From a bacterium (GTDB lineage Bacteria; UBA8248): a DNA stretch of 64,000 bases. Location of the stretch: the NCBI GenBank assembly GCA_965213625.1, contig CBDBZU010000004.1:3488001-3552000 (forward strand), in the 5' to 3' direction. Position 1 is the stretch's first letter, and the number at the start of each line of letters is the position of its first letter. Positions 1 through 64,000 of the stretch are shown here, piece by piece. The translations under genes were made by a program, and so were the position numbers. The notes under the pieces were generated by a model. It did no database searches, had not been told where the DNA came from, and was given only the letters and a program-made list of their open reading frames with translations.

Positions 1-3000
1 CTGCCGTCTGAGATGCCCGGCGGCGCCATCGTCTACTGCGCGACACGGCAGGGCAGCGAAGATATCGCCGAATACCTGAAACAGAAGGGCGTGGCGGCAG
101 AGCATTTTCACGCGGGCCTCTCGCCGGAGATCAAGAAGGACGTGCAGCGCCGCTTCATCGACGGCGAGTTGCGCGTCATCGCGGCGACCAACGCCTTCGG
201 CATGGGGATCGACAAGTCCGACGTGCGCCTTGTCGTCCACGCCGACATCCCGGGGTCGCTGGAGCACTATTTTCAGGAGGCGGGCCGCGCCGGGCGGGAT
301 GGGGCGCCGGCGCGGTGCGTGCTGCTCTACACGGCGGACGATGTGGAGCGCCGGTTCGGCATGTCGGCGCGCTCAAGGCTCACCCGGCGGGAGATACACG
401 GCATTCTCCGGGCCTTGCGCAGTCTGGACCGCAAGAAACACGCCGGCGGCGAGGTGGTGGCCACGGAGGACGAGATACTCGGGGAGGACGAGGAGAACGC
501 GTTCGAGCGGGATTCGGCTACCGACGATACCCGGGTGCGCACCGCCGTCGCCTGGCTGGAGGAATCCGAACTTCTGGCCCGCGAGGAGAACGTGGTGCAT
601 GTGTTCCCCTCCTCGCTCCGGGTGCGTTCGGTCGAAGAGGCCAGGGAACGGCTCGGGAGGGCGGACATTACGCAGGACTATCGCCGCCGGTTGCTGCGCA
701 TCGTCGAAACGCTCATCGACGCCCCCCCGGACGATGGCGTCAGCACCGATGAGCTGATGGCGGTCTCGGGGCTGAGCCCCGAGGGTGTGCGGGGCGCATT
801 GCATGATCTGGAGCGGTTAGACATCTCCAGCAACGACACCGCGCTGACCGCGTTCGTCCACGCCGGCGTGGAGCGCAGCTCCCGAAAGCGCCTCGAAGAA
901 GCGGTGACCTTGGAGACTGCCCTGATAGCGCACATGCGCGAGACGGCGCCGGATATGGGCAAGGGAGAGACGGCGCCGCTGCATCTGCGTATCGCCGCCC
1001 AGATCCTGAGGGATCAGGGATTGTCCGACCCGCTGCCGGAACGCCTGTGGCGCATCGTCCGCGGCATTGCCCGGGATGGCCGAGGCGAGGACGGCGCAGG
1101 CGGGAGCCTGACGGTGCGGAAACGGGACGCGGAGACGGCGCATGTGACGCTGCGCCGGGAGTGGAGAGACTTGGAGGAGACCGCCGAACTTCGGCGCGAG
1201 GCTGCCTCACGGCTACTGGAACACCTCCTTGACTGCCTGCCTCCCGGCAGTCGAGGCGTGGATCTGCTAGCGGAAACCACGCTCGGGAAACTACGGGCGG
1301 CAATCGAGTCCGACCTGATATTGAAGAGCAAGGTCCGACACCCTGAGAAACTCTTGGACCGCGCTCTGCTGTGGCTGCACGAGATGGAGGTCATCCGCCT
1401 GAACAAGGGTCTCGCCGTGTTCCGCCGCGCCATGACCATCCGCCTGAAAAACCGGCAGCGGCGCGGCTTCGCGAACGCGGACTTCGAACCCCTCGCCCTT
1501 CATTACAAGGGACAGGTGTTGCACGTCCACGTGATGGCGGAGTTCGCCGAGCGCGGCCTTGACCCCAAGCGCGATGCGGAGCGCCTCGCGAAGGACTACT
1601 TCACGCTGAAGGAGGAGGTGTTCCTCGCGCGCTGGCTGCCGGGCCGGGATATTGAGATCGGACGCCAGACCACGCCTGAGTCGTGGCAGGCCATCGTCCG
1701 AAGCCTGAACAACCCCGTCCAGCAGCGTATCGTCGCCGATGCCCGCGAGCAGACGAACGTGCTCGTGCTCGCGGGTCCCGGCTCGGGCAAGACCCGGGTG
1801 CTGGTGCACCGCATCGCCTATCTGATCCGCGTGAGGCGGGAGAACGCCCGCAGCATCCTGGCCATGGCCTACAACCGTCACGCGGCGGTCGAGATACGCC
1901 GCCGCCTCGGGGATTTGATCGGCGACGACGCCCGAGGGGTGACCGTCCTTACCTGCCAAGCCCTGGCGATGCGCCTGGCCGGAAGCAGCTTCACGAGCCG
2001 GGCGGAGCGCCCGGACGACGATGCGTTCCGGGATGTGCTCCGACGCGCGGTAGGGTTGCTTCGAGGGGAAGGCCTGCCGCCGGACGAGGCGGACGAGCAA
2101 CGCGAGCGTTTGCTGGCGGGCTTCCGGTGGATACTAGTGGACGAATACCAGGACATCAACGCCGATCAGTACGAGTTGATCTCGGCCCTGGCAGGGCGGA
2201 CGCTCGCGAACAAGGATGACAAACTCACCTTGTTCGCGGTCGGAGACGACGACCAGAACATCTACGCATTCAACGGCGCCTCGGTGGAGTTCATCCGCCG
2301 TTTCGCGGCGGACTATGAAGCCCGCCCCGCCTATCTTACGAGCAACTACCGCTCCACGGCCCACGTCATCGCAGCGGCCAATTCGGTGATCGAGAAGGCC
2401 CGCGAACGGATGAAGGTTGACCATCCCATCCACGTCAACCGGGCGCGCGAAAAGGACCCGCCCGGCGGCGCGTGGGAAGAACTGGACCCGGTCTCGCAGG
2501 GGAGAGTGCAGATACTGCCGGCGGGCCGCGACCCGATCCACCAGGCGCGGGCCGTCATGGCGGAACTGAAGCGCCTCTCGGAGCGTGAGCCGACCTGGAA
2601 CTGGTCGCGGTGCGCGGTGATCGCGTGCGAGTGGAAGTACCTGGTCCCCGTGCGCACCTTCTGCGAAGCGCAAGGCATTCCGGTTAAGATGGGGGACGAG
2701 GAGATTCCGGGCTTCTGGCATCTGCGCGAGACCCGCGCGTTCCTCGAATGGCTGCGCGCGCGAAAGCCCCGCGTCGTCGACGGGGCGGCTCTCAAGAATC
2801 GGGTAGAAGGTAACCCGTCAAGTCCCTGGCACGACCTGTTGCGGCAGGCCGTCGAGGAACACGCGCTGGAAACCGGCGGAGCGGAGACGCCGGTGGATCA
2901 CTTTATCGAATGGCTGGCGGAGTGGGGACGGGAGGTGCGCCGGCGCCAGCGCGGACTGCTGCTATCGACCGCGTATCGCGCCAAGGGACTGGAATTCGAC

Positions 3001-3588
3001 CATGTGGCCGTGCTTGATGGTGGCTGGGACCGCGTCGGAAACGGCGTAGATAAGGATGCGCCGCGCCGTCTGTACTACGTGGCCATGACGCGGGCCCGGC
3101 ATACCCTGACACTCGCGCGCTTCGATGAATCACACGTGTTCCTGGACGCCCTGGCCGGCCATCCTTCCGTGATGCGCCACAAGCCGGCCGGGCTCCCGCC
3201 GGCCCCCGCGTCGCTCGGGTATCACTACGTTCGCCCCGCTCTCCGGGACGTGGACCTGGGCTTCGCCGGACGCTTTCGGCCAAGCCACCCGCTCCACCGC
3301 ACCATCGCAGGCCTGTCGCCGGGCGATCCGCTCGGGACGCGCATCACCAGCCAGGGACGCTGGGAGTTGCTCGACCGGAGGGGCGCGGTGGTAGGGCGTC
3401 TCGCCGCTGGTTTCAAACCGCCGCCCGGCACCCGTTGCCGCTCCGCCGAAGTGTGGGCCGTCACCGGGTGGAGCCGTGAGGCTTCTGATCCTGGGTTTCA
3501 CGACTCCATACGATGCGACGCCTGGGAAGTGGTCGTACCGGAACTCGTATTCGAGCCGGGTCGTCAGGCGACCACGGCCTCGACGTAG
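1..3588 (+). CDS. RecQ-family helicase fused to a C-terminal UvrD/Rep (SF1) helicase; 5' end lies outside the window
   Basis: Frame open from position 1. RecQ motifs IVYCATR, FHAGL, ATNAFGMGIDK, YFQEAGRAGRDG, then SF1 motifs LAGPGSGKT, LVDEYQD, VGDDDQNIY, NYRST, KGLEFD, RRLYYVAMTRA. Confidence 0.9.
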   Translation: MPSEMPGGAIVYCATRQGSEDIAEYLKQKGVAAEHFHAGLSPEIKKDVQRRFIDGELRVIAATNAFGMGIDKSDVRLVVHADIPGSLEHYFQEAGRAGRDGAPARCVLLYTADDVERRFGMSARSRLTRREIHGILRALRSLDRKKHAGGEVVATEDEILGEDEENAFERDSATDDTRVRTAVAWLEESELLAREENVVHVFPSSLRVRSVEEARERLGRADITQDYRRRLLRIVETLIDAPPDDGVSTDELMAVSGLSPEGVRGALHDLERLDISSNDTALTAFVHAGVERSSRKRLEEAVTLETALIAHMRETAPDMGKGETAPLHLRIAAQILRDQGLSDPLPERLWRIVRGIARDGRGEDGAGGSLTVRKRDAETAHVTLRREWRDLEETAELRREAASRLLEHLLDCLPPGSRGVDLLAETTLGKLRAAIESDLILKSKVRHPEKLLDRALLWLHEMEVIRLNKGLAVFRRAMTIRLKNRQRRGFANADFEPLALHYKGQVLHVHVMAEFAERGLDPKRDAERLAKDYFTLKEEVFLARWLPGRDIEIGRQTTPESWQAIVRSLNNPVQQRIVADAREQTNVLVLAGPGSGKTRVLVHRIAYLIRVRRENARSILAMAYNRHAAVEIRRRLGDLIGDDARGVTVLTCQALAMRLAGSSFTSRAERPDDDAFRDVLRRAVGLLRGEGLPPDEADEQRERLLAGFRWILVDEYQDINADQYELISALAGRTLANKDDKLTLFAVGDDDQNIYAFNGASVEFIRRFAADYEARPAYLTSNYRSTAHVIAAANSVIEKARERMKVDHPIHVNRAREKDPPGGAWEELDPVSQGRVQILPAGRDPIHQARAVMAELKRLSEREPTWNWSRCAVIACEWKYLVPVRTFCEAQGIPVKMGDEEIPGFWHLRETRAFLEWLRARKPRVVDGAALKNRVEGNPSSPWHDLLRQAVEEHALETGGAETPVDHFIEWLAEWGREVRRRQRGLLLSTAYRAKGLEFDHVAVLDGGWDRVGNGVDKDAPRRLYYVAMTRARHTLTLARFDESHVFLDALAGHPSVMRHKPAGLPPAPASLGYHYVRPALRDVDLGFAGRFRPSHPLHRTIAGLSPGDPLGTRITSQGRWELLDRRGAVVGRLAAGFKPPPGTRCRSAEVWAVTGWSREASDPGFHDSIRCDAWEVVVPELVFEPGRQATTAST

Positions 3589-3713
3589 GGGCGACACATC
3601 CGTAGTGTCGGCCCGGAGTTGTTTCATTTTCAACTTCGGGAGAAATCGCGGTATTTCACTGATCAACAGGGCCGGAGCAGCCGGCATTTCACCAGCGGGG
3701 AGAAACATAGGTT

Positions 3714-4091
3714 ATGCGGATTCGAACGAAAACCCGAAGGCTCGCCGGAATCATTCTCAAGGCCGCCGCTTGCGGCACGCTAGCGCTTCTGGCCGCCTGC
3801 AGCGGAACGATCGACGGCGTGGTAAGGGGTGAAGGCGGTCGCGTAGCGTTCCGGTACGAACAGGGCATGGATCGCGACTTCTACGAGGCGATAATCGACG
3901 GTGAGCGTTTCAAGGGACAAGCAGTCCGGGTCTACGCGCGAAGTGGCAATTTCGTGGCCGTAATGTTCGGGGACAGAGGATCCACGATACGCTGCAAAAT
4001 GAACTATGCAGACAGCTCCGGGTTCACTTCGATCGGAGGGGTCGGAATCTGCCGACACAGCGACGGCCGCATAATTGATGTAATGTGGTAA
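3714..4091 (+). CDS. Small putative lipoprotein
   Basis: Basic N-terminus, hydrophobic stretch and lipobox LAAC; 125 aa. Confidence 0.65.
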   Translation: MRIRTKTRRLAGIILKAAACGTLALLAACSGTIDGVVRGEGGRVAFRYEQGMDRDFYEAIIDGERFKGQAVRVYARSGNFVAVMFGDRGSTIRCKMNYADSSGFTSIGGVGICRHSDGRIIDVMW

Positions 4092-4305
4092 GGCATCAAT
4101 CGGCAGACGAGGTATCAATAGACCAGCGGCAAGATGCAGTAAAGGCTGCGGAGAGCGGCGCCTTGCCCTGCCGCTGGTACTTTCGCTCAAAAATCCAGGG
4201 GCACTGAGCAACCGTTTGGACGAATAAGCCTGTAAATTTTTTGGCAATTCTGATGCCATTGTGTGATGTGTCAACGACTACGCGGCAGCCATGAGCAGCA
4301 TCGAA

Positions 4306-5229
4306 TCAGTCGGACCGAGAGGCGCACTGCAGTCGGGAAGCGTCAGGCATCAGGGCCAGTATCTGTCCGTTCACCAATTCCTCGTCGTCAGTGTTCCCCG
4401 CGCGGATGATGGCGGGCTGCGAAAGGAACGGGGATTCGATAATCTGGCGTATACCAACAAGCGGCTGAAGCGCAGCTTCGAGTTGGATATCGGCAAGCTC
4501 CGGCCTATCGTCCGCGTGCACCCGGATCGCTTTCAGTCTCCACCAACCGATGGAGCGCGAAAGCACCCACATCTCACCGCTAATCCCACTTTCGGGATGA
4601 AGGCGGTTGAGTGTCTTCACCATAATATGCCCGCTGCGTGGATCGCCGAACCATGGGCCGTTGTATCCGCCCGTGGGAGCAACTTCAAGCAGACGGGCAA
4701 GGCGCGGATTGTCCGGCTTTGGCGGCAGGCCGCAGGTCACGGTCCACATTCGCTCACGCGTCTGTGCCGCTGCTCCCTTGGCTGTAGCGATGTCCACCTT
4801 CTCCTGCCTGCCGAGAGCCGCCTGCACGGCGGCCTGCAGACTCCGGGCGGTCAAGTACTGTTCCTGCGCCTTCATTTCCCCGGCCTTGGCCATGTCCCGG
4901 TATTTTTCGGTATCAGCAAGCGTCGCGGACGCCCTCGCCTTCTCATTGGCTTCCTCGGCAGCCGTGGCCGCCGCGTAAGCCGCGTTTGCCGCTGCCTGCG
5001 CGGCCATCCCGGTCGTGGAACTTGCGCCCACGAGACCATCAACCGCCGTTGCCCACAATGAGGCCTTATTGGCGTAGTCCCGGGCGTTCGCCGCCGCCGT
5101 CATCGCTACATCTCGAGCCGGCCCCAGGTCCGGCATCGTGGCCAGCTGCGAGGCGCCGCCACCCCCGCCACAACCTGTAAACGCCAATACGGCCAGGCAC
5201 ATCGCTAGAACTGTAAATTTCCGTATCAT
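4306..5229 (-). CDS. Putative lipoprotein with Ala-rich helical region, probably truncated or chimeric
   Basis: GGAGG SD before ATG 5229; MIRKFTVLAMCLAVLAFTG-C-GGGGG signal; Ala-rich segment changes abruptly in composition near 4760. Confidence 0.5.
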   Translation of the reverse strand: MIRKFTVLAMCLAVLAFTGCGGGGGASQLATMPDLGPARDVAMTAAANARDYANKASLWATAVDGLVGASSTTGMAAQAAANAAYAAATAAEEANEKARASATLADTEKYRDMAKAGEMKAQEQYLTARSLQAAVQAALGRQEKVDIATAKGAAAQTRERMWTVTCGLPPKPDNPRLARLLEVAPTGGYNGPWFGDPRSGHIMVKTLNRLHPESGISGEMWVLSRSIGWWRLKAIRVHADDRPELADIQLEAALQPLVGIRQIIESPFLSQPAIIRAGNTDDEELVNGQILALMPDASRLQCASRSD

Positions 5230-5832
5230 CCCGTTACTCCTCCGTAGCGAAGAACTACCAAGGGCCGGCGAAGAAAACCGAACTCTCCCACCCACCTTGA
5301 TTCGAATATATCTTTTTTGCCTGGTGTTCAACCTTCAAACACTTCTAGTTGATGTCTTTCGTTCGGTATTTCCATAAAGTTTGGGCCTTCGATCCTCCGT
5401 CACACAAGATGAAAGCAATATCCTATCGCCGTCAGTCAAAGACATACGATGTCAAACAGTTTCAGGCACAACGAGGATCGGAATGTATGGGTTCAGCTTG
5501 CACGGAATTTTCGTGCTGACGCTTAGCCTTGACTGCCTCTTCCGTGCAGAACCACAGGAATGGGCGCTTACGGTTGCTCGGTATAAGAATAAATATTACG
5601 CTGCCTAAGCTGATTACACACACCCGAACTCGGTACGAACACCCCCACTCAGGCTCGTACCCAGGTTACGGTCGTGCTCATCAAGGCGTCAGGCGCCAAC
5701 GCTTCGGGTAAGGACGATGGCGGGGACCATGAAGGAGTTGAGGAGCCAGTAAAACCGACGGTGAACTACTGGAAGGGATCGGAATAAATTTACCACGGAA
5801 ATCCCTGTCCACTGAAATGCTCAGGAAAGAAT

Positions 5833-8800
5833 GTGTTGAGAAAGACTCCCGAAAAATCCAACCACACCGGGCGCCCGGGACATCAATCGAGTTTTGCGGC
5901 GAACATCCTGCTTGAGGCCAAACGAACCGGGCCGGCCAGGTTCCTGTTCGCGCTCCTGCGTCCGCGACATGCCAGGGCGATATCGGTGAGCGCCGAAGCG
6001 GTCCGGCTACAGTTCGGTTCGGGTTACACGGACATACCGTTGGGCGATGTGGAAACGGTTGATGCAGGGGGCGGCTCTCTCTATTCCAGTATCCGGATCC
6101 GTCATGCCGCGGGCGGCGCGCATGTTTCGGGCCTGCCCCGAATGGCTGGAAGCGCTCTGGCCGAAGCCATCGAAACAGCGAGATGCGAATGGTGGCGCGG
6201 TGCCCTCGCCTCACGGACAGATGCGCTCCGGTCGGCCCACGACCGCATCGCCGGGTTTGCGGATCCGCAGAAATACCTTACGGTCGACGCGCATCGAGAC
6301 CTGGAAATCGATGCCCGGGCAGTCACCGGCGGCTTCGCGGCGCGGTGGCCGGAAGCGCTGTCGGATGCCCCCGAGATACGGATGCTGCGGAACATTCTCG
6401 AGTATCTGGAAGCGTCTGGCGATGCCCGGTCGAAAGCCAACAAGGCGTTCGTCGTCAACGAACTGGTTCGCTCACGTGAGCTCTTCGACCGGATCGAGGC
6501 CCGACCGCTCACGGAAGAGCAGCGCAGGGCGGTCGTCATCGACGAGCAACGGAACCTCGTGGTGGCCGCGGCCGGAAGCGGCAAGACATCGGTAATCGTA
6601 GCCAAGACAGGCTGGCTCATCAGAAAAGGGTATCGCAAGCCCTCCGAACTGCTGTTGCTCGCCTTTGCGCGAGATGCCAGCAAGGAGATGGAGGAGCGGC
6701 TCGAAAAGCGTCTCGGCGCCAAAATAGCACGCGACGTTACGGTGCGCACTTTCCACAGCCTCGGCATGGCGATCATCGGCGAAGCCGAAGGGAAACGCCC
6801 GGCGCTCGCCGCGACGACGGAGAACGACCGAGCGCTGTTCGACCTGCTCAAGGGAATCGTGGCCGATCTGCTCACCGATCGGGAACTCTCGGCCACGCTG
6901 CATGAATGGTTCCAGGACCGGTTTGCGCCATACAAGAGCGAGCACGAGTTCAAAAACTGGGGCGAGTACCATGACTATATCCGCAAGTTCGACATACGCT
7001 CGCTGAAAGGCGAAACCGTCCGCAGTTTCGAAGAATGCGAGATCGCGAACTTTCTCTATCTCAACGGAGTCGCCTACGAGTACGAAGCCCCCTATGAGCA
7101 TGACCTGGCGACCTCGGAGAAGCGCCAGTACAAGCCCGACTTCCATCTTCCCGAACACGGCGTCTATATCGAGCACTTCGGGATCGACGCCGAAGGAAAC
7201 ACGGCGCCGTTCGTCGACCGGCAGTCGTACCGGCAGGAAATGGAATGGAAGCGCGGCGTCCATGCAGAACACGGGACCGTCCTGATCGAAACCTTCAGTC
7301 ACGAACAGGCTGGCGGCAGGCTGCTCCGGAACCTGACGGAAAAGCTTGCGGCCCACGGTGTGGGTCTTTCGCCGATTCCGCGCGAGGATGCGTTCGCTGC
7401 TCTCGAACAACAGGGGCGGATCGAACCGTTCACGCGTCTGGTGGCGACCTTCCTGCAGCACTTCAAGGGAAGCCGGCTGTCCTTCGCCGACGTCGTCGAA
7501 CGCGCCGGCGCTCACCGGGAACGGGCGCGGGCGCAAGCGTTTCTTGCGGTGTTCCGGCCGATTTTCGAGCGCTATCAGGACACGCTTGCGCGTTCAGGCG
7601 AGATCGATTTCCACGACATGATCAACCGTGCGACCGACCTCGTGGAGACCGGACAATACCGCAGCCCGTTCGGATACATCCTGGTCGACGAGTTCCAGGA
7701 TATTTCGCCGTCCCGGGCGAGGCTGCTCAAGGCGCTGCTCGACAGTTCAGCGAGGGCGCAATTGTTCGCGGTCGGCGACGACTGGCAGGCGATCTACAGG
7801 TTCGGCGGATCGGACATTGCGGTCATGCGGGAGTTCGGAGACCATTTCGGTGCGTTCGAGCGTATCGATCTCGCAACCACGTTCCGCTGCGCCGACCGCA
7901 TAGCCTCGCTCGCCACGGACTTCGTGCTGCGCAATCCGGCGCAAATCCGCAAGACGGTCCGCGCGACGCGCAAGGCGGACCGGCCCGCGGTATACGTCGG
8001 ACTCCCCGGTGAGCAGGAACTCTCGCTCCTGAAAGAGGCGCTCGACCGGATCGCGGAGGATGCCCGCCGTCACGAGGGAACCTCGGAGGTGCTGTTGCTG
8101 GGCCGCTACCGTCATCTGTGTCCTCGCAATCTGGGCGCGTTGCCGAAGCAGTATCCGGGCCTTCGCTTCAGTTGGAAGACCGTGCACCGCTCCAAGGGTC
8201 TCGAGGCGGACTATGCGGTGGTTCTCGGTGTGTGTTCAGGAAATTACGGGTTTCCGGCCGAGATAGCCGACGATCCGCTGCTCGATCTGGTGCTGGCGGC
8301 GCCCGAAGCACATTCGAACGCCGAGGAGCGACGCCTGCTCTATGTCGCCATCACCCGGGCGAGACGGCAGGTATACCTGCTTGCCAACGGCGGCCCGCCG
8401 TCCGAATTCGTGAACGAACTGATAGACGGAGGATACGACGTCGACGTCTTCGGCCGTCCGCCGGAAAGCGACGTATCCTGTCCGCAATGCGCCGGTGGAC
8501 GGCTGGAGCGCCGTGAAAACTCTCGCAGCGGAAGTGTTTTCTACGGCTGCTCGAACTTTCCGCTTTGCGAACACATAACGCGCGCCTGTCCTCGCTGCGG
8601 GTCAGGCCTTCCCGTCAGGTCCGGCGAGGCTTACCGCTGCCGCGACTGCGACGGGGCAATCGAGTCCTGTCCCGAATGCGGCGGGTGGCTCGACTCCAGA
8701 ATGGGGAAGTACGGCCGCTTCCTCGGCTGCTCGAACTTTCCAGATTGCGACTATACGAGAAACCTGCGGCAATCGAGAAATGGAACCGCTTCCGTACCGA

Positions 8801-8835
8801 ACGCATCAAGACCCGGAAAACGCAGACCACGCTGA
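5833..8835 (+). CDS. HelD (helicase IV)-like UvrD helicase with inserted PD-(D/E)xK-like domain and C-terminal topoisomerase-type C4 zinc ribbons
   Basis: AAAGSGKT, LVDEFQD, VGDDWQAIY, HRSKGLEAD, EERRLLYVAITRA; insert RSFEECEIANFL...YKPDF...IEHFG; C-terminal CPxC...FYGCSNFPxC repeats. Confidence 0.88.
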   Translation: MLRKTPEKSNHTGRPGHQSSFAANILLEAKRTGPARFLFALLRPRHARAISVSAEAVRLQFGSGYTDIPLGDVETVDAGGGSLYSSIRIRHAAGGAHVSGLPRMAGSALAEAIETARCEWWRGALASRTDALRSAHDRIAGFADPQKYLTVDAHRDLEIDARAVTGGFAARWPEALSDAPEIRMLRNILEYLEASGDARSKANKAFVVNELVRSRELFDRIEARPLTEEQRRAVVIDEQRNLVVAAAGSGKTSVIVAKTGWLIRKGYRKPSELLLLAFARDASKEMEERLEKRLGAKIARDVTVRTFHSLGMAIIGEAEGKRPALAATTENDRALFDLLKGIVADLLTDRELSATLHEWFQDRFAPYKSEHEFKNWGEYHDYIRKFDIRSLKGETVRSFEECEIANFLYLNGVAYEYEAPYEHDLATSEKRQYKPDFHLPEHGVYIEHFGIDAEGNTAPFVDRQSYRQEMEWKRGVHAEHGTVLIETFSHEQAGGRLLRNLTEKLAAHGVGLSPIPREDAFAALEQQGRIEPFTRLVATFLQHFKGSRLSFADVVERAGAHRERARAQAFLAVFRPIFERYQDTLARSGEIDFHDMINRATDLVETGQYRSPFGYILVDEFQDISPSRARLLKALLDSSARAQLFAVGDDWQAIYRFGGSDIAVMREFGDHFGAFERIDLATTFRCADRIASLATDFVLRNPAQIRKTVRATRKADRPAVYVGLPGEQELSLLKEALDRIAEDARRHEGTSEVLLLGRYRHLCPRNLGALPKQYPGLRFSWKTVHRSKGLEADYAVVLGVCSGNYGFPAEIADDPLLDLVLAAPEAHSNAEERRLLYVAITRARRQVYLLANGGPPSEFVNELIDGGYDVDVFGRPPESDVSCPQCAGGRLERRENSRSGSVFYGCSNFPLCEHITRACPRCGSGLPVRSGEAYRCRDCDGAIESCPECGGWLDSRMGKYGRFLGCSNFPDCDYTRNLRQSRNGTASVPNASRPGKRRPR

Positions 8836-9079
8836 CGACAATACAATGCATGACGACATTGCGGTCCGCAGGAACGGGGAAGCCGCTTGCTGGCTCCGGA
8901 TATGATCAACCGATATGGCCATATGGGCTTGTCCCATATGGGAGCGCAACCCTGGCGCCGTTTTTCGCTCACACCGATGGTTCCTGCGCCGTGATTCGAT
9001 CTGCCCGGTTGGTATACGCTTTACGCAGGCGGATTTGTTTGATAGAAATGCTCGGAGAATAGACCCTAAACTCCATGGT

Positions 9080-9706
9080 ATGGTATCAATGTTGAAATCA
9101 GGGACACAACGGGATCGAGCGACCGAAATCCTGCGCAGGGGGGGGATCGTGCGCCTGTTCGAGTTCAGGGATGCCGGGATCACGGCGGCCACGATAAGCC
9201 GCATGGTCGAGGATGGCGAGGTCGTAAAACTATCACGCGGGCTATATCAGATGCCCGATGCGCCCCTCGACGCCAATCACAGCCTGGCCGAGGCGGCGAA
9301 GCGGGTTCCCAGGGGCGTCGTCTGTCTCGTCTCGGCGCTTGCATACCACGAGTTGACCGATCAGATTTCACGCGGGGTCTGGATGGCGATCGGCGCCAAG
9401 GACTGGGCGCCGAAGACGGAAAACCCGCCGGTACGGATCGTGCGGTTCACGGAGCAATTTCTCATGGACGATGTCGTCACCGTGCATATCGAGAACGTGC
9501 CCGTGAAAATCTTCGGCGTCGCGAAGACGATCGCCGACTGCTACCGGCATCGCCGGACGGTGGGACAGTCGGTCGCACTGGAGGGTCTTCAGGAAGCGCT
9601 TCGACAGGGAAAAGCCACCCCGGCCGCAATCGCCCGGCATGCGGAACGTGGCGGCGTGGCCACAGTGCTCCGACCCCATCTTGAGGCGCTCACCGCAAAT
9701 GGCTAG
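9080..9706 (+). CDS. abiEi: Type IV toxin-antitoxin AbiEi-family antitoxin/regulator
   Basis: N-terminal wHTH with KLSRGLY, VVCLVSALAYHELTDQ, KTIADC; overlaps the abiEii start. Start may be 9080 or 9089. Confidence 0.85.
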   Translation: MVSMLKSGTQRDRATEILRRGGIVRLFEFRDAGITAATISRMVEDGEVVKLSRGLYQMPDAPLDANHSLAEAAKRVPRGVVCLVSALAYHELTDQISRGVWMAIGAKDWAPKTENPPVRIVRFTEQFLMDDVVTVHIENVPVKIFGVAKTIADCYRHRRTVGQSVALEGLQEALRQGKATPAAIARHAERGGVATVLRPHLEALTANG

Positions 9707-10580
9707 GGAGGTCAAAAACATCGCGGCCTCGGTTCGGGCCCGTCTCCTCAGGCTCAGCAAGGAGAAAGACCTGAACTTCGATCTGGTGCTGACGCACTAT
9801 GCGATCGAACGCTTGCTCTACCGCCTCGCGCAATCGCGCTACGCCGAGCGTTTTGTTCTGAAAGGGGCGATGTTGCTGATGACGTGGTTCGACGAGCCGC
9901 TTCGCGGTACGCGCGACCTCGATCTCCTGGGTCACGGCAACCCCGCACCTTATACCGTACTCGGAGTCTTCAGAGAAGTTCTCGGTCAGGAACAGCCCGA
10001 CGGCGTTCTCTTTGGCGCCAATGAGACGAGTATCGGCCGCATTCGACAAGAGAACGAGTACGGCGGTCTCCGCATACGGACGCCGGCCGAGGTCGGCGGC
10101 GCCCGCATCGTCGTCAACGTCGATGTCGGCTTCGGGGAAGCGACCGAACCTCCTGCCGAGTGGCTGGACTACCCCGTTCTGCTCGATATGCCGGCGCCGC
10201 GGCTGCTGGGTTACGCGAGAGAGACCGTGATTGCCGAGAAATTCCAGGCCATGGTGGCTCTGGGTCTGGCCAACAGCCGGATGAAGGACTACTACGACCT
10301 GTGGGTCATCAGCCGGACCTTTGACATTGATCGCTCGCGCCTCGCAGGGGCGATATCCGCGACTTTTGCCCGGCGGCGCACACCGATTCCGGATGCCGTT
10401 CCGGACGGGTTGTCACGCGCGTTCGCGGAAGACGTCGACAAGCGACGACAATGGGAGGTCTTCAAGCGTGATTTGGGGGTCGACCCCGGTCCGCTCGACA
10501 GTGTTGTGGAGACGCTTGAAGCCTTCCTGATGCCGGCTGCTGTGGCCGCTCGTGAATCGGCCGGACGGGATAGCATCTGA
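9699..10580 (+). CDS. abiEii: AbiEii-family nucleotidyltransferase toxin
   Basis: ASVRARL, ERLLYRL, FVLKGAMLL, RGTRDLDL, ETVIAEKFQAM, NSRMKDYYDL. Confidence 0.9.
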   Translation: MAREVKNIAASVRARLLRLSKEKDLNFDLVLTHYAIERLLYRLAQSRYAERFVLKGAMLLMTWFDEPLRGTRDLDLLGHGNPAPYTVLGVFREVLGQEQPDGVLFGANETSIGRIRQENEYGGLRIRTPAEVGGARIVVNVDVGFGEATEPPAEWLDYPVLLDMPAPRLLGYARETVIAEKFQAMVALGLANSRMKDYYDLWVISRTFDIDRSRLAGAISATFARRRTPIPDAVPDGLSRAFAEDVDKRRQWEVFKRDLGVDPGPLDSVVETLEAFLMPAAVAARESAGRDSI

Positions 10581-10632
10581 ACGTGCAGACACGCCGACTC
10601 AAGTCTCTTGAGTGTCCGTAGCGTCGCCGAAG

Positions 10633-10880
10633 GTGATGTCTGTTTCAGGCCACACAGTCATGATTGGGGGAAACAGCATCGGCCAATCGACTTCATGCGA
10701 AGCCCTGGTTCTCTTGCTCGGTCCGAATCACCTGCCTCGAAACAGCCAGATAGACGAGCATGACTTCTTCGAGCGTCGCTGTCTCGACGGCGCGAAGCCC
10801 TCAGACTCATCGAGTTGGAAGTCGTGTTGACCGATCTTGCGGAGGATATTCTCACCAGGTTCCGGATTCACCCCGAATTG
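10633..10880 (+). pseudogene. Remnant of an OLD/YbjD-type ATP-dependent nuclease N-terminus
   Basis: GHTVMIGGNSIGQSTSCEALVLLLGP...IDEHDF resembles the Walker A region GxNxxGKSTxxEAL with K>Q; continues in another frame as EVVLTDL; cut off at the integrase. Confidence 0.55.
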
Positions 10881-10893
10881 AATTTACATTCTG

Positions 10894-12264
10894 CTAAATC
10901 CACAACAATCCGAATCCCTTGGAAGGCTCGCTCATGTCCCTGACCTGCGATCCGGAATCAGGCTTCTGGGAGTTCACCCCCAGCCAGTCGACGTCACACT
11001 CGTCTCCGGAGAACGAATGCGAACCGGACATGGGGACGGACTTTTCACCGCCACCCAGCCAATCGATATCTCCGCCATCCGGCAGAGTAGGCGCGCCGGC
11101 GCTAAACCCCATCGCACGTGCGATGACGGAGGCCGCCTGCGCGGCGGCGTCCCTGAGCGCCGCGTCGTCGAGATGGGCGTAGACGGCGGTGGTCTCGCGC
11201 CTTCGGTGTCCGAGCAGGCGGCCTACGGTGGTGAGTCCCACCCCGTTCATTACGCCCTGAGACGCCCAGGTGTGGCGCAGGTCGTGGATCCTGAGGCCGG
11301 GCAATCCCGCCTCCTCCCGGACTCCGCGCCAGAACGCATGGAGCTTGTCCGTAGTCAGCTCATCCGGAAACACCCGCACGGCGCCATCGGCCCTCGGTAA
11401 GCCCCCAAGCAGTTCCGCCGCCTCGGTTCCGAGCCACAGCGTCCGCGGGCCCGTCTTGGAATCCCCGAGACGCACACTCGCGCCGTCATTGGATAATTCC
11501 CCGATTTGCTCCCATTCGAGGTTGAGCGCTTCTGACAACCGCGCCCCGGTGAGCGTGAGGAGACGCAGGGCAGCTACCGCCCAGAGGTGATTCTCCCGGT
11601 GGCGTTCCAGCACGACGTTCAGGCGCTTCAGTTCCACGGCGCTGAGATACCGTGCGACGGGTCTTCTGGGGTTCTTGACGATGTTGGCGCAGGCGTCGGG
11701 GACGTCATCTGCGAGTTCGCCCCACCCCCGCGTAGTGCGCAGCATGGCGCGGAGTATCTCGAAAGCGCGGTTGGCGGCCCCCGGCCTGTCCGCGCTCACA
11801 GCGTCAAACCACCCCGAGACGCATGCATGGTCGATGGCGTCGAGCCTGAGCTTGCCGAAGTGGGGTATCAGGCGGCTATTCATGTAGACGTCGAAGGTTT
11901 CAAGCGAAGAGGGCTTCCAGCGGCTCTTTCTCCGCTCGCGGTAGCGCGCAGCGAAGTCTTTGAACAGCGGCGCACGTCTCCTGCAGGAAGACTCCACCGC
12001 CTCGCCTCCCCACAGGCGGGCGAGAAGGGCGGCGGCCTCCTTTCGGGCATTTCCGACGCCGATTTCCGGGTAGCGGCCCAGGGTGAACTTCCGCATCCGC
12101 CCCCGGACGCGGGTCTGGACGATGAAGGCCCTGACGCCCGATGGATGTATCCTGACCCCGAAATGCGCGAGCGTCCCGTCCCACAGCGTGTATTCCGACG
12201 CCCGGGGTTTTGCTTCGGCGATCATCTTGTGCGTGAGGCGTTTCTTGTCCCGTCTATGAGCCAT
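10894..12264 (-). CDS. Tyrosine recombinase/integrase with arm-binding N-domain
   Basis: WDGTLAHFGVRI arm domain; TGAR, DSKTG, HDLRH, LGH, YAHL catalytic motifs. Confidence 0.92.
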   Translation of the reverse strand: MAHRRDKKRLTHKMIAEAKPRASEYTLWDGTLAHFGVRIHPSGVRAFIVQTRVRGRMRKFTLGRYPEIGVGNARKEAAALLARLWGGEAVESSCRRRAPLFKDFAARYRERRKSRWKPSSLETFDVYMNSRLIPHFGKLRLDAIDHACVSGWFDAVSADRPGAANRAFEILRAMLRTTRGWGELADDVPDACANIVKNPRRPVARYLSAVELKRLNVVLERHRENHLWAVAALRLLTLTGARLSEALNLEWEQIGELSNDGASVRLGDSKTGPRTLWLGTEAAELLGGLPRADGAVRVFPDELTTDKLHAFWRGVREEAGLPGLRIHDLRHTWASQGVMNGVGLTTVGRLLGHRRRETTAVYAHLDDAALRDAAAQAASVIARAMGFSAGAPTLPDGGDIDWLGGGEKSVPMSGSHSFSGDECDVDWLGVNSQKPDSGSQVRDMSEPSKGFGLLWI

Positions 12265-13387
12265 TCTCCGTCTCCTTTCTCTTTCCGGTCATCGCGTCGT
12301 GGACGACCCCCGAGATGCGCCCCGCCGCCTCATGAATATGGTCATCCGCGAGATGGGCGTAGCGCTCAGTGGAGCCGGTATCGGCGTGGCCGAGCAGGCG
12401 GCCTACGGTGTAGAGGTCGAGGCCGCTCATCACGGAATGGCTGGCGAACGTGTGGCGGCAGTCGTGGAGACGCACGTCATCGAGTCCTGCGAGTCCGCGC
12501 AGCTTACTCCAGCGCTCGCCCAAATCCCTCATCGGACCGTCGCCCTTCCTGTTCGGGAACACGAAATCGCCGCTTCTCGGGAGAGCGTTCAGCACCGCCC
12601 GTGCGGGCGGCGGCAACTGGATCGTCTTGGGACCCGTTTTGGAGTCGGGCAGGACCGCGCGGCTCCCGCGTATCCAGCGCCACTTGAGACCCGTGATCTC
12701 CGAAGTTCGCGCGCCGGTGAACAACAAGAGCCTGACCGCGGCAGCAGTCTGTTGGTCATCTGCGTGGTCGAGCACGAAGCCCAGGCGCTTGAGTTCCTCC
12801 ACTGACAGGAATCGCTCTCGGGGCTTCAGTCTGTAGCGGCGCATGCCGCTGCAGGGGTTCGACCCCTGGGGTCTGAGGTCGCGGTGCTCCGCTTCCCTCA
12901 TCATGACGGAGAGTACGGGCAGGGCCCGGTTGGCGTTGGCAGGCGTCGCGCTCATCGAATCGAACCAGCGCGTGACGTCGGCGCGCGTGATGTCCGCGAC
13001 GCGCATGGCGCCGAAAAACGGCAGGAGATAGCGGGTGAGCAGATGGCGGTTGCCCTTGCGTGTGGCGGGTTTCCAGCGGCCTCCCTGTCCTCGCATGAAT
13101 TCCCCGGCGAAGTCGGCGAACAGGGGGCCGCGCCCACTCTTTGCCTCATCAAGTGCACAGAGCGCCTTCCCGCGCGCCTCCGCCGCCGTCATCTCTCCTT
13201 CTTTACCGAGGGTGAGCCTCCCCCCGCCCGGTTTCAGGACGAAGAAGGTCTTCTTCCCGTTCCTTGCGACCTCGATTCCGAAGGCGGGCAGGTCGCGGTC
13301 GAGGATGGTGAGACCTCGTTTTCCTTTCAGGTGTTCCCTGAACGTGCGCTTCAGGGTTCGTTCGTTGATGGTAGAGTGGATGCGCAT
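12254..13387 (-). CDS. Tyrosine recombinase/integrase, first of a tandem pair
   Basis: AAGGAG SD before ATG 13387; TGAR, DSKTG, HDCRH, LGH, RYAHL; overlaps the next integrase by 11 nt. Confidence 0.9.
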   Translation of the reverse strand: MRIHSTINERTLKRTFREHLKGKRGLTILDRDLPAFGIEVARNGKKTFFVLKPGGGRLTLGKEGEMTAAEARGKALCALDEAKSGRGPLFADFAGEFMRGQGGRWKPATRKGNRHLLTRYLLPFFGAMRVADITRADVTRWFDSMSATPANANRALPVLSVMMREAEHRDLRPQGSNPCSGMRRYRLKPRERFLSVEELKRLGFVLDHADDQQTAAAVRLLLFTGARTSEITGLKWRWIRGSRAVLPDSKTGPKTIQLPPPARAVLNALPRSGDFVFPNRKGDGPMRDLGERWSKLRGLAGLDDVRLHDCRHTFASHSVMSGLDLYTVGRLLGHADTGSTERYAHLADDHIHEAAGRISGVVHDAMTGKRKETENGS

Positions 13388-13844
13388 GAGATGTTCTCCT
13401 TTCCGGTTACCTGAGATAGCCGTCCGTTCGGAGGGAACGGAAACGGCGGTTCCGGGAAGAGAACACGCCCGCGCGCAAGGCCGCAGATACAGGATGGTTC
13501 CGTCTAACCTGTTGTCTTGTAAGGGGATACGCTTCCTGGATAAGGCTCGGTCGGGACTCGCTCGGTGCAGCCTGCTGCGTGGGGTGTGTAACCCGAAGCG
13601 CCGAAGGGCGGCTAACGGCGGATTCCTGGGAACGAACGACAGGGGAATTTTTGCCGTCGATAATGGCGAGCGGGAGCCGCCGCGGCGATTGAGCGGGAAG
13701 AGCAATGCGGGGAGATGTTCCTGAGGCAAGACCAGCGGAGTCTTCATCGTTGCCGGCGCAAGCGACGCGAGCGTTGGTCGACGAGACGCAACGGGCCGCG
13801 CCGCCACCGGGCGGGGTGGCGACGCGACCCGAGGAGTGTTGGCA

Positions 13845-14798
13845 TCAGGCGGCCACGCGTTGCACGGGAATACCGAGGGTTTTAGCTTTGTCGACGAGGT
13901 TGTCGGTGATGCCGCTGCCTGGGAACGCGATCACGCCCTTGGGCAGGAGGTTGAGGAGTTCGTCGTTCCTGCGGAAGGGAGCGGCCCGACCGTGCGCGTC
14001 CCAATCGGGCTTGCAGACGACCTGGTGGACGCCGTTCCGCTCGGCCCAGCCCGCTGCTATCTTCTCCGCACCGGGACCGCCGCCGTGGACGAGGACGACG
14101 TCGGCGTACTTGGCCTTGACCTTGTCGAGATGCGCGATGATTTTCCCCGCGTCGTTCGCCTCCTTGCCGCCCGCGACGGCGACGAGGGTTCCCTGGGGAA
14201 GATGCGCGGTGTTCGCGCGGTCCTTGCGCGCCCGCTGGAAGTCTCGCGCCTCGATCACGGCGGAGGTCAGCTTACCGCTCTGGCTGACGTGCGAGCCTCG
14301 CCTCGGCCGCCATACCTCGCCGGTCTCGATGCGGTAGGCCTCTGCGGCGGTGTCCCTGAGTCCCTCGAAGGCGTCCCTGCGCTCCGTGAGGTTGTTGGCC
14401 CGGTCGGTCATGAGTTCGAGTTCGCGGGAGCGGATCTCAGAGCCGTCCTGTTCGCGCTGGAGTTCACGGATACCGGGGATGAGTTTGTCGGCGGAGCGGT
14501 CGAGCCTCTGGGTCTGGGCGTCGAGGGTGTTGACGAAGCCCCACAGGAGACTCGCCCGCTCGTCGGCAAGCCGTGTTCCGTCGGGTGCTGCTTCCGCGAG
14601 TGCGCCGAAGGCCCTGATGACGGCGGCGGTGGCCTCGCCCTCGTCCCACACGGGGCGGTTGTCGAACTCATCCGGCCCTGGAGTCGCGCCGAACAGGGCG
14701 GCCTGCTCGCAGACCATGGCGGTGAAAGATTCGTTCTGCGCTTCGTGTTCCGTGTGCTCGTTCATGTTCATCTCCTTGTGGTCGTGTGTAGCGGTCAT
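13845..14798 (-). CDS. DUF2493 (YspA/SLOG-like) domain protein of plasmid/ICE type
   Basis: LLWGFVN N-terminal region; C-terminal VLVHGG..GAEKIA..WA, AAPFRRND, AFPGSGIT. Confidence 0.8.
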   Translation of the reverse strand: MTATHDHKEMNMNEHTEHEAQNESFTAMVCEQAALFGATPGPDEFDNRPVWDEGEATAAVIRAFGALAEAAPDGTRLADERASLLWGFVNTLDAQTQRLDRSADKLIPGIRELQREQDGSEIRSRELELMTDRANNLTERRDAFEGLRDTAAEAYRIETGEVWRPRRGSHVSQSGKLTSAVIEARDFQRARKDRANTAHLPQGTLVAVAGGKEANDAGKIIAHLDKVKAKYADVVLVHGGGPGAEKIAAGWAERNGVHQVVCKPDWDAHGRAAPFRRNDELLNLLPKGVIAFPGSGITDNLVDKAKTLGIPVQRVAA

Positions 14799-14819
14799 CG
14801 TTCACTCCTTTGGTAGTCC

Positions 14820-15191
14820 TCAAGCGAGGGGATGGTTGAATTCAGGAAGAGCGTAGCCACGCTCGTTGCGCCCCACTTCCCTGGGCATCTCGTCGAGATA
14901 CCCGGCTGCCCACTCGGCGGCGCGCGCGAGTACGTCGCCGTGGCACGGGAGGGGCCGGCAGTGGCAGCCGAGCTCGCAGCCTTGGAGGTCGGCGAGTTCG
15001 TGGAGGTCCAGTTCCTGGCGCTGGATTTTTCTCCACAGCCATTGGCGGTATTTCTCGATGACGGCGTCGCGGTCGCCGTCGGCGCCGAGCCGGAAGGGAT
15101 TCCCCCACTTCGTCATGCGGTCGATCCTCACCAGCAATCCACTGCCGTTTTCTGCAACGTAGTCGTTCAGGTTCACCACGGTGGTTTCCAT
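14820..15191 (-). CDS. DUF4326 domain protein
   Basis: IDRMTKWGNPF and LGCHCRPLPCHGDVL; AAGGAG SD. Confidence 0.82.
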   Translation of the reverse strand: METTVVNLNDYVAENGSGLLVRIDRMTKWGNPFRLGADGDRDAVIEKYRQWLWRKIQRQELDLHELADLQGCELGCHCRPLPCHGDVLARAAEWAAGYLDEMPREVGRNERGYALPEFNHPLA

Positions 15192-15226
15192 GCCTTTCTC
15201 CTTTTCAGAGAGTTAACGGATATGCT

Positions 15227-15427
15227 TCTTAGCGTCCCATTTTCAGCACGTAAGGGCGCCGGTCGGTGTATCCGGCGCCCGTAGGCGGGCGAATCAAGGG
15301 CTCGTCATTTTCCGGGGGGTTCCCGAAAAACACGCCTCATCGTTTTTTGGGGGGCACCGGCAAATGATGGTCGCCTGCGGCCACCCTTTATTCGCCCGGC
15401 GTTCGTGCTAAAATGAGGACGCTAAGA
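15227..15427 (-). promoter_or_regulatory. Conserved ~200 nt multi-branched stem-loop upstream of DUF4326 (candidate ssDNA promoter or RNA leader), copy 1
   Basis: Outer stem CTTAGCGTCC (15228)/GGACGCTAAG (15417) and inner hairpins; compensatory changes relative to copy 2. Confidence 0.6.
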
Positions 15428-15748
15428 GAGAGACACTAGTACCGTCACCGGGACACAAGAGTTTCTGGTGTTTCACGATGAAGGCGAAGCTCATCGGGAA
15501 ACAATCTCTCATGCTGCGGAAAGGGTCATTTCGGGCCGTTATTCGGCCCGGAATTCCCGCAGCGGGGGGTGGACCGAGCCACTGTCTTGAGCATGGAATG
15601 ATCGCAGGCGCAAGCCGATCTTCCGTGAACATGGTTTATCGTTCACGGAACCGGAGGCTATCGAGGTGTTCCCGGTAGACGAGAGAAGCCTACAGGGAGG
15701 GAAAGGCGCGGGCGCTTCGGCGGTGGACTTCCTCCGGACAACGGGCAT

Positions 15749-15788
15749 AAGAAAAGGGGTCGACGCGCGTGATGGCGCCGACCCCTTG
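15749..15788 (-). terminator. Rho-independent terminator after ssb
   Basis: Minus strand AAGGGGTCGGCGC...GCGTCGACCCCTTTTTCTT hairpin plus T tract. Confidence 0.6.
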
Positions 15789-15795
15789 TGAGCAC

Positions 15796-16221
15796 TTAAA
15801 ACCGGATGTCCTCCTCCTCACCCCCGACCCCTGCGGCGACGGGCACGCCGTTGCCGTTGTTGTTCCCGTTCGCCTTGTCCAAAAACTGGACGACCCCGCC
15901 GGGTGCTACGAGTATCTCGGTCGAGAAGCGTTCCGAATCCTCCTCGTCCTTCTTCCAGCGACGGGTCTGGAGCTTGCCCGCGACGTAGACCAGACGGCCT
16001 TTCTTCGCGTGCCGCTCGAACATGTCCACCAGGCCGGGCTGGAAGGTCACGATCCTATGCCACTCCGTTTTCTCCACCCTCTCACCGGATTGCTTGTCCA
16101 CGTAGCCCTCATCGGTGGCGATGGATAGATTTGCGACGCGTCCCCCGCTCGCGAGATGGTTGATGGTGACGTCGGCGCCTAAGCGCCCGATCAGTTCCGC
16201 ACGGTTCAGTCCGAATGCCAT
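15796..16221 (-). CDS. ssb: Single-stranded DNA-binding protein
   Basis: LNRAELIGRLGAD, TEWHRIV, KKGRLVYVAGKLQTRRW, acidic tail EEEDIRF; AAGGAG SD. Confidence 0.93.
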   Translation of the reverse strand: MAFGLNRAELIGRLGADVTINHLASGGRVANLSIATDEGYVDKQSGERVEKTEWHRIVTFQPGLVDMFERHAKKGRLVYVAGKLQTRRWKKDEEDSERFSTEILVAPGGVVQFLDKANGNNNGNGVPVAAGVGGEEEDIRF

Positions 16222-16301
16222 TTTGTTACTCCTTGAAGTGTAGTGTGGATGATAAAGTCGAGGAGCCGGAAATCCTCTCTCCCCGACCCCCCCCGTTCGT
16301 C

Positions 16302-16433
16302 CTAAACGCTACAAAACTCCACTTCGCCGTCCGCCTCGGCGCGCAGCTTGCGGATCGTGTACGCATCGAGTCCGAGTTCTGCGAGCAACTCATCCGCGGT
16401 GGGAACGTCGACGTCGTAGTCGTTCTCGTACAT
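16302..16433 (-). CDS. Small acidic hypothetical protein (43 aa), not in the ORF track
   Basis: GAGGAGG SD then MYENDYDVDVPTADELLAELGLDAYTIRKLRAEADGEVEFCSV-stop, just upstream of ssb. Confidence 0.5.
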   Translation of the reverse strand: MYENDYDVDVPTADELLAELGLDAYTIRKLRAEADGEVEFCSV

Positions 16434-16635
16434 GGCCGTGCCTCCTCTCGGGTTGTCCCCGGCGGCGGGAACTGGAGACCGTCTCCCTCCCCCCTACCGG
16501 GTATTTGCCCGGCTCTCCGCTTCCCTTTCACTCTCGAGAGGAGGTTCTCACCCGGCGGGAACCACTCGCGCAAGGTGTTTGCCTTTACCGCGGATTCGTG
16601 TCAGACAGCGCACGGAGGTGAGGAAGGGAGGAGGT

Positions 16636-17043
16636 ATGGAACGACTCAAGCTCTGGTTGCCGGCGCTGCTGTGGCTGCCTGCGGGGATTATCGCAGAGGA
16701 GGTTCTGCGCACCGGGTCAATGGAGGGTGCAGATACGCTGCTTGACGTCCTGGAGTTGCTGCCCGCCGCTCCGTGCGGCATCCCCCTCGCGCTCGCCTGC
16801 CGGCGACTTGCCCGCTCGGGCTATCCGGGTCCCTCCCTGGTGGCGTGGTTGCTACTCGGCGCGGCCTCTGTGATGGGCTTCCTCGGTCCGCTCCCCGTGG
16901 GCGTTCAGGCGCTCCTGGTCTCTTTTCCGGTATGGATGGCGGTGTGGCGCCTCGAGCGTCGGCCCCGCGGCCCGGGATTCGCCCCTTCGTCAAGGCGGCC
17001 GGGGCGCGGGAGGTCTCAGGGGCCGTACCGCCCCTGGTCCTGA
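16636..17043 (+). CDS. Hypothetical membrane protein
   Basis: GGAGGT SD before ATG 16636; several hydrophobic segments. Confidence 0.5.
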   Translation: MERLKLWLPALLWLPAGIIAEEVLRTGSMEGADTLLDVLELLPAAPCGIPLALACRRLARSGYPGPSLVAWLLLGAASVMGFLGPLPVGVQALLVSFPVWMAVWRLERRPRGPGFAPSSRRPGRGRSQGPYRPWS

Positions 17044-17161
17044 GGCCCCGCGGAGACGTCCGATACAGGTCGACTCCCCCCGTCGAAGCCTCCCGCAGGA
17101 ATCCAGACGCCGTGGGGCCGGCTGCGGAGCAGGTCGGCGTCGGCGGCACGTGCAGGCGCGC

Positions 17162-17977
17162 TCACCAGGGAGCCGCGGTGAGTTTCGCCATCACGCAGGC
17201 ATCCTCCACGACCTCGACCTCATCGCGTGAGAGTTTCGCGAAGGCGAGGCACATGGCGACCTCCTCCCAGGAGTCCAAAGGTCCGTGCTCGATGCCCGTG
17301 GCCAGTTCCACCACGGTGTAGCGTGGTGGATGGACGGGCATTCCCCGGTGTTCGCCCGATGAGAAATACGATCGCCTGGCGCACGCCTCACACCTGGCTG
17401 CTCCATGAGAGGGGGCTGCGCAGTCAACACATGCCCCGCGGGCGCGCCTTGTATGATAGCGCGCCCGGCTGGCGGCGTTCTTGAGCGGACGGCGCTTTGA
17501 ATCCCTTTTGGCGCACGAAGCGCACGTCGAAGCCTTTCCGGTTACGGCGCCTCCGCAACGACCGCAAAGGCCCCTGGAGCGTCTTTTTTCATAGAGCTTC
17601 TTCTCCTCCGCCCGCCTCGCTTCCCGGCAGGCCTCGCAGACGACGCTGCCCTCCGCCGGAGCAAACTCTCCGCAGCGTACGCATAACCCGGCCTCCTTGC
17701 GCTCGCGCCTGCGCTTTCTCGTCCTCTCCCGCGCCATGCGCCGGCGGCTCTCGGGATCCCGCCCGCCGTATGCAGTTCCCCCTGCCCGGGCTCTCAAGTA
17801 GCGGGCGCGCTCGGCGACTCGGCTTCTATCGAGGCAGACCTCGCATAGGCTTCGCCCGGGCGCAGGAGGTTTTTTCCCGCATTTTGGACAAAGGCCCATC
17901 TCCTTGCGTTTGGCCGCCCGCCTCCTGTGGCGTTCGCGTTCGAAAGCGCGTCTTCGCTCCGGGTCCTTGTGGGGCAT
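17162..17977 (-). CDS. Basic multi-zinc-finger protein (eight CxxC motifs)
   Basis: SD before ATG 17977; four repeats of G(L/A)CxxC-x10-12-CxxC separated by Arg/Lys-rich helices. Confidence 0.7.
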   Translation of the reverse strand: MPHKDPERRRAFERERHRRRAAKRKEMGLCPKCGKKPPAPGRSLCEVCLDRSRVAERARYLRARAGGTAYGGRDPESRRRMARERTRKRRRERKEAGLCVRCGEFAPAEGSVVCEACREARRAEEKKLYEKRRSRGLCGRCGGAVTGKASTCASCAKRDSKRRPLKNAASRARYHTRRARGACVDCAAPSHGAARCEACARRSYFSSGEHRGMPVHPPRYTVVELATGIEHGPLDSWEEVAMCLAFAKLSRDEVEVVEDACVMAKLTAAPW

Positions 17978-18057
17978 CCTCTCTCCCTCCTTTGGGTGGA
18001 TGGAATCCGTACGGCCGGCGCCTGGCAGGACGTCCTCCCGGCGCGGGCCGGGAAGCC

Positions 18058-18357
18058 TCACCGGCACAGCATCTTTCCCCACACGAGGTGTTCGCCCCAC
18101 AGTTGCAGGCCGCTACCGGGGAGTTTAAGCCCCGTGCAGACAATGAGTTCATCCCGCGCGGGCCGCATATCCCGGACGGCTCTCCGCGAGGCGGTCACGC
18201 GCTTGCTCCTGCGCCCGCCCTTCTCCCCTCCGGGCAGGGGCCTGAGCTCGCCCCCGCCCGTGGATTTGTAGCGTCTTACCTCGTATCGCTCGTCGGCGAG
18301 TCCCTCGCCGAAGAGATGGGTGAGGAAGGTGTTCGCCTGTGGTTTCGGTTTACGCAT
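18058..18357 (-). CDS. Hypothetical protein (99 aa)
   Basis: AAGGAGG SD before ATG 18357 (MRKPKPQANTFLTHLF...). Confidence 0.35.
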   Translation of the reverse strand: MRKPKPQANTFLTHLFGEGLADERYEVRRYKSTGGGELRPLPGGEKGGRRSKRVTASRRAVRDMRPARDELIVCTGLKLPGSGLQLWGEHLVWGKMLCR

Positions 18358-19065
18358 CGCGCGGCCTCCTTGGAATGGGTGGATGATGGCGGCGACCGGT
18401 ACTGACCGGAGAGGGAGAACCTCCCTCCCGGACGCCCCGCCGCGCCTCCTCCCGGCCCGGCTCGGCCTCTTGGCGGCGCAAAGTGCGCCGGGGTCTTTCA
18501 CGGGAAGGGTGTGTCCGGGTCGTGGCCGTGAAGTTCCTGCTCCTCCAGTTCGTGGCGCCAGACGTAGCGCTCTCCCCTCCCGTCGGGGAGCCGGTAGCGG
18601 GTGAAAGCCGTCCCCGTGGCGGAACCCCCGCCACAGGACGCACGGCAGCGCCGTGAGAAGGCGCCAGAGGGCCCACAGGGAGGCGGAGACCGATCCCGGC
18701 CGCGAGAGAGAGGATTGTGGCGAGGACCGCGAGTGCGTGCGCCGCCCGGCCTCTCCGGCTGCGTCCACGGCGTTCCGGGTCTTGCTCAGGGTGTGAGGCT
18801 CAGGGGGGTTGCTTTTGCGCGCCATTATTTTATAATCAACGTTAACATTCAAATTCTATGTTTCTGAAAACGTTCATTTTCTGGGTGTGGGGTTTCTGGC
18901 AACTTATTGAAGCGAGGTCACGATGAAGACACTGAGCACGTTTGTCAGGGGATGGAAGAAATTGTGTGAATCCGGGTACCGGTTCTGCGCCGCGCGAGGC
19001 GGGGATATCCGGAAAATCCGTTCCGGGGGGTTGACAAACCGGCTCCGGGGGTCTTTGCATAATGA

Positions 19066-19124
19066 AGCCGAGCCGAGCCGAGCCGAGCCGAGCCGAGCCG
19101 AGCCGAGCCGAGCCGAGCCGAGCC
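19066..19124 (+). repeat. Perfect pentanucleotide tandem repeat (AGCCG)11 plus AGCC
   Basis: Read directly; ~280 bp upstream of the adhesin start. Confidence 0.97.
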
Positions 19125-19399
19125 ACCCTTGCTACGTCTCCGTAGCGCTGCCGCCTAGGGCGCTCCGCCTCCCGCCTGAGCCTTCCCCTACCGCCGGATG
19201 GCGGTCCGATATCGACCGGCATTGCCGCACTGCCGGTCCGCCGGCCCTTTCCTCAACAGGTTCCCTGCGACCGTCGCGCGCTCCCGTGCGTGCTGCGGGC
19301 GCTTCCGTTTGTGATCTGCGGCGCGGACCGATGTCCGGTGCTGCGGCCTTACGCACTACCAATCAAACTCTCACCGTCAAAGAGGAGTGTTGGAGAGCG

Positions 19400-22300
19400 A
19401 TGAAGTCTGTCCTGACAGCGCAAGGCTGGCGCTTGATTGCAGCCGTGGCGTTCCTGATTGCCGCAGTTCTTTTCGTCCCGCAGGCGCATGCCAATGACGA
19501 CCTGCCCACAGTTACGATCGAGGACGCAACGGCCCGCGAAGGGTCGATAATTACCTTCGTCGCGCGTCTCGACAAGCCCAACCGCACCCGGCAGCTGCTT
19601 CGGTTTTCCTGGAAGACGAAGGGAGGCACGGCCACGCCGGGTCAGGACTACACGGACAGCAAATACACGGCCTCGTTCTGGCCTGGTGAGAGCAAGACGG
19701 AAATTCACTTGTTCACAACGCGGGACGACCTTGACGAGGGAAGCGAAACCTTCGAGCTGGTGGCCTCCGACCCGTGGCGACTCAAGCTCGGGAACACCAC
19801 GGCGACCGGGACCATTGAGGATCCGCCAAAGAGGTCGAGCTCGAACCTGCCTGTTGTCAGCGTGCTCCCGGGCGCGGGCGTTACGGAAGGTGAAGCCGCC
19901 CTGTTTACACTCGTCGCCAACCCGCGGCCTGCCAGGCCGTTGAGGGTCAGCGTCACTATCGCCCAGACAGGCTCGTTCGCAACGTCGGGCCAGACCGGCA
20001 GGCGGACCGTTACCATCCCTTCCCGCGGGCAGGCCAGCTTCTCGGTCAGAACCGCAGACGACGGGCGGAACGAGGCGCCCGGCTCGGTGAATGTGAGGGT
20101 GAATTCCGGTTCCGGATACCAGGTATCCAGCAGCGCCCGTTATCGTTCCACCAGCGTCGATGTGGCCGACAACGATCGGCCCGTCATCAGCATAAGCGCG
20201 GGCTCGAAGGTCCGCGAAGGAAGGGCTGCCAGCTTCACGCTGTCGGCAAGCCCGCGGCCTGCGGCGCCCATCGTCGTCAAGGTGGCCGTGACCCAGAAGG
20301 GCGAATTCGCAAGCCAGGGTCAACTGGGCGAGAGAACCGTCACCATCGGCACCGATGGCAGAGGGAGCCTCAGTGTCGCGACCGACAGCGACACGCGAGA
20401 CGAGGATGACGGGTTCATCATGGCAAGCCTGACCGGCGGCCAGGCCTATACCGTGGGTACGCTGGCCTCCGCGCGCGTTGTCGTGACCGACGGCGGCGCG
20501 CCGACGCCCAGGATCGGCGTCCGCGCCCTATCCTCCGCCATCGTCGAGGGCGGCACCGCCCGCTTCGAGTTGACCGCGAGCCCCCGGCCCGCAACCCCGT
20601 TGAACGTGCGGGTGGAGATCACCGACAGCGGCAGCTTTGCGAGCCAGGGCGAGATCGGCACGAGAACCGTGACCATCGGCACCACGGGCAGGGCTACAAT
20701 CGATGTAGAGACGGACAACGACCTGGTGTCGGAGCCCGACGGTTCACTGACCGCCAGGGTGCGTTCCGGCACGGGTTATCTCGTGGCCTCCTCCGGCCGG
20801 GCCTCTGTCCAGGTTCGGGACGAGAGCGTTCAGGTCCGGATCAGCGCCGCCGGGAACATCGTCGAAGGCGGCACCGCAAGCTTCACACTGACGGCCCATC
20901 CGGCACCGCCGGAAAGCCTGGTGGTGAATGTCAACATCACGGAGAAGGGCGGCTTCCTGCCGGGCGGCGCCTATGCGGAGACCATCACGGTTGGCACGGA
21001 CGGACGCCAAACCTTCTCCGTCGATACGATCCACGATGAAAGGGCGGAAGCAGACGGCGCCATCGTCGCGACCGTCGAGAGCGGCTACGGATACGAGCCG
21101 GGCTCTCCGGCCAGAGCGACGGCGAGGGTTTCCGACTCGACGCCGACGGTCACCATAGCCGCCGGCCCGGCCGTTATCGAAGGCGATACCGCAAGGTTTT
21201 CGCTGACGGCCCGTCCGGCGCCCAAACGCAACCTGACGGTGCGCCTCAAGGTGACCGAGGTCGCCGGCGGGAGCTTCGTTCCTTCCGATGAGCTCGGACA
21301 GAGGAATGTCACCGTCTACGCGGCCGACGGCACGGGAACCCTGGAGCTCTCCACCGAAGACGACCTGACGGATGAAGCCGGCGGCACCATCACCGCCGCA
21401 ATCCTTGCAGATGAGGACGGCTATTACCGGACCGGTTCGCCCAGGTCGGCCACGCTTCGGGTCAATGATGACGATCATGGCCGCAACGAGCTGACCGTGT
21501 CGGTCGCCGACGCCGAGGTGAAGGAAGGTGAACGGGACGATAGGGGCATGAGGAGGCTCGCATTCCCCGTGACGCTCAGCAAGCCGGCCAGCCACTGGGT
21601 CTCGGTGTATTTCCAGATCCGTCCCCGGGAAGAGGGCCCCGGAGTGACCCCGGCGACGCCCGATGTCGACTACAGGGCGACCGGCCACCTGGCGGCCCGC
21701 TGGATACGGTTCCGTCCGGGTGTGACCGAAACGTTCACTCATGTCGACATCTACGATGACGACGAATATGAGCCGGATCCGGAGACGTTCGAACTGGTCA
21801 TCAGCCGGGCATGGGGAGCGGAAATCGCCGATGGTCGCGCCATAGGCACCATCCTGCCCGATTCGCTGGACGCGCCGCGCGGCACGCCGGTGGTCACGAT
21901 CACAGCGGAAGGCGCTGTCGAGGAAGGACGGCGCGCCACCTTCAAATTGAGGGCGGCGCCCGCGCCGGAGGAAGACCTTGTCGTCAATGTAACAGTGTAT
22001 GACGACAGTCTCGGAACCCCGGAGAGCGACTATCTCGCCGAAAGCGACGAGGGCCCGCAGACGGTGACCATTCCCGGTATCGCCAACCCGCGGGTGGCCG
22101 CCTATTACGGGGACAGTATCGCAACCTTGACCTTGAACACGGTTGACGATGACACGGAGGAAGTAGGCGGCAAGATTTCCGTGCATGTCGATAACCCCAG
22201 CGACGGGAGCTATGAAGCCGGCCAGGAGCTCTATTCCGCCGAGGTCGGTGTTCGCGACAATGACGGACCGCCCTTGTCCGTCGCTCCGGCTTTCAGTATT

Positions 22301-24157
22301 GCGGATGCAACGGCATACGAGTCTGACGGATCGATCCGCTTCGACGTCACGCTGGATTCTCCCGTCCCACCGGGTGCGGGGCCCATGACGGTCGATTACC
22401 AGACCTTGACCTGGGCGGGGGGTGCCAAACGGGGGGAAGATTTCGAGGACAAGCACGGGACGCTGACGTTCTACGAGGGAGAATCGTGGAAGGAGATCGA
22501 GATCACGATCAAGGACGACCAGCACGATGAGGGTGCGGAGCACTTCCGCGTGTATCTGTGGAACGCGCAGGGCGGCGCCAGGATTGCCGACCATTCGGCG
22601 ACGGGCACGATCACCAACTCGGACCCGATGCCAGCGGCGTGGCTGGCGCGTTTCGGGCGCGCGGCGGCGGAACAGGCGCTGGACGGCATTGCCAGGCGCA
22701 TCGCGGCCTCGCGCACTGCCGGGGTGCAGGGCACGATCTCCGGACAGGCGCTCAACTTCGATCCCGGATCGCAGTCCGAGGTCGCCCGCGCCTTCGGCGC
22801 CGGTCATGGCGGCTTCGGCAGCAGCGGCCCTGATGGCTTCGGCTCTCTAGGCTTCGGTCAGCATCGCTTCGGCGGAAGCGGCGCGCAGTCCCGGTCCATG
22901 ACGGCTCGCGAAGCTTTGCTCGGCAGCAGCTTCACGCAGACAGGGGAGAAGGACGGCACGGGCGGCAGCTTCGCCTTCTGGGGCCGGGCGGCGCAGTCGA
23001 GCTTCGACGGCCGGGAGGGCAGCTTCTCGCTCGACGGCGAGGCGACCACGGCGATGCTGGGCGCGGACTATGCGCGCGGCGACTGGCTGGTCGGCATGGC
23101 GCTGATGCATAGCAGCGGAGAAGGCGGCTATGCAGACAACGGACCGGTTTCCGGGGCAGGCAGCGGTACGGATTCCGTGCGCTGTCCCCAACCTCTGGAT
23201 GCCGGGATGCGGAGGGTCCTTTGCAGCGGCGCCGTGCGGGAAGGCGACGGCAGTGTGGAGGCGTCGCTGACGGCGGCGGTGCCCTATGCCTCGCTCCGGG
23301 TCTCGGAACGCCTGAAGCTCTGGGGCGCGCTCGGCTACGGTTCGGGCGAGGTGACGCTCGAGACGGCCATGGGCGACCGCTATGACGCGGACACGACGTG
23401 GTCCATGGCGGCGGCGGGACTCAGGGGCGGCCTTTTGAAGCCCGGGGGCTTCGGACTCGCCCTTCTCGCCGACGCGCTGTGGACGCGCACGGATTCAGAT
23501 GAGACCGGCGAGCTTTCGGCCTCGCGCTCCGAGGTGAACCGGCTTCGGCTGGGAATCGAGGGGAGCCGTGAATTCACGCTCGATGTCGGCGTCGTTGCAC
23601 CTCGGGTCGAATTCGGGGTGCGCCACGACGGGGGCGGCGCGGAGACGGGCTTCGGCGTCGAGGTGGGCGCCGGGGTATCGCTCACCGCCGAGCGTCTCGG
23701 CCTCGTGCTCGACGTATCGGGCCGCACGCTGCTCGCGCACGAGGACGAGGACCTGAAGGACCGGGGGATATCGGCCTCGCTGACCTATGACCCGGACCCC
23801 GGGAGCAAACGGGGCGCTTCGTTCGCGCTCCGGCGCGACCTGGGCGGTTCGGCCGCGGACGGGCTCGACGCGCTGTTCGCCTCCGATCCGCTGGCGAAGC
23901 GCTCCGGCGGGCGGAGCGACGGCTGGCGCGCGGAGGCTGCCTGGGGGCTGCCCGCCTTCGGCGGACGCTTCACGGGTTCTCCCTTCCTCGCCTGGGGCTT
24001 CTCGGCCGGGGCGCGGGACTACGACGTGGGCTGGCGCCTCGAACCCGAGGCTGCAGGCGCCCCCGACCTCTCGCTCGCCGTAAAGGCCACGCGGCGAGAG
24101 GCGGCGGACGATACGACCGACCACGGCGTCGGTGTCGACCTCACCGCACGCTGGTAG
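19400..24157 (+). CDS. Large autotransporter adhesin with Calx-beta/Ig-like repeats
   Basis: GGAGAG SD; signal peptide ending AHA; three Calx-beta-like repeats (ATPGQDY, DDxxDEGxETF) and six ~100 aa repeats (VxEGxxAxFTLxAxPxP); C-terminal beta-barrel region ending in LTARW. Confidence 0.85.
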   Translation: MKSVLTAQGWRLIAAVAFLIAAVLFVPQAHANDDLPTVTIEDATAREGSIITFVARLDKPNRTRQLLRFSWKTKGGTATPGQDYTDSKYTASFWPGESKTEIHLFTTRDDLDEGSETFELVASDPWRLKLGNTTATGTIEDPPKRSSSNLPVVSVLPGAGVTEGEAALFTLVANPRPARPLRVSVTIAQTGSFATSGQTGRRTVTIPSRGQASFSVRTADDGRNEAPGSVNVRVNSGSGYQVSSSARYRSTSVDVADNDRPVISISAGSKVREGRAASFTLSASPRPAAPIVVKVAVTQKGEFASQGQLGERTVTIGTDGRGSLSVATDSDTRDEDDGFIMASLTGGQAYTVGTLASARVVVTDGGAPTPRIGVRALSSAIVEGGTARFELTASPRPATPLNVRVEITDSGSFASQGEIGTRTVTIGTTGRATIDVETDNDLVSEPDGSLTARVRSGTGYLVASSGRASVQVRDESVQVRISAAGNIVEGGTASFTLTAHPAPPESLVVNVNITEKGGFLPGGAYAETITVGTDGRQTFSVDTIHDERAEADGAIVATVESGYGYEPGSPARATARVSDSTPTVTIAAGPAVIEGDTARFSLTARPAPKRNLTVRLKVTEVAGGSFVPSDELGQRNVTVYAADGTGTLELSTEDDLTDEAGGTITAAILADEDGYYRTGSPRSATLRVNDDDHGRNELTVSVADAEVKEGERDDRGMRRLAFPVTLSKPASHWVSVYFQIRPREEGPGVTPATPDVDYRATGHLAARWIRFRPGVTETFTHVDIYDDDEYEPDPETFELVISRAWGAEIADGRAIGTILPDSLDAPRGTPVVTITAEGAVEEGRRATFKLRAAPAPEEDLVVNVTVYDDSLGTPESDYLAESDEGPQTVTIPGIANPRVAAYYGDSIATLTLNTVDDDTEEVGGKISVHVDNPSDGSYEAGQELYSAEVGVRDNDGPPLSVAPAFSIADATAYESDGSIRFDVTLDSPVPPGAGPMTVDYQTLTWAGGAKRGEDFEDKHGTLTFYEGESWKEIEITIKDDQHDEGAEHFRVYLWNAQGGARIADHSATGTITNSDPMPAAWLARFGRAAAEQALDGIARRIAASRTAGVQGTISGQALNFDPGSQSEVARAFGAGHGGFGSSGPDGFGSLGFGQHRFGGSGAQSRSMTAREALLGSSFTQTGEKDGTGGSFAFWGRAAQSSFDGREGSFSLDGEATTAMLGADYARGDWLVGMALMHSSGEGGYADNGPVSGAGSGTDSVRCPQPLDAGMRRVLCSGAVREGDGSVEASLTAAVPYASLRVSERLKLWGALGYGSGEVTLETAMGDRYDADTTWSMAAAGLRGGLLKPGGFGLALLADALWTRTDSDETGELSASRSEVNRLRLGIEGSREFTLDVGVVAPRVEFGVRHDGGGAETGFGVEVGAGVSLTAERLGLVLDVSGRTLLAHEDEDLKDRGISASLTYDPDPGSKRGASFALRRDLGGSAADGLDALFASDPLAKRSGGRSDGWRAEAAWGLPAFGGRFTGSPFLAWGFSAGARDYDVGWRLEPEAAGAPDLSLAVKATRREAADDTTDHGVGVDLTARW

Positions 24158-24175
24158 AATACGGCGGAAGCGGGT

Positions 24176-25402
24176 TCAGGGAGAGGACGCCCCGGGATAC
24201 CCCTTCAGCACGTCCGCCGCGATGCTCTCTGATACCTCGAGGGCTGCCTCTCTCACCGAATCGCGCGCGGGATGCGCGTAGCGCGCCGTGGTTTCGACCC
24301 GCGCGTGGCCGAGCAGCTTCCCGATGGCGGGCAGGGATTCGCCCAGCGCAAGCGCGCGCGAGGCGTAGGAATGACGAAGGTCATGGAGCCGCACGTCACG
24401 GAGACCGGCGCGTTCACGGATGATCTCCCAGGGGTCGCTCAGGTTGCGCATATGCTCTCCCGGGACCTTGCTCGGTATGACCCATGGATTGCCCGCAACC
24501 CGGGGCGCGTTCGCCAGCACTTCCGCCGCATCGGGCGAGAGCGACACGCACCGCGGGCCGGTCTTCGAATCCGTGAGCTTGAGTTCGCCCGCCTCGAGGT
24601 CCACGTCCTCCCAGCGCAGCGAGAGGATCTCCGACTTCCTGCACCCGGTCAGAACGAGGAGCCTGATGGCGGCCACGGCGTGGACGGACACGCCCTTGCG
24701 GACACCGGCTTCTGTGAGCGTGCGGCCGAGGCGGCGGAACTCCTCCGTGCTCAGGAAGCTCTCGCGCCTGCGTTCGCGGTTTCTCGCCACGAGCCGGCAG
24801 GGATTGATAACCCCCTCGGGCAGGCGGCCCCGGTCCACGGCCGCGTTCCAGATGCGCGAGAGCGTATCGATTACATGGTTCGCCATGACCGGCGTCGCCC
24901 GGAGAGCGTGGTGCAGGTCCGCCGTCTTCGCGTGATCGACTGCGAGCGCGGGCGTCCTCCCGAGCGCGGGCAGTATGTGTCTCTCCACGATCAGCCGGTA
25001 CATCCGGGCCGTCCTGGGCTTCCAGCGCACCGCGACGTGCTCCTCCAGCCATGCCTGAGCCAGCTCGCCCACCGCCGGGCCTTTCGCCTTGCTCACGAGC
25101 TCAGCGGGCTCCCCGCCCGACTTGACCTGCGCGATGACGTGTGCAGCGCGCCTCCGCGCTTCTTCCGCCGTGATCACCCCGTGACGGCCCAGCGTCACCC
25201 GCTTCGCCGGCCGGCCCCGCGCGCGCGTCTGCGCCACATAGAACCTGCTCCCCGTGGGGTAGACGCGGACGCCGAAGCCCGGCAGTTCAGAATCCCAAAA
25301 GACGGTCGATGATGAATGCGATTTCCCTATAACGTCCTCTCCAGGACGACCCTTCGCCCCCTCCCCGGCCAGACTCGGCCTTTTCGCGGCGTAGAGCGGC
25401 AT
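24176..25402 (-). CDS. Tyrosine recombinase/integrase; native N-terminus probably replaced
   Basis: FWDSELPGFGVRV, TGCR, DSKTG, HDLRH, LGH, RYAH. The first ~30 codons do not resemble the other integrases. Confidence 0.85.
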   Translation of the reverse strand: MPLYAAKRPSLAGEGAKGRPGEDVIGKSHSSSTVFWDSELPGFGVRVYPTGSRFYVAQTRARGRPAKRVTLGRHGVITAEEARRRAAHVIAQVKSGGEPAELVSKAKGPAVGELAQAWLEEHVAVRWKPRTARMYRLIVERHILPALGRTPALAVDHAKTADLHHALRATPVMANHVIDTLSRIWNAAVDRGRLPEGVINPCRLVARNRERRRESFLSTEEFRRLGRTLTEAGVRKGVSVHAVAAIRLLVLTGCRKSEILSLRWEDVDLEAGELKLTDSKTGPRCVSLSPDAAEVLANAPRVAGNPWVIPSKVPGEHMRNLSDPWEIIRERAGLRDVRLHDLRHSYASRALALGESLPAIGKLLGHARVETTARYAHPARDSVREAALEVSESIAADVLKGYPGASSP

Positions 25403-25779
25403 CTGCGGACCGCGATACGATTGCGCTCAGTCGTGCTCTTTGCGAACATGCGTGAGCACATGCGGGTGCGTTCAGGGGAAACTTGAGGAAGTCCGGCAGC
25501 GAGACCCGGGCGAAGGGCACTCTCACGAGAGGGAGACGCTGCCTGCCGGGGCCGGGCAGGTACATGATCGGAAATCGGCCGGTGCTGCGGCACCGTCAAA
25601 TTCTCGCGCACAGGCTGCCGGGTGGCGTCTGGCGGTGCCGGAACTACGGCTTTCATGTGGTGTTGATATAGTGTTGATTCCATTCCGAATCAAATGGCTA
25701 AAGAATTATCTATCCTGTAACCTATTGTAAATATATGAATTAAAAAACATGCCCCGCATGAAATCCTCCAAACTTCCAA

Positions 25780-26130
25780 GTCGCGAATCTCTCGATCGCC
25801 ACCGACGAGGGCTACGTGGACAAGCAGAGCGGTGACCGGGTGGACAAGACCGAGTGGCACCGGGTCGTGACCTTCCAGCCCGGGCTGGTGGATATGTTCG
25901 AAAAGCACGCGAAGAAGGGCCGCCTGGTCTACGTGGCGGGCAAGCTACAGACCAGGCGCTGGAAGAAGGACGAGGAGGACTCGGACCGGTTCTCGACCGA
26001 GATCCTCGTAGCACCTGGTGGGCGCGTCCAGTTCTTGGACAAGGTGAACGGCAACGGTAACGGCGCGCACGCCGAGACGGCTGACGTGGTGGCCACTGTG
26101 GGCGTCGCGGGCGAAGAAATTCCATTCTGA
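25780..26130 (+). pseudogene. ssb: 5'-truncated ssb
   Basis: Starts abruptly at VANLSIATDEGYVDK and lacks the first 28 codons of copy 1; ends EEIPF. Confidence 0.85.
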
Positions 26131-26137
26131 ACACGAC

Positions 26138-26171
26138 AAGGGCCGGCGCTACGGCGTCGGCCCTTTCATTT
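26138..26171 (+). terminator. Rho-independent terminator after ssb copy 2
   Basis: AAGGGCCGGCGC-TACG-GCGTCGGCCCTTTCATTTT. Confidence 0.65.
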
Positions 26172-26522
26172 TGCTATCGACCTGGAGGAAGCCTCCCCTG
26201 GCCCGAGAAGAAGGATGAACACCCGGCCATGGACGAGGCTCTCACCTTTCCCGCTCTGCCGGCTCTCTCGTCTACCGGGAACACTCGAGGAATCTCCGGT
26301 TCCGTGAACGGTAAACCGTGTTCACGGAAGATCGGCAGGCGCCTGCGACCACTCCATGCTCAAGACAGTGGCTCAGTCTACCCCCCGCTGCGGGAATTTC
26401 GGGCCGAATAACGGCCCGAAATGACCCTTTCCGCAGCATGAAGGGATGTTTCCCGATGAGCTTCGCCTTCATCGTGAAACACTAAAAACTCTTGTGTCCC
26501 GGTGGCGAATCAACTGTCTCTC

Positions 26523-26723
26523 TCTTGGCGTCCTCATTTTAGCACGAACGCCGAGCGAATAAAGGGTGGCCGCAAGCGGCCATCATTTGCCGGTACCCCC
26601 CAAAAAACGATGAACCGTGTTTTTCGGGAACCCCCCGGAAAATGACAGGCCCTTGATTCGCCCGCCTACGGGCATCGGAAACGTCACCCGATGCCCTTAC
26701 GTGCTGAAAATGGGACGCCAAGA
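26523..26723 (+). promoter_or_regulatory. Conserved multi-branched stem-loop, copy 2
   Basis: Outer stem CTTGGCGTCC (26524)/GGACGCCAAG (26713); inner GGGCATCGG/CCGATGCCC; ends ~35 nt before the DUF4326 start. Confidence 0.6.
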
Positions 26724-26757
26724 AGCGCATCCGTTAACTATCTGAAAGGAGAAAGGC

Positions 26758-27128
26758 ATGGAAACCACCGTGGTGAACCTGAACACCTATGTCGATGAAC
26801 CCGCTAGCGGCCTGCTGGTAAGGATCGACCGCACGACGAAGTGGGAAAATCCCTTCCGCGTCGGCGCCGACGGCGACCGCGACGCCGTCATCGAGAAATA
26901 CCGGCGATGGCTGTGGGAAAAATCCAGCGCGAGGAGCTGGACCTCCACGAACTCGCCGACCTCCACGGCTGCGAACTCGGCTGCCACTGCCATCCACTCC
27001 CGTGTCACGGTGACGTCCTCGCACGCGCCGCCGAGTGGGCAGCCAAATATCTCGACGAGATGCCAAGGGAAGTGGGGCGCAACGAGCGTGGCTACGCTCT
27101 TCCCGAATTCAACCATCCCCTCGCTTGA
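26758..27128 (+). pseudogene. Frameshifted DUF4326 gene
   Basis: TGG-GAAAAATCC here versus TGG-AGAAAAATCC in copy 1 (1 nt missing near 26917); the two halves fall in different frames. Confidence 0.85.
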
Positions 27129-27178
27129 GGACAACCGGACCACCGGCTGGAAAACGCAATCACTAAAAGGAGTGAACG

Positions 27179-28135
27179 ATGACTGCCACCGCGACTCACG
27201 ACAACAAGGAGAGCACCATGTACGAGAACGATCACAACGATGCCCAGCATGAATCCTTCACCGCCATGGTCTGCGAGCAGGCCGCCCTGTTCGGCGCGAC
27301 TCCCGGGCCTGATGAGTTCGACAACCGGCCCGTGTGGGACGAGGGCGAGGCAACCGCCGCCGTCATCAGGGCCTTCGGCGCACTCGCGGAAGCTGCGCCC
27401 GACGGCACGCAACTCGCGGATGAGCGAAGAAACCTCCTGTGGGGATTCGTCAACACACTCGACGCCCAGACACAGCGCCTCGACCGCGCCGCCGACAAGC
27501 TCATCCCCGGCATCCGCGAACTCCAGCGCGAGCAGGACGGCTCCGAGATCCGCTCCCGCGAACTCGAACTCATGACCGACAGGGCCAACAACCTCACGGA
27601 GCGCAGGGACGCCTTCGAGGGGTTGCGTGACACGGCAGCCGACGCCTACCGCATCGAGACCGGCGAGGTCTGGCGGCCCAGGCGAGGATCACACGTCTCG
27701 CAGACCGGCAAGCTGACCTCCGCCGTCATCGAGGCGCGCGACTTCCAGCGAGCCAGAAAGGACCGCGAGAACACGGCTCATCTTCCCCAGGGAACCCTCG
27801 TCGCCGTCGCGGGTGGCAAGGAGGCGAACGATGCGGGTAAAATCATCGCGCACCTCGACCGCCTCAAGGCCAAATACGCCGACGTCGTCCTCGTCCACGG
27901 CGGCGGCCCCGGTGCTGAGAAGATTGCGGCGGGATGGGCCGAGCGCAACGGCGTCCACCAGGTCGTCTGCAAGCCGAATTGGGATGCCCACGGACGGGCC
28001 GCTCCATTCCGGCGCAACGACGAACTCCTGGCACTCCTGCCCAAGGGCGTGATCGCCTTCCCCGGTTCGGGCATCACCGACAACCTCGTCGACAAGGCTA
28101 AAACCCTCGGCATACCCGTCCAGAAAGTAGCGTGA
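27179..28135 (+). CDS. DUF2493 (YspA/SLOG-like) domain protein, copy 2
   Basis: Nearly identical protein to 13845-14798. Confidence 0.82.
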   Translation: MTATATHDNKESTMYENDHNDAQHESFTAMVCEQAALFGATPGPDEFDNRPVWDEGEATAAVIRAFGALAEAAPDGTQLADERRNLLWGFVNTLDAQTQRLDRAADKLIPGIRELQREQDGSEIRSRELELMTDRANNLTERRDAFEGLRDTAADAYRIETGEVWRPRRGSHVSQTGKLTSAVIEARDFQRARKDRENTAHLPQGTLVAVAGGKEANDAGKIIAHLDRLKAKYADVVLVHGGGPGAEKIAAGWAERNGVHQVVCKPNWDAHGRAAPFRRNDELLALLPKGVIAFPGSGITDNLVDKAKTLGIPVQKVA

Positions 28136-28842
28136 CGTGAACACTCCACTGGTCGCATCGCCACACAGGTGGTGCGACCCGTGGAGTCTCGCCGACAAAC
28201 GCTCGCGTCACTTGCGCCCGCAACGATGTAGACTCCACCGGTCTTGCCGCAGGAACATCTCCCCGCATTGCTCCTCACGCTCAATCGCCGCGACGGCTCC
28301 CGCTCGCCATTCTCACCAGCAAGATTCCCCCATCGTCTGTTCTCACGAACTCGACCATCTGACGCCCTTCGGCGCTTCGGGTTACACACCGGAACGCAGC
28401 GGGCTGCAAGGCTCCGGCATACGACGACCTGGTTGCTATCCCGTCTCCTGTGGACGACACGGGGCGCCAGGCGCATGGCGGATAACATGTATGCTCATAG
28501 CATACGCAATCTTTCTCATCCCCGAGGGCGCATGGCTGCGCACGTCGCGCAAGGATACCAGTTTGGTAGTAATTGGTGGCGTTTCGTAACACAATGTATT
28601 ACGGCCCGTATTACGTTTGTATGCTCCCGATTCCGGCCTTTTTTCGGTACGACGAGGTAGCCACCTGTGCGGAGTATGCTCTCTCGGATGGCCGCAAGAC
28701 CCTCGACAAGGGACGTTGAATCGAGGATAGACGGTCCCGGAAAAGCCCGGGTTTTCGCCCCGAACCAAGCCGTCGGAACCCGGAAAGGGCGAGCGATGCG
28801 GTCCGTATCGCCACCCGATCTTGTCCTGAGGAAGCGAAAAAG

Positions 28843-29327
28843 ATGACGCGAAACGACCCGAATCAGTCCGAAAAAGGCAAAAGTCAGCGGAAAACCCGAG
28901 CGACCCGCGCCGGCCACATTCTATCCGCTTCTTAAGTTCTGAGTGGAATCTGGTTGTACAGGCCGCCGCGCGGCACGGCATCCCGGCGGGTGAACTCGTT
29001 CGCAACGGCGCGATGGCCGCCGCCGAGGAACTGCTGGACAAGCCTCCAGAAGCCACCCTGTCGCACGGTCATGCCGCCCTAATCGAAACCGTCTACCGCA
29101 TGGTCTACGTGATGGCGACCCTGGATCGGGGACGATTGCTAGACGCCGGGCGCGGGAAAGAGCTCGAAGACCTCATTGCTGCGGCCCGCAGGACGAAGGC
29201 CCGGCGTGAACGCATGGGGTGTGCTGAACGAAGCGCCGAAGGGCGTCCCGATACTGCTTCCTCGTCCCAAGACGACCGGGTAAAGGAAGTCGTCTTGTAT
29301 CAGGCGATTAGCCCGAGCGGCGCTTGA
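28843..29327 (+). pseudogene. Probably frameshifted ribbon-helix-helix (MobC-like) DNA-binding protein
   Basis: ATG 28843 with SD is out of frame with RRPHSIRFLSSEWNLVVQAAARHGIPAGELVR, an RHH-like pattern that runs into ORF 29013-29327. Confidence 0.45.
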
Positions 29328-29627
29328 ACGGATGCGCCCGCGCCACTCGCGTGGCCTGAGGCACTGCCCGTACCAAGGACCGTGGTGGAACCTGTGACAG
29401 CGGTGGCAGCGACTGGCCACGTTTCCAGAATGGCGACATCTTGGACGTGAACACTGAGGCTGCCGGCCATGTCGACGAGGATGTCAGTGCTCAATCTGCA
29501 GAACACGATGACTCTCCAGAAAAACAAGTCACACCGTAGACTCATCTGGAATATGCAAAGTTTGTTGCCCCATAAGGGGTTCTTCTGTAAATTCGCCCGT
29601 TGTTCGTGAGTTTATCAACAATCGGAT

Positions 29628-32600
29628 ATGCCCCGTGCATTTGCTCTGCGTTGCGCCCGGAACAAAGCGATGCGCTCGAAAGAAATAATGGTAATGAACA
29701 AAAAGGCGGATACCGGATCTCAAGGAAGTGGCGAGAAGGAGACACGGTCCCTGGAGGTCTCGGAAACGGCATTACGTTTCAGGGTCGAACGAAGAGGCCT
29801 GGCGTCGCTCTTGTACGCGATCCTGCGGCCTAAAGACGCCAAGGCGGCTTTCGTGAATGTGAACTCCCTGAACCTGATGCATGGGTCCGGATACACGGAA
29901 ATTCCAATCGAGGACATCTCGTCGGTTCAGGTCGAAACCGGACAGTACTGGAGCCGCATACACTTTTATCACACCGCAGGAATCGCTACCGTGTCGGGAC
30001 TGTCGCGGGACGGCTCCAGGGAGTTCACCGAAGTGCTTGAGAACGCCAGGATATCTTATTGGCGCCGGACACTGGAGACGGAGGTCGCGGAGCTCCGTCG
30101 ATACTTGAATACTCTGGAGCACATGGCGAATCCGCCGGAGCACATGGCGAGCGTTTTCCTTAAGTTGAGACGCGATACGGAAAAGGCGGTGAACCAATTC
30201 GCGGAGCGCTGGCCGAAGTCATTGCCGAGTGCCCCGGAAACCCAGCTACTGAAGAAGGTAGAATACTTTCTGGAAGACCCGGAGCTTTTAAAGGCGGAAG
30301 AAACCGCCAGGGTTCACTGGTGGCGCCAGAAGTTGGCGACGGAGATCGAAACGCTCCATTCGGTGCATAAGCGCATGAAGCAGCTCGCAAGTCCCTCAGA
30401 GTACCAAGCGATCAGCATATTCCGCGATCTGAGACAAGATGCAGAGAAAGCGGTGAAGCAATTTGTGGAACGTTGGCCGAAGTCGTTGCCAAATGCCCCG
30501 GATTTCCAGGTACTGAAGTCGATACAGGAATTTCTAGAAGACCCGGGGCGTCTGCGGGCGGAAGTGAACAACACCTTCGTCGAGAGAGAATTAAAGAGGT
30601 CACGAAGATTCTTCGACCGGATTGAGGCCCGGCCGCTTACCGAAGAGCAGCGCCGGGCGATCGTGGTGGATGAGGACCGGAACCTGGTAGTCGCTGCGGC
30701 CGGCAGCGGCAAGACCTCGGTGATCGTTGCCAAGGCCGGCTGGCTTCTCCACAGGAAGTACCTGTACGCGTCGGAATTGCTGCTCCTGGCGTTTGCGAAA
30801 GACGCCCAGAAAGAAATGGAAGAAAGGGTTCGAAAGCGTCTCGGAAATGAAGTTGCTGACGGGATGACCGTCAGGACTTTCCACAGTCTGGGCATGGCGA
30901 TCATAGGTGAGGCCGAAGGCAGGCGACCTGCATTGGCCAAGGAGGCAGAAAACGAAAACGCACTGTTCAATCTGCTCAAGGACATCGTCAACGAACTGAC
31001 AGAAGAACGAAAGTTCTTTGCTTCTTTGCTTAAGTGGTTTCAGTCACAGTTCGCACTCTACCGGAGTGAGCATGAATTCAGTTGTTGGGGTGAATATTGG
31101 GAATATATCCGGCGGCACGAAATAATATCGCTCAAGGGCGAGAGGGTCCGGAGCTACGAGGAATGCGAGATCGCCAACTTTCTCTATCTAAACGGCGTGC
31201 CCTACGAATACGAACGCATTTATGAGCATGAGACCGCCACGCCCGAAAAGGGCCCATACAAACCGGATTTCTATCTGAACGAAGCCGGACTCTACATCGA
31301 GCACTTCGGACTGGACATTTTGGGAAATACCGCGCCGCACGTCCCGAGGATAAAATATAAGGAAGAGATGGAGTGGAAACGTCGGACACATGCCGAATAC
31401 GGAACCACCCTGATTGAAACTTTCAGCCATGAGCATACCGCCGGCAAATTGACCGAGAACCTGGCCGAGAAATTGCGCGCTCGTGGTGTAAACCTGTCTC
31501 CCATACCCCGTGAAGAGTTCTTCACTGTGCTGAACGGGGAGAAACGGATTGACCCGTTCATTCGCCTGCTGGCGACCTTTCTCAAGCATTTCAAAGGCGC
31601 GAGGCTTACTTTTCCTGAAGTGGCCCGACAGGCCGCAGATCACAGGGCTCCTCTGCGGGCCGAAATCTTCCTCGCCTTGTTCCGGCCGGTCTTTGGGCGC
31701 TACGAGGAAAAACTCTCCGGCTCGGGGCAGATCGATTTTCACGACATGATCTCCAGGGCGACCGACCATATCGAGGCCGGACGCTATCAGAGCCCATTCG
31801 CATGTATCCTCGTCGACGAGTTCCAGGACATTTCGCCGGGCCGGGCGAGATTGCTCAAGGCGCTCCTGGAGAAGTCGCCGGGCGCCCGGCTGTTCGCCGT
31901 CGGTGACGACTGGCAGGCGATATACCGCTTCGCCGGCTCTGACATCGGGATCATGCGGAAATTCAAAGAGCATTTTGGTGACTACGAACGTATGGATCTG
32001 GGAACAACTTTTCGATGTGACGACCGCATCGCCTCGGTCTCTACCGAATTCATCCTGCGCAACCCTGCGCAGATTTCAAAGACGGTTGCTTCACCGCATC
32101 GGGCGGATAGCCCTTGTGTCCATGTCGGTCTTCCCAGTGAGCAGCGGCTTTCCCAGTTAAACGAGACGCTCGACAGAATTGCCGAAGAGGCCAGTGGTTT
32201 CGAGGGGAAATCGAGCGTGCTATTGCTCGGCCGCTACAATCACACGCGACCGAAAAACTTGTCCACACTCACCAAAAAGTACCCCGGTCTCTCGATTTCC
32301 TATAAGACTGCACACCGATCCAAGGGTCTCGAGGCGGATTATGTCGTGGTGCTCGGCCTGTGTGCAGGAAAGCACGGTTTTCCATCCGAAAACGACGACG
32401 ACGCGCTGTTCGATCTGGTCCTCGCGGCGCCCGAAGACTATCCAAACGCGGAGGAGCGGCGTCTGTTCTACGTCGCCCTTACCCGTGCGAGGCGCCGCGT
32501 ATTTCTACTTGCCGAGGGTGGTCCGATTTCTCCCTTCGTAACGGAACTGCTCGAGGGCCGATACGAGGTCACCGTCTTCGGTCGTGCGCCGGAAGACGAC

Positions 32601-32912
32601 GTTCACTGTCCCGTATGCATCAAGGGGCGTCTTGTGCACCGCGTAAGAAAAAGGAACGGCGGTGATTTCTATGGTTGTTCGAACTTCCCTTATTGCGAAC
32701 ATACGCAGAGTCCTTGTCCGGTTTGCGGGAAGGGATTGCTCGTCAAGGAAGGCAAAGCATTCCGCTGCCGAGATTGCGATCAATCCATTGAGGCCTGCCC
32801 CGATTGCGGAGGCTGGCTGCAGATGAAGACCGGTCAATATGGTCGTTTTTGGGGATGTTCGAATTATCCCTCGTGCACACTCACCCGCGACTATGGAGAA
32901 GATCGCAAATGA
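29628..32912 (+). CDS. Second HelD-like UvrD helicase with nuclease-like insert and zinc ribbons (start may be 29670-29694)
   Basis: Same motifs as 5833-8835 with long identical stretches such as FDRIEARPLTEEQRRA and NLVVAAAGSGKTSVIVAK. Confidence 0.88.
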   Translation: MPRAFALRCARNKAMRSKEIMVMNKKADTGSQGSGEKETRSLEVSETALRFRVERRGLASLLYAILRPKDAKAAFVNVNSLNLMHGSGYTEIPIEDISSVQVETGQYWSRIHFYHTAGIATVSGLSRDGSREFTEVLENARISYWRRTLETEVAELRRYLNTLEHMANPPEHMASVFLKLRRDTEKAVNQFAERWPKSLPSAPETQLLKKVEYFLEDPELLKAEETARVHWWRQKLATEIETLHSVHKRMKQLASPSEYQAISIFRDLRQDAEKAVKQFVERWPKSLPNAPDFQVLKSIQEFLEDPGRLRAEVNNTFVERELKRSRRFFDRIEARPLTEEQRRAIVVDEDRNLVVAAAGSGKTSVIVAKAGWLLHRKYLYASELLLLAFAKDAQKEMEERVRKRLGNEVADGMTVRTFHSLGMAIIGEAEGRRPALAKEAENENALFNLLKDIVNELTEERKFFASLLKWFQSQFALYRSEHEFSCWGEYWEYIRRHEIISLKGERVRSYEECEIANFLYLNGVPYEYERIYEHETATPEKGPYKPDFYLNEAGLYIEHFGLDILGNTAPHVPRIKYKEEMEWKRRTHAEYGTTLIETFSHEHTAGKLTENLAEKLRARGVNLSPIPREEFFTVLNGEKRIDPFIRLLATFLKHFKGARLTFPEVARQAADHRAPLRAEIFLALFRPVFGRYEEKLSGSGQIDFHDMISRATDHIEAGRYQSPFACILVDEFQDISPGRARLLKALLEKSPGARLFAVGDDWQAIYRFAGSDIGIMRKFKEHFGDYERMDLGTTFRCDDRIASVSTEFILRNPAQISKTVASPHRADSPCVHVGLPSEQRLSQLNETLDRIAEEASGFEGKSSVLLLGRYNHTRPKNLSTLTKKYPGLSISYKTAHRSKGLEADYVVVLGLCAGKHGFPSENDDDALFDLVLAAPEDYPNAEERRLFYVALTRARRRVFLLAEGGPISPFVTELLEGRYEVTVFGRAPEDDVHCPVCIKGRLVHRVRKRNGGDFYGCSNFPYCEHTQSPCPVCGKGLLVKEGKAFRCRDCDQSIEACPDCGGWLQMKTGQYGRFWGCSNYPSCTLTRDYGEDRK

Positions 32913-33235
32913 GCAGGACATCAACCCGGACAATCGACTTCAGGAGGAGAACGAGAAATCAATGGGACGGAATCTTTTAAATTTGCGGGATGGGTCTCCA
33001 TAATGAGTTTATGCTATCCATTTTACAGCGTTAGCTTGGAGTTGACCTAAGGTGACGGGAAATTTGGCTACCCTTGCCGTGTTCACCGTTTTTCTCTTTG
33101 GAGATTCTGCGCTCATTGTATGAAGTTCGACGGGCTTTCAGAGGGCCAGAAATTTCGCCAGTCTTTGATATCTTAATTTTTTTTTACGCTTGAAAACGGT
33201 CACAGAAGTTCATTACGCAAGGCAATCGCTCCACA

Positions 33236-33670
33236 TCATGGGTTGTCTTCGAGTTGGTCCGGTTCATATGGCGGGTTGAAAATCTCGTAGACCGTTTTCC
33301 ATGGCGCTATGGATGGCGGAACTTTGCAGTTTTCCCGGAATGCCTGATCGCGTAGTTGCCGGTTTTTCTCCTGAAGTCTGTTGAATTCTTCAAGCGTGCC
33401 AGCATCCCATCCGCTCATGCTGAGCCCGACCACACCAAAGATGAGAAATACCACCCCAAGTTGTATTGCTTCACCTGCATTTGTGCCTTCTTCATCGGAC
33501 CTGTTCCTTTTCCGGAACGCGGTGAAATCCTGTTCGTTCGCCTCGATGAGCGTTTCGAGTTTGATACAAGAGAGCGTTTTCGGGGGTTCGGCAGAGATAC
33601 TCGCGGGCAGGCCGAAACCATGGAGCGCCAGAGCGAACGCCATGATGCAGCGGATCGTTTTTCTCATCAT
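33236..33670 (-). CDS. Hypothetical exported/membrane protein
   Basis: Signal-like N-terminus, internal hydrophobic helix; start overlaps the upstream stop. Confidence 0.55.
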   Translation of the reverse strand: MMRKTIRCIMAFALALHGFGLPASISAEPPKTLSCIKLETLIEANEQDFTAFRKRNRSDEEGTNAGEAIQLGVVFLIFGVVGLSMSGWDAGTLEEFNRLQEKNRQLRDQAFRENCKVPPSIAPWKTVYEIFNPPYEPDQLEDNP

Positions 33671-35055
33671 CGGTTACCCCCGAATGCGCCTGTGAGGTCC
33701 CGGCGCCTGAGAACGCCACCCATTCCCTCATGGTTTCTGCCGAAAAATGCGCCGGTGATGTCACCTTCGTCCTTGCTCTCGTGTCCCCAGTTGTGGAAGG
33801 TGTTGCTCAAGATGTGGACGGTATATTCAAGGTCCCCGTCTCCCCAGGTTTGGGTATTGCCGTATTCAAGATCAGTGAAGAAAAGCTCCCCCGAAGAGAG
33901 ATCGGCGAGTCTCACGTCGAGGCGGGCGGCGCCGGTCACCTTCCGCCCCGACGACGCGAAGCCCAGAAGCGATCCCTCCCACGTGGCTGATTCCTTCAGG
34001 AGGCGGTTGTCGCTCAGGTTCCCGGCCGGTTTCGGGCCGTGAACCCATGGGTGAGCCATGCCGTTTCTCTTGGAGACGCCGAAGGAGACCGTGTCTCCTG
34101 CCACGTCGAACTCTCCCCGAAGATGGGAAGAGACGCTTTCCCATGGACCGAGGTTTTCAGCGGTGATTTCACTTTCAGGCGTGCCCGGTTCGAATCTGGC
34201 GTAGGCCGCGAGTACCGCATCCTTGTCGATCTCCATCAGCAACAATGTTCCCAGAAGCGGGATAAGGGCGTTGGTTTGCGCGTTCATGATGGAGAGCGGG
34301 AAGCGATCCGCGTCCGAGTGTCCCCACATTCCAAGTGCGTGCAGCAGTTCGTGTACGATGACGGGTATAAATATCTCGTGGTTTTCTCCCGTGTCGATCA
34401 GAATTTGCGACGAATGGGCCTTATGATTCCGGGTCGAGCCATGCGCAGTTCCCAGGGTCGACGGCGATGAGAAATATCTTATCGGCCATTCGTTTTGAGG
34501 AAGGAACTCGATATGGATATTTCCGAACGGCACGTCTCTGGCGTCTCTTGTTTTCGGGGCATTAGACTCTCCGAAGACGATCTGCTTGTTGTAGGGTAAG
34601 ATTGAGTTGACGATTCGCACCGCGTGTATTGTGGCCGTGGTGAACTTCTCATCAGTTCCTTCTGCGACACTCACCGTCGGGGGATTCTCGAACGTGGCGA
34701 GATATCCCGCATCTGTGGTCATCTCCCGCATATAGGTGACGATGTCGGCGGCGCTTTCTCCGTCGGCAACTCGGCCTTCATAAAACCGTATGCCGCTTTC
34801 CGTGCTGGTGTACCGGAGGTTTTCAGCAGGCGCACCGAAGCTCGCTCCGATGTGATGTATGGCTCCCAAACCCCAAACGTCCCATATCGGGGCCGGTGGG
34901 TTTTGCGAAGTGTGAGTTGACGGTGGCATCGGTGCAGGTTCCGGGGCCGAGACTCTTGCGGCGCCGCCTTCCCCTCCGCAGGCGGCTGCCAGGAACACCA
35001 GGAATATCAGGATGAAAACGTAGGGTGTTGATATCAGCTTTTTCATATTCTTCAT
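33667..35055 (-). CDS. Lipoprotein with HExxH zinc-metallopeptidase motif and TbpB-like C-terminal barrel
   Basis: Lipobox LAAAC; VHELLHALGMWGH followed by SIM Met-turn; C-terminal ATWEG...GAFFGRNHEGMGG...GAFGG. Confidence 0.75.
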   Translation of the reverse strand: MKNMKKLISTPYVFILIFLVFLAAACGGEGGAARVSAPEPAPMPPSTHTSQNPPAPIWDVWGLGAIHHIGASFGAPAENLRYTSTESGIRFYEGRVADGESAADIVTYMREMTTDAGYLATFENPPTVSVAEGTDEKFTTATIHAVRIVNSILPYNKQIVFGESNAPKTRDARDVPFGNIHIEFLPQNEWPIRYFSSPSTLGTAHGSTRNHKAHSSQILIDTGENHEIFIPVIVHELLHALGMWGHSDADRFPLSIMNAQTNALIPLLGTLLLMEIDKDAVLAAYARFEPGTPESEITAENLGPWESVSSHLRGEFDVAGDTVSFGVSKRNGMAHPWVHGPKPAGNLSDNRLLKESATWEGSLLGFASSGRKVTGAARLDVRLADLSSGELFFTDLEYGNTQTWGDGDLEYTVHILSNTFHNWGHESKDEGDITGAFFGRNHEGMGGVLRRRDLTGAFGGNR

Positions 35056-35558
35056 TTCAGATGGAATATCTCCACTATTAATGCCTGGTATTTTCTCAAA
35101 GCAACTACTCCGGGTTCGCTATATACCGGCTCTTGTACATTTATCAGTTCTGGAAGATCGTTTTCCCGTTTCACCGAAGCTCCCTTAAGCGGGGCAATAG
35201 CCTCAATGAGTTCCTTGAACTCTGGATGTCCATATTGAACTGTTAACGATAGATGGTGAGTACTCTTTATCTCACTTGTTGGCGGGGCGGAAATATTTTC
35301 TCGGGTTCTTTGCAGAAATCATTCGACGAATACTGCGGTTGCTTGCGGTTCACGTTGTGAAAAGTATATATAACGATAATCTAACCGAATCAACTCCGGA
35401 TGGGCTATACAAGATTCTTGAGTCGGGAACTGTCCGATTATCCATACAATGACCACGACTTTCTCTCCTCGCCTGGTGGTATCGGTTCCCACTCCCCATT
35501 GAAGAATCGATTCACCGGGCGGGAGAGATTGTCGTGGCTTTGAGCCAGCAGATTCCGC

Positions 35559-35795
35559 TTATACCTCCCCCGACATCGCCCGCGCGATCAGGCCTCCGAC
35601 CTTCTCCGCGGCCTCAATGAGATGGTCATCTGCAAGATGCGCATATCCCGCCGTGGTCCGGCACCGCCTGTGCCGAGGAGTTTTCCGACAAGCGGCAGGT
35701 TTTCGCCCGACATGACGTCGAGGCTGGCCATGGTGTGGCGGAGATCACGGAGCCGCTATCTACCCAGCCCCGCATCCTCGCACACCGCCTGTCAG
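35559..35795 (-). pseudogene. Integrase C-terminal remnant
   Basis: Minus strand reads AGLGR*RLRDLRHTMAS...GENLPLVGKLLG then, after a frameshift, TTAGYAHLADDHLIEAAEKVG. Confidence 0.75.
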
Positions 35796-35939
35796 CAAAG
35801 CCGAAGCGCGTCCCTGTCTCCATTCCTCGGCTTAGGACGGAAACAGGAAGCTCTCCGGTAAGCGATGGAGTGGACGTGCCCTCCCGGCGCCATCACACTA
35901 GGGCGAGTTGACATGGTCTGCCTCCCTGCGGGAGGAGCG

Positions 35940-36000
35940 AGATGGGCCAGTAACTGCTGCTGTGATGAGGGCGGAGCGGTATCCATCCAGAAGTGTAATA
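35940..36000 (-). pseudogene. Fragment resembling the C-terminus of a type I R-M specificity subunit (HsdS)
   Basis: ITLLDGYRSALITAAVTG matches the typical HsdS ending LLxExRxALITAAVTG; very short. Confidence 0.5.
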
Positions 36001-36235
36001 CTCACGGAACTCACTCGAGTGCGTCCGCGCTCTGGTGGATTATATCGAAATACCCTAATCGCTCGCGGCCTTCGGCGCCAAGGAGGAATATCTCGATCGC
36101 ATGGCGCACGAGGCGACCACCAGCGCCACAGTGGCGACGAATCCCGTGCCCGCCGATGCCGAGGATATGTAGCGAATTTATCTGGAGTTGATGTAATGGT
36201 ATAAGAAGAAACAACTAAGCTATTTATTTTATTAA

Positions 36236-37684
36236 GAGCTTCTTGCAAAAACCTCAAGGAGGATTGTGAGATATTGCGCAGGAGGCCAAGTGGGCTTGAG
36301 GAACGCAGCATGTGTTTGGAGAATTGGGCGTTTCGCGGTGAGCGGTAGGAGCGGAGGCCAGAGAACAGGCGAACCGGGTTCGTCCGGGCAGGCTTCATCG
36401 CGCCGCTCAGGCTATGTGACGGGATGCGAGGTCGTTCCATGGGGCCGGTGCGGGTTCAGAGCGTCAGGCGCATGAGCTGATCGAGGGTGAGGGCGAGGAC
36501 GCCGAACATCAGGTGGCAGAAGACCTTCTCATGGCCCCGCACGCGGACGTGGCGCCCGCCATAGGAATCCTTGATTCGGCTGTTCACACGTTCGACTGTG
36601 GAGCGTTCGTTGTAGCGCACTCTTCGGGGGTCGCTGTATCCGGCGCAGCGCCGGGCGCGAGCCTCCCTGGCACGTTCCTTCTTACGCTCCTTGTCCCGGT
36701 GGGTGTTGACGTCGATGATCGGAACATGACCTGAGAGGTAGCTGTGCCGGCCGATCTCTTTGCTGTCGCAGGCCGCATCCATCAGTTCATAGAGGTATGT
36801 CACCCGTTCCGTGCTCAGGGTCGCTAGGGGGATGGCCGCCTGGCTGTCATGCAAGGAGGCCGAGGTCAACAGGCAGCTGATGGGGACCCCGGAGTCGGCG
36901 GCGTCCACATGCAGCTTGTAACCCCTCCAGGTCTCAAGAAAACCCTTCGCGTTTTTCCTCACGCCAACCGTCGGGGCCGTCGGCAACTCATCCAGCATCG
37001 TGTCGCGGTCCATGCGCAACTGCCGCTGCAGCCGGCTCGGCCGTTTCGCCTTCTCGTCTTTGGGTTCGGGCTTCTCACGAGCGTCAATAGCGGTCGAATC
37101 GCGTGAGATGTGACCGACAATCGTCTCCTCAAACGCCGCCTTGACCACGGCCTCGTGCATCCGCTCGGGCAGCCTGCTCCGCGCGAACTCTCCAAAGGCG
37201 CGCGAAAACGTCGATTCGCTCGGTATCTCGCCCACACGCGACCAGCCACACAGACGCCGCAGCACAGGGTCACACGCGACGCGGTCCATCAAGTCCCGCG
37301 TGGTCGGAAAGTCCCATACGGCCTTGGCGATGAACGCGCGCGCCAGCGCCCCACGGTCTTCTGCCGGACGACCGCTCCCGCCGCTACGCACACCGACGAA
37401 GCCCTCCACCGCAACCACGTCGAGAACGGCTACCAGCCGCCTGTGCTTCGTTTGCAGTTCGCCGACCTCTTCGGCCAGCCTGGGAAACAATCCACCTTGA
37501 AACCGCTTCCAGATGTCGGTTAAACTCGATACCAAGGACATGGGGCGTTCCCTCCGCTTCAGGATGTTGTAGGGCTCATAACCACAACATAGCAGGGAAC
37601 GCCCCCTTGTCCACTTGAATCCCTCCAACCTTCACTCAACCTCGAAACTTATCCCCTGCTCCAATGGGGTTTTGCAAAAGGCCC
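36236..37684 (-). mobile_element. IS5/IS1182-like insertion sequence, copy 1
   Basis: Imperfect terminal IRs GAGCTTCTTGCAAAAACC (36236) and reverse complement GGGCCTTTTGCAAAACCCC (37684); near-identical copy at 53041-57355. Confidence 0.9.
36456..37541 (-). CDS. DDE transposase (IS5/IS1182-like)
   Basis: PSESTFSRAF, RDSTAI, GYKLH, MDAACD (copy 2 has DAAYD), RSTVERVNSRIK; GGAGG SD before ATG 37541. Confidence 0.9.
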   Translation of the reverse strand: MSLVSSLTDIWKRFQGGLFPRLAEEVGELQTKHRRLVAVLDVVAVEGFVGVRSGGSGRPAEDRGALARAFIAKAVWDFPTTRDLMDRVACDPVLRRLCGWSRVGEIPSESTFSRAFGEFARSRLPERMHEAVVKAAFEETIVGHISRDSTAIDAREKPEPKDEKAKRPSRLQRQLRMDRDTMLDELPTAPTVGVRKNAKGFLETWRGYKLHVDAADSGVPISCLLTSASLHDSQAAIPLATLSTERVTYLYELMDAACDSKEIGRHSYLSGHVPIIDVNTHRDKERKKERAREARARRCAGYSDPRRVRYNERSTVERVNSRIKDSYGGRHVRVRGHEKVFCHLMFGVLALTLDQLMRLTL

Positions 37685-37741
37685 TATAGTAATATCAATA
37701 TTTTATATGCAAAAAATAATCTAAATTATGAACAAAATAAA

Positions 37742-37771
37742 TTGACATTGTGAATTCCAAAAGAATAAAAT
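37742..37771 (+). promoter_or_regulatory. Sigma70-type promoter for the RiPP precursor
   Basis: TTGACA-18 nt-TAAAAT with AT-rich upstream sequence, 60 nt before the ATG. Confidence 0.55.
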
Positions 37772-37830
37772 GAGAATTGAAGCCTAATTAGTTTGGTTGT
37801 GAGCATCTAACAATTTAAAGGGGTATAGTA

Positions 37831-38082
37831 ATGAGAAGCGGCGATGAAATGTTGAAGCAGATTGTAGATAAGTCCGCCCTGGACGCGGATTTCAGGCAAC
37901 AGTTGCTCGCAGACCCGAAGTCGACCATCAGTCAGGAATTGGGTATTACGATCCCCGATTCGATGAATATCATGGTCCATGAGAGCGACATGCAGACGGT
38001 GCATCTGGCGTTGCCCCCTGATCCGAATATCACCGAGGAGCAACTCGAAGCCATCTCGGCCGGTCTCTGCTGCTGCTGGTAA
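37831..38082 (+). CDS. srpE: NHLP (proteusin) RiPP precursor, core LCCCW
   Basis: Nitrile-hydratase-like leader (DADFRQQLLADPK, VHE...HLALPP), cleavage motif ITEEQLEAISAG, core LCCCW as recalled for the sponge-microbiome srp precursor. Confidence 0.92.
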   Translation: MRSGDEMLKQIVDKSALDADFRQQLLADPKSTISQELGITIPDSMNIMVHESDMQTVHLALPPDPNITEEQLEAISAGLCCCW

Positions 38083-38140
38083 ACCCGACAGCCCGAGATT
38101 AGCGGGGTCAAAGACGCGGAACAATTTGGACCCGCATAGT

Positions 38141-38190
38141 GCAAACAAAAACAACTCCTCGTCCCTACCGGGGCGAGGGTTTGTTTATGC
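38141..38190. terminator. Hairpin between convergent genes, possible bidirectional terminator
   Basis: A-rich run, CTCGTCCC-TACC-GGGGCGAG stem, then GGTTTGTTT. Confidence 0.45.
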
Positions 38191-38205
38191 CCGCTTGAGA
38201 CCGGA

Positions 38206-39324
38206 TTATGTGGAGACCGCTCCGGAAAGCACCATGTAAACATAGGCCTTGGCTTGCCTGAGCCGATTTCCGGAAATGACCAGTTTTATGTGGTGAATGC
38301 CGCGCAACATGAGAAACTGCCCGGTCCTGGCGAACAGAGTCGTCGGTTTCGAAACCCAATCGGCAAGCGCCTCAATCTTTTCCGGAACGACAAAGTCCTC
38401 ATGGCTCAGGGCGTCGAGAAAGGGGTCCCAATCGGTCAGGCCGTCGAGCCAGTAACGTGAATCTTTCGTATATCTCTGCTTGACGATGAGCGTCAGGCCG
38501 AGCGTCGGACCGACACCGTCCGCCTGCACGTCAACATTCGCTCCGGTTCTCACAATATCCGCGCGTTCCTTGAAGCGTGAAATCAAAGCGTCTACGGCCG
38601 AGAGCCGACCCGGCCAGCCAATGTTCTCGAGATAGGAACAAATATCCCCCTGTGATTTGAAGCCCATGATCGCCAGGCGGATTGTGCGTTCGCGAGAGGG
38701 GAATATCCCGAAAGAATCCAGGCGCGTGTCTTCCGGCTGCGCCAGGTAAACCCGTTCGGCGTTTTTCCGTTCAGCGGCTATCTTTTCCCAGCCGACGCAG
38801 GAAACGAGGGCGTCAACCACGACTCCGACATCGGTCTGGAGGCCGTCGCCACCGGATAACGTGCGTTCGTTGGGCCGCAGGAACATTCCCGGCAGCGAAT
38901 CTTTACTTCCCGGCGCCGAATCTATGTCATATTCCAGCATCAATTTACGTCCCACAATCTCTCGCAGAGGCGAGTCCTGGGCTTCCATTTCCCTGAACAG
39001 CCGCCTGACCGCTCTCGCAGTTTTATCCGCCTCGTCGGTCCGCGCCCGCTCCTCGAAAAAATCGCCTGACCGGTTTCCGCTCGCCAGCGAGACGCCGAAA
39101 TCCGCCGCCGGCCGACTGTCATGCAGAGGCAGTTCGAAGCCGAACGGCTGGGCGCCCATGGTAATGGGAAGTCGGCTCGCACGTTCCAGTATGCGCCCCC
39201 ACTCCCGCTCTCCGATAAGAGTCGGAGAAATTCTGCTTCGAAATTGCCCGAGCAATTCAGCCATGGTGCCGCCTTCTTGGACGAGGCGGTCCTGGGTAAG
39301 CGCGACTGCTTCGTCGATATCCAT
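38206..39324 (-). CDS. Uncharacterised RiPP-cluster protein, possibly prenyltransferase-fold
   Basis: AAGGAGG SD, 9 nt after the YcaO stop; motifs FGFELPL..ADFG, LEYD, HHIKL..AKAY. The fold is inferred. Confidence 0.6.
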   Translation of the reverse strand: MDIDEAVALTQDRLVQEGGTMAELLGQFRSRISPTLIGEREWGRILERASRLPITMGAQPFGFELPLHDSRPAADFGVSLASGNRSGDFFEERARTDEADKTARAVRRLFREMEAQDSPLREIVGRKLMLEYDIDSAPGSKDSLPGMFLRPNERTLSGGDGLQTDVGVVVDALVSCVGWEKIAAERKNAERVYLAQPEDTRLDSFGIFPSRERTIRLAIMGFKSQGDICSYLENIGWPGRLSAVDALISRFKERADIVRTGANVDVQADGVGPTLGLTLIVKQRYTKDSRYWLDGLTDWDPFLDALSHEDFVVPEKIEALADWVSKPTTLFARTGQFLMLRGIHHIKLVISGNRLRQAKAYVYMVLSGAVST

Positions 39325-39333
39325 ATTGCCTCC

Positions 39334-41688
39334 TTACGCGATCACGGGTGCGGGATTCAAATCGGCTTCGGCCAGGGAGCGCTTCAGGCGGCCCATGCCG
39401 ACAGGAACGTCGTACAGGCGCCCGGGCGCGAATCTTGGCCAAAAATGACGCATGCCCGGTACGATGACCCGCGCAACCGGCATACCGATGTCCGGCCGGG
39501 TCTGGTCCAGCACGAGGAACTCCATGCCCCTGGCTTCCACCAACGATCGGCAATGTTCCACATCCTCAAGCGTGTCCGCGGATTCGATCACCGGATACTG
39601 TGAGCCTTGCTTGAGCGGCGCGTCCGGCGCCGACGCCAGCCAGGAACAATCGGCGATTCGAGCTGTCTTCCACCACGTGAGCGCCAAGGGATCGTCGATC
39701 ATCGGCCGGCCGTCGCCCCTTCCGGGACGCGGCAGCCAGGTAAGACATTGGTTCAACTCGCAAATCGCGCGCAGGGCCGCCAGTCGCGGGTCGGCATGAG
39801 CGCCTGCGCCGTATATGATGTCCTCGGTTTCCGCGTCCGGTCTGCGCGAGAGCGCAACGAACGAAGGGATACCAATGTCGGAAGTAACGTCGAGCATCCA
39901 CACTTCCCGCTCGTAGCGACCATAATAATCCGCGGCCGATGCCAGGAATTCATCATCAAAACTGGAGAGATCGACCCCGGGCGCTCTCAGCCCGTTATAC
40001 CACCAGATGGCGAACGCATCGCGCTCGACCAGTTCATAGAAGCCTTGCAGGATGGCCTCCTCCAGGATGTTCCCTGCGGCGCAGCCGTTCGAGTCGGCAA
40101 TCAGTTCGGCATCTCCGCGCTGTTCGGCAGACATGCTGTAGAGCATCGACGTCGGCAGATAGCGATGCCGCCGCTGCGTGAACGACCACACGGGCGTCCA
40201 GTCGATTGCGGCATCGGGCTCGAGACGCGGCGGGACGATGTTGTACGGGTGGCCTTTCGCGTTGATCCTCTCCGCGTCGTCAAGCTGACCCTCGCTGAAA
40301 AGCTGCGCATCGTTGGGATGGATAGCCTCGTCTTCTGCGGCGAAGTCGACGAATCGCTTGCGGATGCGTATCTCGTCTCCGCAATATGCGCCCGAATAAC
40401 GCTCTAGCGCCTCGCATAGGGCGCTGGCCTCGGATTGTTCCCGCGTGCTGCCCTTGCCGGCGCTCTTGCTGCGCAGGCTGCGCCTGAGCGAACTCAGGCT
40501 CCGGCTTCTCGTGGCGGGATTGCTTCCGGCCCAATAGACGTGCAGCCAGGAATCGCTCTCGTCGGTAGTGCGCGTCAGCCAGGTGACGACCCCGCTGATC
40601 GGGCTCACCAAGTGGCGGTATTTCGTCAGGGTGGCTTCCGGCGTCACGGCCCGCGCACCACCGCTGTTGCGATGGGTTTTGGGACTCGATTTCAGGCGCA
40701 GCGGCGCAGGCTGCCGGTCCGGCCGGTACAACGCCTCGTCGCCACAGGCCGGGCACTGCGGGCGGCGCGTCACTGCGTGCTGCGAACTTGTGAACGAGCC
40801 GAGGTTCATCGCTATTGCCCTCTCGTGAATCGGGGCCGCCTCTTCCAGCACCAGCCATTTGACGATTTCGGCCGCTATCAGCCCGTACAAGGCTTCGAGC
40901 GCCGTCGGCTCCGCCGCAAACGGCTTGAAGGCGGCTTCCTCTCCGGCAACGCTACGCAGGAAATTGTGGACCTCCTTATGACTGCGCAGGCGGTGAACCA
41001 GACATTCCCAGCAGGGTCCTTGTCTATCCGCGCGGAAGACGGGGCCGAACAGCGCCTCCATGCCGTGCGGCCGCACCAGCGTCCACGGCGCTCTCGCCTC
41101 GAGGCGGCGCCGATTCACGTCTTCAAACCGTGCTTCGAGATAATCGTCGCAGACGATAACGGTGAGCCGTGGATCGCAGGCCGCCACACAGACGCCGCTC
41201 TCTTCCAGATGCCGGACGAGGCGGCCGTCGTCACCTTCGACCGCGATGCGCGATTCCGCCAGCCGCCCTTCGACCCAGCGGGGCGATGCGCCGAGCGAGG
41301 TCCAATAGGCCGCACGAGGTCGGTCCATGCCATGATCGGCGGAGACGACGTAGCCCCTGTCGGAGAGTGAAACAACCGCCGCATGAACGTTAGCGGCGGC
41401 ATGGCGGCCATCGAGGGCGGCGACAATCCCGGCAAGCGGGCGCCGGTCGCCCAGAAGCGGTAGCAGGTCGCAATACAGGCCGCCGTGCAGCAGGGTATCG
41501 AACGACTCGGAAACCAGCAGCGTCTGCTGCTCGTCAATTTCGTGGAACTGCAGGTGCGGGGTAAGCGCGGGGAACTCGACGAGGCCTTCGTCCGCTGGGG
41601 TCGTTTTCGTCAATATCCCGCGTCTTGGATTCATTTTCGTCTGCGACGTCTTGCGGGAATTCCGCGTCTGCTCAATCGGCGCCTTCAT
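39334..41688 (-). CDS. srpC: Fused E1-like/YcaO cyclodehydratase (TOMM type)
   Basis: ATGA overlap with the upstream stop; GP.F...GPCWECL, RRPQCPAC, SAGKG, CEALERYS, DSNGCAAG, ELVERDA, Pro-rich C-terminus PAPVIA. Confidence 0.92.
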   Translation of the reverse strand: MKAPIEQTRNSRKTSQTKMNPRRGILTKTTPADEGLVEFPALTPHLQFHEIDEQQTLLVSESFDTLLHGGLYCDLLPLLGDRRPLAGIVAALDGRHAAANVHAAVVSLSDRGYVVSADHGMDRPRAAYWTSLGASPRWVEGRLAESRIAVEGDDGRLVRHLEESGVCVAACDPRLTVIVCDDYLEARFEDVNRRRLEARAPWTLVRPHGMEALFGPVFRADRQGPCWECLVHRLRSHKEVHNFLRSVAGEEAAFKPFAAEPTALEALYGLIAAEIVKWLVLEEAAPIHERAIAMNLGSFTSSQHAVTRRPQCPACGDEALYRPDRQPAPLRLKSSPKTHRNSGGARAVTPEATLTKYRHLVSPISGVVTWLTRTTDESDSWLHVYWAGSNPATRSRSLSSLRRSLRSKSAGKGSTREQSEASALCEALERYSGAYCGDEIRIRKRFVDFAAEDEAIHPNDAQLFSEGQLDDAERINAKGHPYNIVPPRLEPDAAIDWTPVWSFTQRRHRYLPTSMLYSMSAEQRGDAELIADSNGCAAGNILEEAILQGFYELVERDAFAIWWYNGLRAPGVDLSSFDDEFLASAADYYGRYEREVWMLDVTSDIGIPSFVALSRRPDAETEDIIYGAGAHADPRLAALRAICELNQCLTWLPRPGRGDGRPMIDDPLALTWWKTARIADCSWLASAPDAPLKQGSQYPVIESADTLEDVEHCRSLVEARGMEFLVLDQTRPDIGMPVARVIVPGMRHFWPRFAPGRLYDVPVGMGRLKRSLAEADLNPAPVIA

Positions 41689-44081
41689 GCACGCGAAACG
41701 AGCGTATCGATGCGGGCGGCGGCGCTGGATGCGGTTTCGGCGACCGCCGACGCCAGCGCATCGAAATCCTCCTGACCGCAAGCGTTCGCAACAAGAGATT
41801 TGACCTTCGGCCCTGCCGCCGTCGCGTCGAACCCTTCCTCGCCGACAAGGCGCATGACGCCCTGTAAATCCCGCCACATGGCCGCGGCTTGCGCCAGCGG
41901 CTCGGCGCCTGCGGCTTCGAACACCGCCGCGGCGGTCGGCGCCGGATCGTCGAAGTCGCTTCCGGCGCGCACCAACTGCAGGTAACGCGCGACCTTCTCG
42001 ACATCGTTCAGCCCGCCGCGCATCCGGGCGTATGCGGACACGCCTGTTTCGGCAGGGTCTTCCGTCCGCTCGCTCAACCGGGCGAGCAAAGACTCGTTCG
42101 CCCTGCATTCGGCCAGTACCCGGCGCCGCGCCTCATCGAAGCGACCTTCGATATCGGAACCGCCATACTCGAACACGCAACGCGCCCTGGTGAGGGCGGG
42201 CACTTCGCCTGAAGTCGAATCTCCATAATGTTCGGCCAGTTCGGAAAGCGGCAACTCAAGAATGGAATTCGAGCCGGGCGGGACCGGAGAGAACAACAGG
42301 CTGTCCTGCGCCAGGTCGGTCAGGGCATCTCGGAAACTTTGGCACACTTGTTCGTTTTTGCCGGACCGCAGACCGTCATGGACGAGCAGCATATCGATTC
42401 CAACACCGGGATAAGCTTCCCGGCTGGCCAGATCGCCCAGGAAAACGGCAGCGACTCCACCCACACTCAGCATTCCGAACCGGTCGACATAATCCGCGAC
42501 CACGGAGGCGAGCACGGTCGCAACCGATGCTTCGGCGAGATTCGACAGCGCCGTTCTCGCTTCCGCTGGCAACAGGTTTCCGCGCATCACGTGCATACCG
42601 ATCTGAAACGCCTTGTCGTTCGACCAGTTTCGCACGATTTCAGCGGTCTCCCTCGCATCGGCCACCGGCAGTTCGGCGACCAGACCCTTCAATTCCTGAA
42701 CGTCCATTTCGTAAGTCCAGTAGACTCTCGCAAGCCCGCGCCGCGCAATCGATTCGTATTCATCATCCGGCCCGAACCCCTTCGGCAGGTCGAGGTCGAG
42801 GAATTCCTGGTCTTGCAGGTTGTCCAGAAGTTCCGGGTTCCGCTCAACCCGTTTGGCAAGCCTCGGGGCGGCGCCGAAGATTTCGAGTATCGCGTCAAAG
42901 GCGTCGGGCCGCGCCGCGGCAATCGGGCTGTCGTAGGGGCCCCAGTCGTCAACCTCCGGATAGAAATGTTCGCGCCATTGGTCCACCAGCGGGTCCATCT
43001 TCTCGAACCAGCGCTTGGGCCGCAGCACGATGTTCATCATGTCGGCGTAGGTTCCCGGCAACTCCGGCGACTCATCGAGGCCGCTGACCTGCAGCAGCGG
43101 ATACTGGCGCGACGCCACCGCATGATGATCCGCATGGCGCTGCATATTGAAAAACATCCAGTTGCTGAACTTCCAGTCCGCGCTCCAGGAATGGCGCGGC
43201 ATCGCCTTTTCCCAGCGACCGTTGTCCAGACGGACCCGGCGCAGGCCGTAGTGTTGAAAGTAGTTGCTCATCTTCATCGAAAAGACGCAGGACAGACCGA
43301 GGAAGACGAAGACGGGAACGGCCCAGATCCCGCCCATCCAGTAAACCAGTCCGTACCAGAACGCGACGCCGACGACGTAGCGCCAGAACGGATTGTCGTA
43401 ATGCCACACGGGCAAACGCCGCCGCGCCAAGCGTTCTCTTGCGACTTCCCAGGAATGGACGAGGTTGCTGACAACTTCCTTGGGTAGATATCTCCAGAAA
43501 CTTTCCCCCTTCGGAGCGGACCCGACGTCATACGGCGTGCCGACCAGGGCATGGTGAATATAGACGTGCTCCGTGGCGTATTGCGGATAGGAGACGGTGG
43601 CGAGCAGGAATTCGCCCACCCGGCGTTCCCAGGTCGTGCGCCGGTGAATCATTTCGTGGCCGACTACGAATACGGCTTGCGCTTCCATCGTCAGGATGAT
43701 CGCCAGGAGCACGCCTTCCCAGATGGAGAATTGATCCGCCGCCAGGATTTGCCACATACCGAAAATGAGCGTCGGCGGCCACAGAAACGACCACGACCAG
43801 ACCGGCAGATTGTGCCAGAACAGGCGGTGCTCCGACGTATTCGCCGGGTCCATGTTTTGTCCGTCCCGACCCAGCACCTTATCAAGCGACCCCGCAACAC
43901 TCATAAAAACGAGCGGCGGCAGCAACCACCAGCCTCCATTGTACGCGCCGAGAAGAATCAGCGGAAAAACGACCAATGGCAGATAATGCGGAAGAGCGGT
44001 CAGAATGGACGGCTCGATACGCTGAACGGCTTCGGCGTCGCCTAGACCGGAGCCACCACTTGCTACGGGACTTTGTGGCAT
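41685..44081 (-). CDS. AlkB-like membrane di-iron monooxygenase/desaturase fused to a degenerate GlnE-like nucleotidyltransferase domain
   Basis: His boxes HEMIH, EHVYIHH, NYFQHYG, QRHADHH with TM helices; C-terminal LGDLASRE...IDMLLVHD, LTRARC, RGGLNDVE..ARYLQL. Confidence 0.8.
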   Translation of the reverse strand: MPQSPVASGGSGLGDAEAVQRIEPSILTALPHYLPLVVFPLILLGAYNGGWWLLPPLVFMSVAGSLDKVLGRDGQNMDPANTSEHRLFWHNLPVWSWSFLWPPTLIFGMWQILAADQFSIWEGVLLAIILTMEAQAVFVVGHEMIHRRTTWERRVGEFLLATVSYPQYATEHVYIHHALVGTPYDVGSAPKGESFWRYLPKEVVSNLVHSWEVARERLARRRLPVWHYDNPFWRYVVGVAFWYGLVYWMGGIWAVPVFVFLGLSCVFSMKMSNYFQHYGLRRVRLDNGRWEKAMPRHSWSADWKFSNWMFFNMQRHADHHAVASRQYPLLQVSGLDESPELPGTYADMMNIVLRPKRWFEKMDPLVDQWREHFYPEVDDWGPYDSPIAAARPDAFDAILEIFGAAPRLAKRVERNPELLDNLQDQEFLDLDLPKGFGPDDEYESIARRGLARVYWTYEMDVQELKGLVAELPVADARETAEIVRNWSNDKAFQIGMHVMRGNLLPAEARTALSNLAEASVATVLASVVADYVDRFGMLSVGGVAAVFLGDLASREAYPGVGIDMLLVHDGLRSGKNEQVCQSFRDALTDLAQDSLLFSPVPPGSNSILELPLSELAEHYGDSTSGEVPALTRARCVFEYGGSDIEGRFDEARRRVLAECRANESLLARLSERTEDPAETGVSAYARMRGGLNDVEKVARYLQLVRAGSDFDDPAPTAAAVFEAAGAEPLAQAAAMWRDLQGVMRLVGEEGFDATAAGPKVKSLVANACGQEDFDALASAVAETASSAAARIDTLVSRA

Positions 44082-44163
44082 GTCAGCTCCTTTACAGTAA
44101 ACAGATTTGAACCCTCAGGCCGGACGATATTTTATCCCCGAATACCTGAACCTGCAAGGAATT

Positions 44164-45465
44164 TCAGGTCCGCAAGATTGCGAGGAGACGTTCGAGAGCT
44201 TCGATACAAAACGCCGTGGTCACGGATTCTGAGCCATGTCCTATCCGCCCTACCGTACCCCACTTCAACGTTTGGTCGCCAAACGCGAGAAGCTCCGGCC
44301 AGCTACCGTCCTCACGCTGCGAACCCGTGAACCTCTCCACCTCGCGTTTCGCGTCGACGCCGTCGAGGCGTCCAACATGATGGAGCGCCGAGACGGCCTG
44401 AGCCGTTTGGAGGATGTTGCCGAATTCCCCTTCCTCGTCCCGCAAGCCCAGGATGCGCTCCGCTAGTATCGGGCGCAGCCGGTCGAGAGCGGGCCGTGCG
44501 CGAATCATGGCGCGGGCGGTCGCATAGCAGATCGCGACCTCGTCGGGATACCATTTCGACGATCCCTCGAGATTGCCTTCGGTTATCAAGGCTTCCAGCC
44601 ACCTTTGGGCATCCCTGGTTTCTGGACAGTCGCCGAGATAGGCAATGACGTTCGCATTGACTACAGGGTCGGCTTCGATACGAAAGCGCGATACCACATC
44701 GGGTTCGTCGTCTTCGAGAACCCAGGTCATGAAGCGGCCTTCCTCGTCGCGATTCGCCAGTATCTGCGGAACGTTCCTCCCCAGTAAAATCCAGAGGTGG
44801 CCTCCAATCACGAGTGAACACAGTGCGGTGCTGTCGAGATCCTGGGGCAGGTGGCGATAATAGCGCCACAATCCGGGATATTCGATAGTGTCGACGAGAT
44901 ACGCCCTTGTCGCAGCGCATATGGCCCTGGCGCGCGCTTCCTCGCAACATTCGAGAGCCAGGGCGCAGAAAGCCGAAATAAAGGGAGGTCTTTCGAAATG
45001 CCTCGGTATATCCGGATCGCCCAAGTTGAACCGGATACAATGCCAGGCTCCGTTCTCGTCTATCGTGGATTCCAGGAAACCAAGACCGCGGCGGATGCTT
45101 TCTCCACCCGCTTTCGCCAGCGCCCCGGTGGTCGCGGCGTTCTTCGGGGTTCTCTCCCCTTGAAGTTTTGGCGGACGAAGGGGCGGCGCGGGGTCGTGCA
45201 TCGTTTTGCGAAGAAACTCGAGCGATTCCGCGCCGGTTTTCGCCTCCTCCCGTTCGGCCTCGGTGAATTTGCTGCGCGGCGGAAGGACGAGGTGCGTCGT
45301 GGTATAGGTTTCTTCGTGTACGTGAATCTCATGGTCTTCGGCCATCGACACGCCAAATTCCGCTTCGATGGTCTCTTTGGGCTTGGCGAGAAGACGTTCC
45401 CGGAATTCGTAGTCGCCGCCAGCTCGCGATATGAGGGAATCAACCAGGCCAAAAGGCTTCTTCAT
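44164..45465 (-). CDS. NHLP leader-like domain fused to a prenyltransferase/squalene-cyclase-type alpha-alpha barrel
   Basis: N-terminal DYEFRERLLAKPK...VHEE...HLVLPP; QW-like repeats DENGAW, RDEEGRF, RDEEGEF, QREDGSW; DLDST motif. Confidence 0.75.
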   Translation of the reverse strand: MKKPFGLVDSLISRAGGDYEFRERLLAKPKETIEAEFGVSMAEDHEIHVHEETYTTTHLVLPPRSKFTEAEREEAKTGAESLEFLRKTMHDPAPPLRPPKLQGERTPKNAATTGALAKAGGESIRRGLGFLESTIDENGAWHCIRFNLGDPDIPRHFERPPFISAFCALALECCEEARARAICAATRAYLVDTIEYPGLWRYYRHLPQDLDSTALCSLVIGGHLWILLGRNVPQILANRDEEGRFMTWVLEDDEPDVVSRFRIEADPVVNANVIAYLGDCPETRDAQRWLEALITEGNLEGSSKWYPDEVAICYATARAMIRARPALDRLRPILAERILGLRDEEGEFGNILQTAQAVSALHHVGRLDGVDAKREVERFTGSQREDGSWPELLAFGDQTLKWGTVGRIGHGSESVTTAFCIEALERLLAILRT

Positions 45466-45540
45466 CGATATCTACTCCATATTCGCGGGCCTTGGCCGAA
45501 CATGCATTTTTTCCGCCGAGTTATCGTCTCCATATTCGGA

Positions 45541-48483
45541 TCAAGCGATTTGCCTTTTTATCAATTCCTTGAATACCCCGTCCACCTCCTTGAGTTCGCT
45601 GAAGGAACCGCTTTGTACGACTTTCCCGGCTTGCAGCACGTAGATGCGGTCGGCCTGTTCCAGCGTGGACAGGCGGTGGGCAATGACGAGGCGGGTGGAA
45701 GTCAGGGCGGCAAGGTTTTGCATTATCTTGGCCTGGCTTTCGTTATCCAGCCAGTTCGTCGCCTCGTCCAGCAACATGATTCGCGGGCTGCCGATCACCG
45801 AGCGGGCGATGGTGATGCGCTGGCTCTCGCCGCCCGACAGGACAGACCCGCTGGTGCCCACCATGGTCATCATGCCCATGGGCATGTCCTTGATTTGGGC
45901 TTCAACTTCGGCGGTACGGACCGCCGACCATACTTCATCGATCGTCACCGCATCATGGTGACTGACCAGATTGTCCCAGAGATCCTGTGGATGGAGCCCG
46001 ACGGATTGCGGCACAGCGCCAATTTTCTTGCGCACCTGTTTCAGATTCAGGTGCTTCAGGTCGCGGCCGTCGTAATACACCGCGCCGGCGGCCGGCAAGT
46101 CGATACCGAGCGCGAGGCGGAACAGGGTGCTCTTCCCTGCGCCGGACTCACCGGCAATCGCGACGAATTCGCCGGGACGGGCGTGAATCGAGACGTCGTC
46201 GAGAATCAACGGACCGTCGGGATCGTAGCGGAATGAAATGCGGTCGAACAGTATTTCACCGCCCAGGTATTCAACCGGCTCTCCTTCCGTCACGGTTTCA
46301 GGGACTGCGGAGAGCAGCGGACGCATCTGCTGGAACGCCGGACGCATGGCGGCAATTGCGCCGAAGGACTCGCCGAGCCGGGCGATGGCGGACTGGAAAA
46401 CGATAAAGACCGTGTAAACGACGAGAAAATCGCCGACCGGAATGTTTCGGTCTTCGACCGCCACCACCGAAAAAAGCAGCACCCCGCCGGCAAGAAAAGG
46501 GAGCGCGGCGCCGAATGCGCGCGAATGTCCCTCGAGCGCGCCCAGTTCTATCTCCGCGCGCTTCTGCTCACGATAGCCCCTCGCCCAGATGGCGTAAGCC
46601 GACCCTTCCGCATTATCCATTCGCAGCTTGGAGATGCCCCCCACGATCTGGAACAGTCGGCCGGCTACGCGACGCGCTGCGCTGAGCATCCGCCCATAAG
46701 GTGAAATCTGGCGCCACCCGAGGACTACGGTGACCAGCAGGGAAGCCAGGCTGAAGACGAGGGTGATGACGCCGAGGATGGCGTCGTACAAAAAAATGAC
46801 GCCAAAAACCGGAATCAGAAATATAATCGACAGAAAGCTGTTGGCGACGACTCCCTGCAAGCCATCGCGAAGATTCTGGAATGTCATTCCCGACATGGCC
46901 AGGTCGCCGGATGGATGGCGGTGCAGAATGCTTGGCGGAAGGCGCATGAGACGGTCCCAGAAGGCGGCTTCGAGCCGAGATGCCGAGCGCCCCTCGAGCC
47001 GCATCATCGCCGTGCTTTGAAGCAGGTGCAGCAGCGCGCCGAGAAGGCCGAACGCCGCTAACGCCACGGCAACGGTATAGAGCGTTCCTATGCTTCCGCC
47101 CGCCAATATCTGATTCGCAACGAACCCGAGCGCGAGCGCCGGCAGCAGATTGAGCAGACCGTATGGAAGCCCGGAAATCACCAGCCGCGCCAAATCCGAA
47201 GCCGACCCGTTCAGCGCGATTCCCAGCAGGTCCGCCGGTTTCACGTCCCTCGAGGGCAATGGCCGATAGAACATCCACGCCTTCTCCCCCAGCGCATCCG
47301 CGCGGTCCGCCGTTACCCGGACACTGCGTTTGCTGACCGGGTCGATTTCACGGTATCGCCCGAACATTCCCGGCAGCAGCGCCACGGGCCGGCCGTCCTC
47401 GGCGCGAAACGCCAACATCGCGTTGCTGTCGCCGCGCCACCAGCCGCCCTCGGCATTGAATCGCACACGCCGGGCGCGTACGCCCGACGCATCGAGAACC
47501 TCGACGAGGCCGACCGGAGAACCGGAAAGCCCCGAGCGCGCCGGTATCTTGAAATCGATTCCTTCATGGCGGCCGATGTGTTGCAAGGCATCCGCCAGCG
47601 CCGTGTCCTCGATACCGGCATCCCGGTCAATCGGAAGGTCATAGATATTGAAGAGCCGCTGCCGCGCGGCTTTTTCGGCCGTGCGGCGGCTGGTTGTCCG
47701 CGCGCGTTCGAGATTGACGTCATCGACCACGACCAGTCGGCGGTTCAGGCGTTCCAGGGAGAAAGCAACCGCGTGAAACGAGGCGAGCGCCGGCAGCAGC
47801 ATACCTTCCTCCGCCAGTGTCTCGGTAGATTTGCCCGTCAGCGTCGCCTCGTCGAACAAGGTGAGCCAGCTTGTGCGCGTCAGCGGAACGAGAGCCTCGT
47901 GTGAGCCGCTCGCCTCCGCAATTTCCGCCGAGTCGATAATACCCATGAACAGGCTCGCGCCGAGCGGCGGTTCGGATACCCATACAACACCGCGCCGTAC
48001 GGATAGCGTACATGGAGCCGGGGTCTGCGTCAGACCGGGTTCGGCCAGCGCGGTCGGACGCGGAAGGGGGCTTGCAAAACGCGAGAGTGTTTCCGTAATG
48101 GCGATCAGCCAGGTATCGGCCTGTTCCGCCAATTCCGATGGGTGAACCTGGGACAGCAAAGAAGCCGGCAGACGTCTCAATTTGGTGCCCGGCAGTCCTT
48201 TGGCGATAATACGGAGCGTATTGTCCTCGCCATTGTCCCGTTGGTCCGGCGCCACGCCCGGCAGCAACCAGCCCGATTCCCGGCGCAGCAGATGCTGCGG
48301 CGCCGCCTGCTCCACCCCGTCTTTGAATTCGACCAGGAACAGATTAACGGCGCCCTGTTCGATGAACCAGACGCTGTCCGGGTCGTCGAGCTTGGCCGGC
48401 AGGTTGCCGGCGCAGGGAACGGACGCGCCGAAGCGAGCGGCGAGTTCGGCGATTGACGTGTATTCCGGCTTTGAATGCTGCAT
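45541..48483 (-). CDS. NHLP bacteriocin-system ABC transporter permease/ATPase with N-terminal cNMP-binding-like domain
   Basis: VWFIEQGAVNLF N-domain, TM domain, GESGAGKST, LSGGESQR, LLDEAT. Confidence 0.9.
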   Translation of the reverse strand: MQHSKPEYTSIAELAARFGASVPCAGNLPAKLDDPDSVWFIEQGAVNLFLVEFKDGVEQAAPQHLLRRESGWLLPGVAPDQRDNGEDNTLRIIAKGLPGTKLRRLPASLLSQVHPSELAEQADTWLIAITETLSRFASPLPRPTALAEPGLTQTPAPCTLSVRRGVVWVSEPPLGASLFMGIIDSAEIAEASGSHEALVPLTRTSWLTLFDEATLTGKSTETLAEEGMLLPALASFHAVAFSLERLNRRLVVVDDVNLERARTTSRRTAEKAARQRLFNIYDLPIDRDAGIEDTALADALQHIGRHEGIDFKIPARSGLSGSPVGLVEVLDASGVRARRVRFNAEGGWWRGDSNAMLAFRAEDGRPVALLPGMFGRYREIDPVSKRSVRVTADRADALGEKAWMFYRPLPSRDVKPADLLGIALNGSASDLARLVISGLPYGLLNLLPALALGFVANQILAGGSIGTLYTVAVALAAFGLLGALLHLLQSTAMMRLEGRSASRLEAAFWDRLMRLPPSILHRHPSGDLAMSGMTFQNLRDGLQGVVANSFLSIIFLIPVFGVIFLYDAILGVITLVFSLASLLVTVVLGWRQISPYGRMLSAARRVAGRLFQIVGGISKLRMDNAEGSAYAIWARGYREQKRAEIELGALEGHSRAFGAALPFLAGGVLLFSVVAVEDRNIPVGDFLVVYTVFIVFQSAIARLGESFGAIAAMRPAFQQMRPLLSAVPETVTEGEPVEYLGGEILFDRISFRYDPDGPLILDDVSIHARPGEFVAIAGESGAGKSTLFRLALGIDLPAAGAVYYDGRDLKHLNLKQVRKKIGAVPQSVGLHPQDLWDNLVSHHDAVTIDEVWSAVRTAEVEAQIKDMPMGMMTMVGTSGSVLSGGESQRITIARSVIGSPRIMLLDEATNWLDNESQAKIMQNLAALTSTRLVIAHRLSTLEQADRIYVLQAGKVVQSGSFSELKEVDGVFKELIKRQIA

Positions 48484-50693
48484 CAGCCCGACATGACTTG
48501 CTTGTAATAGGCGCCATCCCGATCCGCGAACAACTCGTCGTGCGTGCCGCGTTGCACCGTGACGCCCTTGTCGAGCACGATGATTTCATCGCAATCCCGC
48601 ACGGTGCTCAGCCGGTGCGCCACGATCAGGCAGGTGACGCCGCGACGCCGCAGGGCGTCATCGACATCTTCTTCCGTTGCCGCATCGAGTGCGCTGGTGG
48701 CCTCGTCCAGAATGAGCACCGTCGGATTGCCCACCAACGCACGGGCGATTTCCAGACGTTGCCGCTGGCCGCCGCTGAAATTCGCCCCGCCTTCTTCGAC
48801 GAGGGTCGAATATCCCTGTGCTCTATGCAGGATTTCGTCATGGATCCGGGCATCTCGCGTTGCGGCGAAGAGGACCTCATCCGGAACGGCCGGGTTCCAC
48901 AGCGTGATATTGTCGCGCAGGGACGCAGAGAAGAGCACGACCTCCTGATCCACCATGGATATGGACTGCCGCAGCACTTCCTCCGGAATCTGATTCCGCA
49001 GGTGTCCATCGAAAAGGATTTCGCCCGACCAGGGCTGGTAGACGCCCGAAACCAGGCGCGCCAGGGTCGACTTGCCGGAACCGCTTGGACCGACCACGGC
49101 GACGCGCTGCCCCGGATTGATCACGAGGTTGAAGTCCCTTATCAAAGGAGGCCTGCTTTTGTTGAAACCGAATGTGACGTCTCGCAGTTCGAGCTGGCCT
49201 GCAAGCTGGAGCCGGCCGTTGAACGTGGGGATTGACTCCGATTCCGGGTTCCTGCGGCTGAAGACGGGATCCTCATCGGTGCTGGAGATGTCCTCGAATC
49301 GCTGCATATCGGTTTCGAGCGCCTGACGGGTTTCGGCGAATTCCAAAAAACGCCGGATGGGAGCCAGAAACATCTCCGCCAGGATATAGAACCCGACCAG
49401 CGTCCCCAGCGTCATGTCTCCGGTCATGACGAAACCGCCCCCGATGCCGAGAATCGCCGCGCTTCGGAGCGCGTCGATCAGACCCGGAAGCGAGGTATTG
49501 ACGGAGCCCAGTTCGGAGTAGAGTTGGCGCGCACGCAGTTCACGCGCCTGTTGACCGCTCCAGCGCGAAAAAAACCGGTCATCCGCACCCGTCATACGCA
49601 GATTGTCCGCATGACTCAACATCTGCATGCCGAGGCCAATCAGCAATCCCTGTTCACGCCTCATCGCCTGACTGCGCACCGCCCGTAGGGCGTTGAGAAA
49701 GTGGGCCAGCACTCCGTGCAGCAGGGCCAGAAAAAGCACGATCAGCGTGAGCAGGATATCGTAGGCGAACATCGCTACGAGCAACACCGCGCTCATCGCC
49801 ATATCGATAATGAGCACAAGAAACTGATCCGCCAGATTCCTGGCGATTCTGTCGGTGGACGAGACCCTATCGGTCAGATCCCCCGCCAGCCTGTGCTCAA
49901 AAAACTCCACCGGCAACCGCAGCAGCCGTGACATGCCGCGACTGTAGCCGACCACCGATACCCGGACTGCGAGCCGCTTGAGGAAGCGGTGCTTGAGCAA
50001 GGACAGGACGTATACCAGGACGCCGCCGCCAAGCAAGGCAATCACCAACCCGCCCCAGGACCCGTGTTTTTCCAGAACATCGTCGACGAAAACACCGAGA
50101 GATACGGGAATTATCAGCGTCAACAACGTTAACATGAGTCCGCAGGCGATCACCCCGGTAAGCAAACTCCATGATCCGGGGAGCAAGGCGCCCAATTGCC
50201 TGAACAAGTCGGGCCGCTCGCCCCCGGGACTGAAATCGGCGCCGCGCTTGAAGCGAAGCGCAATTCCGCTGTAGTCCTTGTTGAACTCTTCGGCGGAAAT
50301 CCTGCGCCGGCCCGTGGATGGGTCGTTGAGATAGAAATAACGGCCATCGAAACCTTCGAGGACGACGAAATGGCTGAATTGCCAGAACAAAATCAAAGGC
50401 AACTCCAGCATTTTCAGTTGATCGGCGAGTAAGCTGAACCCGCTGCATTCGAGACCATAGTGTCTCGAGGCGCGCAAGATGCTTGCGGCGCTGCTGCCGT
50501 CCCGGCTCACCTCGCATTTTTCGCGCAATTCGGTAAGCGACACCCACCGCCCGAAATAGGCCAGTATGATGCCGAGACAGGCGGCGCCACATTCCGACGC
50601 ATGCATCTGCAACAGAATCGGCGTGGTCACCTTCCGTTTCGATACGTCCGAAGAGGCCTTGTCCCCGGCGTCTTTGGAAGCGGCCGTCGGCAT
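48483..50693 (-). CDS. NHLP-family C39 peptidase/ABC transporter
   Basis: LQMHASECGAACL, HFVVLEG, NDP; GPSGSGKST, FSGGQRQR, ILDEAT. Confidence 0.93.
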   Translation of the reverse strand: MPTAASKDAGDKASSDVSKRKVTTPILLQMHASECGAACLGIILAYFGRWVSLTELREKCEVSRDGSSAASILRASRHYGLECSGFSLLADQLKMLELPLILFWQFSHFVVLEGFDGRYFYLNDPSTGRRRISAEEFNKDYSGIALRFKRGADFSPGGERPDLFRQLGALLPGSWSLLTGVIACGLMLTLLTLIIPVSLGVFVDDVLEKHGSWGGLVIALLGGGVLVYVLSLLKHRFLKRLAVRVSVVGYSRGMSRLLRLPVEFFEHRLAGDLTDRVSSTDRIARNLADQFLVLIIDMAMSAVLLVAMFAYDILLTLIVLFLALLHGVLAHFLNALRAVRSQAMRREQGLLIGLGMQMLSHADNLRMTGADDRFFSRWSGQQARELRARQLYSELGSVNTSLPGLIDALRSAAILGIGGGFVMTGDMTLGTLVGFYILAEMFLAPIRRFLEFAETRQALETDMQRFEDISSTDEDPVFSRRNPESESIPTFNGRLQLAGQLELRDVTFGFNKSRPPLIRDFNLVINPGQRVAVVGPSGSGKSTLARLVSGVYQPWSGEILFDGHLRNQIPEEVLRQSISMVDQEVVLFSASLRDNITLWNPAVPDEVLFAATRDARIHDEILHRAQGYSTLVEEGGANFSGGQRQRLEIARALVGNPTVLILDEATSALDAATEEDVDDALRRRGVTCLIVAHRLSTVRDCDEIIVLDKGVTVQRGTHDELFADRDGAYYKQVMSG

Positions 50694-50694
50694 C

Positions 50695-51246
50695 TTATGA
50701 TCGCCTCATTCGAAACAGCGCGATCGGAGATTGCCTGCCAAGCTCGAAGACAATCCGGCATTTCCCGCCCGCCAGGGAATTCAAATCCATACCTTCTTCG
50801 AGCGCGATATCGATGCGGCGCACGGACATCGGCGCCTTGGACTCAAGCGCCGCCAGCCCCCCGGAGAAGGGCACGGCGGAAATCGCCCTGACCTTTCCGA
50901 CAAGCGCGCCTGTTTTTCCATCGGCCGCATGCGGCTCGATCACCACCGGCATCCCGGCCTCGATATGTGAAGCGATATCGCTCTCGACCCAGACGAGGGC
51001 CCGTACGGACCGGCCGCCCCCGATCGGGTTTTCGCCTTGCTCGACCACTACGCCGTCCACCGCGAAACTACGAGCGACGCTGCCGAAGAAAAGCCATACC
51101 GAGAGGATGCACACCAAGAGAGCGATTGCGGCGACAATCAGACGCTCCCGAGGCGTTGAAATCGTCAGCAACCGGTCAAGTTGCTCGCGTTCTTCCTTTG
51201 CTTCGGCGACAATATTATGAAAAGAATCGAATGGATTATTGAACAC
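50695..51246 (-). CDS. Short NHLP-system secretion (HlyD-like) protein
   Basis: EQLDRLLTISTPR followed by a TM helix and WLFFGSV; GMPVVI...GKVRAIS; C-terminal SPIAL; GTG start. Confidence 0.72.
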   Translation of the reverse strand: MFNNPFDSFHNIVAEAKEEREQLDRLLTISTPRERLIVAAIALLVCILSVWLFFGSVARSFAVDGVVVEQGENPIGGGRSVRALVWVESDIASHIEAGMPVVIEPHAADGKTGALVGKVRAISAVPFSGGLAALESKAPMSVRRIDIALEEGMDLNSLAGGKCRIVFELGRQSPIALFRMRRS

Positions 51247-51664
51247 GACGGCAGGGCAACCCTCTCTTTGTAATCAAGCAAGGTAAAAAAACATCATACC
51301 ATCCGGTAAAAAGAAATGTAATTCTACACAATACGGCTCAAGAATCGTCGGCGTTTGGGAAGCAGTGGATTTCCGATGGGCGGAACAGGCCGTTCGTTTA
51401 CTCGTTTTCGGAATCAGTTACTCCGGGGAGCCGGCCACGAACCGCCCGCGCCTCTCGCGCCGCAACATTTCTCGAGGTCGCCCTCACGGCGACTGACATA
51501 CAAAATCACAGGGCGGGGACATTTTCAAATGCCTTCAATAGACGCCCTGCGCAGCAGGCAGACGATTTTCTCCGGTTTGCAGACCTTCCCCGTTATCATC
51601 GGTCCAGCATTTGCAAACCGGGGGGAATCGATCCTACGGCGCGGAATCAACCTTCGTTGAAATT

Positions 51665-52954
51665 TTACGAACCCGGCGCCTGACAGCCCAGCCCCTGGGA
51701 CATCTGGGCGTAACTGGTGAGCGGAAGCGCGCACATCCGCTCCCAGTCCGATTTGTCGATGACCGTCTGGTTTATCAGTTCGAGCATTTCGTCGAATTTA
51801 CGAAGCGCGTCGCAACCCACCACATCGGGGTCCGCCGCCTTGCGGTGTCGAGGCCAGGCTTTGTCTCTCGCATGGCGCCAGAATCTGCTGTCGTACCTGG
51901 AGCCGCAGGAATAGTGCCAACCGACGAACAGGCTGTAGCACAGCACGTTGTTGATGAGGAACCGATTGACCGCCGGCGCGTCGCGCTCGCGGTGTTCTAT
52001 CGGCCGGTTGAGACGCATATAGAGAACCGTCCCGACCTGCAACTGGGCGGACACGATCGCCGTTGCTTCGAGCGGCTCGATGAAGCTTGCCGCGTTGCCG
52101 ACGCGGGCCACCACGCCATCGTATATCCGGCGGTGGACGAAATTGGGAAACGGAATGACGGCGCGTTGCTCGAATTCCGATACGCCGTCGGTTTCGAGGA
52201 AAGCGTCGAAGTCCGATTCCACTTCCTCGAGGCCGGAAATGTCGCGGTTGAAGATGTACCCGTAGGAGGTATGTGATGCAAGCGGAATAACGAATATCCA
52301 ACCGTACGGACGCGCAACCGCCCGGGTATAGGTGTGTTGGAGAACCAGCCCGTCCCGCTCTTCTTCGACGGTTGCCGGACAGCGGCGGATGACGGCCGTA
52401 TTGGTGGGGATGAAGGAAACATCGATGTGCATTTCGGGGTCGAGTTCTGCGGGAAAGCCCCGGGCATCAAAGACCAAATCGTAGCGCTCCGCCGGCAGGC
52501 CCTCGAATTCCACTCGCGCGCCATCCTCCACCCTCGTGATACTAGTTACTTTCGCGTCGATGCGGCGCGCGCGGTTGCTTTCGCGAAGCAGGTCCGTGAG
52601 CAAGTCGACGGACAGATGGTAGGCATAGGACACCTGCTGCGGCGTGAAATAGTGGGTGAAGTCCTGATTGTGCCGGCCCCATCCCTCGAATGCGACACCA
52701 TACTTGCGCGTTCCTTTCAGGCGCCGCTGGACGGTTTCATGGGGCAAACGGGTCAGTTTGCGCAAATCCTGCACGAGGCTCGGCCAACTGCCTTCGCCCA
52801 CGCCGATGACGGGAATGCGCGAGTCATAGATGTGGTGCAGCTCGTGGTCGCTCTCGGGTAGAAGACGAGTCACATTGGCGGCCGCAAGGGACCCTGCGGT
52901 TCCTTGCCCGAGGACCGCGATTTTCCGTAAAGATTCTGCGCCCGGCTGTATCAT
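51665..52954 (-). CDS. srpI: Flavin-dependent tryptophan-halogenase-family enzyme (peptidyl brominase-like)
   Basis: GQGTAG FAD motif, IGVGEG, TRKYGVAFEGW (catalytic Lys region), GWIFVIPL, FIEPLEAT; clustered with a Trp-terminated precursor. Confidence 0.88.
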   Translation of the reverse strand: MIQPGAESLRKIAVLGQGTAGSLAAANVTRLLPESDHELHHIYDSRIPVIGVGEGSWPSLVQDLRKLTRLPHETVQRRLKGTRKYGVAFEGWGRHNQDFTHYFTPQQVSYAYHLSVDLLTDLLRESNRARRIDAKVTSITRVEDGARVEFEGLPAERYDLVFDARGFPAELDPEMHIDVSFIPTNTAVIRRCPATVEEERDGLVLQHTYTRAVARPYGWIFVIPLASHTSYGYIFNRDISGLEEVESDFDAFLETDGVSEFEQRAVIPFPNFVHRRIYDGVVARVGNAASFIEPLEATAIVSAQLQVGTVLYMRLNRPIEHRERDAPAVNRFLINNVLCYSLFVGWHYSCGSRYDSRFWRHARDKAWPRHRKAADPDVVGCDALRKFDEMLELINQTVIDKSDWERMCALPLTSYAQMSQGLGCQAPGS

Positions 52955-53085
52955 CCTACATCACTTTTACAAGTATCGGTGCATCGCAGGTAAAGTACCA
53001 TTTCCTTTTGAATATAGATGAAATTGCGGATACGAACCATGAGCCTTTTGCAAAGGGAATTATATACGAGATTACCCAAGCCAGC

Positions 53086-53232
53086 CTATTTCGCCGACTT
53101 CTTCATAAAATCCCATGATTTCTTCGGTGGCCCCTGCATGCAAGCGCGGGCGATATTCTCTGGGGTGTCGGGGATAGGTGGAGGCATTTGCTTCTCTACG
53201 GGGCGACCCCGTGGCTTCTTGCTATCGGGCAT
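53086..53232 (-). CDS. Small Pro-rich protein (48 aa) in IS1595, not in the ORF track
   Basis: AAGGAG SD; MPDSKKPRGRPVEKQMPPPIPDTPENIARACMQGPPKKSWDFMKKSAK-stop. Confidence 0.6.
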   Translation of the reverse strand: MPDSKKPRGRPVEKQMPPPIPDTPENIARACMQGPPKKSWDFMKKSAK

Positions 53233-53445
53233 GGATTCTCTCCTTTTGTTGGTGATGATTGAAGTGTAGCATAATTTGTGGTTTATTTCTCATTGCAGAA
53301 GTGTGCAGACTTCTCTTTTCTGCACCATGCCATTCGCCTCTTTTTCTTGATTTCCTTGCTCCACTTTTCATCAATCTGCCTCTTTGCACAATATGCGTAG
53401 GTGAGCTTCCGCTATTAAACCATGCAATCACTACAAAGTGATAGG

Positions 53446-53865
53446 CTACTCTTTCTTACGTAGCCGCTCTCTGAGATTAATCATTGATTCGCATATTGCT
53501 TTTTGCACCTTGTCCACCGACACCGAGTAGCCCTTGAACTCTGGGAACAGGATGAAGAAGGCTTCCTCTAAGTCCTCGCCTGCCACAGAGCAAAACCCTT
53601 CAAATTTTTTGGGCTTGGGGCGAAACCGCCTATTGAACTTCTCCAAAGGCTTGCATATCTCATTGCGCACCTTATACGCTTCCACCAGGTTGCCATCGAA
53701 GCCTGGATACATGCCGACGATCCATTTCCTTACACTATCTCCGCTCGCATTACATAACCCCACGAACTTCGGGCGATTGCGGGAGCCTGGATGCTTTTCA
53801 GCGCCCACCGCGGGCGCGGCGGACAGCATAGCGAGGGCGAATAATGCGAGTATTGCGCGTTTCAT
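53446..53865 (-). CDS. Exported protein with two Cys-containing internal repeats (IS1595 passenger)
   Basis: GGGGAG SD, signal peptide MKRAILALFALAMLSAAPAVGA; two repeats of KFxGxC...PxFxG...KV...IC. Confidence 0.65.
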   Translation of the reverse strand: MKRAILALFALAMLSAAPAVGAEKHPGSRNRPKFVGLCNASGDSVRKWIVGMYPGFDGNLVEAYKVRNEICKPLEKFNRRFRPKPKKFEGFCSVAGEDLEEAFFILFPEFKGYSVSVDKVQKAICESMINLRERLRKKE

Positions 53866-54101
53866 TAAATTCTCCCCTTGCGCGAAAAAAAAGAGCTTCA
53901 TAGAAGCCCTGTAACGAACGAACTCAAGTTTACGAAGGATCTACCATTCGGGATTCTATATCCCCGACGCGGCGGCGGCGTCCTGCTAGCTCATACCGCC
54001 ATTGAAGATAACCAGAACAACAACAAAGGTAATAAGTTCTCCAGTATTGAGCCATTTCGGTTTTCTCATAACGCACACCTTTGATGGTGTCAAGGTGTTC
54101 T

Positions 54102-55043
54102 TTATGCCACCAAGTCATCATACCGGAGCCTCTTGCCGTGCATCCCAGATACGATGGACTCCATTTGCTCGATTGTGTCCATTGGTCGGATATTGTGTCG
54201 CCCTGCAAACTCGTTCACGTAACGTTCAAGATGCTTCTTGCTCATCTTGTGGAATGTTCCATTTTGAGCGCGCTTGAGCATGGCCCAGAAGCTCTCCACG
54301 CCGTTCGTATGCGCTTGCTTCCGCACGTATTCGCCTACGCTATGCTTCACGGCTTCATGGTCGTATCCGGCCATGTTTTCGTATGAGGAATGATCGTCGG
54401 TATACACCTTGGCCCCTTCCTTCACGTTGCTTTGGATGAAACCCTGCAAGGTCTCCCTGTCAGTCGATTCCACCACCTTGGCCTTGATGTGGTTTGTTTC
54501 CCGATCTTTTACGCCAGCGACAATCGCCTTGTCAACGGTTCCACGACCCTTGAGGTTAACCCGCTTTGACTTTCGCATGTTCTTGCGCTTTCCGCCAAAG
54601 TAGGACTCGTCCGCTTCCACGGGACCATCAAACTGCCCGCCGTTATCTCTCCACGTTTCCCTAATGCGGTGCATCATGAACCATGCGGTCTTTTGCGTTA
54701 CGCCCAAATCCCGATGCAACTTCATGCTTGAGACGCCCTTGAGATTCGTAGATGAAAGGTAGAACGCGATAGCCCACTTTTGCAAGGAAATCTTTGAGCC
54801 TTCCATGAGGGTGCCAGTCTTTATCGAGAAGTCCTTGCGGCAATCGCGGCAACGATAAGGCTGGGGCTTGCGTGTCTTTCTCTCTTGAATGTTCAGACCC
54901 CCACACTCAGGGCAACACACGCCGACGGGCCAGCGCGCCTTGATGAACCATGCCTCAGCCGACTTCTCATCGGGAAACATCTGGATGATCTCTATAAGTG
55001 AAATGCCCTTCCGGTATGCCTTGCCTGGTGCCTTGTGAGCCAT
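54102..55043 (-). CDS. IS1595-family transposase
   Basis: CPECG...CRDC zinc ribbon, VEADESYFGG, VYTDD, HTNGVESFW, YVNEF. Confidence 0.95.
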   Translation of the reverse strand: MAHKAPGKAYRKGISLIEIIQMFPDEKSAEAWFIKARWPVGVCCPECGGLNIQERKTRKPQPYRCRDCRKDFSIKTGTLMEGSKISLQKWAIAFYLSSTNLKGVSSMKLHRDLGVTQKTAWFMMHRIRETWRDNGGQFDGPVEADESYFGGKRKNMRKSKRVNLKGRGTVDKAIVAGVKDRETNHIKAKVVESTDRETLQGFIQSNVKEGAKVYTDDHSSYENMAGYDHEAVKHSVGEYVRKQAHTNGVESFWAMLKRAQNGTFHKMSKKHLERYVNEFAGRHNIRPMDTIEQMESIVSGMHGKRLRYDDLVA

Positions 55044-55162
55044 TGTCTAACCTCCTTATTTATGGAAGCAGTTTACCCGCGTTAAGGGAGGTTGTCAAGT
55101 GCTATTTTGGAATACATTAGCAAACATGGTAAAATTAGAAAATTTTACCATGAGGGAGGTCA

Positions 55163-55600
55163 ATGAAACTAAACCCAATTTCAGCCGCCAAGAGAATGTG
55201 TGAGCGATCTGAGTGGTCATTGTCTAATCTGACTCTGCAGAAAATACTGTACATCGCCCACATGTATCATTTAGGATTGCATGATTCAGCCCTTGTGGAT
55301 GGTAATTTTCAGGCATGGGATTTAGGCCCAGTCCATCCAGATGTATATCATTACGTAAAGGTTTTTGGGGGAAGACCTATCAAAAACATTTTTCGTTCGG
55401 TAGCATCTGCAGGTGAAGGAACTGAAACAAAATTACTGGATCAAGCCGTCGATCAGTTAAGCGTGAAAAGTCCTGCTTCATTGGTAGAATTTACACATAG
55501 GGAAAATGGCGCATGGTCTAAATGCTATACTCCATATAAAAATAATGTTGTAATTCCCAATAATGATATAATGAATGAATACAAGGAACTTGCAAGATAA
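55163..55600 (+). CDS. Panacea (DUF4065/SocA-like) antitoxin-domain protein
   Basis: SNLTLQKILYIAH, FQAWDLGPV, THRENGAW; visibly AT-rich. Confidence 0.85.
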   Translation: MKLNPISAAKRMCERSEWSLSNLTLQKILYIAHMYHLGLHDSALVDGNFQAWDLGPVHPDVYHYVKVFGGRPIKNIFRSVASAGEGTETKLLDQAVDQLSVKSPASLVEFTHRENGAWSKCYTPYKNNVVIPNNDIMNEYKELAR

Positions 55601-55605
55601 TTTAA

Positions 55606-55914
55606 ATGAGCGATCCGCCAGATTTTGAGAAAAATTTTTCTAAAGAAGACCCTACACCAAAGACAACCAATTTAGAGATTCTTCAAAGCAAAATAGATTC
55701 TTTGTCTGATGCTCAACTAGAAGAGCGATTCATATTTGGGTTAATCACAACCATTTTACTAAACGTCATTTTCTTCTCAGCCCTACCAGAAGGATGGGGA
55801 GGGCCAATAGCTATTTTAATTTTGGAATTAATACTTCTATTTGTTTTAGCGAAACGGCTAGGTATTGAAGAAGTGTCTCAGTTGATTGACAAATTACTTA
55901 ATCGATTTGGGTAA
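55606..55914 (+). CDS. Two-TM protein, putative cognate toxin
   Basis: Starts 5 nt after the Panacea gene; two hydrophobic helices; stop codon lies inside the IS1595 IR. Confidence 0.6.
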   Translation: MSDPPDFEKNFSKEDPTPKTTNLEILQSKIDSLSDAQLEERFIFGLITTILLNVIFFSALPEGWGGPIAILILELILLFVLAKRLGIEEVSQLIDKLLNRFG

Positions 55915-56068
55915 ACTCGTATATAATTCCCTTTGCAAAACCCCATTGGAGCAGGGGATAAGTTTCGAGGTTGCGTGAAGGTTGGAGGGATATAAGTGGA
56001 CAAGGGGGCGTTCCCTGCTATGTTGTGGTTATGAGCCCTACAACATCCTAAAGCGGAGGGAACGCCCC

Positions 56069-57135
56069 ATGTCCTTGGTATCGAGTTTAACCGACATCTG
56101 GAAGCGGTTTCAAGGTGAATTGTTTCCCAGGCTGTCCGAAGAGGTCGGCGAACTGCAAACGAAGCACAGGCGGCTGGTAGCCGTTCTCGACGTGGTTGCG
56201 GTGGAGGGCTTCGTCGGTGTGCGTAGCGGCGGGAGCGGTCGTCCGGCAGAAGACCGTGGGGCGCTGGCGCGCGCGTTCATCGCCAAGGCCGTATGGGACT
56301 TTCCGACCACGTCGCGTGTGACCCTGTGCTGCGGCGTCTGTGTGGCTGGTCGCGTGTGGGCGAGATACCGAGCGAATCGACGTTTTCGCGCGCCTTTGGA
56401 GAGTTCGCGCGGAGCAGGCTGCCCGAGCGGATGCACGAGGCCGTGGTCAAGGCGGCGTTTGAGGAGACGATTGTCGGTCACATCTCACGCGATTCGACCG
56501 CTATTGACGTTCGTGAGAAGCCCGAACCCAAAGACGGGAAGGCGAAACGGCCGAGCCGGCTGCAGCGGCAGTTGCGCATGGACCGCGACACGATGCTGGA
56601 TGAGTTGCCGACGGCCCCGACGGTTGGCTTGAGGAAAAACGCGAAGGGCTTTCTTGAGACCTGGAGGGGTTACAAGCTGCATGTGGACGCCGCCGACTCC
56701 GGGGTTCCCATTAGCTGCCTGTTGACCTCGGCCTCCCTGCATGACAGCCAGGCGGCCATCCCCCTAGCGACCCTGAGCACGGAACGGGTGACATACCTCT
56801 ATGAACTGATGGATGCGGCCTACGACAGCAAAGAGATCGGCCGGCACAGCTACCTCTCAGGTCATGTTCCGATCATCGACGTCAACACCCGCCGGGACAA
56901 GGAGCGTAAGAAGGAACGTGCCAGGGAGGCTCGCGCCCGGCGCTGCGCCGGATATAGCGACCCCCGAAGAGTGCGCTACAACGAACGCTCCACAGTCGAA
57001 CGCGTGAACAGCCGAATCAAGGATTCCTATGGCGGGCGCCACGTCCGCGTGCGGGGCCATGAGAAGGTCTTCTGCCACCTGATGTTCGGTGTCCTCGCCC
57101 TCACCGTCGATCAGCTCATGCGCCTGACGCTCTGA
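56069..57135 (+). pseudogene. Frameshifted transposase of IS copy 2
   Basis: 19 nt deletion (GCGGGACTTGATGGACCGC) near 56310 relative to copy 1, between GACCAC/GACCGC microhomologies. Confidence 0.9.
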
Positions 57136-57565
57136 ACCCGCACCGGCCCCATGGAACGACCTCGCATCCCGTCCCATAGCCTGAGCGGCGCGATGAAGCC
57201 TGCCCGGACGAACCCGGTTCGCCTGCTCTCTGGCCTCTCTTCCTCCCGCTCACCGCGAAACGCCCGATTCTCCAAACACATGCTGCGTTCCTCAAGCCCA
57301 CTTGGCCTCCTGCGCAATATCTCACAATCCTCCTTGAGGTTTTTGCAAGAAGCTCAGTGATTTTATCCTCGTGTCCACGCCTAAAATCGATTAGGGTATT
57401 GAAGCACGGTTCTGATTTGTACCATCATGCCAATCTCACCATAATGTAATCCATTTTCAAACCAAGTCCAAGTCACACCGTTATTTGTCATTTTTTTGGT
57501 TTCACATACCAATTTAATTGAGCAAGTGATGCATATAATTCCCTAAATTTTCCTTAGTGGATGGA

Positions 57566-57655
57566 ATGGCCGAGAGCTTCTTCGCCACGCTGGAGTACAA
57601 GCTCATCGACCGAAGTTCTTTCTACACTTAGGCCGAAGCGCGTATAAGGGTATCC
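57566..57655 (+). pseudogene. IS3-family transposase fragment
   Basis: MAESFFATLEYKLIDRSSFYT*AEAR resembles the IS3 integrase-core AESFFxTLxxE motif. Confidence 0.65.
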
Positions 57656-57954
57656 ACACTGCGGGCCTCACATCTCGTTTGGAAGTTCATCGTCGCTGTG
57701 TCGACTACGCCGCAAGTGCGAATGAGAAGCGAACCCTTGGTTCCTGAATGAACGTTGCGAGGCACCGGAACGAAGTCATGATTAAGCTGTTGCGGGCGGG
57801 AATTAGGAGGCTGCAACACAACAGTCCGACAGGTAAGCATTCGGTTACGCGGTGATATTTTCACGGGTTTCGTAAAGGTTTGTTGAATTTATGCGGCGTA
57901 GTCCGGTTTGGGCTAGTGCTTTCCTGACTCCATCACCCCACGACCGAATGGTTA

Positions 57955-59983
57955 TTGCGCCAGGCTAAGCCCTGGAGAGGAGGACGCCATGACCTGAAAC
58001 CTCTCGTAGCGACCCAGCGGGTTCGACTCCCGTCCGGCAAAGGCGCAGCCAGCCAGCCGGAAGCGAGTCTTGCATGGCGTGTGGCAACGCGCGTCGTGAA
58101 GCGTAGACAGCAGGTGACGAAGCGGTGGGGTAAGCCTCGAAATCGGTGAATCGACGACGCCTTCATTGTTAATCGTGTGGGGGAGCACCGGAAGCGCCGC
58201 TATCGGCGAGGCGCAACGGGTCGTCCGGGGTCGTGGACCGGCGCAAAGTCACGGGGATGGGTCGCCAGGGAACCTGGGAGATCCTGCTCTTGCCCGTGGG
58301 CAAGAACGCTGGAAAGGGGACGGCCAGCGTGAACAATCCAGACCCCGGCCCGACGCCGGCCCTGCACGGCTACGGGAGCGCCCCATGGCGGACACGAACC
58401 CCGGCAGGCGCCCGCGGAACCGGCTGGCGAAAACAATAAGCCGAAGGAGATGCGAGAGCAGGAAGTCGTAGCGCCCTGATAGTACCGCTGAAGGCGGGGA
58501 ACCGCGGCCACCGGGACCCGCTGGAGGGAAGCGGGGCGTCATCTGTACAGAGCCACTGATGGGAAACGTTGGAGGAAACTCTGAGTTCCACGAACACGTA
58601 CACGAAACAGCAGTGGATAGCCGAACAGGCGAGGGAGCATCCGGAACGGGTGTTCACGTCCCTGCACCACCTCATCGACGGCGAGTGGATGCGCGAAGCG
58701 TATCGCCGCACGCGCAAGGATGGGGCGAGGGGTATCGACGGCGTGAGCGCCGCCGACTACGAGAAGGACCTGGAGGTGAATCTTGACGACCTCCTGAGCC
58801 GGATGAAGTCGGGTCGATACTTTGCGCCGCCGGTGCGTCGGCACTACATCCCGAAGGCGGACGGCACGAAACGACCGCTCGGCATTCCGACGTTTGAAGA
58901 CAAGGTGGCGCAGCGGGCAATCCTGATGCTGCTGGAGCCAATCTACGAGACGGACTTCCTGACGTGCTCGTACGGCTTCCGGCCCGGACGGTCGGCTCAC
59001 GATGCCCTGGACGCACTTCGCACGGGCATCATCGAGCAGCGCCAGCGGTGGGTGATTGACGCCGATATCTCGAAGTACTTCGACTCGATATCGCACACCC
59101 ACCTGCGGTCATTCCTCGACCTGCGGATCAAGGACGGCGTCGTAAGGCGCATGATAGACAAATGGCTGAAAGCTGGGGTTCTCGAAGAGGGCACCGTGCA
59201 CAGGCCGGTCAGCGGCACTCCCCAGGGTGGGGTAATCTTGCCAATGCTTTCCAACATCTTCCTGCACCACGTGCTGGATAAGTGGTTCGAGGAAGTGGCG
59301 AGGCCGCGCTTGCGCGGAAACTGCCAACTGGTGCGATTCGCCGACGACTTTGTCGTCGCCCTGGAAGACCGTCACAGCGGCAAGCGACTGCTTGACGTGC
59401 TGGACAAACGTCTCGGCCGATACGGACTCACACTCCATGAGGCCAAGACGCTCTATGTGGACTTCCGCCGGAGGCGTCCCTACGGGCGTCACTGGATGGC
59501 GTCGGCCACGACGTTCGACTTCCTCGGCTTCACCCACGTCTGGGGGCGGTCGATGCAAGGAAAGGACGTCGTCCGCCAAATTACGGCGAAAGGCCGCTTC
59601 GCCCGCGCGCTGAAATCGGTGCACGAATGGTGCAAGAGAAACCGGCACCTGCCGATTAAGGCGCAGCATGACTATCTCGTCCGGGCGATACGAGGCCACT
59701 GCGCATATTACGGTCTGAGGGGGAACGGCAAACGTCTTCGGTGGTTCCGCTACCAGGTGGCTCGCTCGTGGCGGAAGTGGCTTGCGCGCCGCAACCGCCT
59801 GCGCCGGATGAACTGGGACCGGATGAACGCGCTCCTCATGCGATATCCCCTTCCATATGTCTCTTACGCGCGCTCACGGCAAAGCTTCTTGAGTGAACCT
59901 GTCAGGTGAGGTACCGAGTGCGTCAATCGCGCACGCTCGGGTCTGTGGGGGGCGGGGAGTAGAAATGCCCCCGCCTACCCGGC
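57955..59983 (+). ncRNA. Group II intron ribozyme
   Basis: 5' TTGCGCCAGG; GGGAACCTGGGAG and GATAGTACCGCTGAAGGCGGGGAAC...GGAGGGAAG domain motifs; domain V/VI GTACCGAGTGCG...GCACGCTCGGGTCTGTGGGGGG...CCTACCCGGC. The 3' boundary is approximate. Confidence 0.82.
58569..59909 (+). CDS. ltrA: Group II intron reverse transcriptase/maturase without endonuclease domain
   Basis: GIDG, IPKADGTKRPLGIPT, SYGFRPGRSAHDA, DADISKYFD, GTPQGG, RFADD, FDFLGF, X domain RGHCAYY. Confidence 0.93.
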   Translation: MEETLSSTNTYTKQQWIAEQAREHPERVFTSLHHLIDGEWMREAYRRTRKDGARGIDGVSAADYEKDLEVNLDDLLSRMKSGRYFAPPVRRHYIPKADGTKRPLGIPTFEDKVAQRAILMLLEPIYETDFLTCSYGFRPGRSAHDALDALRTGIIEQRQRWVIDADISKYFDSISHTHLRSFLDLRIKDGVVRRMIDKWLKAGVLEEGTVHRPVSGTPQGGVILPMLSNIFLHHVLDKWFEEVARPRLRGNCQLVRFADDFVVALEDRHSGKRLLDVLDKRLGRYGLTLHEAKTLYVDFRRRRPYGRHWMASATTFDFLGFTHVWGRSMQGKDVVRQITAKGRFARALKSVHEWCKRNRHLPIKAQHDYLVRAIRGHCAYYGLRGNGKRLRWFRYQVARSWRKWLARRNRLRRMNWDRMNALLMRYPLPYVSYARSRQSFLSEPVR

Positions 59984-60431
59984 CCATCCGCGTTCGACAG
60001 TATCCCGCCAGGGTGCGCTGTCGTTATAATGAATCTGCTTGCGGCATGATTACATTTGTTTTAATAAATATGCAACTGATTCAAAAACAATAACTTAATT
60101 TTAATATTCTGGATATATCGATAAAATTAGATAAATTCACGGGGTATTTCGGTAAATAACTGCAAATTGTTTTCATGGGAAATGACGCATCGGAACCGCG
60201 ACGCAGGGGAATTCTGCCACGGTTCGCCAGTTTTGCAGTGACGGCAAATACGGGGAGTTGCGGGGCGGAATGCTCCCGGATACGCGAGCCTCGCGGGCCG
60301 TTGGGATTCGGAACCGGAGGAACCGGCGGTGATCACACGGGGGGTTCGGGTGGCTCTACAAAGAGCGAAGCAAGTGAGATGTAATATCAACTATAAATCA
60401 TAACTATATGAAATATAACGTAGTATCATTT

Positions 60432-61307
60432 TTATTTCGATGCGGAATTCACCAGATATATACCGGCCGATATCAAAACCGCGCCGCCGAGCATGAGCTG
60501 CGTGAGGGGTTCGGCGAGCAGCAGGGCGCCCGTCAGGACCCCGAACACGGGTGTCAGGAACATGAAAACGCCCACGCGGCTCGCCGGGTAGTCCGTCAGC
60601 AGCCAAAGCCAGGGGATCATGGCCAGCCCCGTGCCGATGAGGCCGCTGTAGCCCACGCCCGTAAGGACGTTTGTATCGGTGAGGTCGGGCCAGGCCTCGC
60701 CCAGAAACGAGGCGACGATAAAGAACGGGATCACGGCCAGAAGCTGCGTCCAGGCGGTGATTCTGAAGGCGTCGAAGCTCCTGAGCCTCATCTTCAAGAA
60801 TATCGACTGCACCGCCCATACCACGGCCGCCAGGACGACGACGGCGTCCCCGTACCAGGTGGAGCCGCCCGCCGAGGAGAGCCTGTCGCCGAAGAGTAAC
60901 ACCATGCCCAGGCTCGCGGCGATGAAGCCTGAAACCGCGCGTACGCCCACTCTCTCGTGGGGGAGAATCCACGCCGCCAGCGCCGTCAGCAACAAGGGCT
61001 GGGAGTAGAGGAACAGCGAGGCGCGCCCGGCTGTGGTGTTGTCCACGCCGTGATAATAGGTGATGAACATCAAGTTGTGCAGGCAGGCGTTGATCCAGAA
61101 ATCGCGACTCTCCCCCCTCCAGCTTGGGCGCGGCGGCAAAACCGGCATTTTTCGAATGAGCATGATCAAAATAACGCTCGACGCCGAAATGATGCCCCTC
61201 AGCCATAAAAACGTGAAAGGCTCCACGCCGCGCAGACCTATCTTAGCCGCGGGAAAGCTCAGGCCCCACAGAAAGGTGACGGTGAAAATCAAAACGAAAA
61301 ATCGCAA
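60432..61307 (-). CDS. DMT/EamA-family transporter
   Basis: LWGLSFPAAKIGL, two EamA repeats, about ten TM helices. Confidence 0.9.
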   Translation of the reverse strand: MRFFVLIFTVTFLWGLSFPAAKIGLRGVEPFTFLWLRGIISASSVILIMLIRKMPVLPPRPSWRGESRDFWINACLHNLMFITYYHGVDNTTAGRASLFLYSQPLLLTALAAWILPHERVGVRAVSGFIAASLGMVLLFGDRLSSAGGSTWYGDAVVVLAAVVWAVQSIFLKMRLRSFDAFRITAWTQLLAVIPFFIVASFLGEAWPDLTDTNVLTGVGYSGLIGTGLAMIPWLWLLTDYPASRVGVFMFLTPVFGVLTGALLLAEPLTQLMLGGAVLISAGIYLVNSASK

Positions 61308-61383
61308 TTCCTGCCTATCCTTTCAGCGAATCCGCACAATTTCAGGAATCACACGGCGGGTGAAATCCGGGGAAAGCACATCT

Positions 61384-62004
61384 TCAGCTATCGGACTCAT
61401 TTTTCTTGGGAAACGGCTCCAAATCTTTCAAATCTACTTTCTGCTCGAGTTCGTCGTGGCAGGCGTCACAACGCGGCTGCGCCGTGGCCGCCACCATGAA
61501 CCCTTTTTCCCTCTCCCCACCGAGGCGGTGGCCGTTGTGGCACTGTACGCAGCCCGCCTTGAGCTCCGCGTGGTCCGAGATGGCGTGAAACGCGTCGTCG
61601 GCCAGCTCCAGGAGACGCTCCTCGTCGTGACACTTCACGCAGTCCTTATCGAGAATGGGGTGGAAAACGCGCGAGGGCTGTTCATAATCACCAATAATGA
61701 ACTTGTAGAGGTCCTTGTTCGCGAGAATCGTCGTGCGGATCATCCCCGTAATGCCCTCTTCCCCATGACAGGATATGCACCTCACCTCGCCAGCACTCTT
61801 ATGCCACCCGCCCAGCGTCTTGACCTTGTTCTTGGCGCGTGCGCCATCGTCGAGATAATCCTGGTGATCCTGAAGATGGCAGACCGTACAAAACGGATCG
61901 TAGGACTCCACTGCTCGTATCCCGTAAAGACTGCCGACCCCGAGCAAAGGGGACAGTAAGACGAGCAGAATCAACCACCACCATCGTCTCCGGGAGCTTC
62001 GCAT
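61384..62004 (-). CDS. Membrane-anchored pentaheme cytochrome c (NapC/NirT-like N-terminus)
   Basis: N-terminal TM helix; CTVCH, CISCH, CVKCH, CVQCH, CDACH. Confidence 0.85.
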   Translation of the reverse strand: MRSSRRRWWWLILLVLLSPLLGVGSLYGIRAVESYDPFCTVCHLQDHQDYLDDGARAKNKVKTLGGWHKSAGEVRCISCHGEEGITGMIRTTILANKDLYKFIIGDYEQPSRVFHPILDKDCVKCHDEERLLELADDAFHAISDHAELKAGCVQCHNGHRLGGEREKGFMVAATAQPRCDACHDELEQKVDLKDLEPFPKKNESDS

Positions 62005-62141
62005 TCAGGTTCTCCTCGGCGCAAGCATGGCGCAACCTGCACCCTGCGTTCGGCAGGATAAAATAACCGCCACAGATTCTTTCTCTTCCTCATTATAGCG
62101 CGATTTGCTAGGATGGTTCTCAGTGATGGGAGGTTGATTAG

Positions 62142-62504
62142 ATGGCCAGAACAAGATTCAGCGCGAACAGACGCCGCCCGGGGAGAAGAAGCGCTCCCAA
62201 GCCGGCCACCCCTACCGGAGAAAGCGCAAAACAGATAGCCGCGCGCCTGAAGTCCTCGGCGAGCATAGGGAAGAGCGCGCAGGATTACAGGCGCAAGTCG
62301 CTCGATATTCACGGCTGGTTCTGCGCGAAATGCGGTCGGGATTTCGATGAAAACAACCTCCACATCCTGACGGTCCACCACCGGGACGGCGACCACAAGA
62401 ACAATCCGCCCGACGGCAGTAACTGGGAGAATCTGTGCGTGGATTGCCATGAGGACGAACACTCCCGTGACATGCTGGGTCGCTATCTGAGCGATGACCG
62501 TTAA
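62142..62504 (+). CDS. yajD: YajD-family HNH nuclease
   Basis: CAKCGRDF, LTVHHRDGDHKNNPPDGSNWENLCVDCHEDEHSR. Confidence 0.88.
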   Translation: MARTRFSANRRRPGRRSAPKPATPTGESAKQIAARLKSSASIGKSAQDYRRKSLDIHGWFCAKCGRDFDENNLHILTVHHRDGDHKNNPPDGSNWENLCVDCHEDEHSRDMLGRYLSDDR

Positions 62505-62531
62505 AATCCTCGATCAAACACGTTCAACGTC

Positions 62532-63821
62532 ATGATACTTTCGGTCAAACCATCCATCGCCAAAGGGACCACTGGTGTTCCCGGTTCGAAATCCCACTCC
62601 ATCCGCGCCGTCGCATTCGCATCCCTGGCGTCAGGAAAAAGCGCGATTCTAAACCCCCTCGATTCTGCGGACGGCCTCTCCGCGGCGAGCGTCTACGGCA
62701 ACTTCGGCGCCGAGATCCACAAGGAGAAAGAGCTCTGGGCGGTGCATGGATTCGGCGCTCGACCCAATGCCCCACAAGGGGTCCTCAACGTGGGAAATTC
62801 GGGGACTACCTGCCGGATGGCGCTCGGCACCGCCGCCCTCATGCGGGAGGGCGAAGCGCGCTTCGACGGCGATTCCCAGACCAGAAAACGGCCGATGGGG
62901 CCGCTGCTAGATGCGCTCTCGAATCTGGGCGCAACGGCGCAATCGAGTAATAACGGAAATCTGCCCGTCACGGTAGGCGGCCCTTGGCGCGGCGGCAGGA
63001 CGAAAGTCGACGGCACGACCAGCCAGTTCACGTCCTCCCTGCTCTTGAACGCGCCTTTCGGCGAGGAGACGACCACAATCGAGCCGATAGAACTGAACGA
63101 GCGTCCCTACGTAGAGATGACGCTGTGGTGGCTGGATCGCCTGGGACTAAAATACGAGCGCGATGAATACCGCAGCTTTACCGTTCCGGGCGGACAGGCG
63201 CTCTCGGGATTCGAAGTAACAGTACCCGCCGATTGGAGTTCCGCCGCTTTTCTGGTGGCCGCAGGCGCGCTGCCGGGCGGCGACGTGACGCTCGAGGGTC
63301 TGGACCTCGACGACTCGCAGGGCGACAAGGAAATTCTCCAGTTCGCCGAAGCCATGGGGGCCGAGGTTTTCGTATCCGAGGAAAACATCCGAATCCGCTC
63401 AAAGGCGCTGCGCGGAGGAGAATTCGACTTGAACGCCACACCCGACCTGCTTCCCGTCATGGCCGTGCTCGCCGCGTTCGCAGACGGGGAGACCAGGCTC
63501 GTCAACACGCCCCAGGCTCGCATCAAGGAGACCGATAGAATCGCCGCCATGCGCGAAGTCATCGAAACGCTGGGCGGCCAAGCGAGCGAACTGGCGGACG
63601 GTATCATCATCCAGGGCGGCGGACTCAAAGGCGGAGCCGTTCACGGTTTTGGCGATCACCGCATCGTCATGTCCGCCGCCATTGCCGGACTCGCCGCGTC
63701 AGAGGGGGTATCGGTCGACACGGCGGAGGCGATGGCGGTAACATTCCCTAATTTTTGCGAACGCATGGCGTCAATTGGCGCGGACATGGAAACGAGGGAT
63801 TCACCCGATGCCGATATATGA
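62532..63821 (+). CDS. aroA: 3-phosphoshikimate 1-carboxyvinyltransferase (EPSP synthase)
   Basis: PGSKSHSIR, GNSGTT, RPM, SQFTSSLL, RIKETDRI, DHRIVM. Confidence 0.96.
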   Translation: MILSVKPSIAKGTTGVPGSKSHSIRAVAFASLASGKSAILNPLDSADGLSAASVYGNFGAEIHKEKELWAVHGFGARPNAPQGVLNVGNSGTTCRMALGTAALMREGEARFDGDSQTRKRPMGPLLDALSNLGATAQSSNNGNLPVTVGGPWRGGRTKVDGTTSQFTSSLLLNAPFGEETTTIEPIELNERPYVEMTLWWLDRLGLKYERDEYRSFTVPGGQALSGFEVTVPADWSSAAFLVAAGALPGGDVTLEGLDLDDSQGDKEILQFAEAMGAEVFVSEENIRIRSKALRGGEFDLNATPDLLPVMAVLAAFADGETRLVNTPQARIKETDRIAAMREVIETLGGQASELADGIIIQGGGLKGGAVHGFGDHRIVMSAAIAGLAASEGVSVDTAEAMAVTFPNFCERMASIGADMETRDSPDADI

Positions 63822-64000
63822 ATACGAATGCAGGGAGTGCGGCTTCATCTCCGGCCACCTGGTCATGAAGCCTTCAGACAGGAGAAAACTCACCTGCCGC
63901 TCCTGCGGGAATAAAAAACTGAGAAAAATAATGTCGCGCTTCTCCTCGCATCAGACCGAAGCACAGCGACTCGATTCCTTCGATCCCTCGAAGCCGCAGG
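63808..64000 (+). CDS. FmdB-family zinc-ribbon protein, 3' partial
   Basis: MPIYEYECRECG...CRSCGNKKLRKIMS; overlaps the aroA stop. Confidence 0.85.
   Translation, partial: MPIYEYECRECGFISGHLVMKPSDRRKLTCRSCGNKKLRKIMSRFSSHQTEAQRLDSFDPSKPQ

Follow-up and report, generated by a model that had tools for sequence, protein, structure and literature searches.

What is a stable hairpin of about 200 nt doing immediately upstream of a pair of genes for DUF4326 and YAcAr (DUF2493) proteins in the genome of an uncultured marine bacterium? The genome (4.15 Mb) belongs to a sponge-associated Nitrospinota genus, and the window analysed here, a stretch of 64,000 nt, carries two copies of the arrangement. The original prediction had read these as a structured non-coding element with compensatory base changes between its copies, and had proposed either a new promoter acting on single-stranded DNA (ssDNA) or an RNA leader. 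A model for the former is provided by the Frpo promoters of conjugative plasmids, in which, as described in PMC9849209, PMC11541004 and PMC12672017, a stem-loop in the incoming strand rebuilds the -35 and -10 boxes, the leading genes being transcribed before the second strand is made and the promoter being off in the duplex. The two hairpins of the window, and the structural details referred to below, are as follows:

26523-26723, minus strand (template strand of DUF4326 and the strand proposed to fold): hairpin, copy 2; z -9 to -10, the minus strand being the stabler
15228-15426, plus strand (here the template strand and proposed folding strand): hairpin, copy 1, placed by word matches and by alignment to copy 2
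26670-26696, minus strand: side hairpin GGGCATCGG / CCGATGCCC, branching off the template arm within the promoter spacer; two of its pairs covary
26706, minus strand: bulged single C of the template arm, bordering the -10 box on its upstream side; unpaired in the folds, and present in 57 of 57 copies

The branched fold upstream of the DUF4326-DUF2493 genes was borne out by energy calculations. Taken as RNA, positions 26520-26726 (207 nt) reach -99.4 kcal/mol (z -9.3), taken as DNA -61.3 kcal/mol (z -9.2), and the opposite strand as DNA reaches -68.1 kcal/mol (z -10.0), with 0 of 200 shuffled sequences as good in each case. The outer-stem words are present exactly as claimed, CTTGGCGTCC in copy 2 (26524-26533, plus strand, and 26713-26722, minus strand) and CTTAGCGTCC in copy 1 (15228-15237, plus strand, and 15417-15426, minus strand), giving four matches in the window where 0.24 are expected, a count reached in none of 100 shuffles; the three compensating pairs between the copies likewise proved real on alignment of both. 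The orientation given to copy 1 needed correction, since it is the reverse complement of copy 2 with its genes on the minus strand, and while the proposed size of about 200 nt holds for the hairpin, the conserved non-coding stretch is longer: turned round, copy 1 is 92% identical to copy 2 across approximately 490 non-coding bases (26265-26757). In line with the proposal of a new element, no Rfam family matched the hairpin, either at gathering thresholds, where the sole match in the window was a group II intron (58024-58240), or at E up to 10 in 26150-26850, where only a chance snoR9 match was returned (11.5 bits against a cut-off of 90).

Instead of the two copies claimed, 11 are found in the source genome, all of them ordered ssb, hairpin, DUF4326, YAcAr, and among the copies examined the hairpin never occurs away from DUF4326. 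Two types could be distinguished. Type A accounts for six of the 11 copies, one of which bears a 30-nt insert at the tip that is a hairpin too; in type B (five copies), some 130 inner bases are swapped for unrelated sequence. The basal stem, roughly from a -35-like box to the hairpin base, is common to both, and despite their unrelated inner sequences both types form a single long hairpin. In 13500-19000, neither ssb nor any other gene of the module was found to be preceded by a further long hairpin.

To this were added copies from related genomes, for a total of 58 gene-anchored copies, of which 57 contain the complete hairpin (L023, cut by a contig end, was dropped): 29 of type A and 28 of type B, corresponding to 28 and 26 distinct sequences. 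The 28 distinct type-A sequences, drawn from 14 genomes, were aligned as the strand opposite the genes, and 99.6% of the cells in their 75 predicted pairs are paired. Covariation holds in this larger alignment, with seven of the 75 pairs changed on both sides as opposed to 2.9 +/- 0.7 in shuffles (seven being reached in 0 of 500) and zero to two in slid registers, although the test is a shallow one because all sequences come from one genus. The clearest cases are two adjacent pairs of the side hairpin, already pointed out in the original prediction, 38/56 (AU 19, GC 7) and 39/55 (UA 16, CG 8), together with pair 68/207 (AU 10, GU 9, GC 8). For type B, where 25 of the 26 distinct sequences were used (one own-genome copy was left out), none of 74 pairs shows double-sided change; 11 pairs change on one side, always to G.U, and broken cells occur in two pairs.

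Which of the two strands folds can be addressed from the same sequences. The template strand, opposite the genes, is the stabler in 53 of the 54 distinct hairpins with DNA energies and in all 54 with RNA energies, the mean gain with DNA energies being 5.5 kcal/mol for type A and 4.9 kcal/mol for type B. In a consensus that allows G.T, which is biased to the strand used for making it, the non-Watson-Crick cells are 131 G.T versus 9 A.C in type A and 112 versus 0 in type B; in a consensus that forbids G.T, and is thereby blind to strand, the template strand shows 13 G.T (9 columns) versus 5 A.C (4 columns) in type A and 8 (7 columns) versus 0 in type B, and a frequent C.A adjoins the -10 box on this strand. 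The outer pair quoted as covarying in the original prediction does change between the two copies, but four of the 11 own-genome copies have A.C here on the gene-sense strand, corresponding to G.T on the opposite strand. The same bias is seen in plasmid F (NC_002483), used as a control, where Frpo1 scores -123.7 on the strand opposite the genes versus -113.9, and Frpo2 -119.1 versus -111.6.

Within the stem, promoter-like boxes could be recognised:

26536-26544, minus strand: extended -10 box TGCTAAAAT of copy 2, on the gene-distal, non-template arm
26558-26563, minus strand: -35-like box TTTATT of copy 2 (type A), 16 nt upstream of the -10 box; weak, matching TTGACA at 3 of 6 positions
15387-15414, plus strand: boxes of copy 1, TTTATT (15387-15392), a 16-nt spacer and TGCTAAAAT (15406-15414)

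Read on the template strand from loop to base, the gene-distal arm carries TTGACC, 15 nt and TGCTAAAAT in type B, and TTTATT, 16 nt and TGCTAAAAT in type A. The hexamer is TAAAAT in 56 of 57 copies and TAGAAT in the remaining one, in each case after GTGC, the source of the TG in an extended -10 box. TTGACC lies at 15 nt in all 28 type-B copies, and TTTATT at 16 nt in 21 of the 29 type-A copies, with a one-base deletion in seven more and TTTTTT in one. On the template arm the box is 45-48 nt from the ATG of DUF4326, which is preceded by AAGGAG, a strong ribosome-binding site, and the hairpin ends about 35 nt before it. TGNTAAAAT occurs four times in the window (0.45 expected). In a simple scan of the ~490 nt the box site is the top sigma70-like site on either strand (10-11.5, all others at most 8.5), while a strict promoter scan of 26100-26900 returned no site; the simple scan, a looser linear one, found no site above 8 in the positive controls Frpo1 and Frpo2 of F, where the published boxes could not be recognised by eye either, and it is therefore not a validated detector of promoters of this kind. 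Gene-direction boxes on the sense strand score at most 8 and are interrupted, in both types by one additional base and in type A by another 27 nt as well. The -35 box of type A is weak (3/6), the spacers are short (15-16 nt), and in double-stranded form these boxes make up a conventional promoter directed away from DUF4326, so the boxes alone need no single strand.

The genes and non-coding flanks that accompany the hairpins are:

25816-26130, plus strand: ssb, copy 2, 5' end missing; Pfam SSB 3.4e-14 (profile 38-103), tblastn residues 28-116
26138-26165, plus strand: terminator-like hairpin after ssb, copy 2
26265-26520, minus strand: conserved flank, copy 2, with three to four smaller hairpins
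26758-27128, plus strand: DUF4326, copy 2, in two frames; Pfam on two ORFs, tblastn pieces
27179-28135, plus strand: YAcAr (DUF2493) SLOG gene, copy 2; Pfam PF10686, 1.5e-21
15796-16221, minus strand: ssb, copy 1, full length; Pfam SSB 3.5e-24
15430-15690, plus strand: flank with smaller hairpins, copy 1
14820-15191, minus strand: DUF4326, copy 1; Pfam PF14216, 2.5e-24
13845-14798, minus strand: YAcAr (DUF2493), copy 1; Pfam PF10686, 2.5e-22

Given the terminator-like hairpin after ssb, the DUF4326-YAcAr operon needs a promoter of its own. Both of its products have been described as predicted NAD/ADP-ribose-linked counter-defence domains (PMC7824862), which would suit an early-expressed gene pair, and leading regions are reported to be rich in anti-defence genes behind Frpo-like promoters (PMC11541004). 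The smaller hairpins of the flank also show compensating changes, one stem appearing as TTTCGGGCCG/CGGCCCGAAA, as TTCC.../...GGAA and as TTTT.../...AAAA, with intermediates that are C.A on the gene-sense strand and hence G.T on the template strand; these hairpins may serve to prime second-strand synthesis or may belong to an antisense RNA. In copy 2, DUF4326 is one base shorter than in copy 1 near 26919, at GTGGGAAAAATCC, and is out of frame, which may mean that the gene is decaying or that a base run was misassembled.

A clue to the order in which these genes might enter a recipient lies beyond YAcAr, where sites resembling a transfer origin (oriT) were detected:

13577-13610, plus strand: oriT-like site, copy 1, with core GCGTGGGGTGTG, identical to the plasmid F transfer-origin core
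28361-28410, minus strand: oriT-like site, copy 2, the inverted repeat GCAGC/GCTGC followed by GCGTTCCGGTGTG, a variant F nick core, and a conserved tail
29212-29245, plus strand: second, partial oriT-like copy near copy 2, in opposite orientation, ~840 nt further on and inside a 104-codon ORF

With blastn-short, each of the 11 modules was found to have such a site 250-400 nt past the stop codon of YAcAr, in every case on the opposite strand from the genes. When aligned, the sites consist of an inverted repeat, then GCGTnnnGGTGTG, then a conserved tail, and the repeat covaries (GCAGC/GCTGC, GCACC/GGTGC, GCATC/GATGC). The core GCGTGGGGTGTG is present in three of the 11 modules, copy 1 of the window included, and exact matches to GC[AG]TGGGGTGTG in the source genome are confined to those three. 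Plasmid F has an identical 12-mer at its transfer origin (NC_002483, 66156-66167), and there, too, the leading-region genes ssb and psiB are on the other strand; we take this 12-mer to be the F nick core, with the F cut position there. Just before the window (C4:3448000-3481200) lies a complete-looking F-type transfer system with TraV, TraC, TrbC, TraN, TraF, TraH and TraG as well as a coupling protein, and the same cluster contains a TrwC-family relaxase that is 32% identical to F TraI (E 6e-58), its N-terminal tyrosine pair and HTHA motif aligning with those of F TraI. Transfer system, coupling protein and relaxase end approximately 13 kb from an oriT-like site, the order after the relaxase being cas genes (GSU0054-family, Cas3, Cas1), the oriT-like core and then the module on the opposite strand. 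Most modules do not adjoin transfer genes; a second set of TraH and coupling protein was noted near C4:4079000-4085600.

With an F-type nick-site core just beyond the operon, near an F-type transfer system, the module can be interpreted as a leading region. From the 12-mer we infer that the TraI-like relaxase would nick the oriT-like site. Should it act on this core in the way TraI acts on F, the transferred strand would be the one that folds, and by analogy YAcAr, DUF4326, the hairpin and ssb would enter the recipient first, as template.

We therefore suggest that the hairpin is probably a promoter working on single-stranded DNA, an analogue of the Frpo and ssi elements of F and ColIb-P9, a reading drawn from sequence and arrangement. 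Of the options in the original prediction, the ssDNA promoter is thus supported, favoured by the fold of the template strand, the extended -10 box and the nick-core context, while the RNA leader is disfavoured. Most likely, the two module genes would be switched on while the new DNA is still single-stranded. In the proposed sequence of events, the TraI-like relaxase would nick the oriT-like site just beyond YAcAr, and the nicked strand would enter with its 5' end first, bringing in the YAcAr template, the DUF4326 template, the hairpin and ssb in this order. We infer that in vivo the stretch of ~200 nt would then fold upon itself, its basal stem rebuilding a duplex promoter in which the gene-distal arm would serve as the non-template strand (TTGACC or TTTATT, a 15-16-nt spacer and TGCTAAAAT) and the gene-proximal arm as the template. 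Host RNA polymerase would bind there, start within the stem some 40-45 nt before the ATG, and run off the hairpin into DUF4326-YAcAr ahead of second-strand synthesis. That synthesis would in turn remove the hairpin and presumably silence the promoter, as the gene-directed boxes of the duplex would be broken by the extra base at the -10 edge and, in type A, also by the 27-nt side hairpin in the spacer. A counter-defence role of the two proteins would fit such timing.

Other explanations can be weighed against this one. On duplex DNA, TTGACC or TTTATT followed by TGCTAAAAT reads towards the flank, and the boxes could simply be an ordinary double-stranded promoter firing away from DUF4326, with an antisense RNA running over the 255-nt flank towards ssb and the hairpin as a by-product or insulator; the G.T-type intermediates of the flank hairpins fall on that same strand. 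We consider this unlikely. Beginning about 7 nt past TAAAAT, the antisense RNA would include only the last ~15 nt of the 200-nt hairpin, and with a start so near the hairpin base it cannot explain the conservation, covariation and strand bias of the hairpin; moreover, past the flank that strand showed nothing resembling a terminator, and the fixed place behind the oriT-like site would be left unexplained. The strand and the leading-region context are, by contrast, equally compatible with the hairpin, perhaps together with three flank hairpins, serving chiefly to prime or pause second-strand synthesis in the manner of sso, ssi or the ssp2 roadblock of F, and UvrD-like helicase genes adjoin both modules of the window. 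Single-strand origins (sso) are hairpins of rolling-circle replicons, which encode a Rep protein, and share the conserved motifs RSB and CS-6; of the ORFs annotated here, none was noticed to encode Rep. Frpo transcripts are described as priming DNA synthesis, and ssp2 as stalling conversion until UvrD acts (10.64898/2026.01.09.698686; PMC12672017), host UvrD being reported to resolve ssDNA-promoter hairpins in F (10.64898/2026.01.09.698686). The constant spacing of 45-48 nt from box to ATG and the strong ribosome-binding site suit an mRNA promoter instead, and as a main role we regard priming or pausing as quite unlikely, bearing in mind that promoter and priming or roadblock roles are described as coexisting in F, at ssp1 and ssp2 (10.64898/2026.01.09.698686).

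The sense strand, too, folds strongly as RNA (-99.4 kcal/mol, z -9.3), and the hairpin ends ~35 nt before the ATG, as might be expected of an RNA leader of the DUF4326 mRNA (an attenuator, processing site or stabiliser) made from a promoter further upstream. This is very unlikely in our view, given that the sense strand is the less stable one in 54 of 54 variants even with RNA energies, that partly changed pairs are A.C on this strand, and that neither a promoter-like site upstream on the sense strand nor an Rfam match was found. That the palindrome has no function at all, being a selfish or recombination-made repeat that travels with islands, would account for the many copies per genome and for the combination of type A and type B inner parts with shared flanks, which points to mixing between copies. 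Such a repeat would hardly be expected to keep its place and direction in 11 of 11 modules, to show compensating changes above shuffled and slid controls, to hold box and bulge invariant, and never to be seen away from DUF4326 in the copies examined, making this a highly improbable account.

Returning to the ssDNA promoter, a more far-reaching version can be put forward, which we regard as doubtful: the 490-nt stretch would be a two-part ssDNA establishment cassette, with a branched promoter active only in the single strand (side hairpin, bulge) and three to four hairpins as a primase or priming signal, and the 11 oriT-linked copies would constitute a swarm of mobilisable defence islands borrowing one or two F-type transfer systems.

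To our knowledge, ssDNA promoters have been shown to work only in the IncF and IncI plasmids of enterobacteria. Three sequence classes with mapped start sites are described in F and pESBL (PMC12672017). The present element resembles class 1, namely Frpo1 and Frpo2 of F and ssi1-3 of ColIb-P9/pESBL, in being a long imperfect hairpin on the (here predicted) transferred strand, which is the template strand, in lying upstream of leading-region genes and beside ssb, just inside the predicted transfer origin of an F-type (MOBF) element, and in having boxes in the stem that are aimed at the gene; with F Frpo1 and Frpo2 it also shares the bias as to the folding strand. It differs in several respects. 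The hairpin is ~200 nt in length, while those of F exceed 300 nt, type A has a branched form, its template arm giving off a side hairpin within the spacer, and the promoter is of the extended -10 type with a weak -35. Whereas class 1 elements lie upstream of ssb, the present one is downstream of ssb and ahead of DUF4326-YAcAr, and its host is an uncultured Nitrospinota genus, the carrier being a chromosomal island and not a plasmid.

By sequence, no homology to Frpo/ssi class 1 was found against the F leading region: an nhmmer profile of the 58 copies returned nothing in F 52000-67000 at E up to 10, and blastn against the same region only chance words of 11-16 nt (E of at least 1.1). The device is nonetheless known in several unrelated sequence classes, as class 2 (ardA, klcA; ssp2) and class 3 (M.EcoGIX; ssp3) of pESBL and F illustrate (PMC12672017; PMC13478746); for these, starts by 5' RACE and induction in transconjugants are described (PMC12672017; PMC13478746), as opposed to the present element, which is known from sequence alone, and our sequence comparison with them covered F 52000-67000. 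Samuel et al. (2024; PMC11541004) describe Frpo-like candidates recognised by hairpin shape and -35/-10 boxes upstream of T-strand leading genes, in a search that started from five known Frpo/ssi sequences and candidates from four islands and proceeded by BLAST. Unlike these seeds, the present family has no sequence in common with F Frpo, although their supplementary candidates may include others. What it does have are the functional traits, that is, a stable stem-loop (z -10.0) on the strand predicted to be transferred, from which the downstream gene is read, -35/-10 boxes on the non-template arm aimed at the gene (the -35 being weak in type A), and a predicted leading-region place by an oriT-like site, with the T-strand as template in 11 of 11 modules. 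We read it as a putative further sequence class, unrelated to that of F because no sequence is shared with the F leading region and nothing similar occurs in PLSDB, and at the same time as a branched variant of a known device. If this holds true, the ssDNA promoter would be a general feature of conjugation, and it would yield rules for further searches, the folding strand being the nicked strand and the boxes lying on the gene-distal arm. It would also mark DUF4326 and YAcAr as first-expressed, and hence likely counter-defence, genes. The natural variants, with type A and type B inner sequences, the apical insert and the conserved bulge, form a ready mutational series.

As to distribution, within the genus BLAST detected the element in 13 of the 22 species besides the host; the 28 further genomes searched across the phylum did not yield it. 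Of the 23 genomes representing the genus, nine gave a TraH match, all of them among the 14 that bear the element and none among the nine that are free of it, and in 5 of the 14 no TraH was found; with relatives that are not independent of each other, this association is just a pointer. The plasmid collection PLSDB gave no match in blastn distant mode with 26265-26800 as the query. At 31 loci reached through the DUF4326 protein (L112-L142; mostly Alphaproteobacteria, with one Gammaproteobacteria and one Binatia bin), no DNA similar to the element was found. Of these, 29 were folded and seven inspected in detail, and in the latter, all outside the genus, DUF4326 is preceded by seemingly coding DNA that is conserved from locus to locus, without such an element. 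High folding energies upstream of DUF4326 outside the genus were accordingly rejected as evidence for a hairpin. In metagenomes the 14-mer ACGTGCTGAAAATG hit at least 120 loci, with the partner arm in none among the matches listed and nothing found by nhmmer at E 1e-3, but a 14-mer is too short and these matches say nothing on distribution. One locus in a bin labelled Alphaproteobacteria (L070) carries the whole element, with a DUF4326 that is 88% identical to that of the window, which indicates that either the DNA has passed between phyla or contigs from a common sponge sample were misbinned.

The surroundings of the modules show further rearrangement. Several module ssb genes are cut at about codon 28-40 and abutted by a tyrosine-integrase gene, and separate N-terminal ssb fragments lie beside integrases elsewhere; the sites concerned are 24176-26130 in the window and C4:15451, 52327, 949246 and 4111536 in the source genome. 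This suggests that integrase-bearing elements insert into the ssb of resident modules. Divergent beside the module lies an ORF of 1744 codons with Calx-beta domains (18923-24157, plus strand), as also at the corresponding place by other modules, and beyond it tandem tyrosine-integrase genes are present in several copies. UvrD-type helicases with topoisomerase-type zinc ribbons are encoded at 13-3588, 5833-8835 and 29628-32912 (all plus strand), and UvrD-type helicase genes stand beside both modules of the window, on the far side of the oriT-like site.

Elsewhere in the window, two TGGTAAAAT boxes facing apart (55127-55150), flanked by genes for an IS1595-type transposase and a SocA/Panacea antitoxin, look like a divergent promoter pair. 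The group II intron domain at 58024-58240 (Rfam RF02005, 122.5 bits) has a reverse-transcriptase ORF beside it (58569-59909).

Follow-up and report, generated by a model that had tools for sequence, protein, structure and literature searches.

What does an srp gene cluster make when three further enzyme genes stand among its known ones? The srp (sponge-derived RiPP proteusin) clusters are already published and very widespread in sponge bacteria, and passages of PMC10286304, PMC10858898, PMC12615548 and bioRxiv 10.1101/2023.06.09.544420 describe them from marine sponge microbiomes with SrpE, SrpC and SrpI. As stated in parts of two of these sources (PMC10286304; bioRxiv 10.1101/2023.06.09.544420), the SrpE core is LCCCW, SrpC makes three thiazolines and SrpI brominates the terminal Trp at indole C6, in agreement with the roles given in the first-pass annotation of this DNA; SrpC was sluggish and selective in vitro (PMC10286304). 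The text passages of the srp literature searched state no role for other conserved srp genes, and they name no identified mature product; the annotation named none either.

In the window, a stretch of 64,000 nucleotides, positions 37831-52954 carry the published srp cluster in complete form, with an IS on either side, and run exactly from the start of the precursor gene (37831) to that of the halogenase gene (52954). The earlier identification as an srp-type proteusin cluster was confirmed by the NHLP precursor with AG/LCCCW, the E1-like/YcaO protein, the Trp-halogenase-family enzyme, two NHLP-type ABC exporters and a mini-HlyD (Table 1). As far as the published passages describe them, srp clusters share with the window the 83-aa NHLP precursor, the ITEEQL recognition stretch, the LCCCW core, a YcaO cyclodehydratase, a Trp halogenase-family enzyme and the lack of an azoline oxidase, and the core genes here show no difference; the window copy departs from them in its two flanking IS copies and in having a truncated twin elsewhere in the genome.

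Table 1. Features of the srp locus and its borders in the window.
Feature	Position	Strand	Basis and remarks
Left IS copy	36236..37688	-	DDE_Tnp_1 transposase (390 aa, intact); borders precursor promoter
Sigma-70-like promoter of precursor gene	37742..37771	+	TTGACA, 18 nt, TAAAAT; 11/12; consensus match only
srpE-type precursor, 83 aa	37831..38082	+	NHLP leader TIGR03793, 69.8 bits vs cut-off 50.9
Terminator-like hairpin	38156..38179	+	In 123-nt gap between convergent precursor and prenyltransferase genes
Predicted ABBA (PT-barrel) aromatic prenyltransferase, 372 aa	38206..39324	-	Fold; family without Pfam model
SrpC-type cyclodehydratase	39334..41688	-	PF02624 2.1e-90; TIGR03604; TIGR03882 6.6e-41; PF21084
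AlkB-type membrane di-iron hydroxylase (~50-370) + GlnE-like domain (~395-798), 798 aa	41685..44081	-	FA_desaturase + GlnE
Cyclase-like protein, 433 aa	44164..45465	-	NHLP-like N-terminus + weak SQHop_cyclase_C match
NHLM ABC2, NHLP-type bacteriocin ABC exporter permease/ATPase subunit	45541..48483	-	TIGR03797, 1.9e-199
ABC1, NHLP-type ABC exporter with C39 leader peptidase domain	48483..50693	-	TIGR03796 3.1e-254; PF03412 7.4e-34
Mini-HlyD, 183 aa	50695..51246	-	TIGR03794 3.2e-9, residues 21-71
SrpI-type flavin-dependent Trp halogenase, 429 aa	51665..52954	-	PF04820, 8e-44
Right copy of same IS, inverted orientation	55922..57355	+	97-98% identical to left copy

The C-terminus of the precursor translates to ...ITEEQLEAISAGLCCCW followed by the stop; the NHLP leader closes with AG, a site of the double-Gly type, and the core comes directly after it. 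In an alignment of 52 copies the columns had a mean identity of 92%, with L79, C81, C82 and W83 invariant and C80 conserved in at least 90%. Besides YcaO, the SrpC-type protein contains winged-helix (RRE-like) and E1-like TOMM leader-binding domains; its reading frame is open up to 42108, and the start M141 (41688) shares an ATGA with the stop codon of the upstream gene. The absence of an FMN azoline dehydrogenase, noted earlier for the cluster, was borne out there and in the whole 96.6%-complete genome, where TIGR03605 (SagB-type azoline dehydrogenase) gave no matches; 9 of 14 control genomes were matched by it. The structure matches of the halogenase are PDB Trp halogenases, including the MibH entry 5uao at 1.9e-19, and its orthologues (68-82% identity) were found in 41 of 80 related loci. 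The ABC2 exporter subunit bears a long N-terminal extension. Of the NHLP secretion adaptor, the mini-HlyD matches no more than the N-terminal, membrane-anchoring part; it keeps about this length in 28 of the 80 loci, hence we do not regard it as a local truncation.

The three further enzymes had been described as co-oriented with the cluster, and all indeed lie on the minus strand, within a tightly packed series of eight genes (gaps of 1, -1, 75, 82, -4 and 9 nt, plus 418 nt after the halogenase gene). For the first of them, the 372-aa protein, we found no Pfam or NCBIfam match and no solved structure related by sequence, and none of 75 scanned members of its family matched prenyltransferase Pfam families at E<=1. 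Its AF2 model (pLDDT 95.0, pTM 0.93) contains five alpha-alpha-beta-beta repeats, and all 33 Foldseek PDB matches listed (of 96 at E<=0.001) are ABBA prenyltransferases, among them NphB (7fhf, 2.6e-6), EpzP, AmbP1, 6-DMATS, DMATS1 (TM 0.54), PagF and PriB, at modest TM-scores of 0.38-0.56. The nearest named Atlas clusters, to be taken as leads only, include Trp_DMAT (0.91) and PTase_Orf2 (0.89). Judged by this predicted fold, the protein looks like an ABBA aromatic prenyltransferase; the genome encodes two polyprenyl diphosphate synthases.

This genome also encodes a member of a sister clade of the family, as do 15 of the 21 other scored genomes of the window's genus. Its genes lie beside an NHLP precursor in 17 of 19 loci examined, the genomes being close kin and not independent, with no other terpene genes nearby. 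The NHLP precursor ORFs of the clade all have a Trp in the core (19/19, e.g. ..NAWNSLNQNS, DMDWCTSSGAV and GTPWV), while 18 of the 19 lack Cys there. The pairing of this sister clade with Trp-containing NHLP precursors is new here.

The 433-aa protein begins with a leader-like domain (TIGR03793, 44 bits, under the cut-off of 50.9) and shows 36% identity to the precursor over 72 aa. Its AF2 model reaches pLDDT >90 over most of the toroid and is poor in the N-domain and linker (pLDDT <50 for much of residues 52-108). The top Foldseek matches are class II cyclases, namely drimenol synthase AsDMS (9m7f, 6.3e-10), MstE (6sbg), 8pak/8paj, SsDMS and SHC. The stretch D209-L-D211-S is invariant in 54 sequences, D211 aligns in a profile alignment with the general acid in DDLDTT of AsDMS, and the AsDMS D333N mutant entry has N at this very column. 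Like MstE and the class II domain of AsDMS, the protein has a single alpha/alpha-toroid of about 320-350 residues with the DxD(S/T)T general-acid motif, but it shares only 15-21% sequence identity with them, carries the leader-like domain in addition and presumably acts on a prenylated peptide. Going by the model, it looks like a class II terpene cyclase.

The 798-aa protein matched AlkB structures (8f6t, 4.1e-47; 8sbb, 5.6e-36), and 42 sequences share its His boxes HEMIH, EHVYIHH, NYFQHYG and RHADHH without variation. In the GlnE-like part, 'GVGIDMLL' aligns to the 'SSDLDLIF' of GlnE, in a stretch that is less than 70% conserved among orthologues. From these residues it appears to be an intact AlkB-type hydroxylase joined to a GlnE-like domain that is catalytically degenerate (DxD lost). 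It shares the membrane di-iron fold, all His-box motifs and NYxxHYG with alkane 1-monooxygenase AlkB (8f6t, 8sbb), but differs in the GlnE-like extension of ~400 residues without the catalytic DxD, in its place inside a RiPP operon and in the lack of a rubredoxin domain or gene; rubredoxin, the classical electron donor of AlkB, was not found in the genome. The leader-like domain of the cyclase and the seemingly dead GlnE-like domain are features beyond the earlier reading.

Further we asked how far the three genes travel with the precursor. Of 251 related loci found, 80 were kept, and 49 of these gave a full 10-kb view. Precursor relatives in the 80 loci are 87-95% identical and the neighbouring genes recur in the same order, hence the association is not a matter of chance. 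The MAG labels are Alpha- and Gammaproteobacteria, Chloroflexota, Acidobacteriota, Gemmatimonadota, Nitrospinota and Binatia, and a spread across many bacterial phyla in sponge microbiomes is also what the published passages report for srp clusters. The prenyltransferase gene was seen in 68 of the 80 loci, YcaO in 62, the cyclase in 58, AlkB in 48 and the halogenase in 41. Poor conservation across srp clusters would have told against the first-pass annotation and is not what we saw: in the full-view loci we found the prenyltransferase in 44, the cyclase in 46 and AlkB in 34, with prenyltransferase and cyclase together in 42. The dominant order, precursor, prenyltransferase, YcaO, AlkB, cyclase, ABC2, is that of the window, and the prenyltransferase gene adjoins the precursor in most related loci. 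By this sequence survey the three genes belong to the srp core. Within the 10-kb view 15 of the 49 loci lack AlkB and 5 lack YcaO; the variants would not all yield one and the same product.

Since the three genes seem to encode a prenyltransferase, a terpene cyclase and a hydroxylase, the srp product is probably a peptide carrying a cyclised and oxidised terpene. The first-pass annotation had proposed a prenylated, cyclised and oxidised peptide, and the predicted ABBA fold, the class II cyclase fold with its catalytic Asp motif and the AlkB His boxes lend this support in silico. We suggest that the YcaO enzyme would turn the three Cys of LCCCW into thiazolines and the flavin halogenase would brominate the C-terminal Trp, both steps being known for srp enzymes from the work of others. 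The ABBA-fold protein would attach an isoprenoid chain, most likely C15 or C20, to the core, with the Trp indole as the most likely acceptor, and the cyclase would cyclise the chain via protonation by Asp211 while its leader-like domain tethers it to the precursor or to the machinery that processes it. The AlkB-type enzyme may hydroxylate the terpene, or epoxidise it ahead of cyclisation, and the GlnE-like half may be a non-catalytic relic. The rings would stay thiazolines because the azoline dehydrogenase is absent. Finally, the C39 ABC exporter would cut after Ala-Gly and export a five-residue lipopeptide that bears bromine, three thiazolines and a cyclised, oxidised terpene. On balance we think that this proposal as a whole is likely.

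There is a precedent in the fused enzymes NctPC and ChrPC, for which peptide prenylation and cyclisation are published; NctPC combines an ABBA prenyltransferase with an MstE-like cyclase in one protein, and it transfers a geranylgeranyl chain to a Trp in a ribosomal peptide before cyclising that chain (a passage of PMC13290415, citing Hubrich et al. 2024). The literature searched gave no application of these two steps to srp. By fold and by that description, NctPC and the window have in common an ABBA-fold prenyltransferase with little sequence likeness to the cyanobactin enzymes, an MstE-like monodomain class II cyclase, a ribosomal peptide served and Trp as acceptor. In the window, however, prenyltransferase and cyclase are encoded apart, on either side of the YcaO and AlkB genes, what is joined to the cyclase is a leader-like NHLP domain and not the prenyltransferase, and the pathway would add thiazolines, bromination and an AlkB-type oxygenase on a core of only five residues. 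The peptide modified in the work of Hubrich and colleagues is reportedly a proteusin.

The terpene might also be cyclised first, the cyclase making a cyclic (drimenyl-type) diphosphate from free farnesyl or geranylgeranyl diphosphate for the ABBA enzyme to attach afterwards. Drimenol synthase AsDMS and drimenyl diphosphate synthase SsDMS, which match the cyclase domain best in structure and profile, both act on free FPP. On the other hand a leader-like domain makes little sense for a diphosphate-only enzyme, MstE uses already transferred chains, as does the cyclase domain of NctPC (PMC13290415), and the predicted binding of cyclase to precursor scored 0.49 against 0.05 for the best control, which is weak support and without an interface. 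These runs had at least 85% contact agreement and a partner pLDDT of at least 70. It should be kept in mind that 58 of 80 solved complexes come up to the mark for such predictions, as do 2 of 110 mismatched pairs, and that passing cases at scores <=0.60 comprise only 7 of the 80 and both mismatches. We consider this order of events unlikely.

The acceptor could also be other than the Trp indole: a Cys thiol that has yet to undergo cyclodehydration, a thiazoline or, once the leader is gone, the free N-terminal amine. With its Cys residues the CCCW end is reminiscent of a CaaX box, ABBA and cyanobactin-type prenyltransferases alkylate N, O, S and C nucleophiles (passages of PMC13290415), the invariance of C81 and C82 together with W83 means that conservation alone cannot pick the site, and a second srp copy in this genome has the core LSCCW. 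Against such acceptors stand the sister-clade cores, nearly always free of Cys and never of Trp, the conversion of all three Cys to thiazolines by SrpC (PMC10286304) and the presence of Trp_DMAT among the nearest named Atlas clusters, hence a site outside the indole is in our opinion improbable.

Less credible still is that the three genes leave the peptide alone and only accompany the srp operon as conserved neighbours, their enzymes making or remodelling some other terpenoid or lipid, e.g. for self-protection or membrane adaptation. None of the three is known to act on a peptide, lipids and alkanes are the usual substrates of AlkB-type enzymes, and one or more of the three genes is missing from some loci within view; but the operon-tight spacing with the ATGA overlap of the AlkB and YcaO genes, the prenyltransferase gene directly adjoining the precursor in the dominant architecture, the paralogous prenyltransferase beside NHLP precursors without other terpene genes nearby, and the leader copy fused to the cyclase all argue for a role on the peptide. 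That the toroid protein is no enzyme but a leader-tagged binding, scaffold or immunity protein or exporter cargo is very improbable, for although its N-domain spans the whole leader, with an invariant Gly78 exactly at the position of the precursor's cleavage-site Gly, the hydrophobic positions -4 and -7 of the double-Gly signal are A and R in place of I and L of the precursor, and all 54 orthologues, at 66-91% identity, retain the DLDST acid motif and many pocket residues unchanged.

Two observations on the surroundings of the cluster are new here. The srp cluster sits between two inverted IS copies, the right one having its transposase split in two ORFs, and the genome contains elsewhere a second, partial (truncated) srp copy, with the LSCCW precursor mentioned above. 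The predicted precursor promoter lies immediately inward of the left IS copy. A 252-bp ITEEQL/LCCCW precursor gene is described as very highly transcribed in a passage of bioRxiv 10.1101/2023.06.09.544420, and the promoter-like match is consistent with this.

Nine genes lie within positions 37831-52954 of the window, a precursor gene on the plus strand and eight convergent genes on the minus strand, and the cluster they form is an already published srp cluster. The precursor has an NHLP leader (69.8 bits against the model TIGR03793, cut-off 50.9) and the C-terminal core LCCCW, the YcaO protein carries the fused leader-binding domain of SrpC-type enzymes as judged by domain matches, and the halogenase appears by family match to be a flavin-dependent Trp halogenase, a membership from which obligate brominase activity cannot be read. 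According to the accessible text of PMC10286304 and PMC12615548, the core of SrpE is LCCCW, SrpC is the YcaO enzyme making three thiazolines and SrpI is a leader-dependent obligate Trp-6-brominase; an srp cluster is also depicted in Supplementary Fig. 1 of PMC10858898. The first-pass annotation had proposed an srp-type proteusin cluster with an LCCCW core, and the precursor, the YcaO gene and the Trp-halogenase-family gene were all found. It had further seen no azoline dehydrogenase, which is true genome-wide: TIGR03605 has 0 matches in the 96.6%-complete genome, and the same search was positive in 9 of 14 control genomes.

Positions of the features in the window and elsewhere in the same genome (C4, the 4.13-Mb contig of the window's genome G000; L numbers, loci extracted around matches), with the number of related loci holding each gene among all 80 and among the 49 with 10 kb on both sides. 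Minus-strand cluster genes are listed in transcription order.
Feature	Position	Strand	Description	Of 80 loci	Of 49 full-view loci
Precursor	37831-38082	+	83 residues, C-terminus ...ITEEQLEAISAGLCCCW; 252-bp gene, contains ITEEQL		
Promoter-like site	upstream of precursor	+	TTGACA, 18 nt, TAAAAT; 11/12 consensus positions		
Terminator hairpin	downstream of precursor		predicted		
Trp-halogenase-family enzyme	51665-52954	-	first gene transcribed	41	26
HlyD-like stub	50695-51246	-	183 aa		
C39-peptidase ABC exporter (ABC1)	48483-50693	-			
Second NHLP-type ABC exporter (ABC2)	45541-48483	-			
Cyclase-like protein (TC)	44164-45465	-	433 aa	58	46
AlkB-like protein (AlkB)	41685-44081	-	798 aa	48	34
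E1-like/YcaO cyclodehydratase	39334-41688	-	SrpC-type	62	44
Prenyltransferase-like protein (PT)	38206-39324	-	372 aa	68	44
Left IS copy	36236-37688		DDE_Tnp_1 transposase		
Right IS copy	55922-57355		inverted relative to left copy; transposase split into two ORFs		
Fragment of the same IS	C4:1958234-1958787				
Interval from halogenase to right IS	53446-55600		includes 151-aa ORF		
IS1595-family transposase	54102-55043				
SocA/Panacea antitoxin-domain protein	55163-55600				
YspA/SLOG-domain protein	27179-28135				
UvrD-type helicase	29628-32912		1094 aa, two topoisomerase-type zinc ribbons		
Group II intron-type reverse transcriptase	58569-59909				
Second, partial cluster copy	C4:1524947-1534019 (L008 7947-17045)		corresponds to window 37804-46914		
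Two further SrpE paralogues	C4:21465-21713 and C4:4117548-4117796 (L010, L011)				
PT paralogue of the sister clade	C4:1399021-1400716 (L009 8021-9716)				
Polyprenyl diphosphate synthases	C4:1542857 and C4:1563514				

The minus-strand genes are closely spaced, with 418 nt after the halogenase and intergenic gaps of 1, -1, 75, 82, -4 and 9 nt along the remainder of the row. The open reading frame of YcaO spans 924 codons, and translation likely starts, judged from the reading frame, at M141 (41688), where start and upstream stop overlap as ATGA; the 924-aa reading was rejected, as its first 140 residues are an Arg-rich alternative frame of the 3' end of the AlkB gene. In an alignment of 52 copies of the precursor the mean column identity is 92%, and L79, C81, C82 and W83 are invariant.

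When one genome per prokaryotic species was scanned, 251 relatives of the precursor came up, and the 80 that were kept are 87-95% identical. At least seven phylum-level labels are represented among the metagenome-assembled genomes that contain these loci (Alphaproteobacteria, Gammaproteobacteria, Chloroflexota, Acidobacteriota, Gemmatimonadota, Nitrospinota, Binatia and others), and such near-identical precursors across many phyla are what is expected of srp. In the accessible part of bioRxiv 10.1101/2023.06.09.544420, srp clusters are reported from sponge-associated bacteria of many phyla, the precursor ranking with the most highly transcribed biosynthetic genes of sponge microbiomes, and a precursor gene of 252 bp that contains ITEEQL and LCCCW is described as very highly transcribed across phyla in sponges. 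Public runs labelled as sponge metagenomes contain small shares of the window's sequence, and no RNA run is among those listed as containing it. The accessible literature identifies no mature srp product. Nor did it give any link between srp or LCCCW and prenylation or terpene cyclisation, in a search outside of which lay the founding srp paper, Hubrich et al. 2024 and supplements; the word 'prenyl' occurs 0 times in the accessible text of PMC12615548, bioRxiv 10.1101/2023.06.09.544420 and PMC12537861.

PT, TC and AlkB are core srp genes. The counts in the table were obtained by filtered tblastn of the window proteins against the 80 loci, many of which are cut by contig ends, and PT and TC occur together in 54 of the 80 and in 42 of the 49 full-view loci. 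The commonest gene order is precursor, PT, YcaO, AlkB, TC and ABC2, identical to that of the window, and in some loci (L029, L032-L034, L037, L052 and L069, for example) PT and TC stand beside the precursor with YcaO and AlkB elsewhere or outside the view. Homology searches with the three proteins gave no outside context, since among the matches listed there were only close srp orthologues, unnamed or annotated as 'hypothetical'.

The 372-aa PT protein has no Pfam or NCBIfam match. None of 75 family members matches the prenyltransferase families PF11991 (Trp_DMAT) or PF11468 (PTase_Orf2) even at E<=1, the family profile finds no prenyltransferase and no relevant solved structure among PDB sequences, and a single-protein metagenome scan for distant relatives found none. 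The family itself is large: clustering at 50% leaves 694 representatives at E<=1e-3 and 255 at E<=1e-10. The AlphaFold2 model, built on a 75-sequence alignment (pLDDT 95.0, pTM 0.93), predicts five alpha-alpha-beta-beta repeats forming the ten-stranded antiparallel barrel of ABBA enzymes. When this model was compared with the PDB by Foldseek, the best 33 of 96 matches at E<=0.001 were all ABBA aromatic prenyltransferases, among them NphB/Orf2 (7fhf, E 2.6e-6), EpzP, AmbP1/AmbP3, the cyanobactin enzyme PagF, 6-DMATS, 5-DMATS, DMATS1 (TM 0.54), FunA, IptA, PriB and CloQ, with modest TM-scores of 0.38-0.56. A protein-language-model Atlas, which we use as a lead only, places Trp_DMAT (0.91) and PTase_Orf2 (0.89) clusters among the nearest named neighbours. 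The residues D75, D133, R211, R216, K316, H345, K347 and Y361 are near-invariant in the family, a set that would suit binding of diphosphate and metal. We read the protein as a probable new, uncurated branch of ABBA prenyltransferases, assigned by fold and not by sequence.

A paralogue of PT, 30% identical and in the same genome (L009), adjoins a different NHLP precursor, whose core, SQTMLDFANAWNSLNQNS after ..AG, contains an invariant NAWN; no cyclase, YcaO or exporter is near it. A profile search with this sister clade in 51 genomes of the window's phylum gave matches only in the window's genus, in 15 of the other 21 scored genomes and in the window's own. An NHLP-type ORF lies beside the sister-clade gene in 17 of 19 loci examined (L092-L108), and none was found within 1.5 kb in L109 and L119. 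All 19 NHLP ORFs so associated have Trp in the core and only one core has Cys; the cores read ..(F/L)xNAWNSLNQNS in 16 loci, L107 has a second ORF, and L108, a locus of a genome (G024) with eight sister-clade matches, has two other precursors with the cores GTPWV and DMDWCTSSGAV. As the genomes are close kin the pairing counts as the evidence of one lineage. Trp is the sole residue common to the sister-clade cores and LCCCW.

The 433-aa TC protein combines a leader homologue with a cyclase fold. Residues from about 111 to 433 are predicted to form a single alpha/alpha toroid, mostly with pLDDT >90, as in the monodomain cyclase MstE. The best PDB matches of the toroid by Foldseek are the drimenol synthase AsDMS (9m7f, E 6.3e-10) and MstE itself (6sbg), followed by the small squalene-hopene-cyclase-like proteins 8pak and 8paj, the drimenyl diphosphate synthase SsDMS and SHC. 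AsDMS is also recovered by sequence, at 7.7e-6, with a profile of the toroid alone, 'hlpqDLDSTalc' aligning to 'nfpDDLDTTsmv'; the same motif aligns to DADST of 8paj, and the toroid holds the general-acid motif DxDD or DxD(T/S)T that class II cyclases have at the cavity. Since the entry for the AsDMS mutant D333N shows N in the column of D211, the profile alignment makes D211 the counterpart of the AsDMS general acid. Across 54 orthologues (66-91% identity) D209, L210, D211 and S212 do not vary, and T213 is conserved in at least 90%. More than 1000 close relatives in a large protein collection share the fused architecture of about 433 aa.

The leader homologue, residues 1-78 of TC, shares 36% identity with the precursor across 72 residues. 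This domain reaches 44 bits on TIGR03793, under the cut-off, and matches nitrile hydratase alpha chains and the solved NHLP leader 8tb1. It is followed by a Pro-rich, poorly modelled linker with the highly conserved motif G78-A-x-S-L-E-F-L-R-K-T-x-x-D-P-A-P-P. A prediction of the complex of TC and the precursor scored 0.49 against 0.05 for the best control, with at least 85% of the contacts agreeing between runs and a partner pLDDT of at least 70; this lends weak support to an association and gives no interface. Of 80 solved complexes 58 reached the mark, as did 2 of 110 mismatched pairs; with scores <=0.60, only 7 of the 80 passed, along with both mismatches. Tentatively, we speculate that the leader copy might be functional, the enzyme carrying the leader of its substrate in cis and docking on the precursor or on the YcaO machinery, or replacing the cut leader; in that case a class II cyclase could work on a five-residue lipopeptide. 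On this reading the RiPP that is most widespread and most highly transcribed in sponge microbiomes would be a brominated thiazoline-terpenoid hybrid, a scaffold not yet described.

A bolder variant would have the exporter recognise the leader of the cyclase and the enzyme act outside the cytoplasm. Gly78 is invariant and stands at the same index as the Gly of the cleavage site in the precursor. At the hydrophobic positions -4 and -7 of the double-Gly signal the precursor has I and L where TC has A and R, and the L(X)4L stretch is ITEEQL versus FTEAER; as the signal positions of TC are not hydrophobic, it seems improbable that the cyclase is cargo of the exporter.

In the 798-aa AlkB protein, residues 51-368 match AlkB alkane 1-monooxygenases (8f6t, 4.1e-47; 8sbb, 5.6e-36), and HEMIH, EHVYIHH, NYFQHYG and RHADHH, invariant in 42 sequences, supply the eight-His di-iron pattern HxxxH, HxxxHH, HxxHH and NYxxHYG. 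The C-terminal half is weakly similar to GlnE (Pfam 5.5e-6; 3k7d 2.5e-4). Residues 370-530 are well conserved, and members of the family as a rule have the AlkB-GlnE fusion. Where GlnE has its catalytic 'SSDLDLIF', the protein has 'GVGIDMLL' with the first Asp replaced, in a stretch <70% conserved in the 42 sequences, and the nucleotidyltransferase pattern G-x-G...DxD is not preserved; an active, AMP-transferring GlnE-like half was rejected, the catalytic site being lost. Rubredoxin (PF00301) has 0 matches in the 96.6%-complete genome, which holds two intact copies of the AlkB-type gene, and the same search was positive in 7 of 14 control genomes.

Ribosomal peptides that are prenylated on Trp and then undergo class II cyclisation are already published (PMC13290415). 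The available text of that source, citing Hubrich et al. 2024, describes NctPC as the fusion of an ABBA prenyltransferase with an MstE-like cyclase, and ChrPC as that of a trans-IDS-like prenyltransferase with a cyclase; the product name 'steromaze' is found in the accessible part of PMC13647313. Whereas those maturases, as described there, are one fused polypeptide, PT and TC of the window are separate genes 4.8 kb apart, and adjacent and fused PT and TC were found in 0 of the 80 related loci. Also unlike the NctPC type, the cyclase of the window is fused to a leader copy, an AlkB-type oxygenase whose GlnE-like half is dead is present, and thiazolines and bromination would be combined on a five-residue core.

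In the pathway that we propose, SrpC would form the thiazolines and SrpI would 6-brominate the terminal Trp, both reactions having been demonstrated by others for srp enzymes. The ABBA enzyme would alkylate the core with a C15 or C20 chain, most likely at Trp; two polyprenyl diphosphate synthases are encoded in the genome, at distances of 9 and 30 kb from the second cluster copy. The class II cyclase would protonate the distal double bond via D211 and cyclise the chain, its own leader-like domain keeping it near the peptide, and the AlkB-type enzyme would add oxygen; if epoxidation by the latter came first, the epoxide would be what the cyclase protonates. The C39 exporter would cut after Ala-Gly and export the product. 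The first-pass annotation expected a product further prenylated, cyclised and oxidised, and a lack of conservation of the three enzymes across srp clusters would have counted against it. They are frequent in the related loci, where the window's gene order dominates, so that objection does not apply, and within the reach of sequence and fold the ABBA fold, the class II cyclase motif and the AlkB His boxes support the expectation. The functional reading of PT, TC and AlkB is a new and testable variation on known chemistry in a cluster that is itself known.

The predicted 79Br tris-thiazoline core has a monoisotopic M of 650.0803, and the predicted [M+H]+ with the terpene is 855.2754 (C15) or 923.338 (C20), with one oxygen 871.2703 or 939.3329; if the pathway is true these are now definable exact mass targets. 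If the three genes prenylate, cyclise and oxidise the peptide, searches for a small polar bromo-thiazoline peptide have been aimed at the wrong mass and polarity. The known peptide-lipidating enzymes would then gain a Pfam-less prenyltransferase family (about 700 representatives at 50% identity), a leader-tagged cyclase and an AlkB-type oxygenase.

The second, partial copy of the cluster is 99.97% identical to the window over 8704 nt (38211-46914, 3 mismatches), covering PT, YcaO, AlkB, TC and the 3' half of ABC2. It ends inside ABC2, is without ABC1, the HlyD stub and the halogenase, and lies beside a precursor with 88% DNA identity to that of the window and the core LSCCW. The identity breaks off right at the end of the PT gene, as would suit a recent duplication or gene conversion. 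The boundary at 38211 is spanned, with no differences, by contigs from four public runs, and the summed word depth, which is no measure of copy number, is about 2-2.9 times higher inside the repeat; both are consistent with two cluster copies. Two more SrpE paralogues, identical to each other, 92% identical to that of the window and with the core LCCCW, are without srp enzymes; each sits in a copy of a roughly 11-kb repeat that also contains a 411-aa ORF. The repeat is found close to either end of the 4.13-Mb contig and could be a true duplication or the end overlap of a circular assembly.

Two inverted IS copies bracket 18.2 kb with the whole srp cluster, like a composite transposon. They are 98% identical over 1051 nt and 97% over 390 nt, and only one further fragment of the same IS exists in the genome; none of the 80 related srp loci contains the bracketing transposase. 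In the interval from the halogenase to the right IS copy, the 151-aa ORF has no Pfam family and a hydrophobic N-terminal stretch, and it is accompanied by the IS1595-family transposase and the SocA/Panacea protein; the GC content falls to 0.45 at positions 54001-56000. Further mobile or defence-like genes near the cluster are the YspA/SLOG-domain protein, the UvrD-type helicase and the reverse transcriptase.

Follow-up and report, generated by a model that had tools for sequence, protein, structure and literature searches.

The window analysed here, that is, the whole 64-kb stretch of DNA, carries at positions 44164..45465 of the minus strand a gene of 433 aa in which an NHLP-like domain is fused with a toroid of the class II terpene-cyclase beta type. 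The gene begins with an ATG at 45465, preceded by GGAG 10 nt upstream, and the plus-strand reading of 44164..45465 is crowded with stops; the 433-aa open reading frame that the first-pass annotation placed at 44164-45465 is thus retained, but its strand needs to be corrected to minus. Along the protein, the NHLP-leader-like domain (45232..45465, minus; residues 1–78, ending in EREEAKTG) is followed by a conserved segment, (A/E)SLEFLRKTMHDPAPP, that starts after an invariant Gly (45178..45231, minus; residues 79–96), by a variable linker (45112..45177, minus; residues 97–118), and by the single alpha/alpha toroid (44164..45111, minus; residues 119–433 plus the stop, 315 residues), in which DLDST occupies the DxDD general-acid motif (44827..44841, minus; residues 209–213, located from the translation). 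The mean conservation over 51 orthologs and the window's protein is 0.80 for the NHLP part, 0.87 for the following segment, 0.58 for the linker, and 0.87 for the toroid; the post-Gly segment (residues 79–96) is therefore conserved as highly as the toroid, with S81, F84, L85, and P92–P94 invariant in 46 sequences. The Pro-rich linker described in the first pass is indeed present as MHDPAPPLRPPK (residues 89–100), and residues 91–100 are modelled at a pLDDT of 88.

Judged by its genes, the locus is the srp (sponge-derived RiPP proteusin) cluster known from the literature, with the SrpE core LCCCW, the YcaO SrpC, and the brominase SrpI: the window holds an NHLP precursor with core LCCCW together with a YcaO and a Trp halogenase, the combination by which srp clusters are defined in the available text of PMC10858898 and bioRxiv 10.1101/2023.06.09.544420, both of which name this core. 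The SrpE-type precursor (37831..38082, plus), composed of an NHLP leader and the core, scores 69.8 bits against TIGR03793, above the cut-off. The SrpC-type E1-like/RRE and YcaO cyclodehydratase gene is assigned to 39334..41640 (minus; PF02624 E 2e-90, TIGR03604, TIGR03882); its frame was listed to 42108, with the first ~155 residues overlapping the upstream gene, whereas orthologs start at about 41640 and are covered to 99–100% with the shortened query. Adjacent genes of the minus strand encode a protein with a membrane fatty-acid-desaturase/AlkB-type di-iron domain and a GlnE-like domain (41685..44081; PF00487 E 7e-27, PF03710 E 5.5e-6), the NHLP-type export component ABC2 (45541-48483; TIGR03797, 664.6 bits), ABC1 with its C39 peptidase (48483-50693; TIGR03796, 845.5 bits), a short HlyD-like protein (50695-51246; TIGR03794 E 3e-9), and an SrpI-type flavin-dependent tryptophan halogenase (51665..52954; PF04820 E 8e-44). 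Moreover, a 372-aa protein that resembles ABBA aromatic prenyltransferases in its predicted fold is encoded at 38206..39324 (minus); the first-pass annotation had noted neither this likeness nor the srp identity of the locus. Scans of the cluster and its flanks within the 64-kb window identified no polyprenyl diphosphate synthase gene, which weighs against the reading preferred below.

The locus is like the srp clusters of Nguyen et al. (JACS 2021; as represented in the accessible portions of PMC10858898, PMC9426513, and bioRxiv 10.1101/2023.06.09.544420) in its NHLP/LCCCW precursor, YcaO, Trp halogenase, three-gene exporter, and distribution over many sponge-symbiont phyla; according to the same portions of the srp papers, symbionts from many phyla carry these clusters in sponges, and the precursor genes rank with the sponges' most highly transcribed biosynthetic genes. 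The chemistry given there consists of thiazolines and Trp bromination with no prenylation, whereas the window adds the fusion cyclase and the prenyltransferase-like gene. These texts, as far as they are searchable, mention neither the fusion gene nor a prenyltransferase or cyclase, the founding paper and its supplements, which possibly name the gene, lying outside the search; likewise, the names srpA/B/D/F/G/H and any fusion are absent from the srp literature searched. In the searchable literature at large, neither a fusion of a RiPP leader and a class II terpene cyclase nor a proteusin together with a prenyltransferase and a terpene cyclase was found.

Relatives of the fusion occur in 165 stretches of species-representative genomes, of which the best 80 were analysed as loci. 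These 80 loci come from sponge-symbiont MAGs of about ten phyla, with titles, where they name a taxon, referring to Nitrospirales, Nitrospinota, Gemmatimonadota, Alphaproteobacteria, Gammaproteobacteria, Acidobacteria/Vicinamibacteria/Bryobacterales, Latescibacterota, Binatia, and Thermodesulfobacteriota. An open reading frame ending in ...AG-LCCCW was present in 62/80 of the loci, the prenyltransferase-like gene in at least 70, the YcaO in at least 71, the di-iron enzyme in at least 63, and the SrpI-type halogenase in 53/80, and such gene-occurrence counts are minimum values, since contig edges cut many of the loci short. All 120 fusion homologues among the matches listed measure 432–503 aa, with a coverage of 99–100% and an identity of 75–100%, and each of the best 80 of the 165 loci gives a single stop-free match across both domains. 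Four further divergent copies, at 52–60% identity to the window's protein, retain the architecture unchanged, and the single intact precursor open reading frame found beside them has its core as in SrpE.

The first-pass annotation had proposed a survey of this fusion and named two separate genes, merged here by a lost stop codon, as its refutation; the homologues are not split, and the leader-like domain and the class II terpene-cyclase-type domain constitute a natural fusion. That a lost stop codon or a misassembly joined a precursor gene with a separate enzyme gene has a practically negligible probability, given the stop-free single frame in 80/80 loci from independent assemblies, the constraint on both length and sequence of the linker and post-Gly segment, and the lack, among 1.84 billion cluster representatives, of any stand-alone toroid above 58% identity, the nearest relatives of this kind being at 46%. 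A genome scan with one stand-alone toroid relative (P0135) as the query found no relative. Elsewhere, stand-alone toroid relatives have fusion partners that include sulfotransferase, P450, DUF2332, and GDSL lipase domains, along with a weak Trp_DMAT match.

The toroid can be assigned to the class II terpene-cyclase beta-type by its predicted fold, its middle Asp, and its QW repeats. In a profile search of the PDB, the toroid matched the drimenol synthase AsDMS with an E of 4.3e-30 over profile positions 32–313, and the other matches were SHC, AstC, 8paj/8pak, 6ij1, and MstE. The AF2 model shows the C-terminal 315 residues as one alpha/alpha toroid with a pLDDT of 87, for which the best Foldseek matches were AsDMS (E 1.2e-11), 6ij1, MstE, and 8pak; through rank 34, the matches listed were all class II cyclases, including AsDMS, 6ij1, MstE, 8pak/8paj, SsDMS, and SHC. 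Three other toroidal readings were considered and set aside: the protein-prenyltransferase beta-subunit and complement-TED folds (RabGGTase, C3/C3d) entered only from Foldseek rank 47 with an E of about 1e-3, far behind the class II cyclases, and for a LanC-like reading no LanC entry was present among the Foldseek matches listed.

A QW motif has the form Q-x3-G-x-W. The QW-repeat barrel noticed in the first pass is confirmed by one canonical copy at Q383–W389, with degenerate copies in four further places (135, 194, 239, and 342). Its placement of DLDS at the DxDD position also holds, as the corresponding column of a 73-sequence family alignment reads D-x-D-D-T in most stand-alone relatives. 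D211 is an Asp in 61/61 stand-alone relatives; position 212, a Ser in the window's protein, is a D in 50/61 of them, and DLDS[T/S/A] was found in all 80 loci (best 80 of 165). In the profile alignment to AsDMS, D211 falls on the general acid D323 and S212 on T324; the available text of PMC12232559 assigns D323 this role and R370 and R415 that of phosphate binding, and describes DxDT as an active DxDD variant in AsDMS, with strict conservation of the middle Asp only. The third Asp of the motif is replaced by Ser in the window's protein, for which there is precedent in Thr-bearing relatives only. Residues D209, D211, W200, F245, W248, D266, N272, Y306, R318, Q383, and W389 are near-invariant in the 73 family members. 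The HAD-fused drimenyl diphosphate/drimenol synthases AsDMS and AstC, as well as MstE, likewise consist of a single toroid with a DxD(T/S)T-type motif and a middle Asp as the general acid (PMC12232559, in the part available). However, AsDMS-type cyclases share only about 19% identity with the window's toroid in the Foldseek alignments, and AsDMS and AstC carry a HAD phosphatase domain, whereas the fusion bears a RiPP leader homologue at its N-terminus instead; Pfam and NCBIfam scans of the fusion protein gave no match to a HAD phosphatase-like family, its N-terminus being NHLP-like.

A plausible substrate for such a cyclase is suggested by the 372-aa neighbour, which is ABBA prenyltransferase-like on the basis of its predicted fold and language-model features, at a modest TM of 0.4–0.56. 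It matches no Pfam or NCBIfam family, and a sequence-profile search of the PDB returned 0 matches at E <= 10. Its AF2 model (pLDDT 85.8, pTM 0.86) matched ABBA prenyltransferases in every Foldseek PDB entry listed, with E from 1e-5, and an Atlas language-model feature match linked the protein to a Trp_DMAT cluster (0.91). Only a minority of the loci, among them L027, L032, and L039, have the 372-aa gene immediately after the fusion gene. The predicted complex of the 372-aa protein with the full fusion protein, computed with alignments and without controls, yielded ipSAE values of 0.00 and 0.01 against a mark of 0.32, which speaks for binding as little as against it.

According to the accessible text of PMC13290415, which reports on Hubrich et al. 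(Chem 2024), NctPC attaches a geranylgeranyl chain to Trp, which is then cyclised by the MstE-like C domain of the enzyme, and ChrPC acts likewise. The window resembles these systems in placing a monodomain MstE-like class II cyclase beside a Trp-directed prenyltransferase, putative in the window and of the ABBA type in NctPC, and in having a Trp-containing ribosomal precursor in the cluster (LCCCW, in 62/80 related loci); in contrast, the P and C domains of NctPC and ChrPC form one polypeptide, whereas here the prenyltransferase-like gene is separate, the cyclase is fused to the NHLP domain, and the chemistry is predicted. The substrate and the order of steps are inferred as follows. The 372-aa neighbour would place a farnesyl- or geranylgeranyl-type chain on the C-terminal Trp of LCCCW, and the toroid of the fusion enzyme would then cyclise the Trp-borne prenyl chain, with Asp211 of DLDST acting as the general acid that protonates its terminal C=C; the prenyltransferase-like protein and the cyclase would in this way represent a split version of the fused NctPC and ChrPC. 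The adjoining AlkB-like oxygenase could oxidise the terpene afterwards.

The reverse order, in which the toroid cyclises free FPP/GGPP as drimenyl diphosphate synthases do, is considered rather improbable; the prenyltransferase-like protein would then transfer the resulting cyclic prenyl diphosphate onto the peptide, or this product would be used independently of the peptide, and the NHLP-like domain would just hold the cyclase near the peptide machinery. The nearest solved relatives by both sequence and fold, AsDMS, AstC, and SsDMS, do cyclise FPP. Furthermore, every fusion has R262 and K304, which are not invariant among the stand-alone relatives. In the alignment, the two residues fall close to R370 and R415, the phosphate-binding residues of AsDMS, so that a free prenyl diphosphate could be the substrate instead of a prenylated peptide; K304 aligns with R415, and R260-x-R262-I..D resembles the R368-x-R370-I-D given in the accessible part of PMC12232559. 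However, an insertion at residues 249–265 renders the alignment ambiguous there, including around residue 260, and binding the C-terminal carboxylate of the core Trp would be an equally possible role for R262 and K304. Moreover, the only characterised RiPP cases, so far as the available text of PMC13290415 describes them, transfer the chain first and cyclise it later, and cyclisation of a free diphosphate leaves the need for a leader-like domain unexplained.

This N-terminal domain matches the NHLP leader profile TIGR03793 over residues 9–70 with an E of 1.4e-11 and 44.0 bits (47.6 bits in a second scan), which falls short of the curated threshold (50.9 bits); the fusion N-terminus is thus homologous to the family without being a member by the curated rule, and its score against Pfam NHase_alpha, 27.7 bits, is just over the gathering score of 27.2. 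Compared with the SrpE precursor of the cluster by BLASTP, 26/72 residues are identical (36%, gapless, E 2e-16), and the parallel drawn in the first pass is borne out, with FRERLLAKPK and VHE...HLVLPP in the fusion facing FRQQLLADPK and VHE...HLALPP in the precursor, as are the strings at the leader end, FTEAEREEAKTG-A in the fusion and ITEEQLEAISAG-L in the precursor. The fusions and SrpE have the same majority residue in 26/76 columns, including FR..LL, VHE, H, and LPP. Helices are modelled at residues 4–17, 19–27, and 29–37 with a pLDDT of 82–87, and residues 50–80 are of low confidence. TIGR03793 leaders accordingly have the fold-defining FR..LL..P, VHE, H, and LPP in common with the window's fusion, but the fusion is below the cut-off, has no short core, carries Arg where L(X)4L ends in Leu, and continues into a 355-residue enzyme.

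Recognition of leaders by C39/LahT, SrpI, and YcaO proteins involves the L(X)4L motif and a hydrophobic residue at position -4, both of which are present in all 62 SrpE sequences. Position -4 is I/V in 62/62 SrpE sequences and A in 73/73 fusions, position -7 is L/M in 62/62 and R in 73/73, and position -2 is A in 62/62 and T in 62/73; only the Gly at -1 is kept by 73/73 fusions. In place of a Gly-Gly-type motif with L(X)4L, a hydrophobic -4, and a short core, a folded protein of 355 aa follows, and the NHLP profile match stops at model position 69–70 of 77, ahead of the cleavage-site motif. The available texts tie several leader functions to the altered residues: the brominase SrpI depends on the two Leu residues of L(X)4L (PMC10858898), the YcaO MprC requires L(X)4L and helix alpha1 (PMC12455567), and LahT-type C39 domains are bound by the L(X)4L motif (PMC10858898, PMC12715784). 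With both L(X)4L and the cleavage-site features lost, the domain is read, from its sequence, as the kept nucleus of a proteusin leader and not as a substrate leader. In the case of MppC, a peptide prenyltransferase with a long leader, the structured nucleus is the part of the leader that is bound, according to the accessible text of PMC12715784.

The same residues bear on the route through the C39 transporter that the first-pass annotation had considered, by which the C39 ABC transporter would cut after Thr-Gly and export the cyclase along with the peptide, so that cyclisation would occur outside the cytoplasm. Conservation of the E-R-E-x-A-(R/K)-T-G sequence equals or exceeds that of the remaining leader-like domain and extends to the copies at 52–60% identity, with its Gly in 73/73. 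In all 59/80 loci that have ABC2 at >50% coverage, the fusion gene immediately follows ABC2 in the same orientation. Nevertheless, such export is disfavoured and regarded as distinctly unlikely, because all fusions examined have Arg and Ala at the -7 and -4 positions where SrpE is hydrophobic, -2 is Thr in most, L(X)4L, through which leaders bind LahT-type C39 domains, is lost, and the NHLP match ends short of the cleavage motif; in addition, the cargo would be a folded 355-residue toroid with nine cysteines, and several loci have no adjacent transporters (e.g., L011–L014). The conserved E-R-E-x-A-(R/K)-T-G and its invariant Gly are also compatible with a processing site, an observation that runs against the role proposed below.

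In a further alternative, the NHLP-like domain would switch on or regulate the YcaO or the prenyltransferase for leaderless or late intermediates, or serve as a flux-tuning decoy, with the toroid perhaps binding the product instead of catalysing. Engineered enzymes offer a parallel, for in the accessible text of PMC9052802 a leader fused to the enzyme in LynD-F and MicD-F results in constitutive, leader-independent activity, and the folded leader nucleus of the fusion is conserved. However, none of the near-invariant family residues is missing from the toroid, the general acid included, and this favours catalysis; the L(X)4L on which the YcaO and SrpI depend is lost, and family scans recognised no leader-binding (RRE) element in the toroid; the probability of this alternative is hence slight, a shade below that of export. 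The engineered LynD-F, MicD-F, and lanthipeptide synthetase fusions likewise join a leader to the N-terminus of a RiPP enzyme, yet they are man-made, and their leader activates the recognition element of its own enzyme, whereas the fusion in the window is natural and comes without a known leader-binding element (PMC9052802, in the part available).

The reading preferred here is that the fusion is a core accessory srp enzyme, an intact cyclase acting on the prenylated Trp of SrpE with the leader-like domain as its docking module, and we hold it to be about evenly balanced between right and wrong. The NHLP-like domain would be a built-in docking module that puts the cyclase in a leader-recognising assembly or beside the precursor, which keeps the docking idea of the first-pass annotation. 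The presence of this enzyme in the cluster suggests that the final srp product carries a cyclised terpene. A bolder proposal, held tentatively and with less confidence than the enzyme's role, is that the srp end product is a peptide-terpenoid hybrid, going beyond a brominated tris-thiazoline pentapeptide, and that the cyclase is the first natural enzyme whose recruitment domain is a degenerate version of the leader found on its substrate.

The conserved trio of prenyltransferase-like protein, cyclase, and AlkB-like enzyme predicts a lipidated, terpene-bearing product, and this prediction supplies chemists with a defined mass shift and a testable gene set. If the proposal is true, carrying the leader-like domain on the enzyme would represent a form of enzyme-substrate or enzyme-enzyme assembly in RiPP pathways that is known to date only from engineered proteins; a natural leader-like enzyme domain would add a new way to organise RiPP biosynthesis and could serve pathway engineers as a portable tag for docking.

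The gene at 44164-45465 on the minus strand is a single open reading frame of 433 aa with an ATG at 45465 and a GGAG 10 nt upstream; read on the plus strand, these coordinates are blocked by stops. Based on the translation, the conservation profile and an AF2 model (pLDDT 87.0, pTM 0.80), the protein is divided into four parts on the minus strand, namely an NHLP-leader-like domain (residues 1-78), a strongly conserved segment, (A/E)SLEFLRKTMHDPAPP (residues 79-96), a poorly conserved linker (residues 97-118), and a single alpha/alpha toroid modeled at residues 119-433. The first-pass annotation had described a natural fusion of an NHLP leader with a cyclase-type enzyme, and this description holds, as homologs split into two separate genes were sought and none was found. 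At least 120 homologs occur in a collection of 5.8 billion proteins, and all 120 listed are 432-503 aa long with a coverage of 99-100%. Among species-representative genomes, 165 stretches are related to the gene; the best 80 (70-91% identical, drawn from MAGs of sponge symbionts in about ten phyla) were retained, and an uninterrupted, stop-free match in one frame spans both domains in 80/80. Four remoter copies from Rhodobacteraceae/Paracoccaceae MAGs, 52-60% identical to the window's protein, retain the architecture, EREAARTG and DLDST, and the sole intact precursor ORF beside them has an LCCCW core. No close stand-alone toroid exists among 1.84 billion cluster representatives, the nearest being 46% identical. 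The fusion is a genuine, natural architecture.

The locus is the published srp proteusin cluster (PMC10858898, PMC9426513, bioRxiv 10.1101/2023.06.09.544420), containing an SrpE-type precursor that ends in AG-LCCCW (37831..38082) and, from Pfam and NCBIfam scans, an E1-like/RRE-YcaO of SrpC type, a Trp halogenase of SrpI type and a three-gene NHLP exporter. Gene presence across the 80 loci was scored as a match of >50% coverage, which gives lower bounds, since many loci end at contig edges: YcaO in at least 71, the 372-aa protein in at least 70, the di-iron/GlnE-like fusion in at least 63, the C39 transporter in at least 60, ABC2 in at least 59, the short HlyD in at least 54, and the halogenase in at least 53. 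An ORF ending in LCCCW is found in 62/80 loci.

Several of these genes have unusual forms. The di-iron gene (41685-44081, minus strand) encodes, in one ORF, a membrane di-iron domain of the fatty-acid-desaturase/AlkB type fused to a nucleotidyltransferase region resembling GlnE, and at some loci it is just 48-53% identical and lies on the opposite strand. The HlyD-like exporter component (50695-51246, minus strand) is short (183 aa), and its match to TIGR03794, a model of 421 positions, is confined to positions 6-56; this short form is kept at full coverage in at least 54/80 loci and is thus not a local truncation. In the longest YcaO ORF (39334-42108, minus strand), the first ~155 residues are an Arg/Gly-rich addition overlapping with the end of the upstream gene; since ortholog coverage begins only near 41640, that is probably where the protein really starts. 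The cluster is framed by genes for transposases (DDE_Tnp_1, IS1595-type) and one for a reverse transcriptase (36456-37628, 54102-55043, 56293-57135 and 58569-59909), as would fit an island able to move between phyla. In the same genome, a second partial copy at G000:C4:1524947-1534019 corresponds to window 37831-48483 and holds the 3' part of ABC2 and the fusion, di-iron, YcaO and 372-aa genes, with proteins 100% identical to the window's except for the 372-aa protein (99.7%); it reflects either recent duplication of the segment or an effect of the assembly. A precursor variant, 88% identical, adjoins this copy, two more SrpE-like precursor genes, with 91.6% identity to that of the window, are found far away from both copies (G000:C4:21465-21713 and 4117548-4117796), and a fifth NHLP precursor is located at C4:1400357.

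The proposed resemblance of the N-terminus to the precursor leader is borne out by 26/72 ungapped identities to the cluster's own LCCCW precursor (BLASTP, E 2e-16) and by a TIGR03793 match over residues 9-70 (E 1.4e-11), which at 44 bits lies below the curated cut-off of 50.9, while Pfam NHase_alpha is narrowly above threshold (27.7 vs 27.2 bits). Across the related loci, the majority residue of the precursors (n = 62) and that of the fusion proteins (n = 66) coincide in 26/76 ungapped columns, including FR..LL..P, VHE, H and LPP. Three N-terminal helices are modeled at pLDDT 82-87 and residues 50-80 at low confidence, in keeping with published descriptions of proteusin leaders, in which the nucleus is structured and the C-terminal half looser (PMC10858898, PMC12455567). 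Before the cleavage-site Gly, SrpE leaders (n = 62) and fusions (n = 73) share Gly at position -1 (62/62 and 73/73), whereas position -2 is Ala in 62/62 SrpE and Thr in 62/73 fusions, position -4 is I/V in 62/62 and Ala in 73/73, position -7 is L/M in 62/62 and Arg in 73/73, and position -12 is I/M/L in SrpE and F/L/Y in 69/73 fusions. Both Leu of L(X)4L are reportedly required by SrpI, for which the nucleus is dispensable (PMC10858898); the YcaO MprC requires L(X)4L and one face of helix alpha1 (PMC12455567), and L(X)4L is also what C39/LahT domains bind (PMC10858898, PMC12715784). The nucleus is therefore retained in the fusions, but the element on which SrpI, the C39 domain and, partly, YcaO rely is gone; this speaks against cleavage and export of the domain as a leader of the substrate type and disfavors the suggested routing through the C39 transporter with co-export. 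A peptide prenyltransferase and LanM enzymes are described to grip the nucleus (PMC12715784). The pattern in the fusions favors a docking or scaffold module that would engage a putative partner through the nucleus. Nevertheless, E-R-E-x-A-(R/K)-T-G and the subsequent SLEFLRKT.hDPAPP show conservation equal to or above that of the remaining protein, which counts against a docking-only, uncleaved reading and points to a specific role there; the stretch may be a binding motif, a processing site, or an element packing on the toroid, the last being in line with a pLDDT of 88 at residues 91-100.

The toroid gives squalene-cyclase hits below threshold only (Pfam, NCBIfam); a profile built from 73 toroid-family sequences matches the drimenol synthase AsDMS over profile positions 32-313, almost the entire toroid (E 4.3e-30), followed by squalene-hopene cyclase (3e-26), AstC (3e-20), the monodomain cyclases 8paj/8pak (4e-19), 6ij1 (3e-15) and MstE (1e-5). 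The fold search with the AF2 model recovers the same structure set, with AsDMS first (E 1.2e-11, TM 0.57, 323 columns), then 6ij1, MstE and 8pak. Among the 1.84 billion cluster representatives, 1259 relatives were found at E <= 0.001, many of them stand-alone proteins of 300-340 aa that align with query residues ~107-430 (30-46% identity). Fused domains of other kinds occur in some, including sulfotransferase, cytochrome P450, DUF2332 and GDSL-lipase domains and a weak Trp_DMAT-like region (P0188, P0180/P0261, P0189/P0247, P0265 and P0203). This variety of partners suggests that monodomain cyclases of tailoring pathways make up a wide family that is still uncurated. The family motif is D-x-D-D-T, with Asp at position 212 in 50/61 stand-alone members and Ser in the fusions (DLDS[T/S/A] in 80/80 loci). 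The profile alignment places D211 on AsDMS D323, the general acid within DXDT, and S212 on T324; only the middle Asp is described as strictly conserved in this 'occasionally variable' DXDD motif (PMC12232559). Since W200, F245, W248, D266, N272, Y306, R318, Q383 and W389, the remaining near-invariant family residues, are also retained, DLDS is rightly placed at the DxDD position, and the domain appears competent for catalysis.

Already known are the srp cluster, monodomain class II cyclases, and prenylation-cyclization in RiPPs; a natural cyclase with a degenerate precursor leader, and the terpenoid srp branch that it implies, were not found in the searchable literature. The neighboring 372-aa protein (38206..39324, minus strand) has no family in Pfam or NCBIfam and no profile match to solved structures. 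Its AF2 model (pLDDT 85.8, pTM 0.86) gives, among the Foldseek matches listed, ABBA aromatic prenyltransferases only (NphB/Orf2, EpzP, 5- and 6-DMATS, IptA, DMATS1, PriB, CloQ and AmbP1; E from 1e-5, TM 0.4-0.56), and language-model features indicate a Trp_DMAT cluster (0.91), making a predicted ABBA-type prenyltransferase plausible. A precedent is NctPC, an ABBA prenyltransferase with an MstE-like cyclase that is reported to geranylgeranylate a ribosomal-peptide Trp and then cyclize the chain, ChrPC acting likewise (PMC13290415). The srp cluster also carries both predicted activities, although as separate genes, and its precursor ends in Trp and an AlkB-type oxygenase is present; on these grounds, a prenylation-cyclization route is proposed. 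The reverse order, in which the toroid could cyclize a free prenyl diphosphate before transfer, is raised by R262 and K304, which are invariant in the fusions and not in stand-alone relatives, and which fall close to R370 and R415, the phosphate-binding residues of AsDMS, in an alignment that is ambiguous near residue 260; alternatively, both may bind the C-terminal carboxylate. In the proposed route, the terminal Trp of SrpE would be prenylated, the chain would undergo class II cyclization by the toroid initiated by D211, and the resulting terpene would possibly be oxidized.
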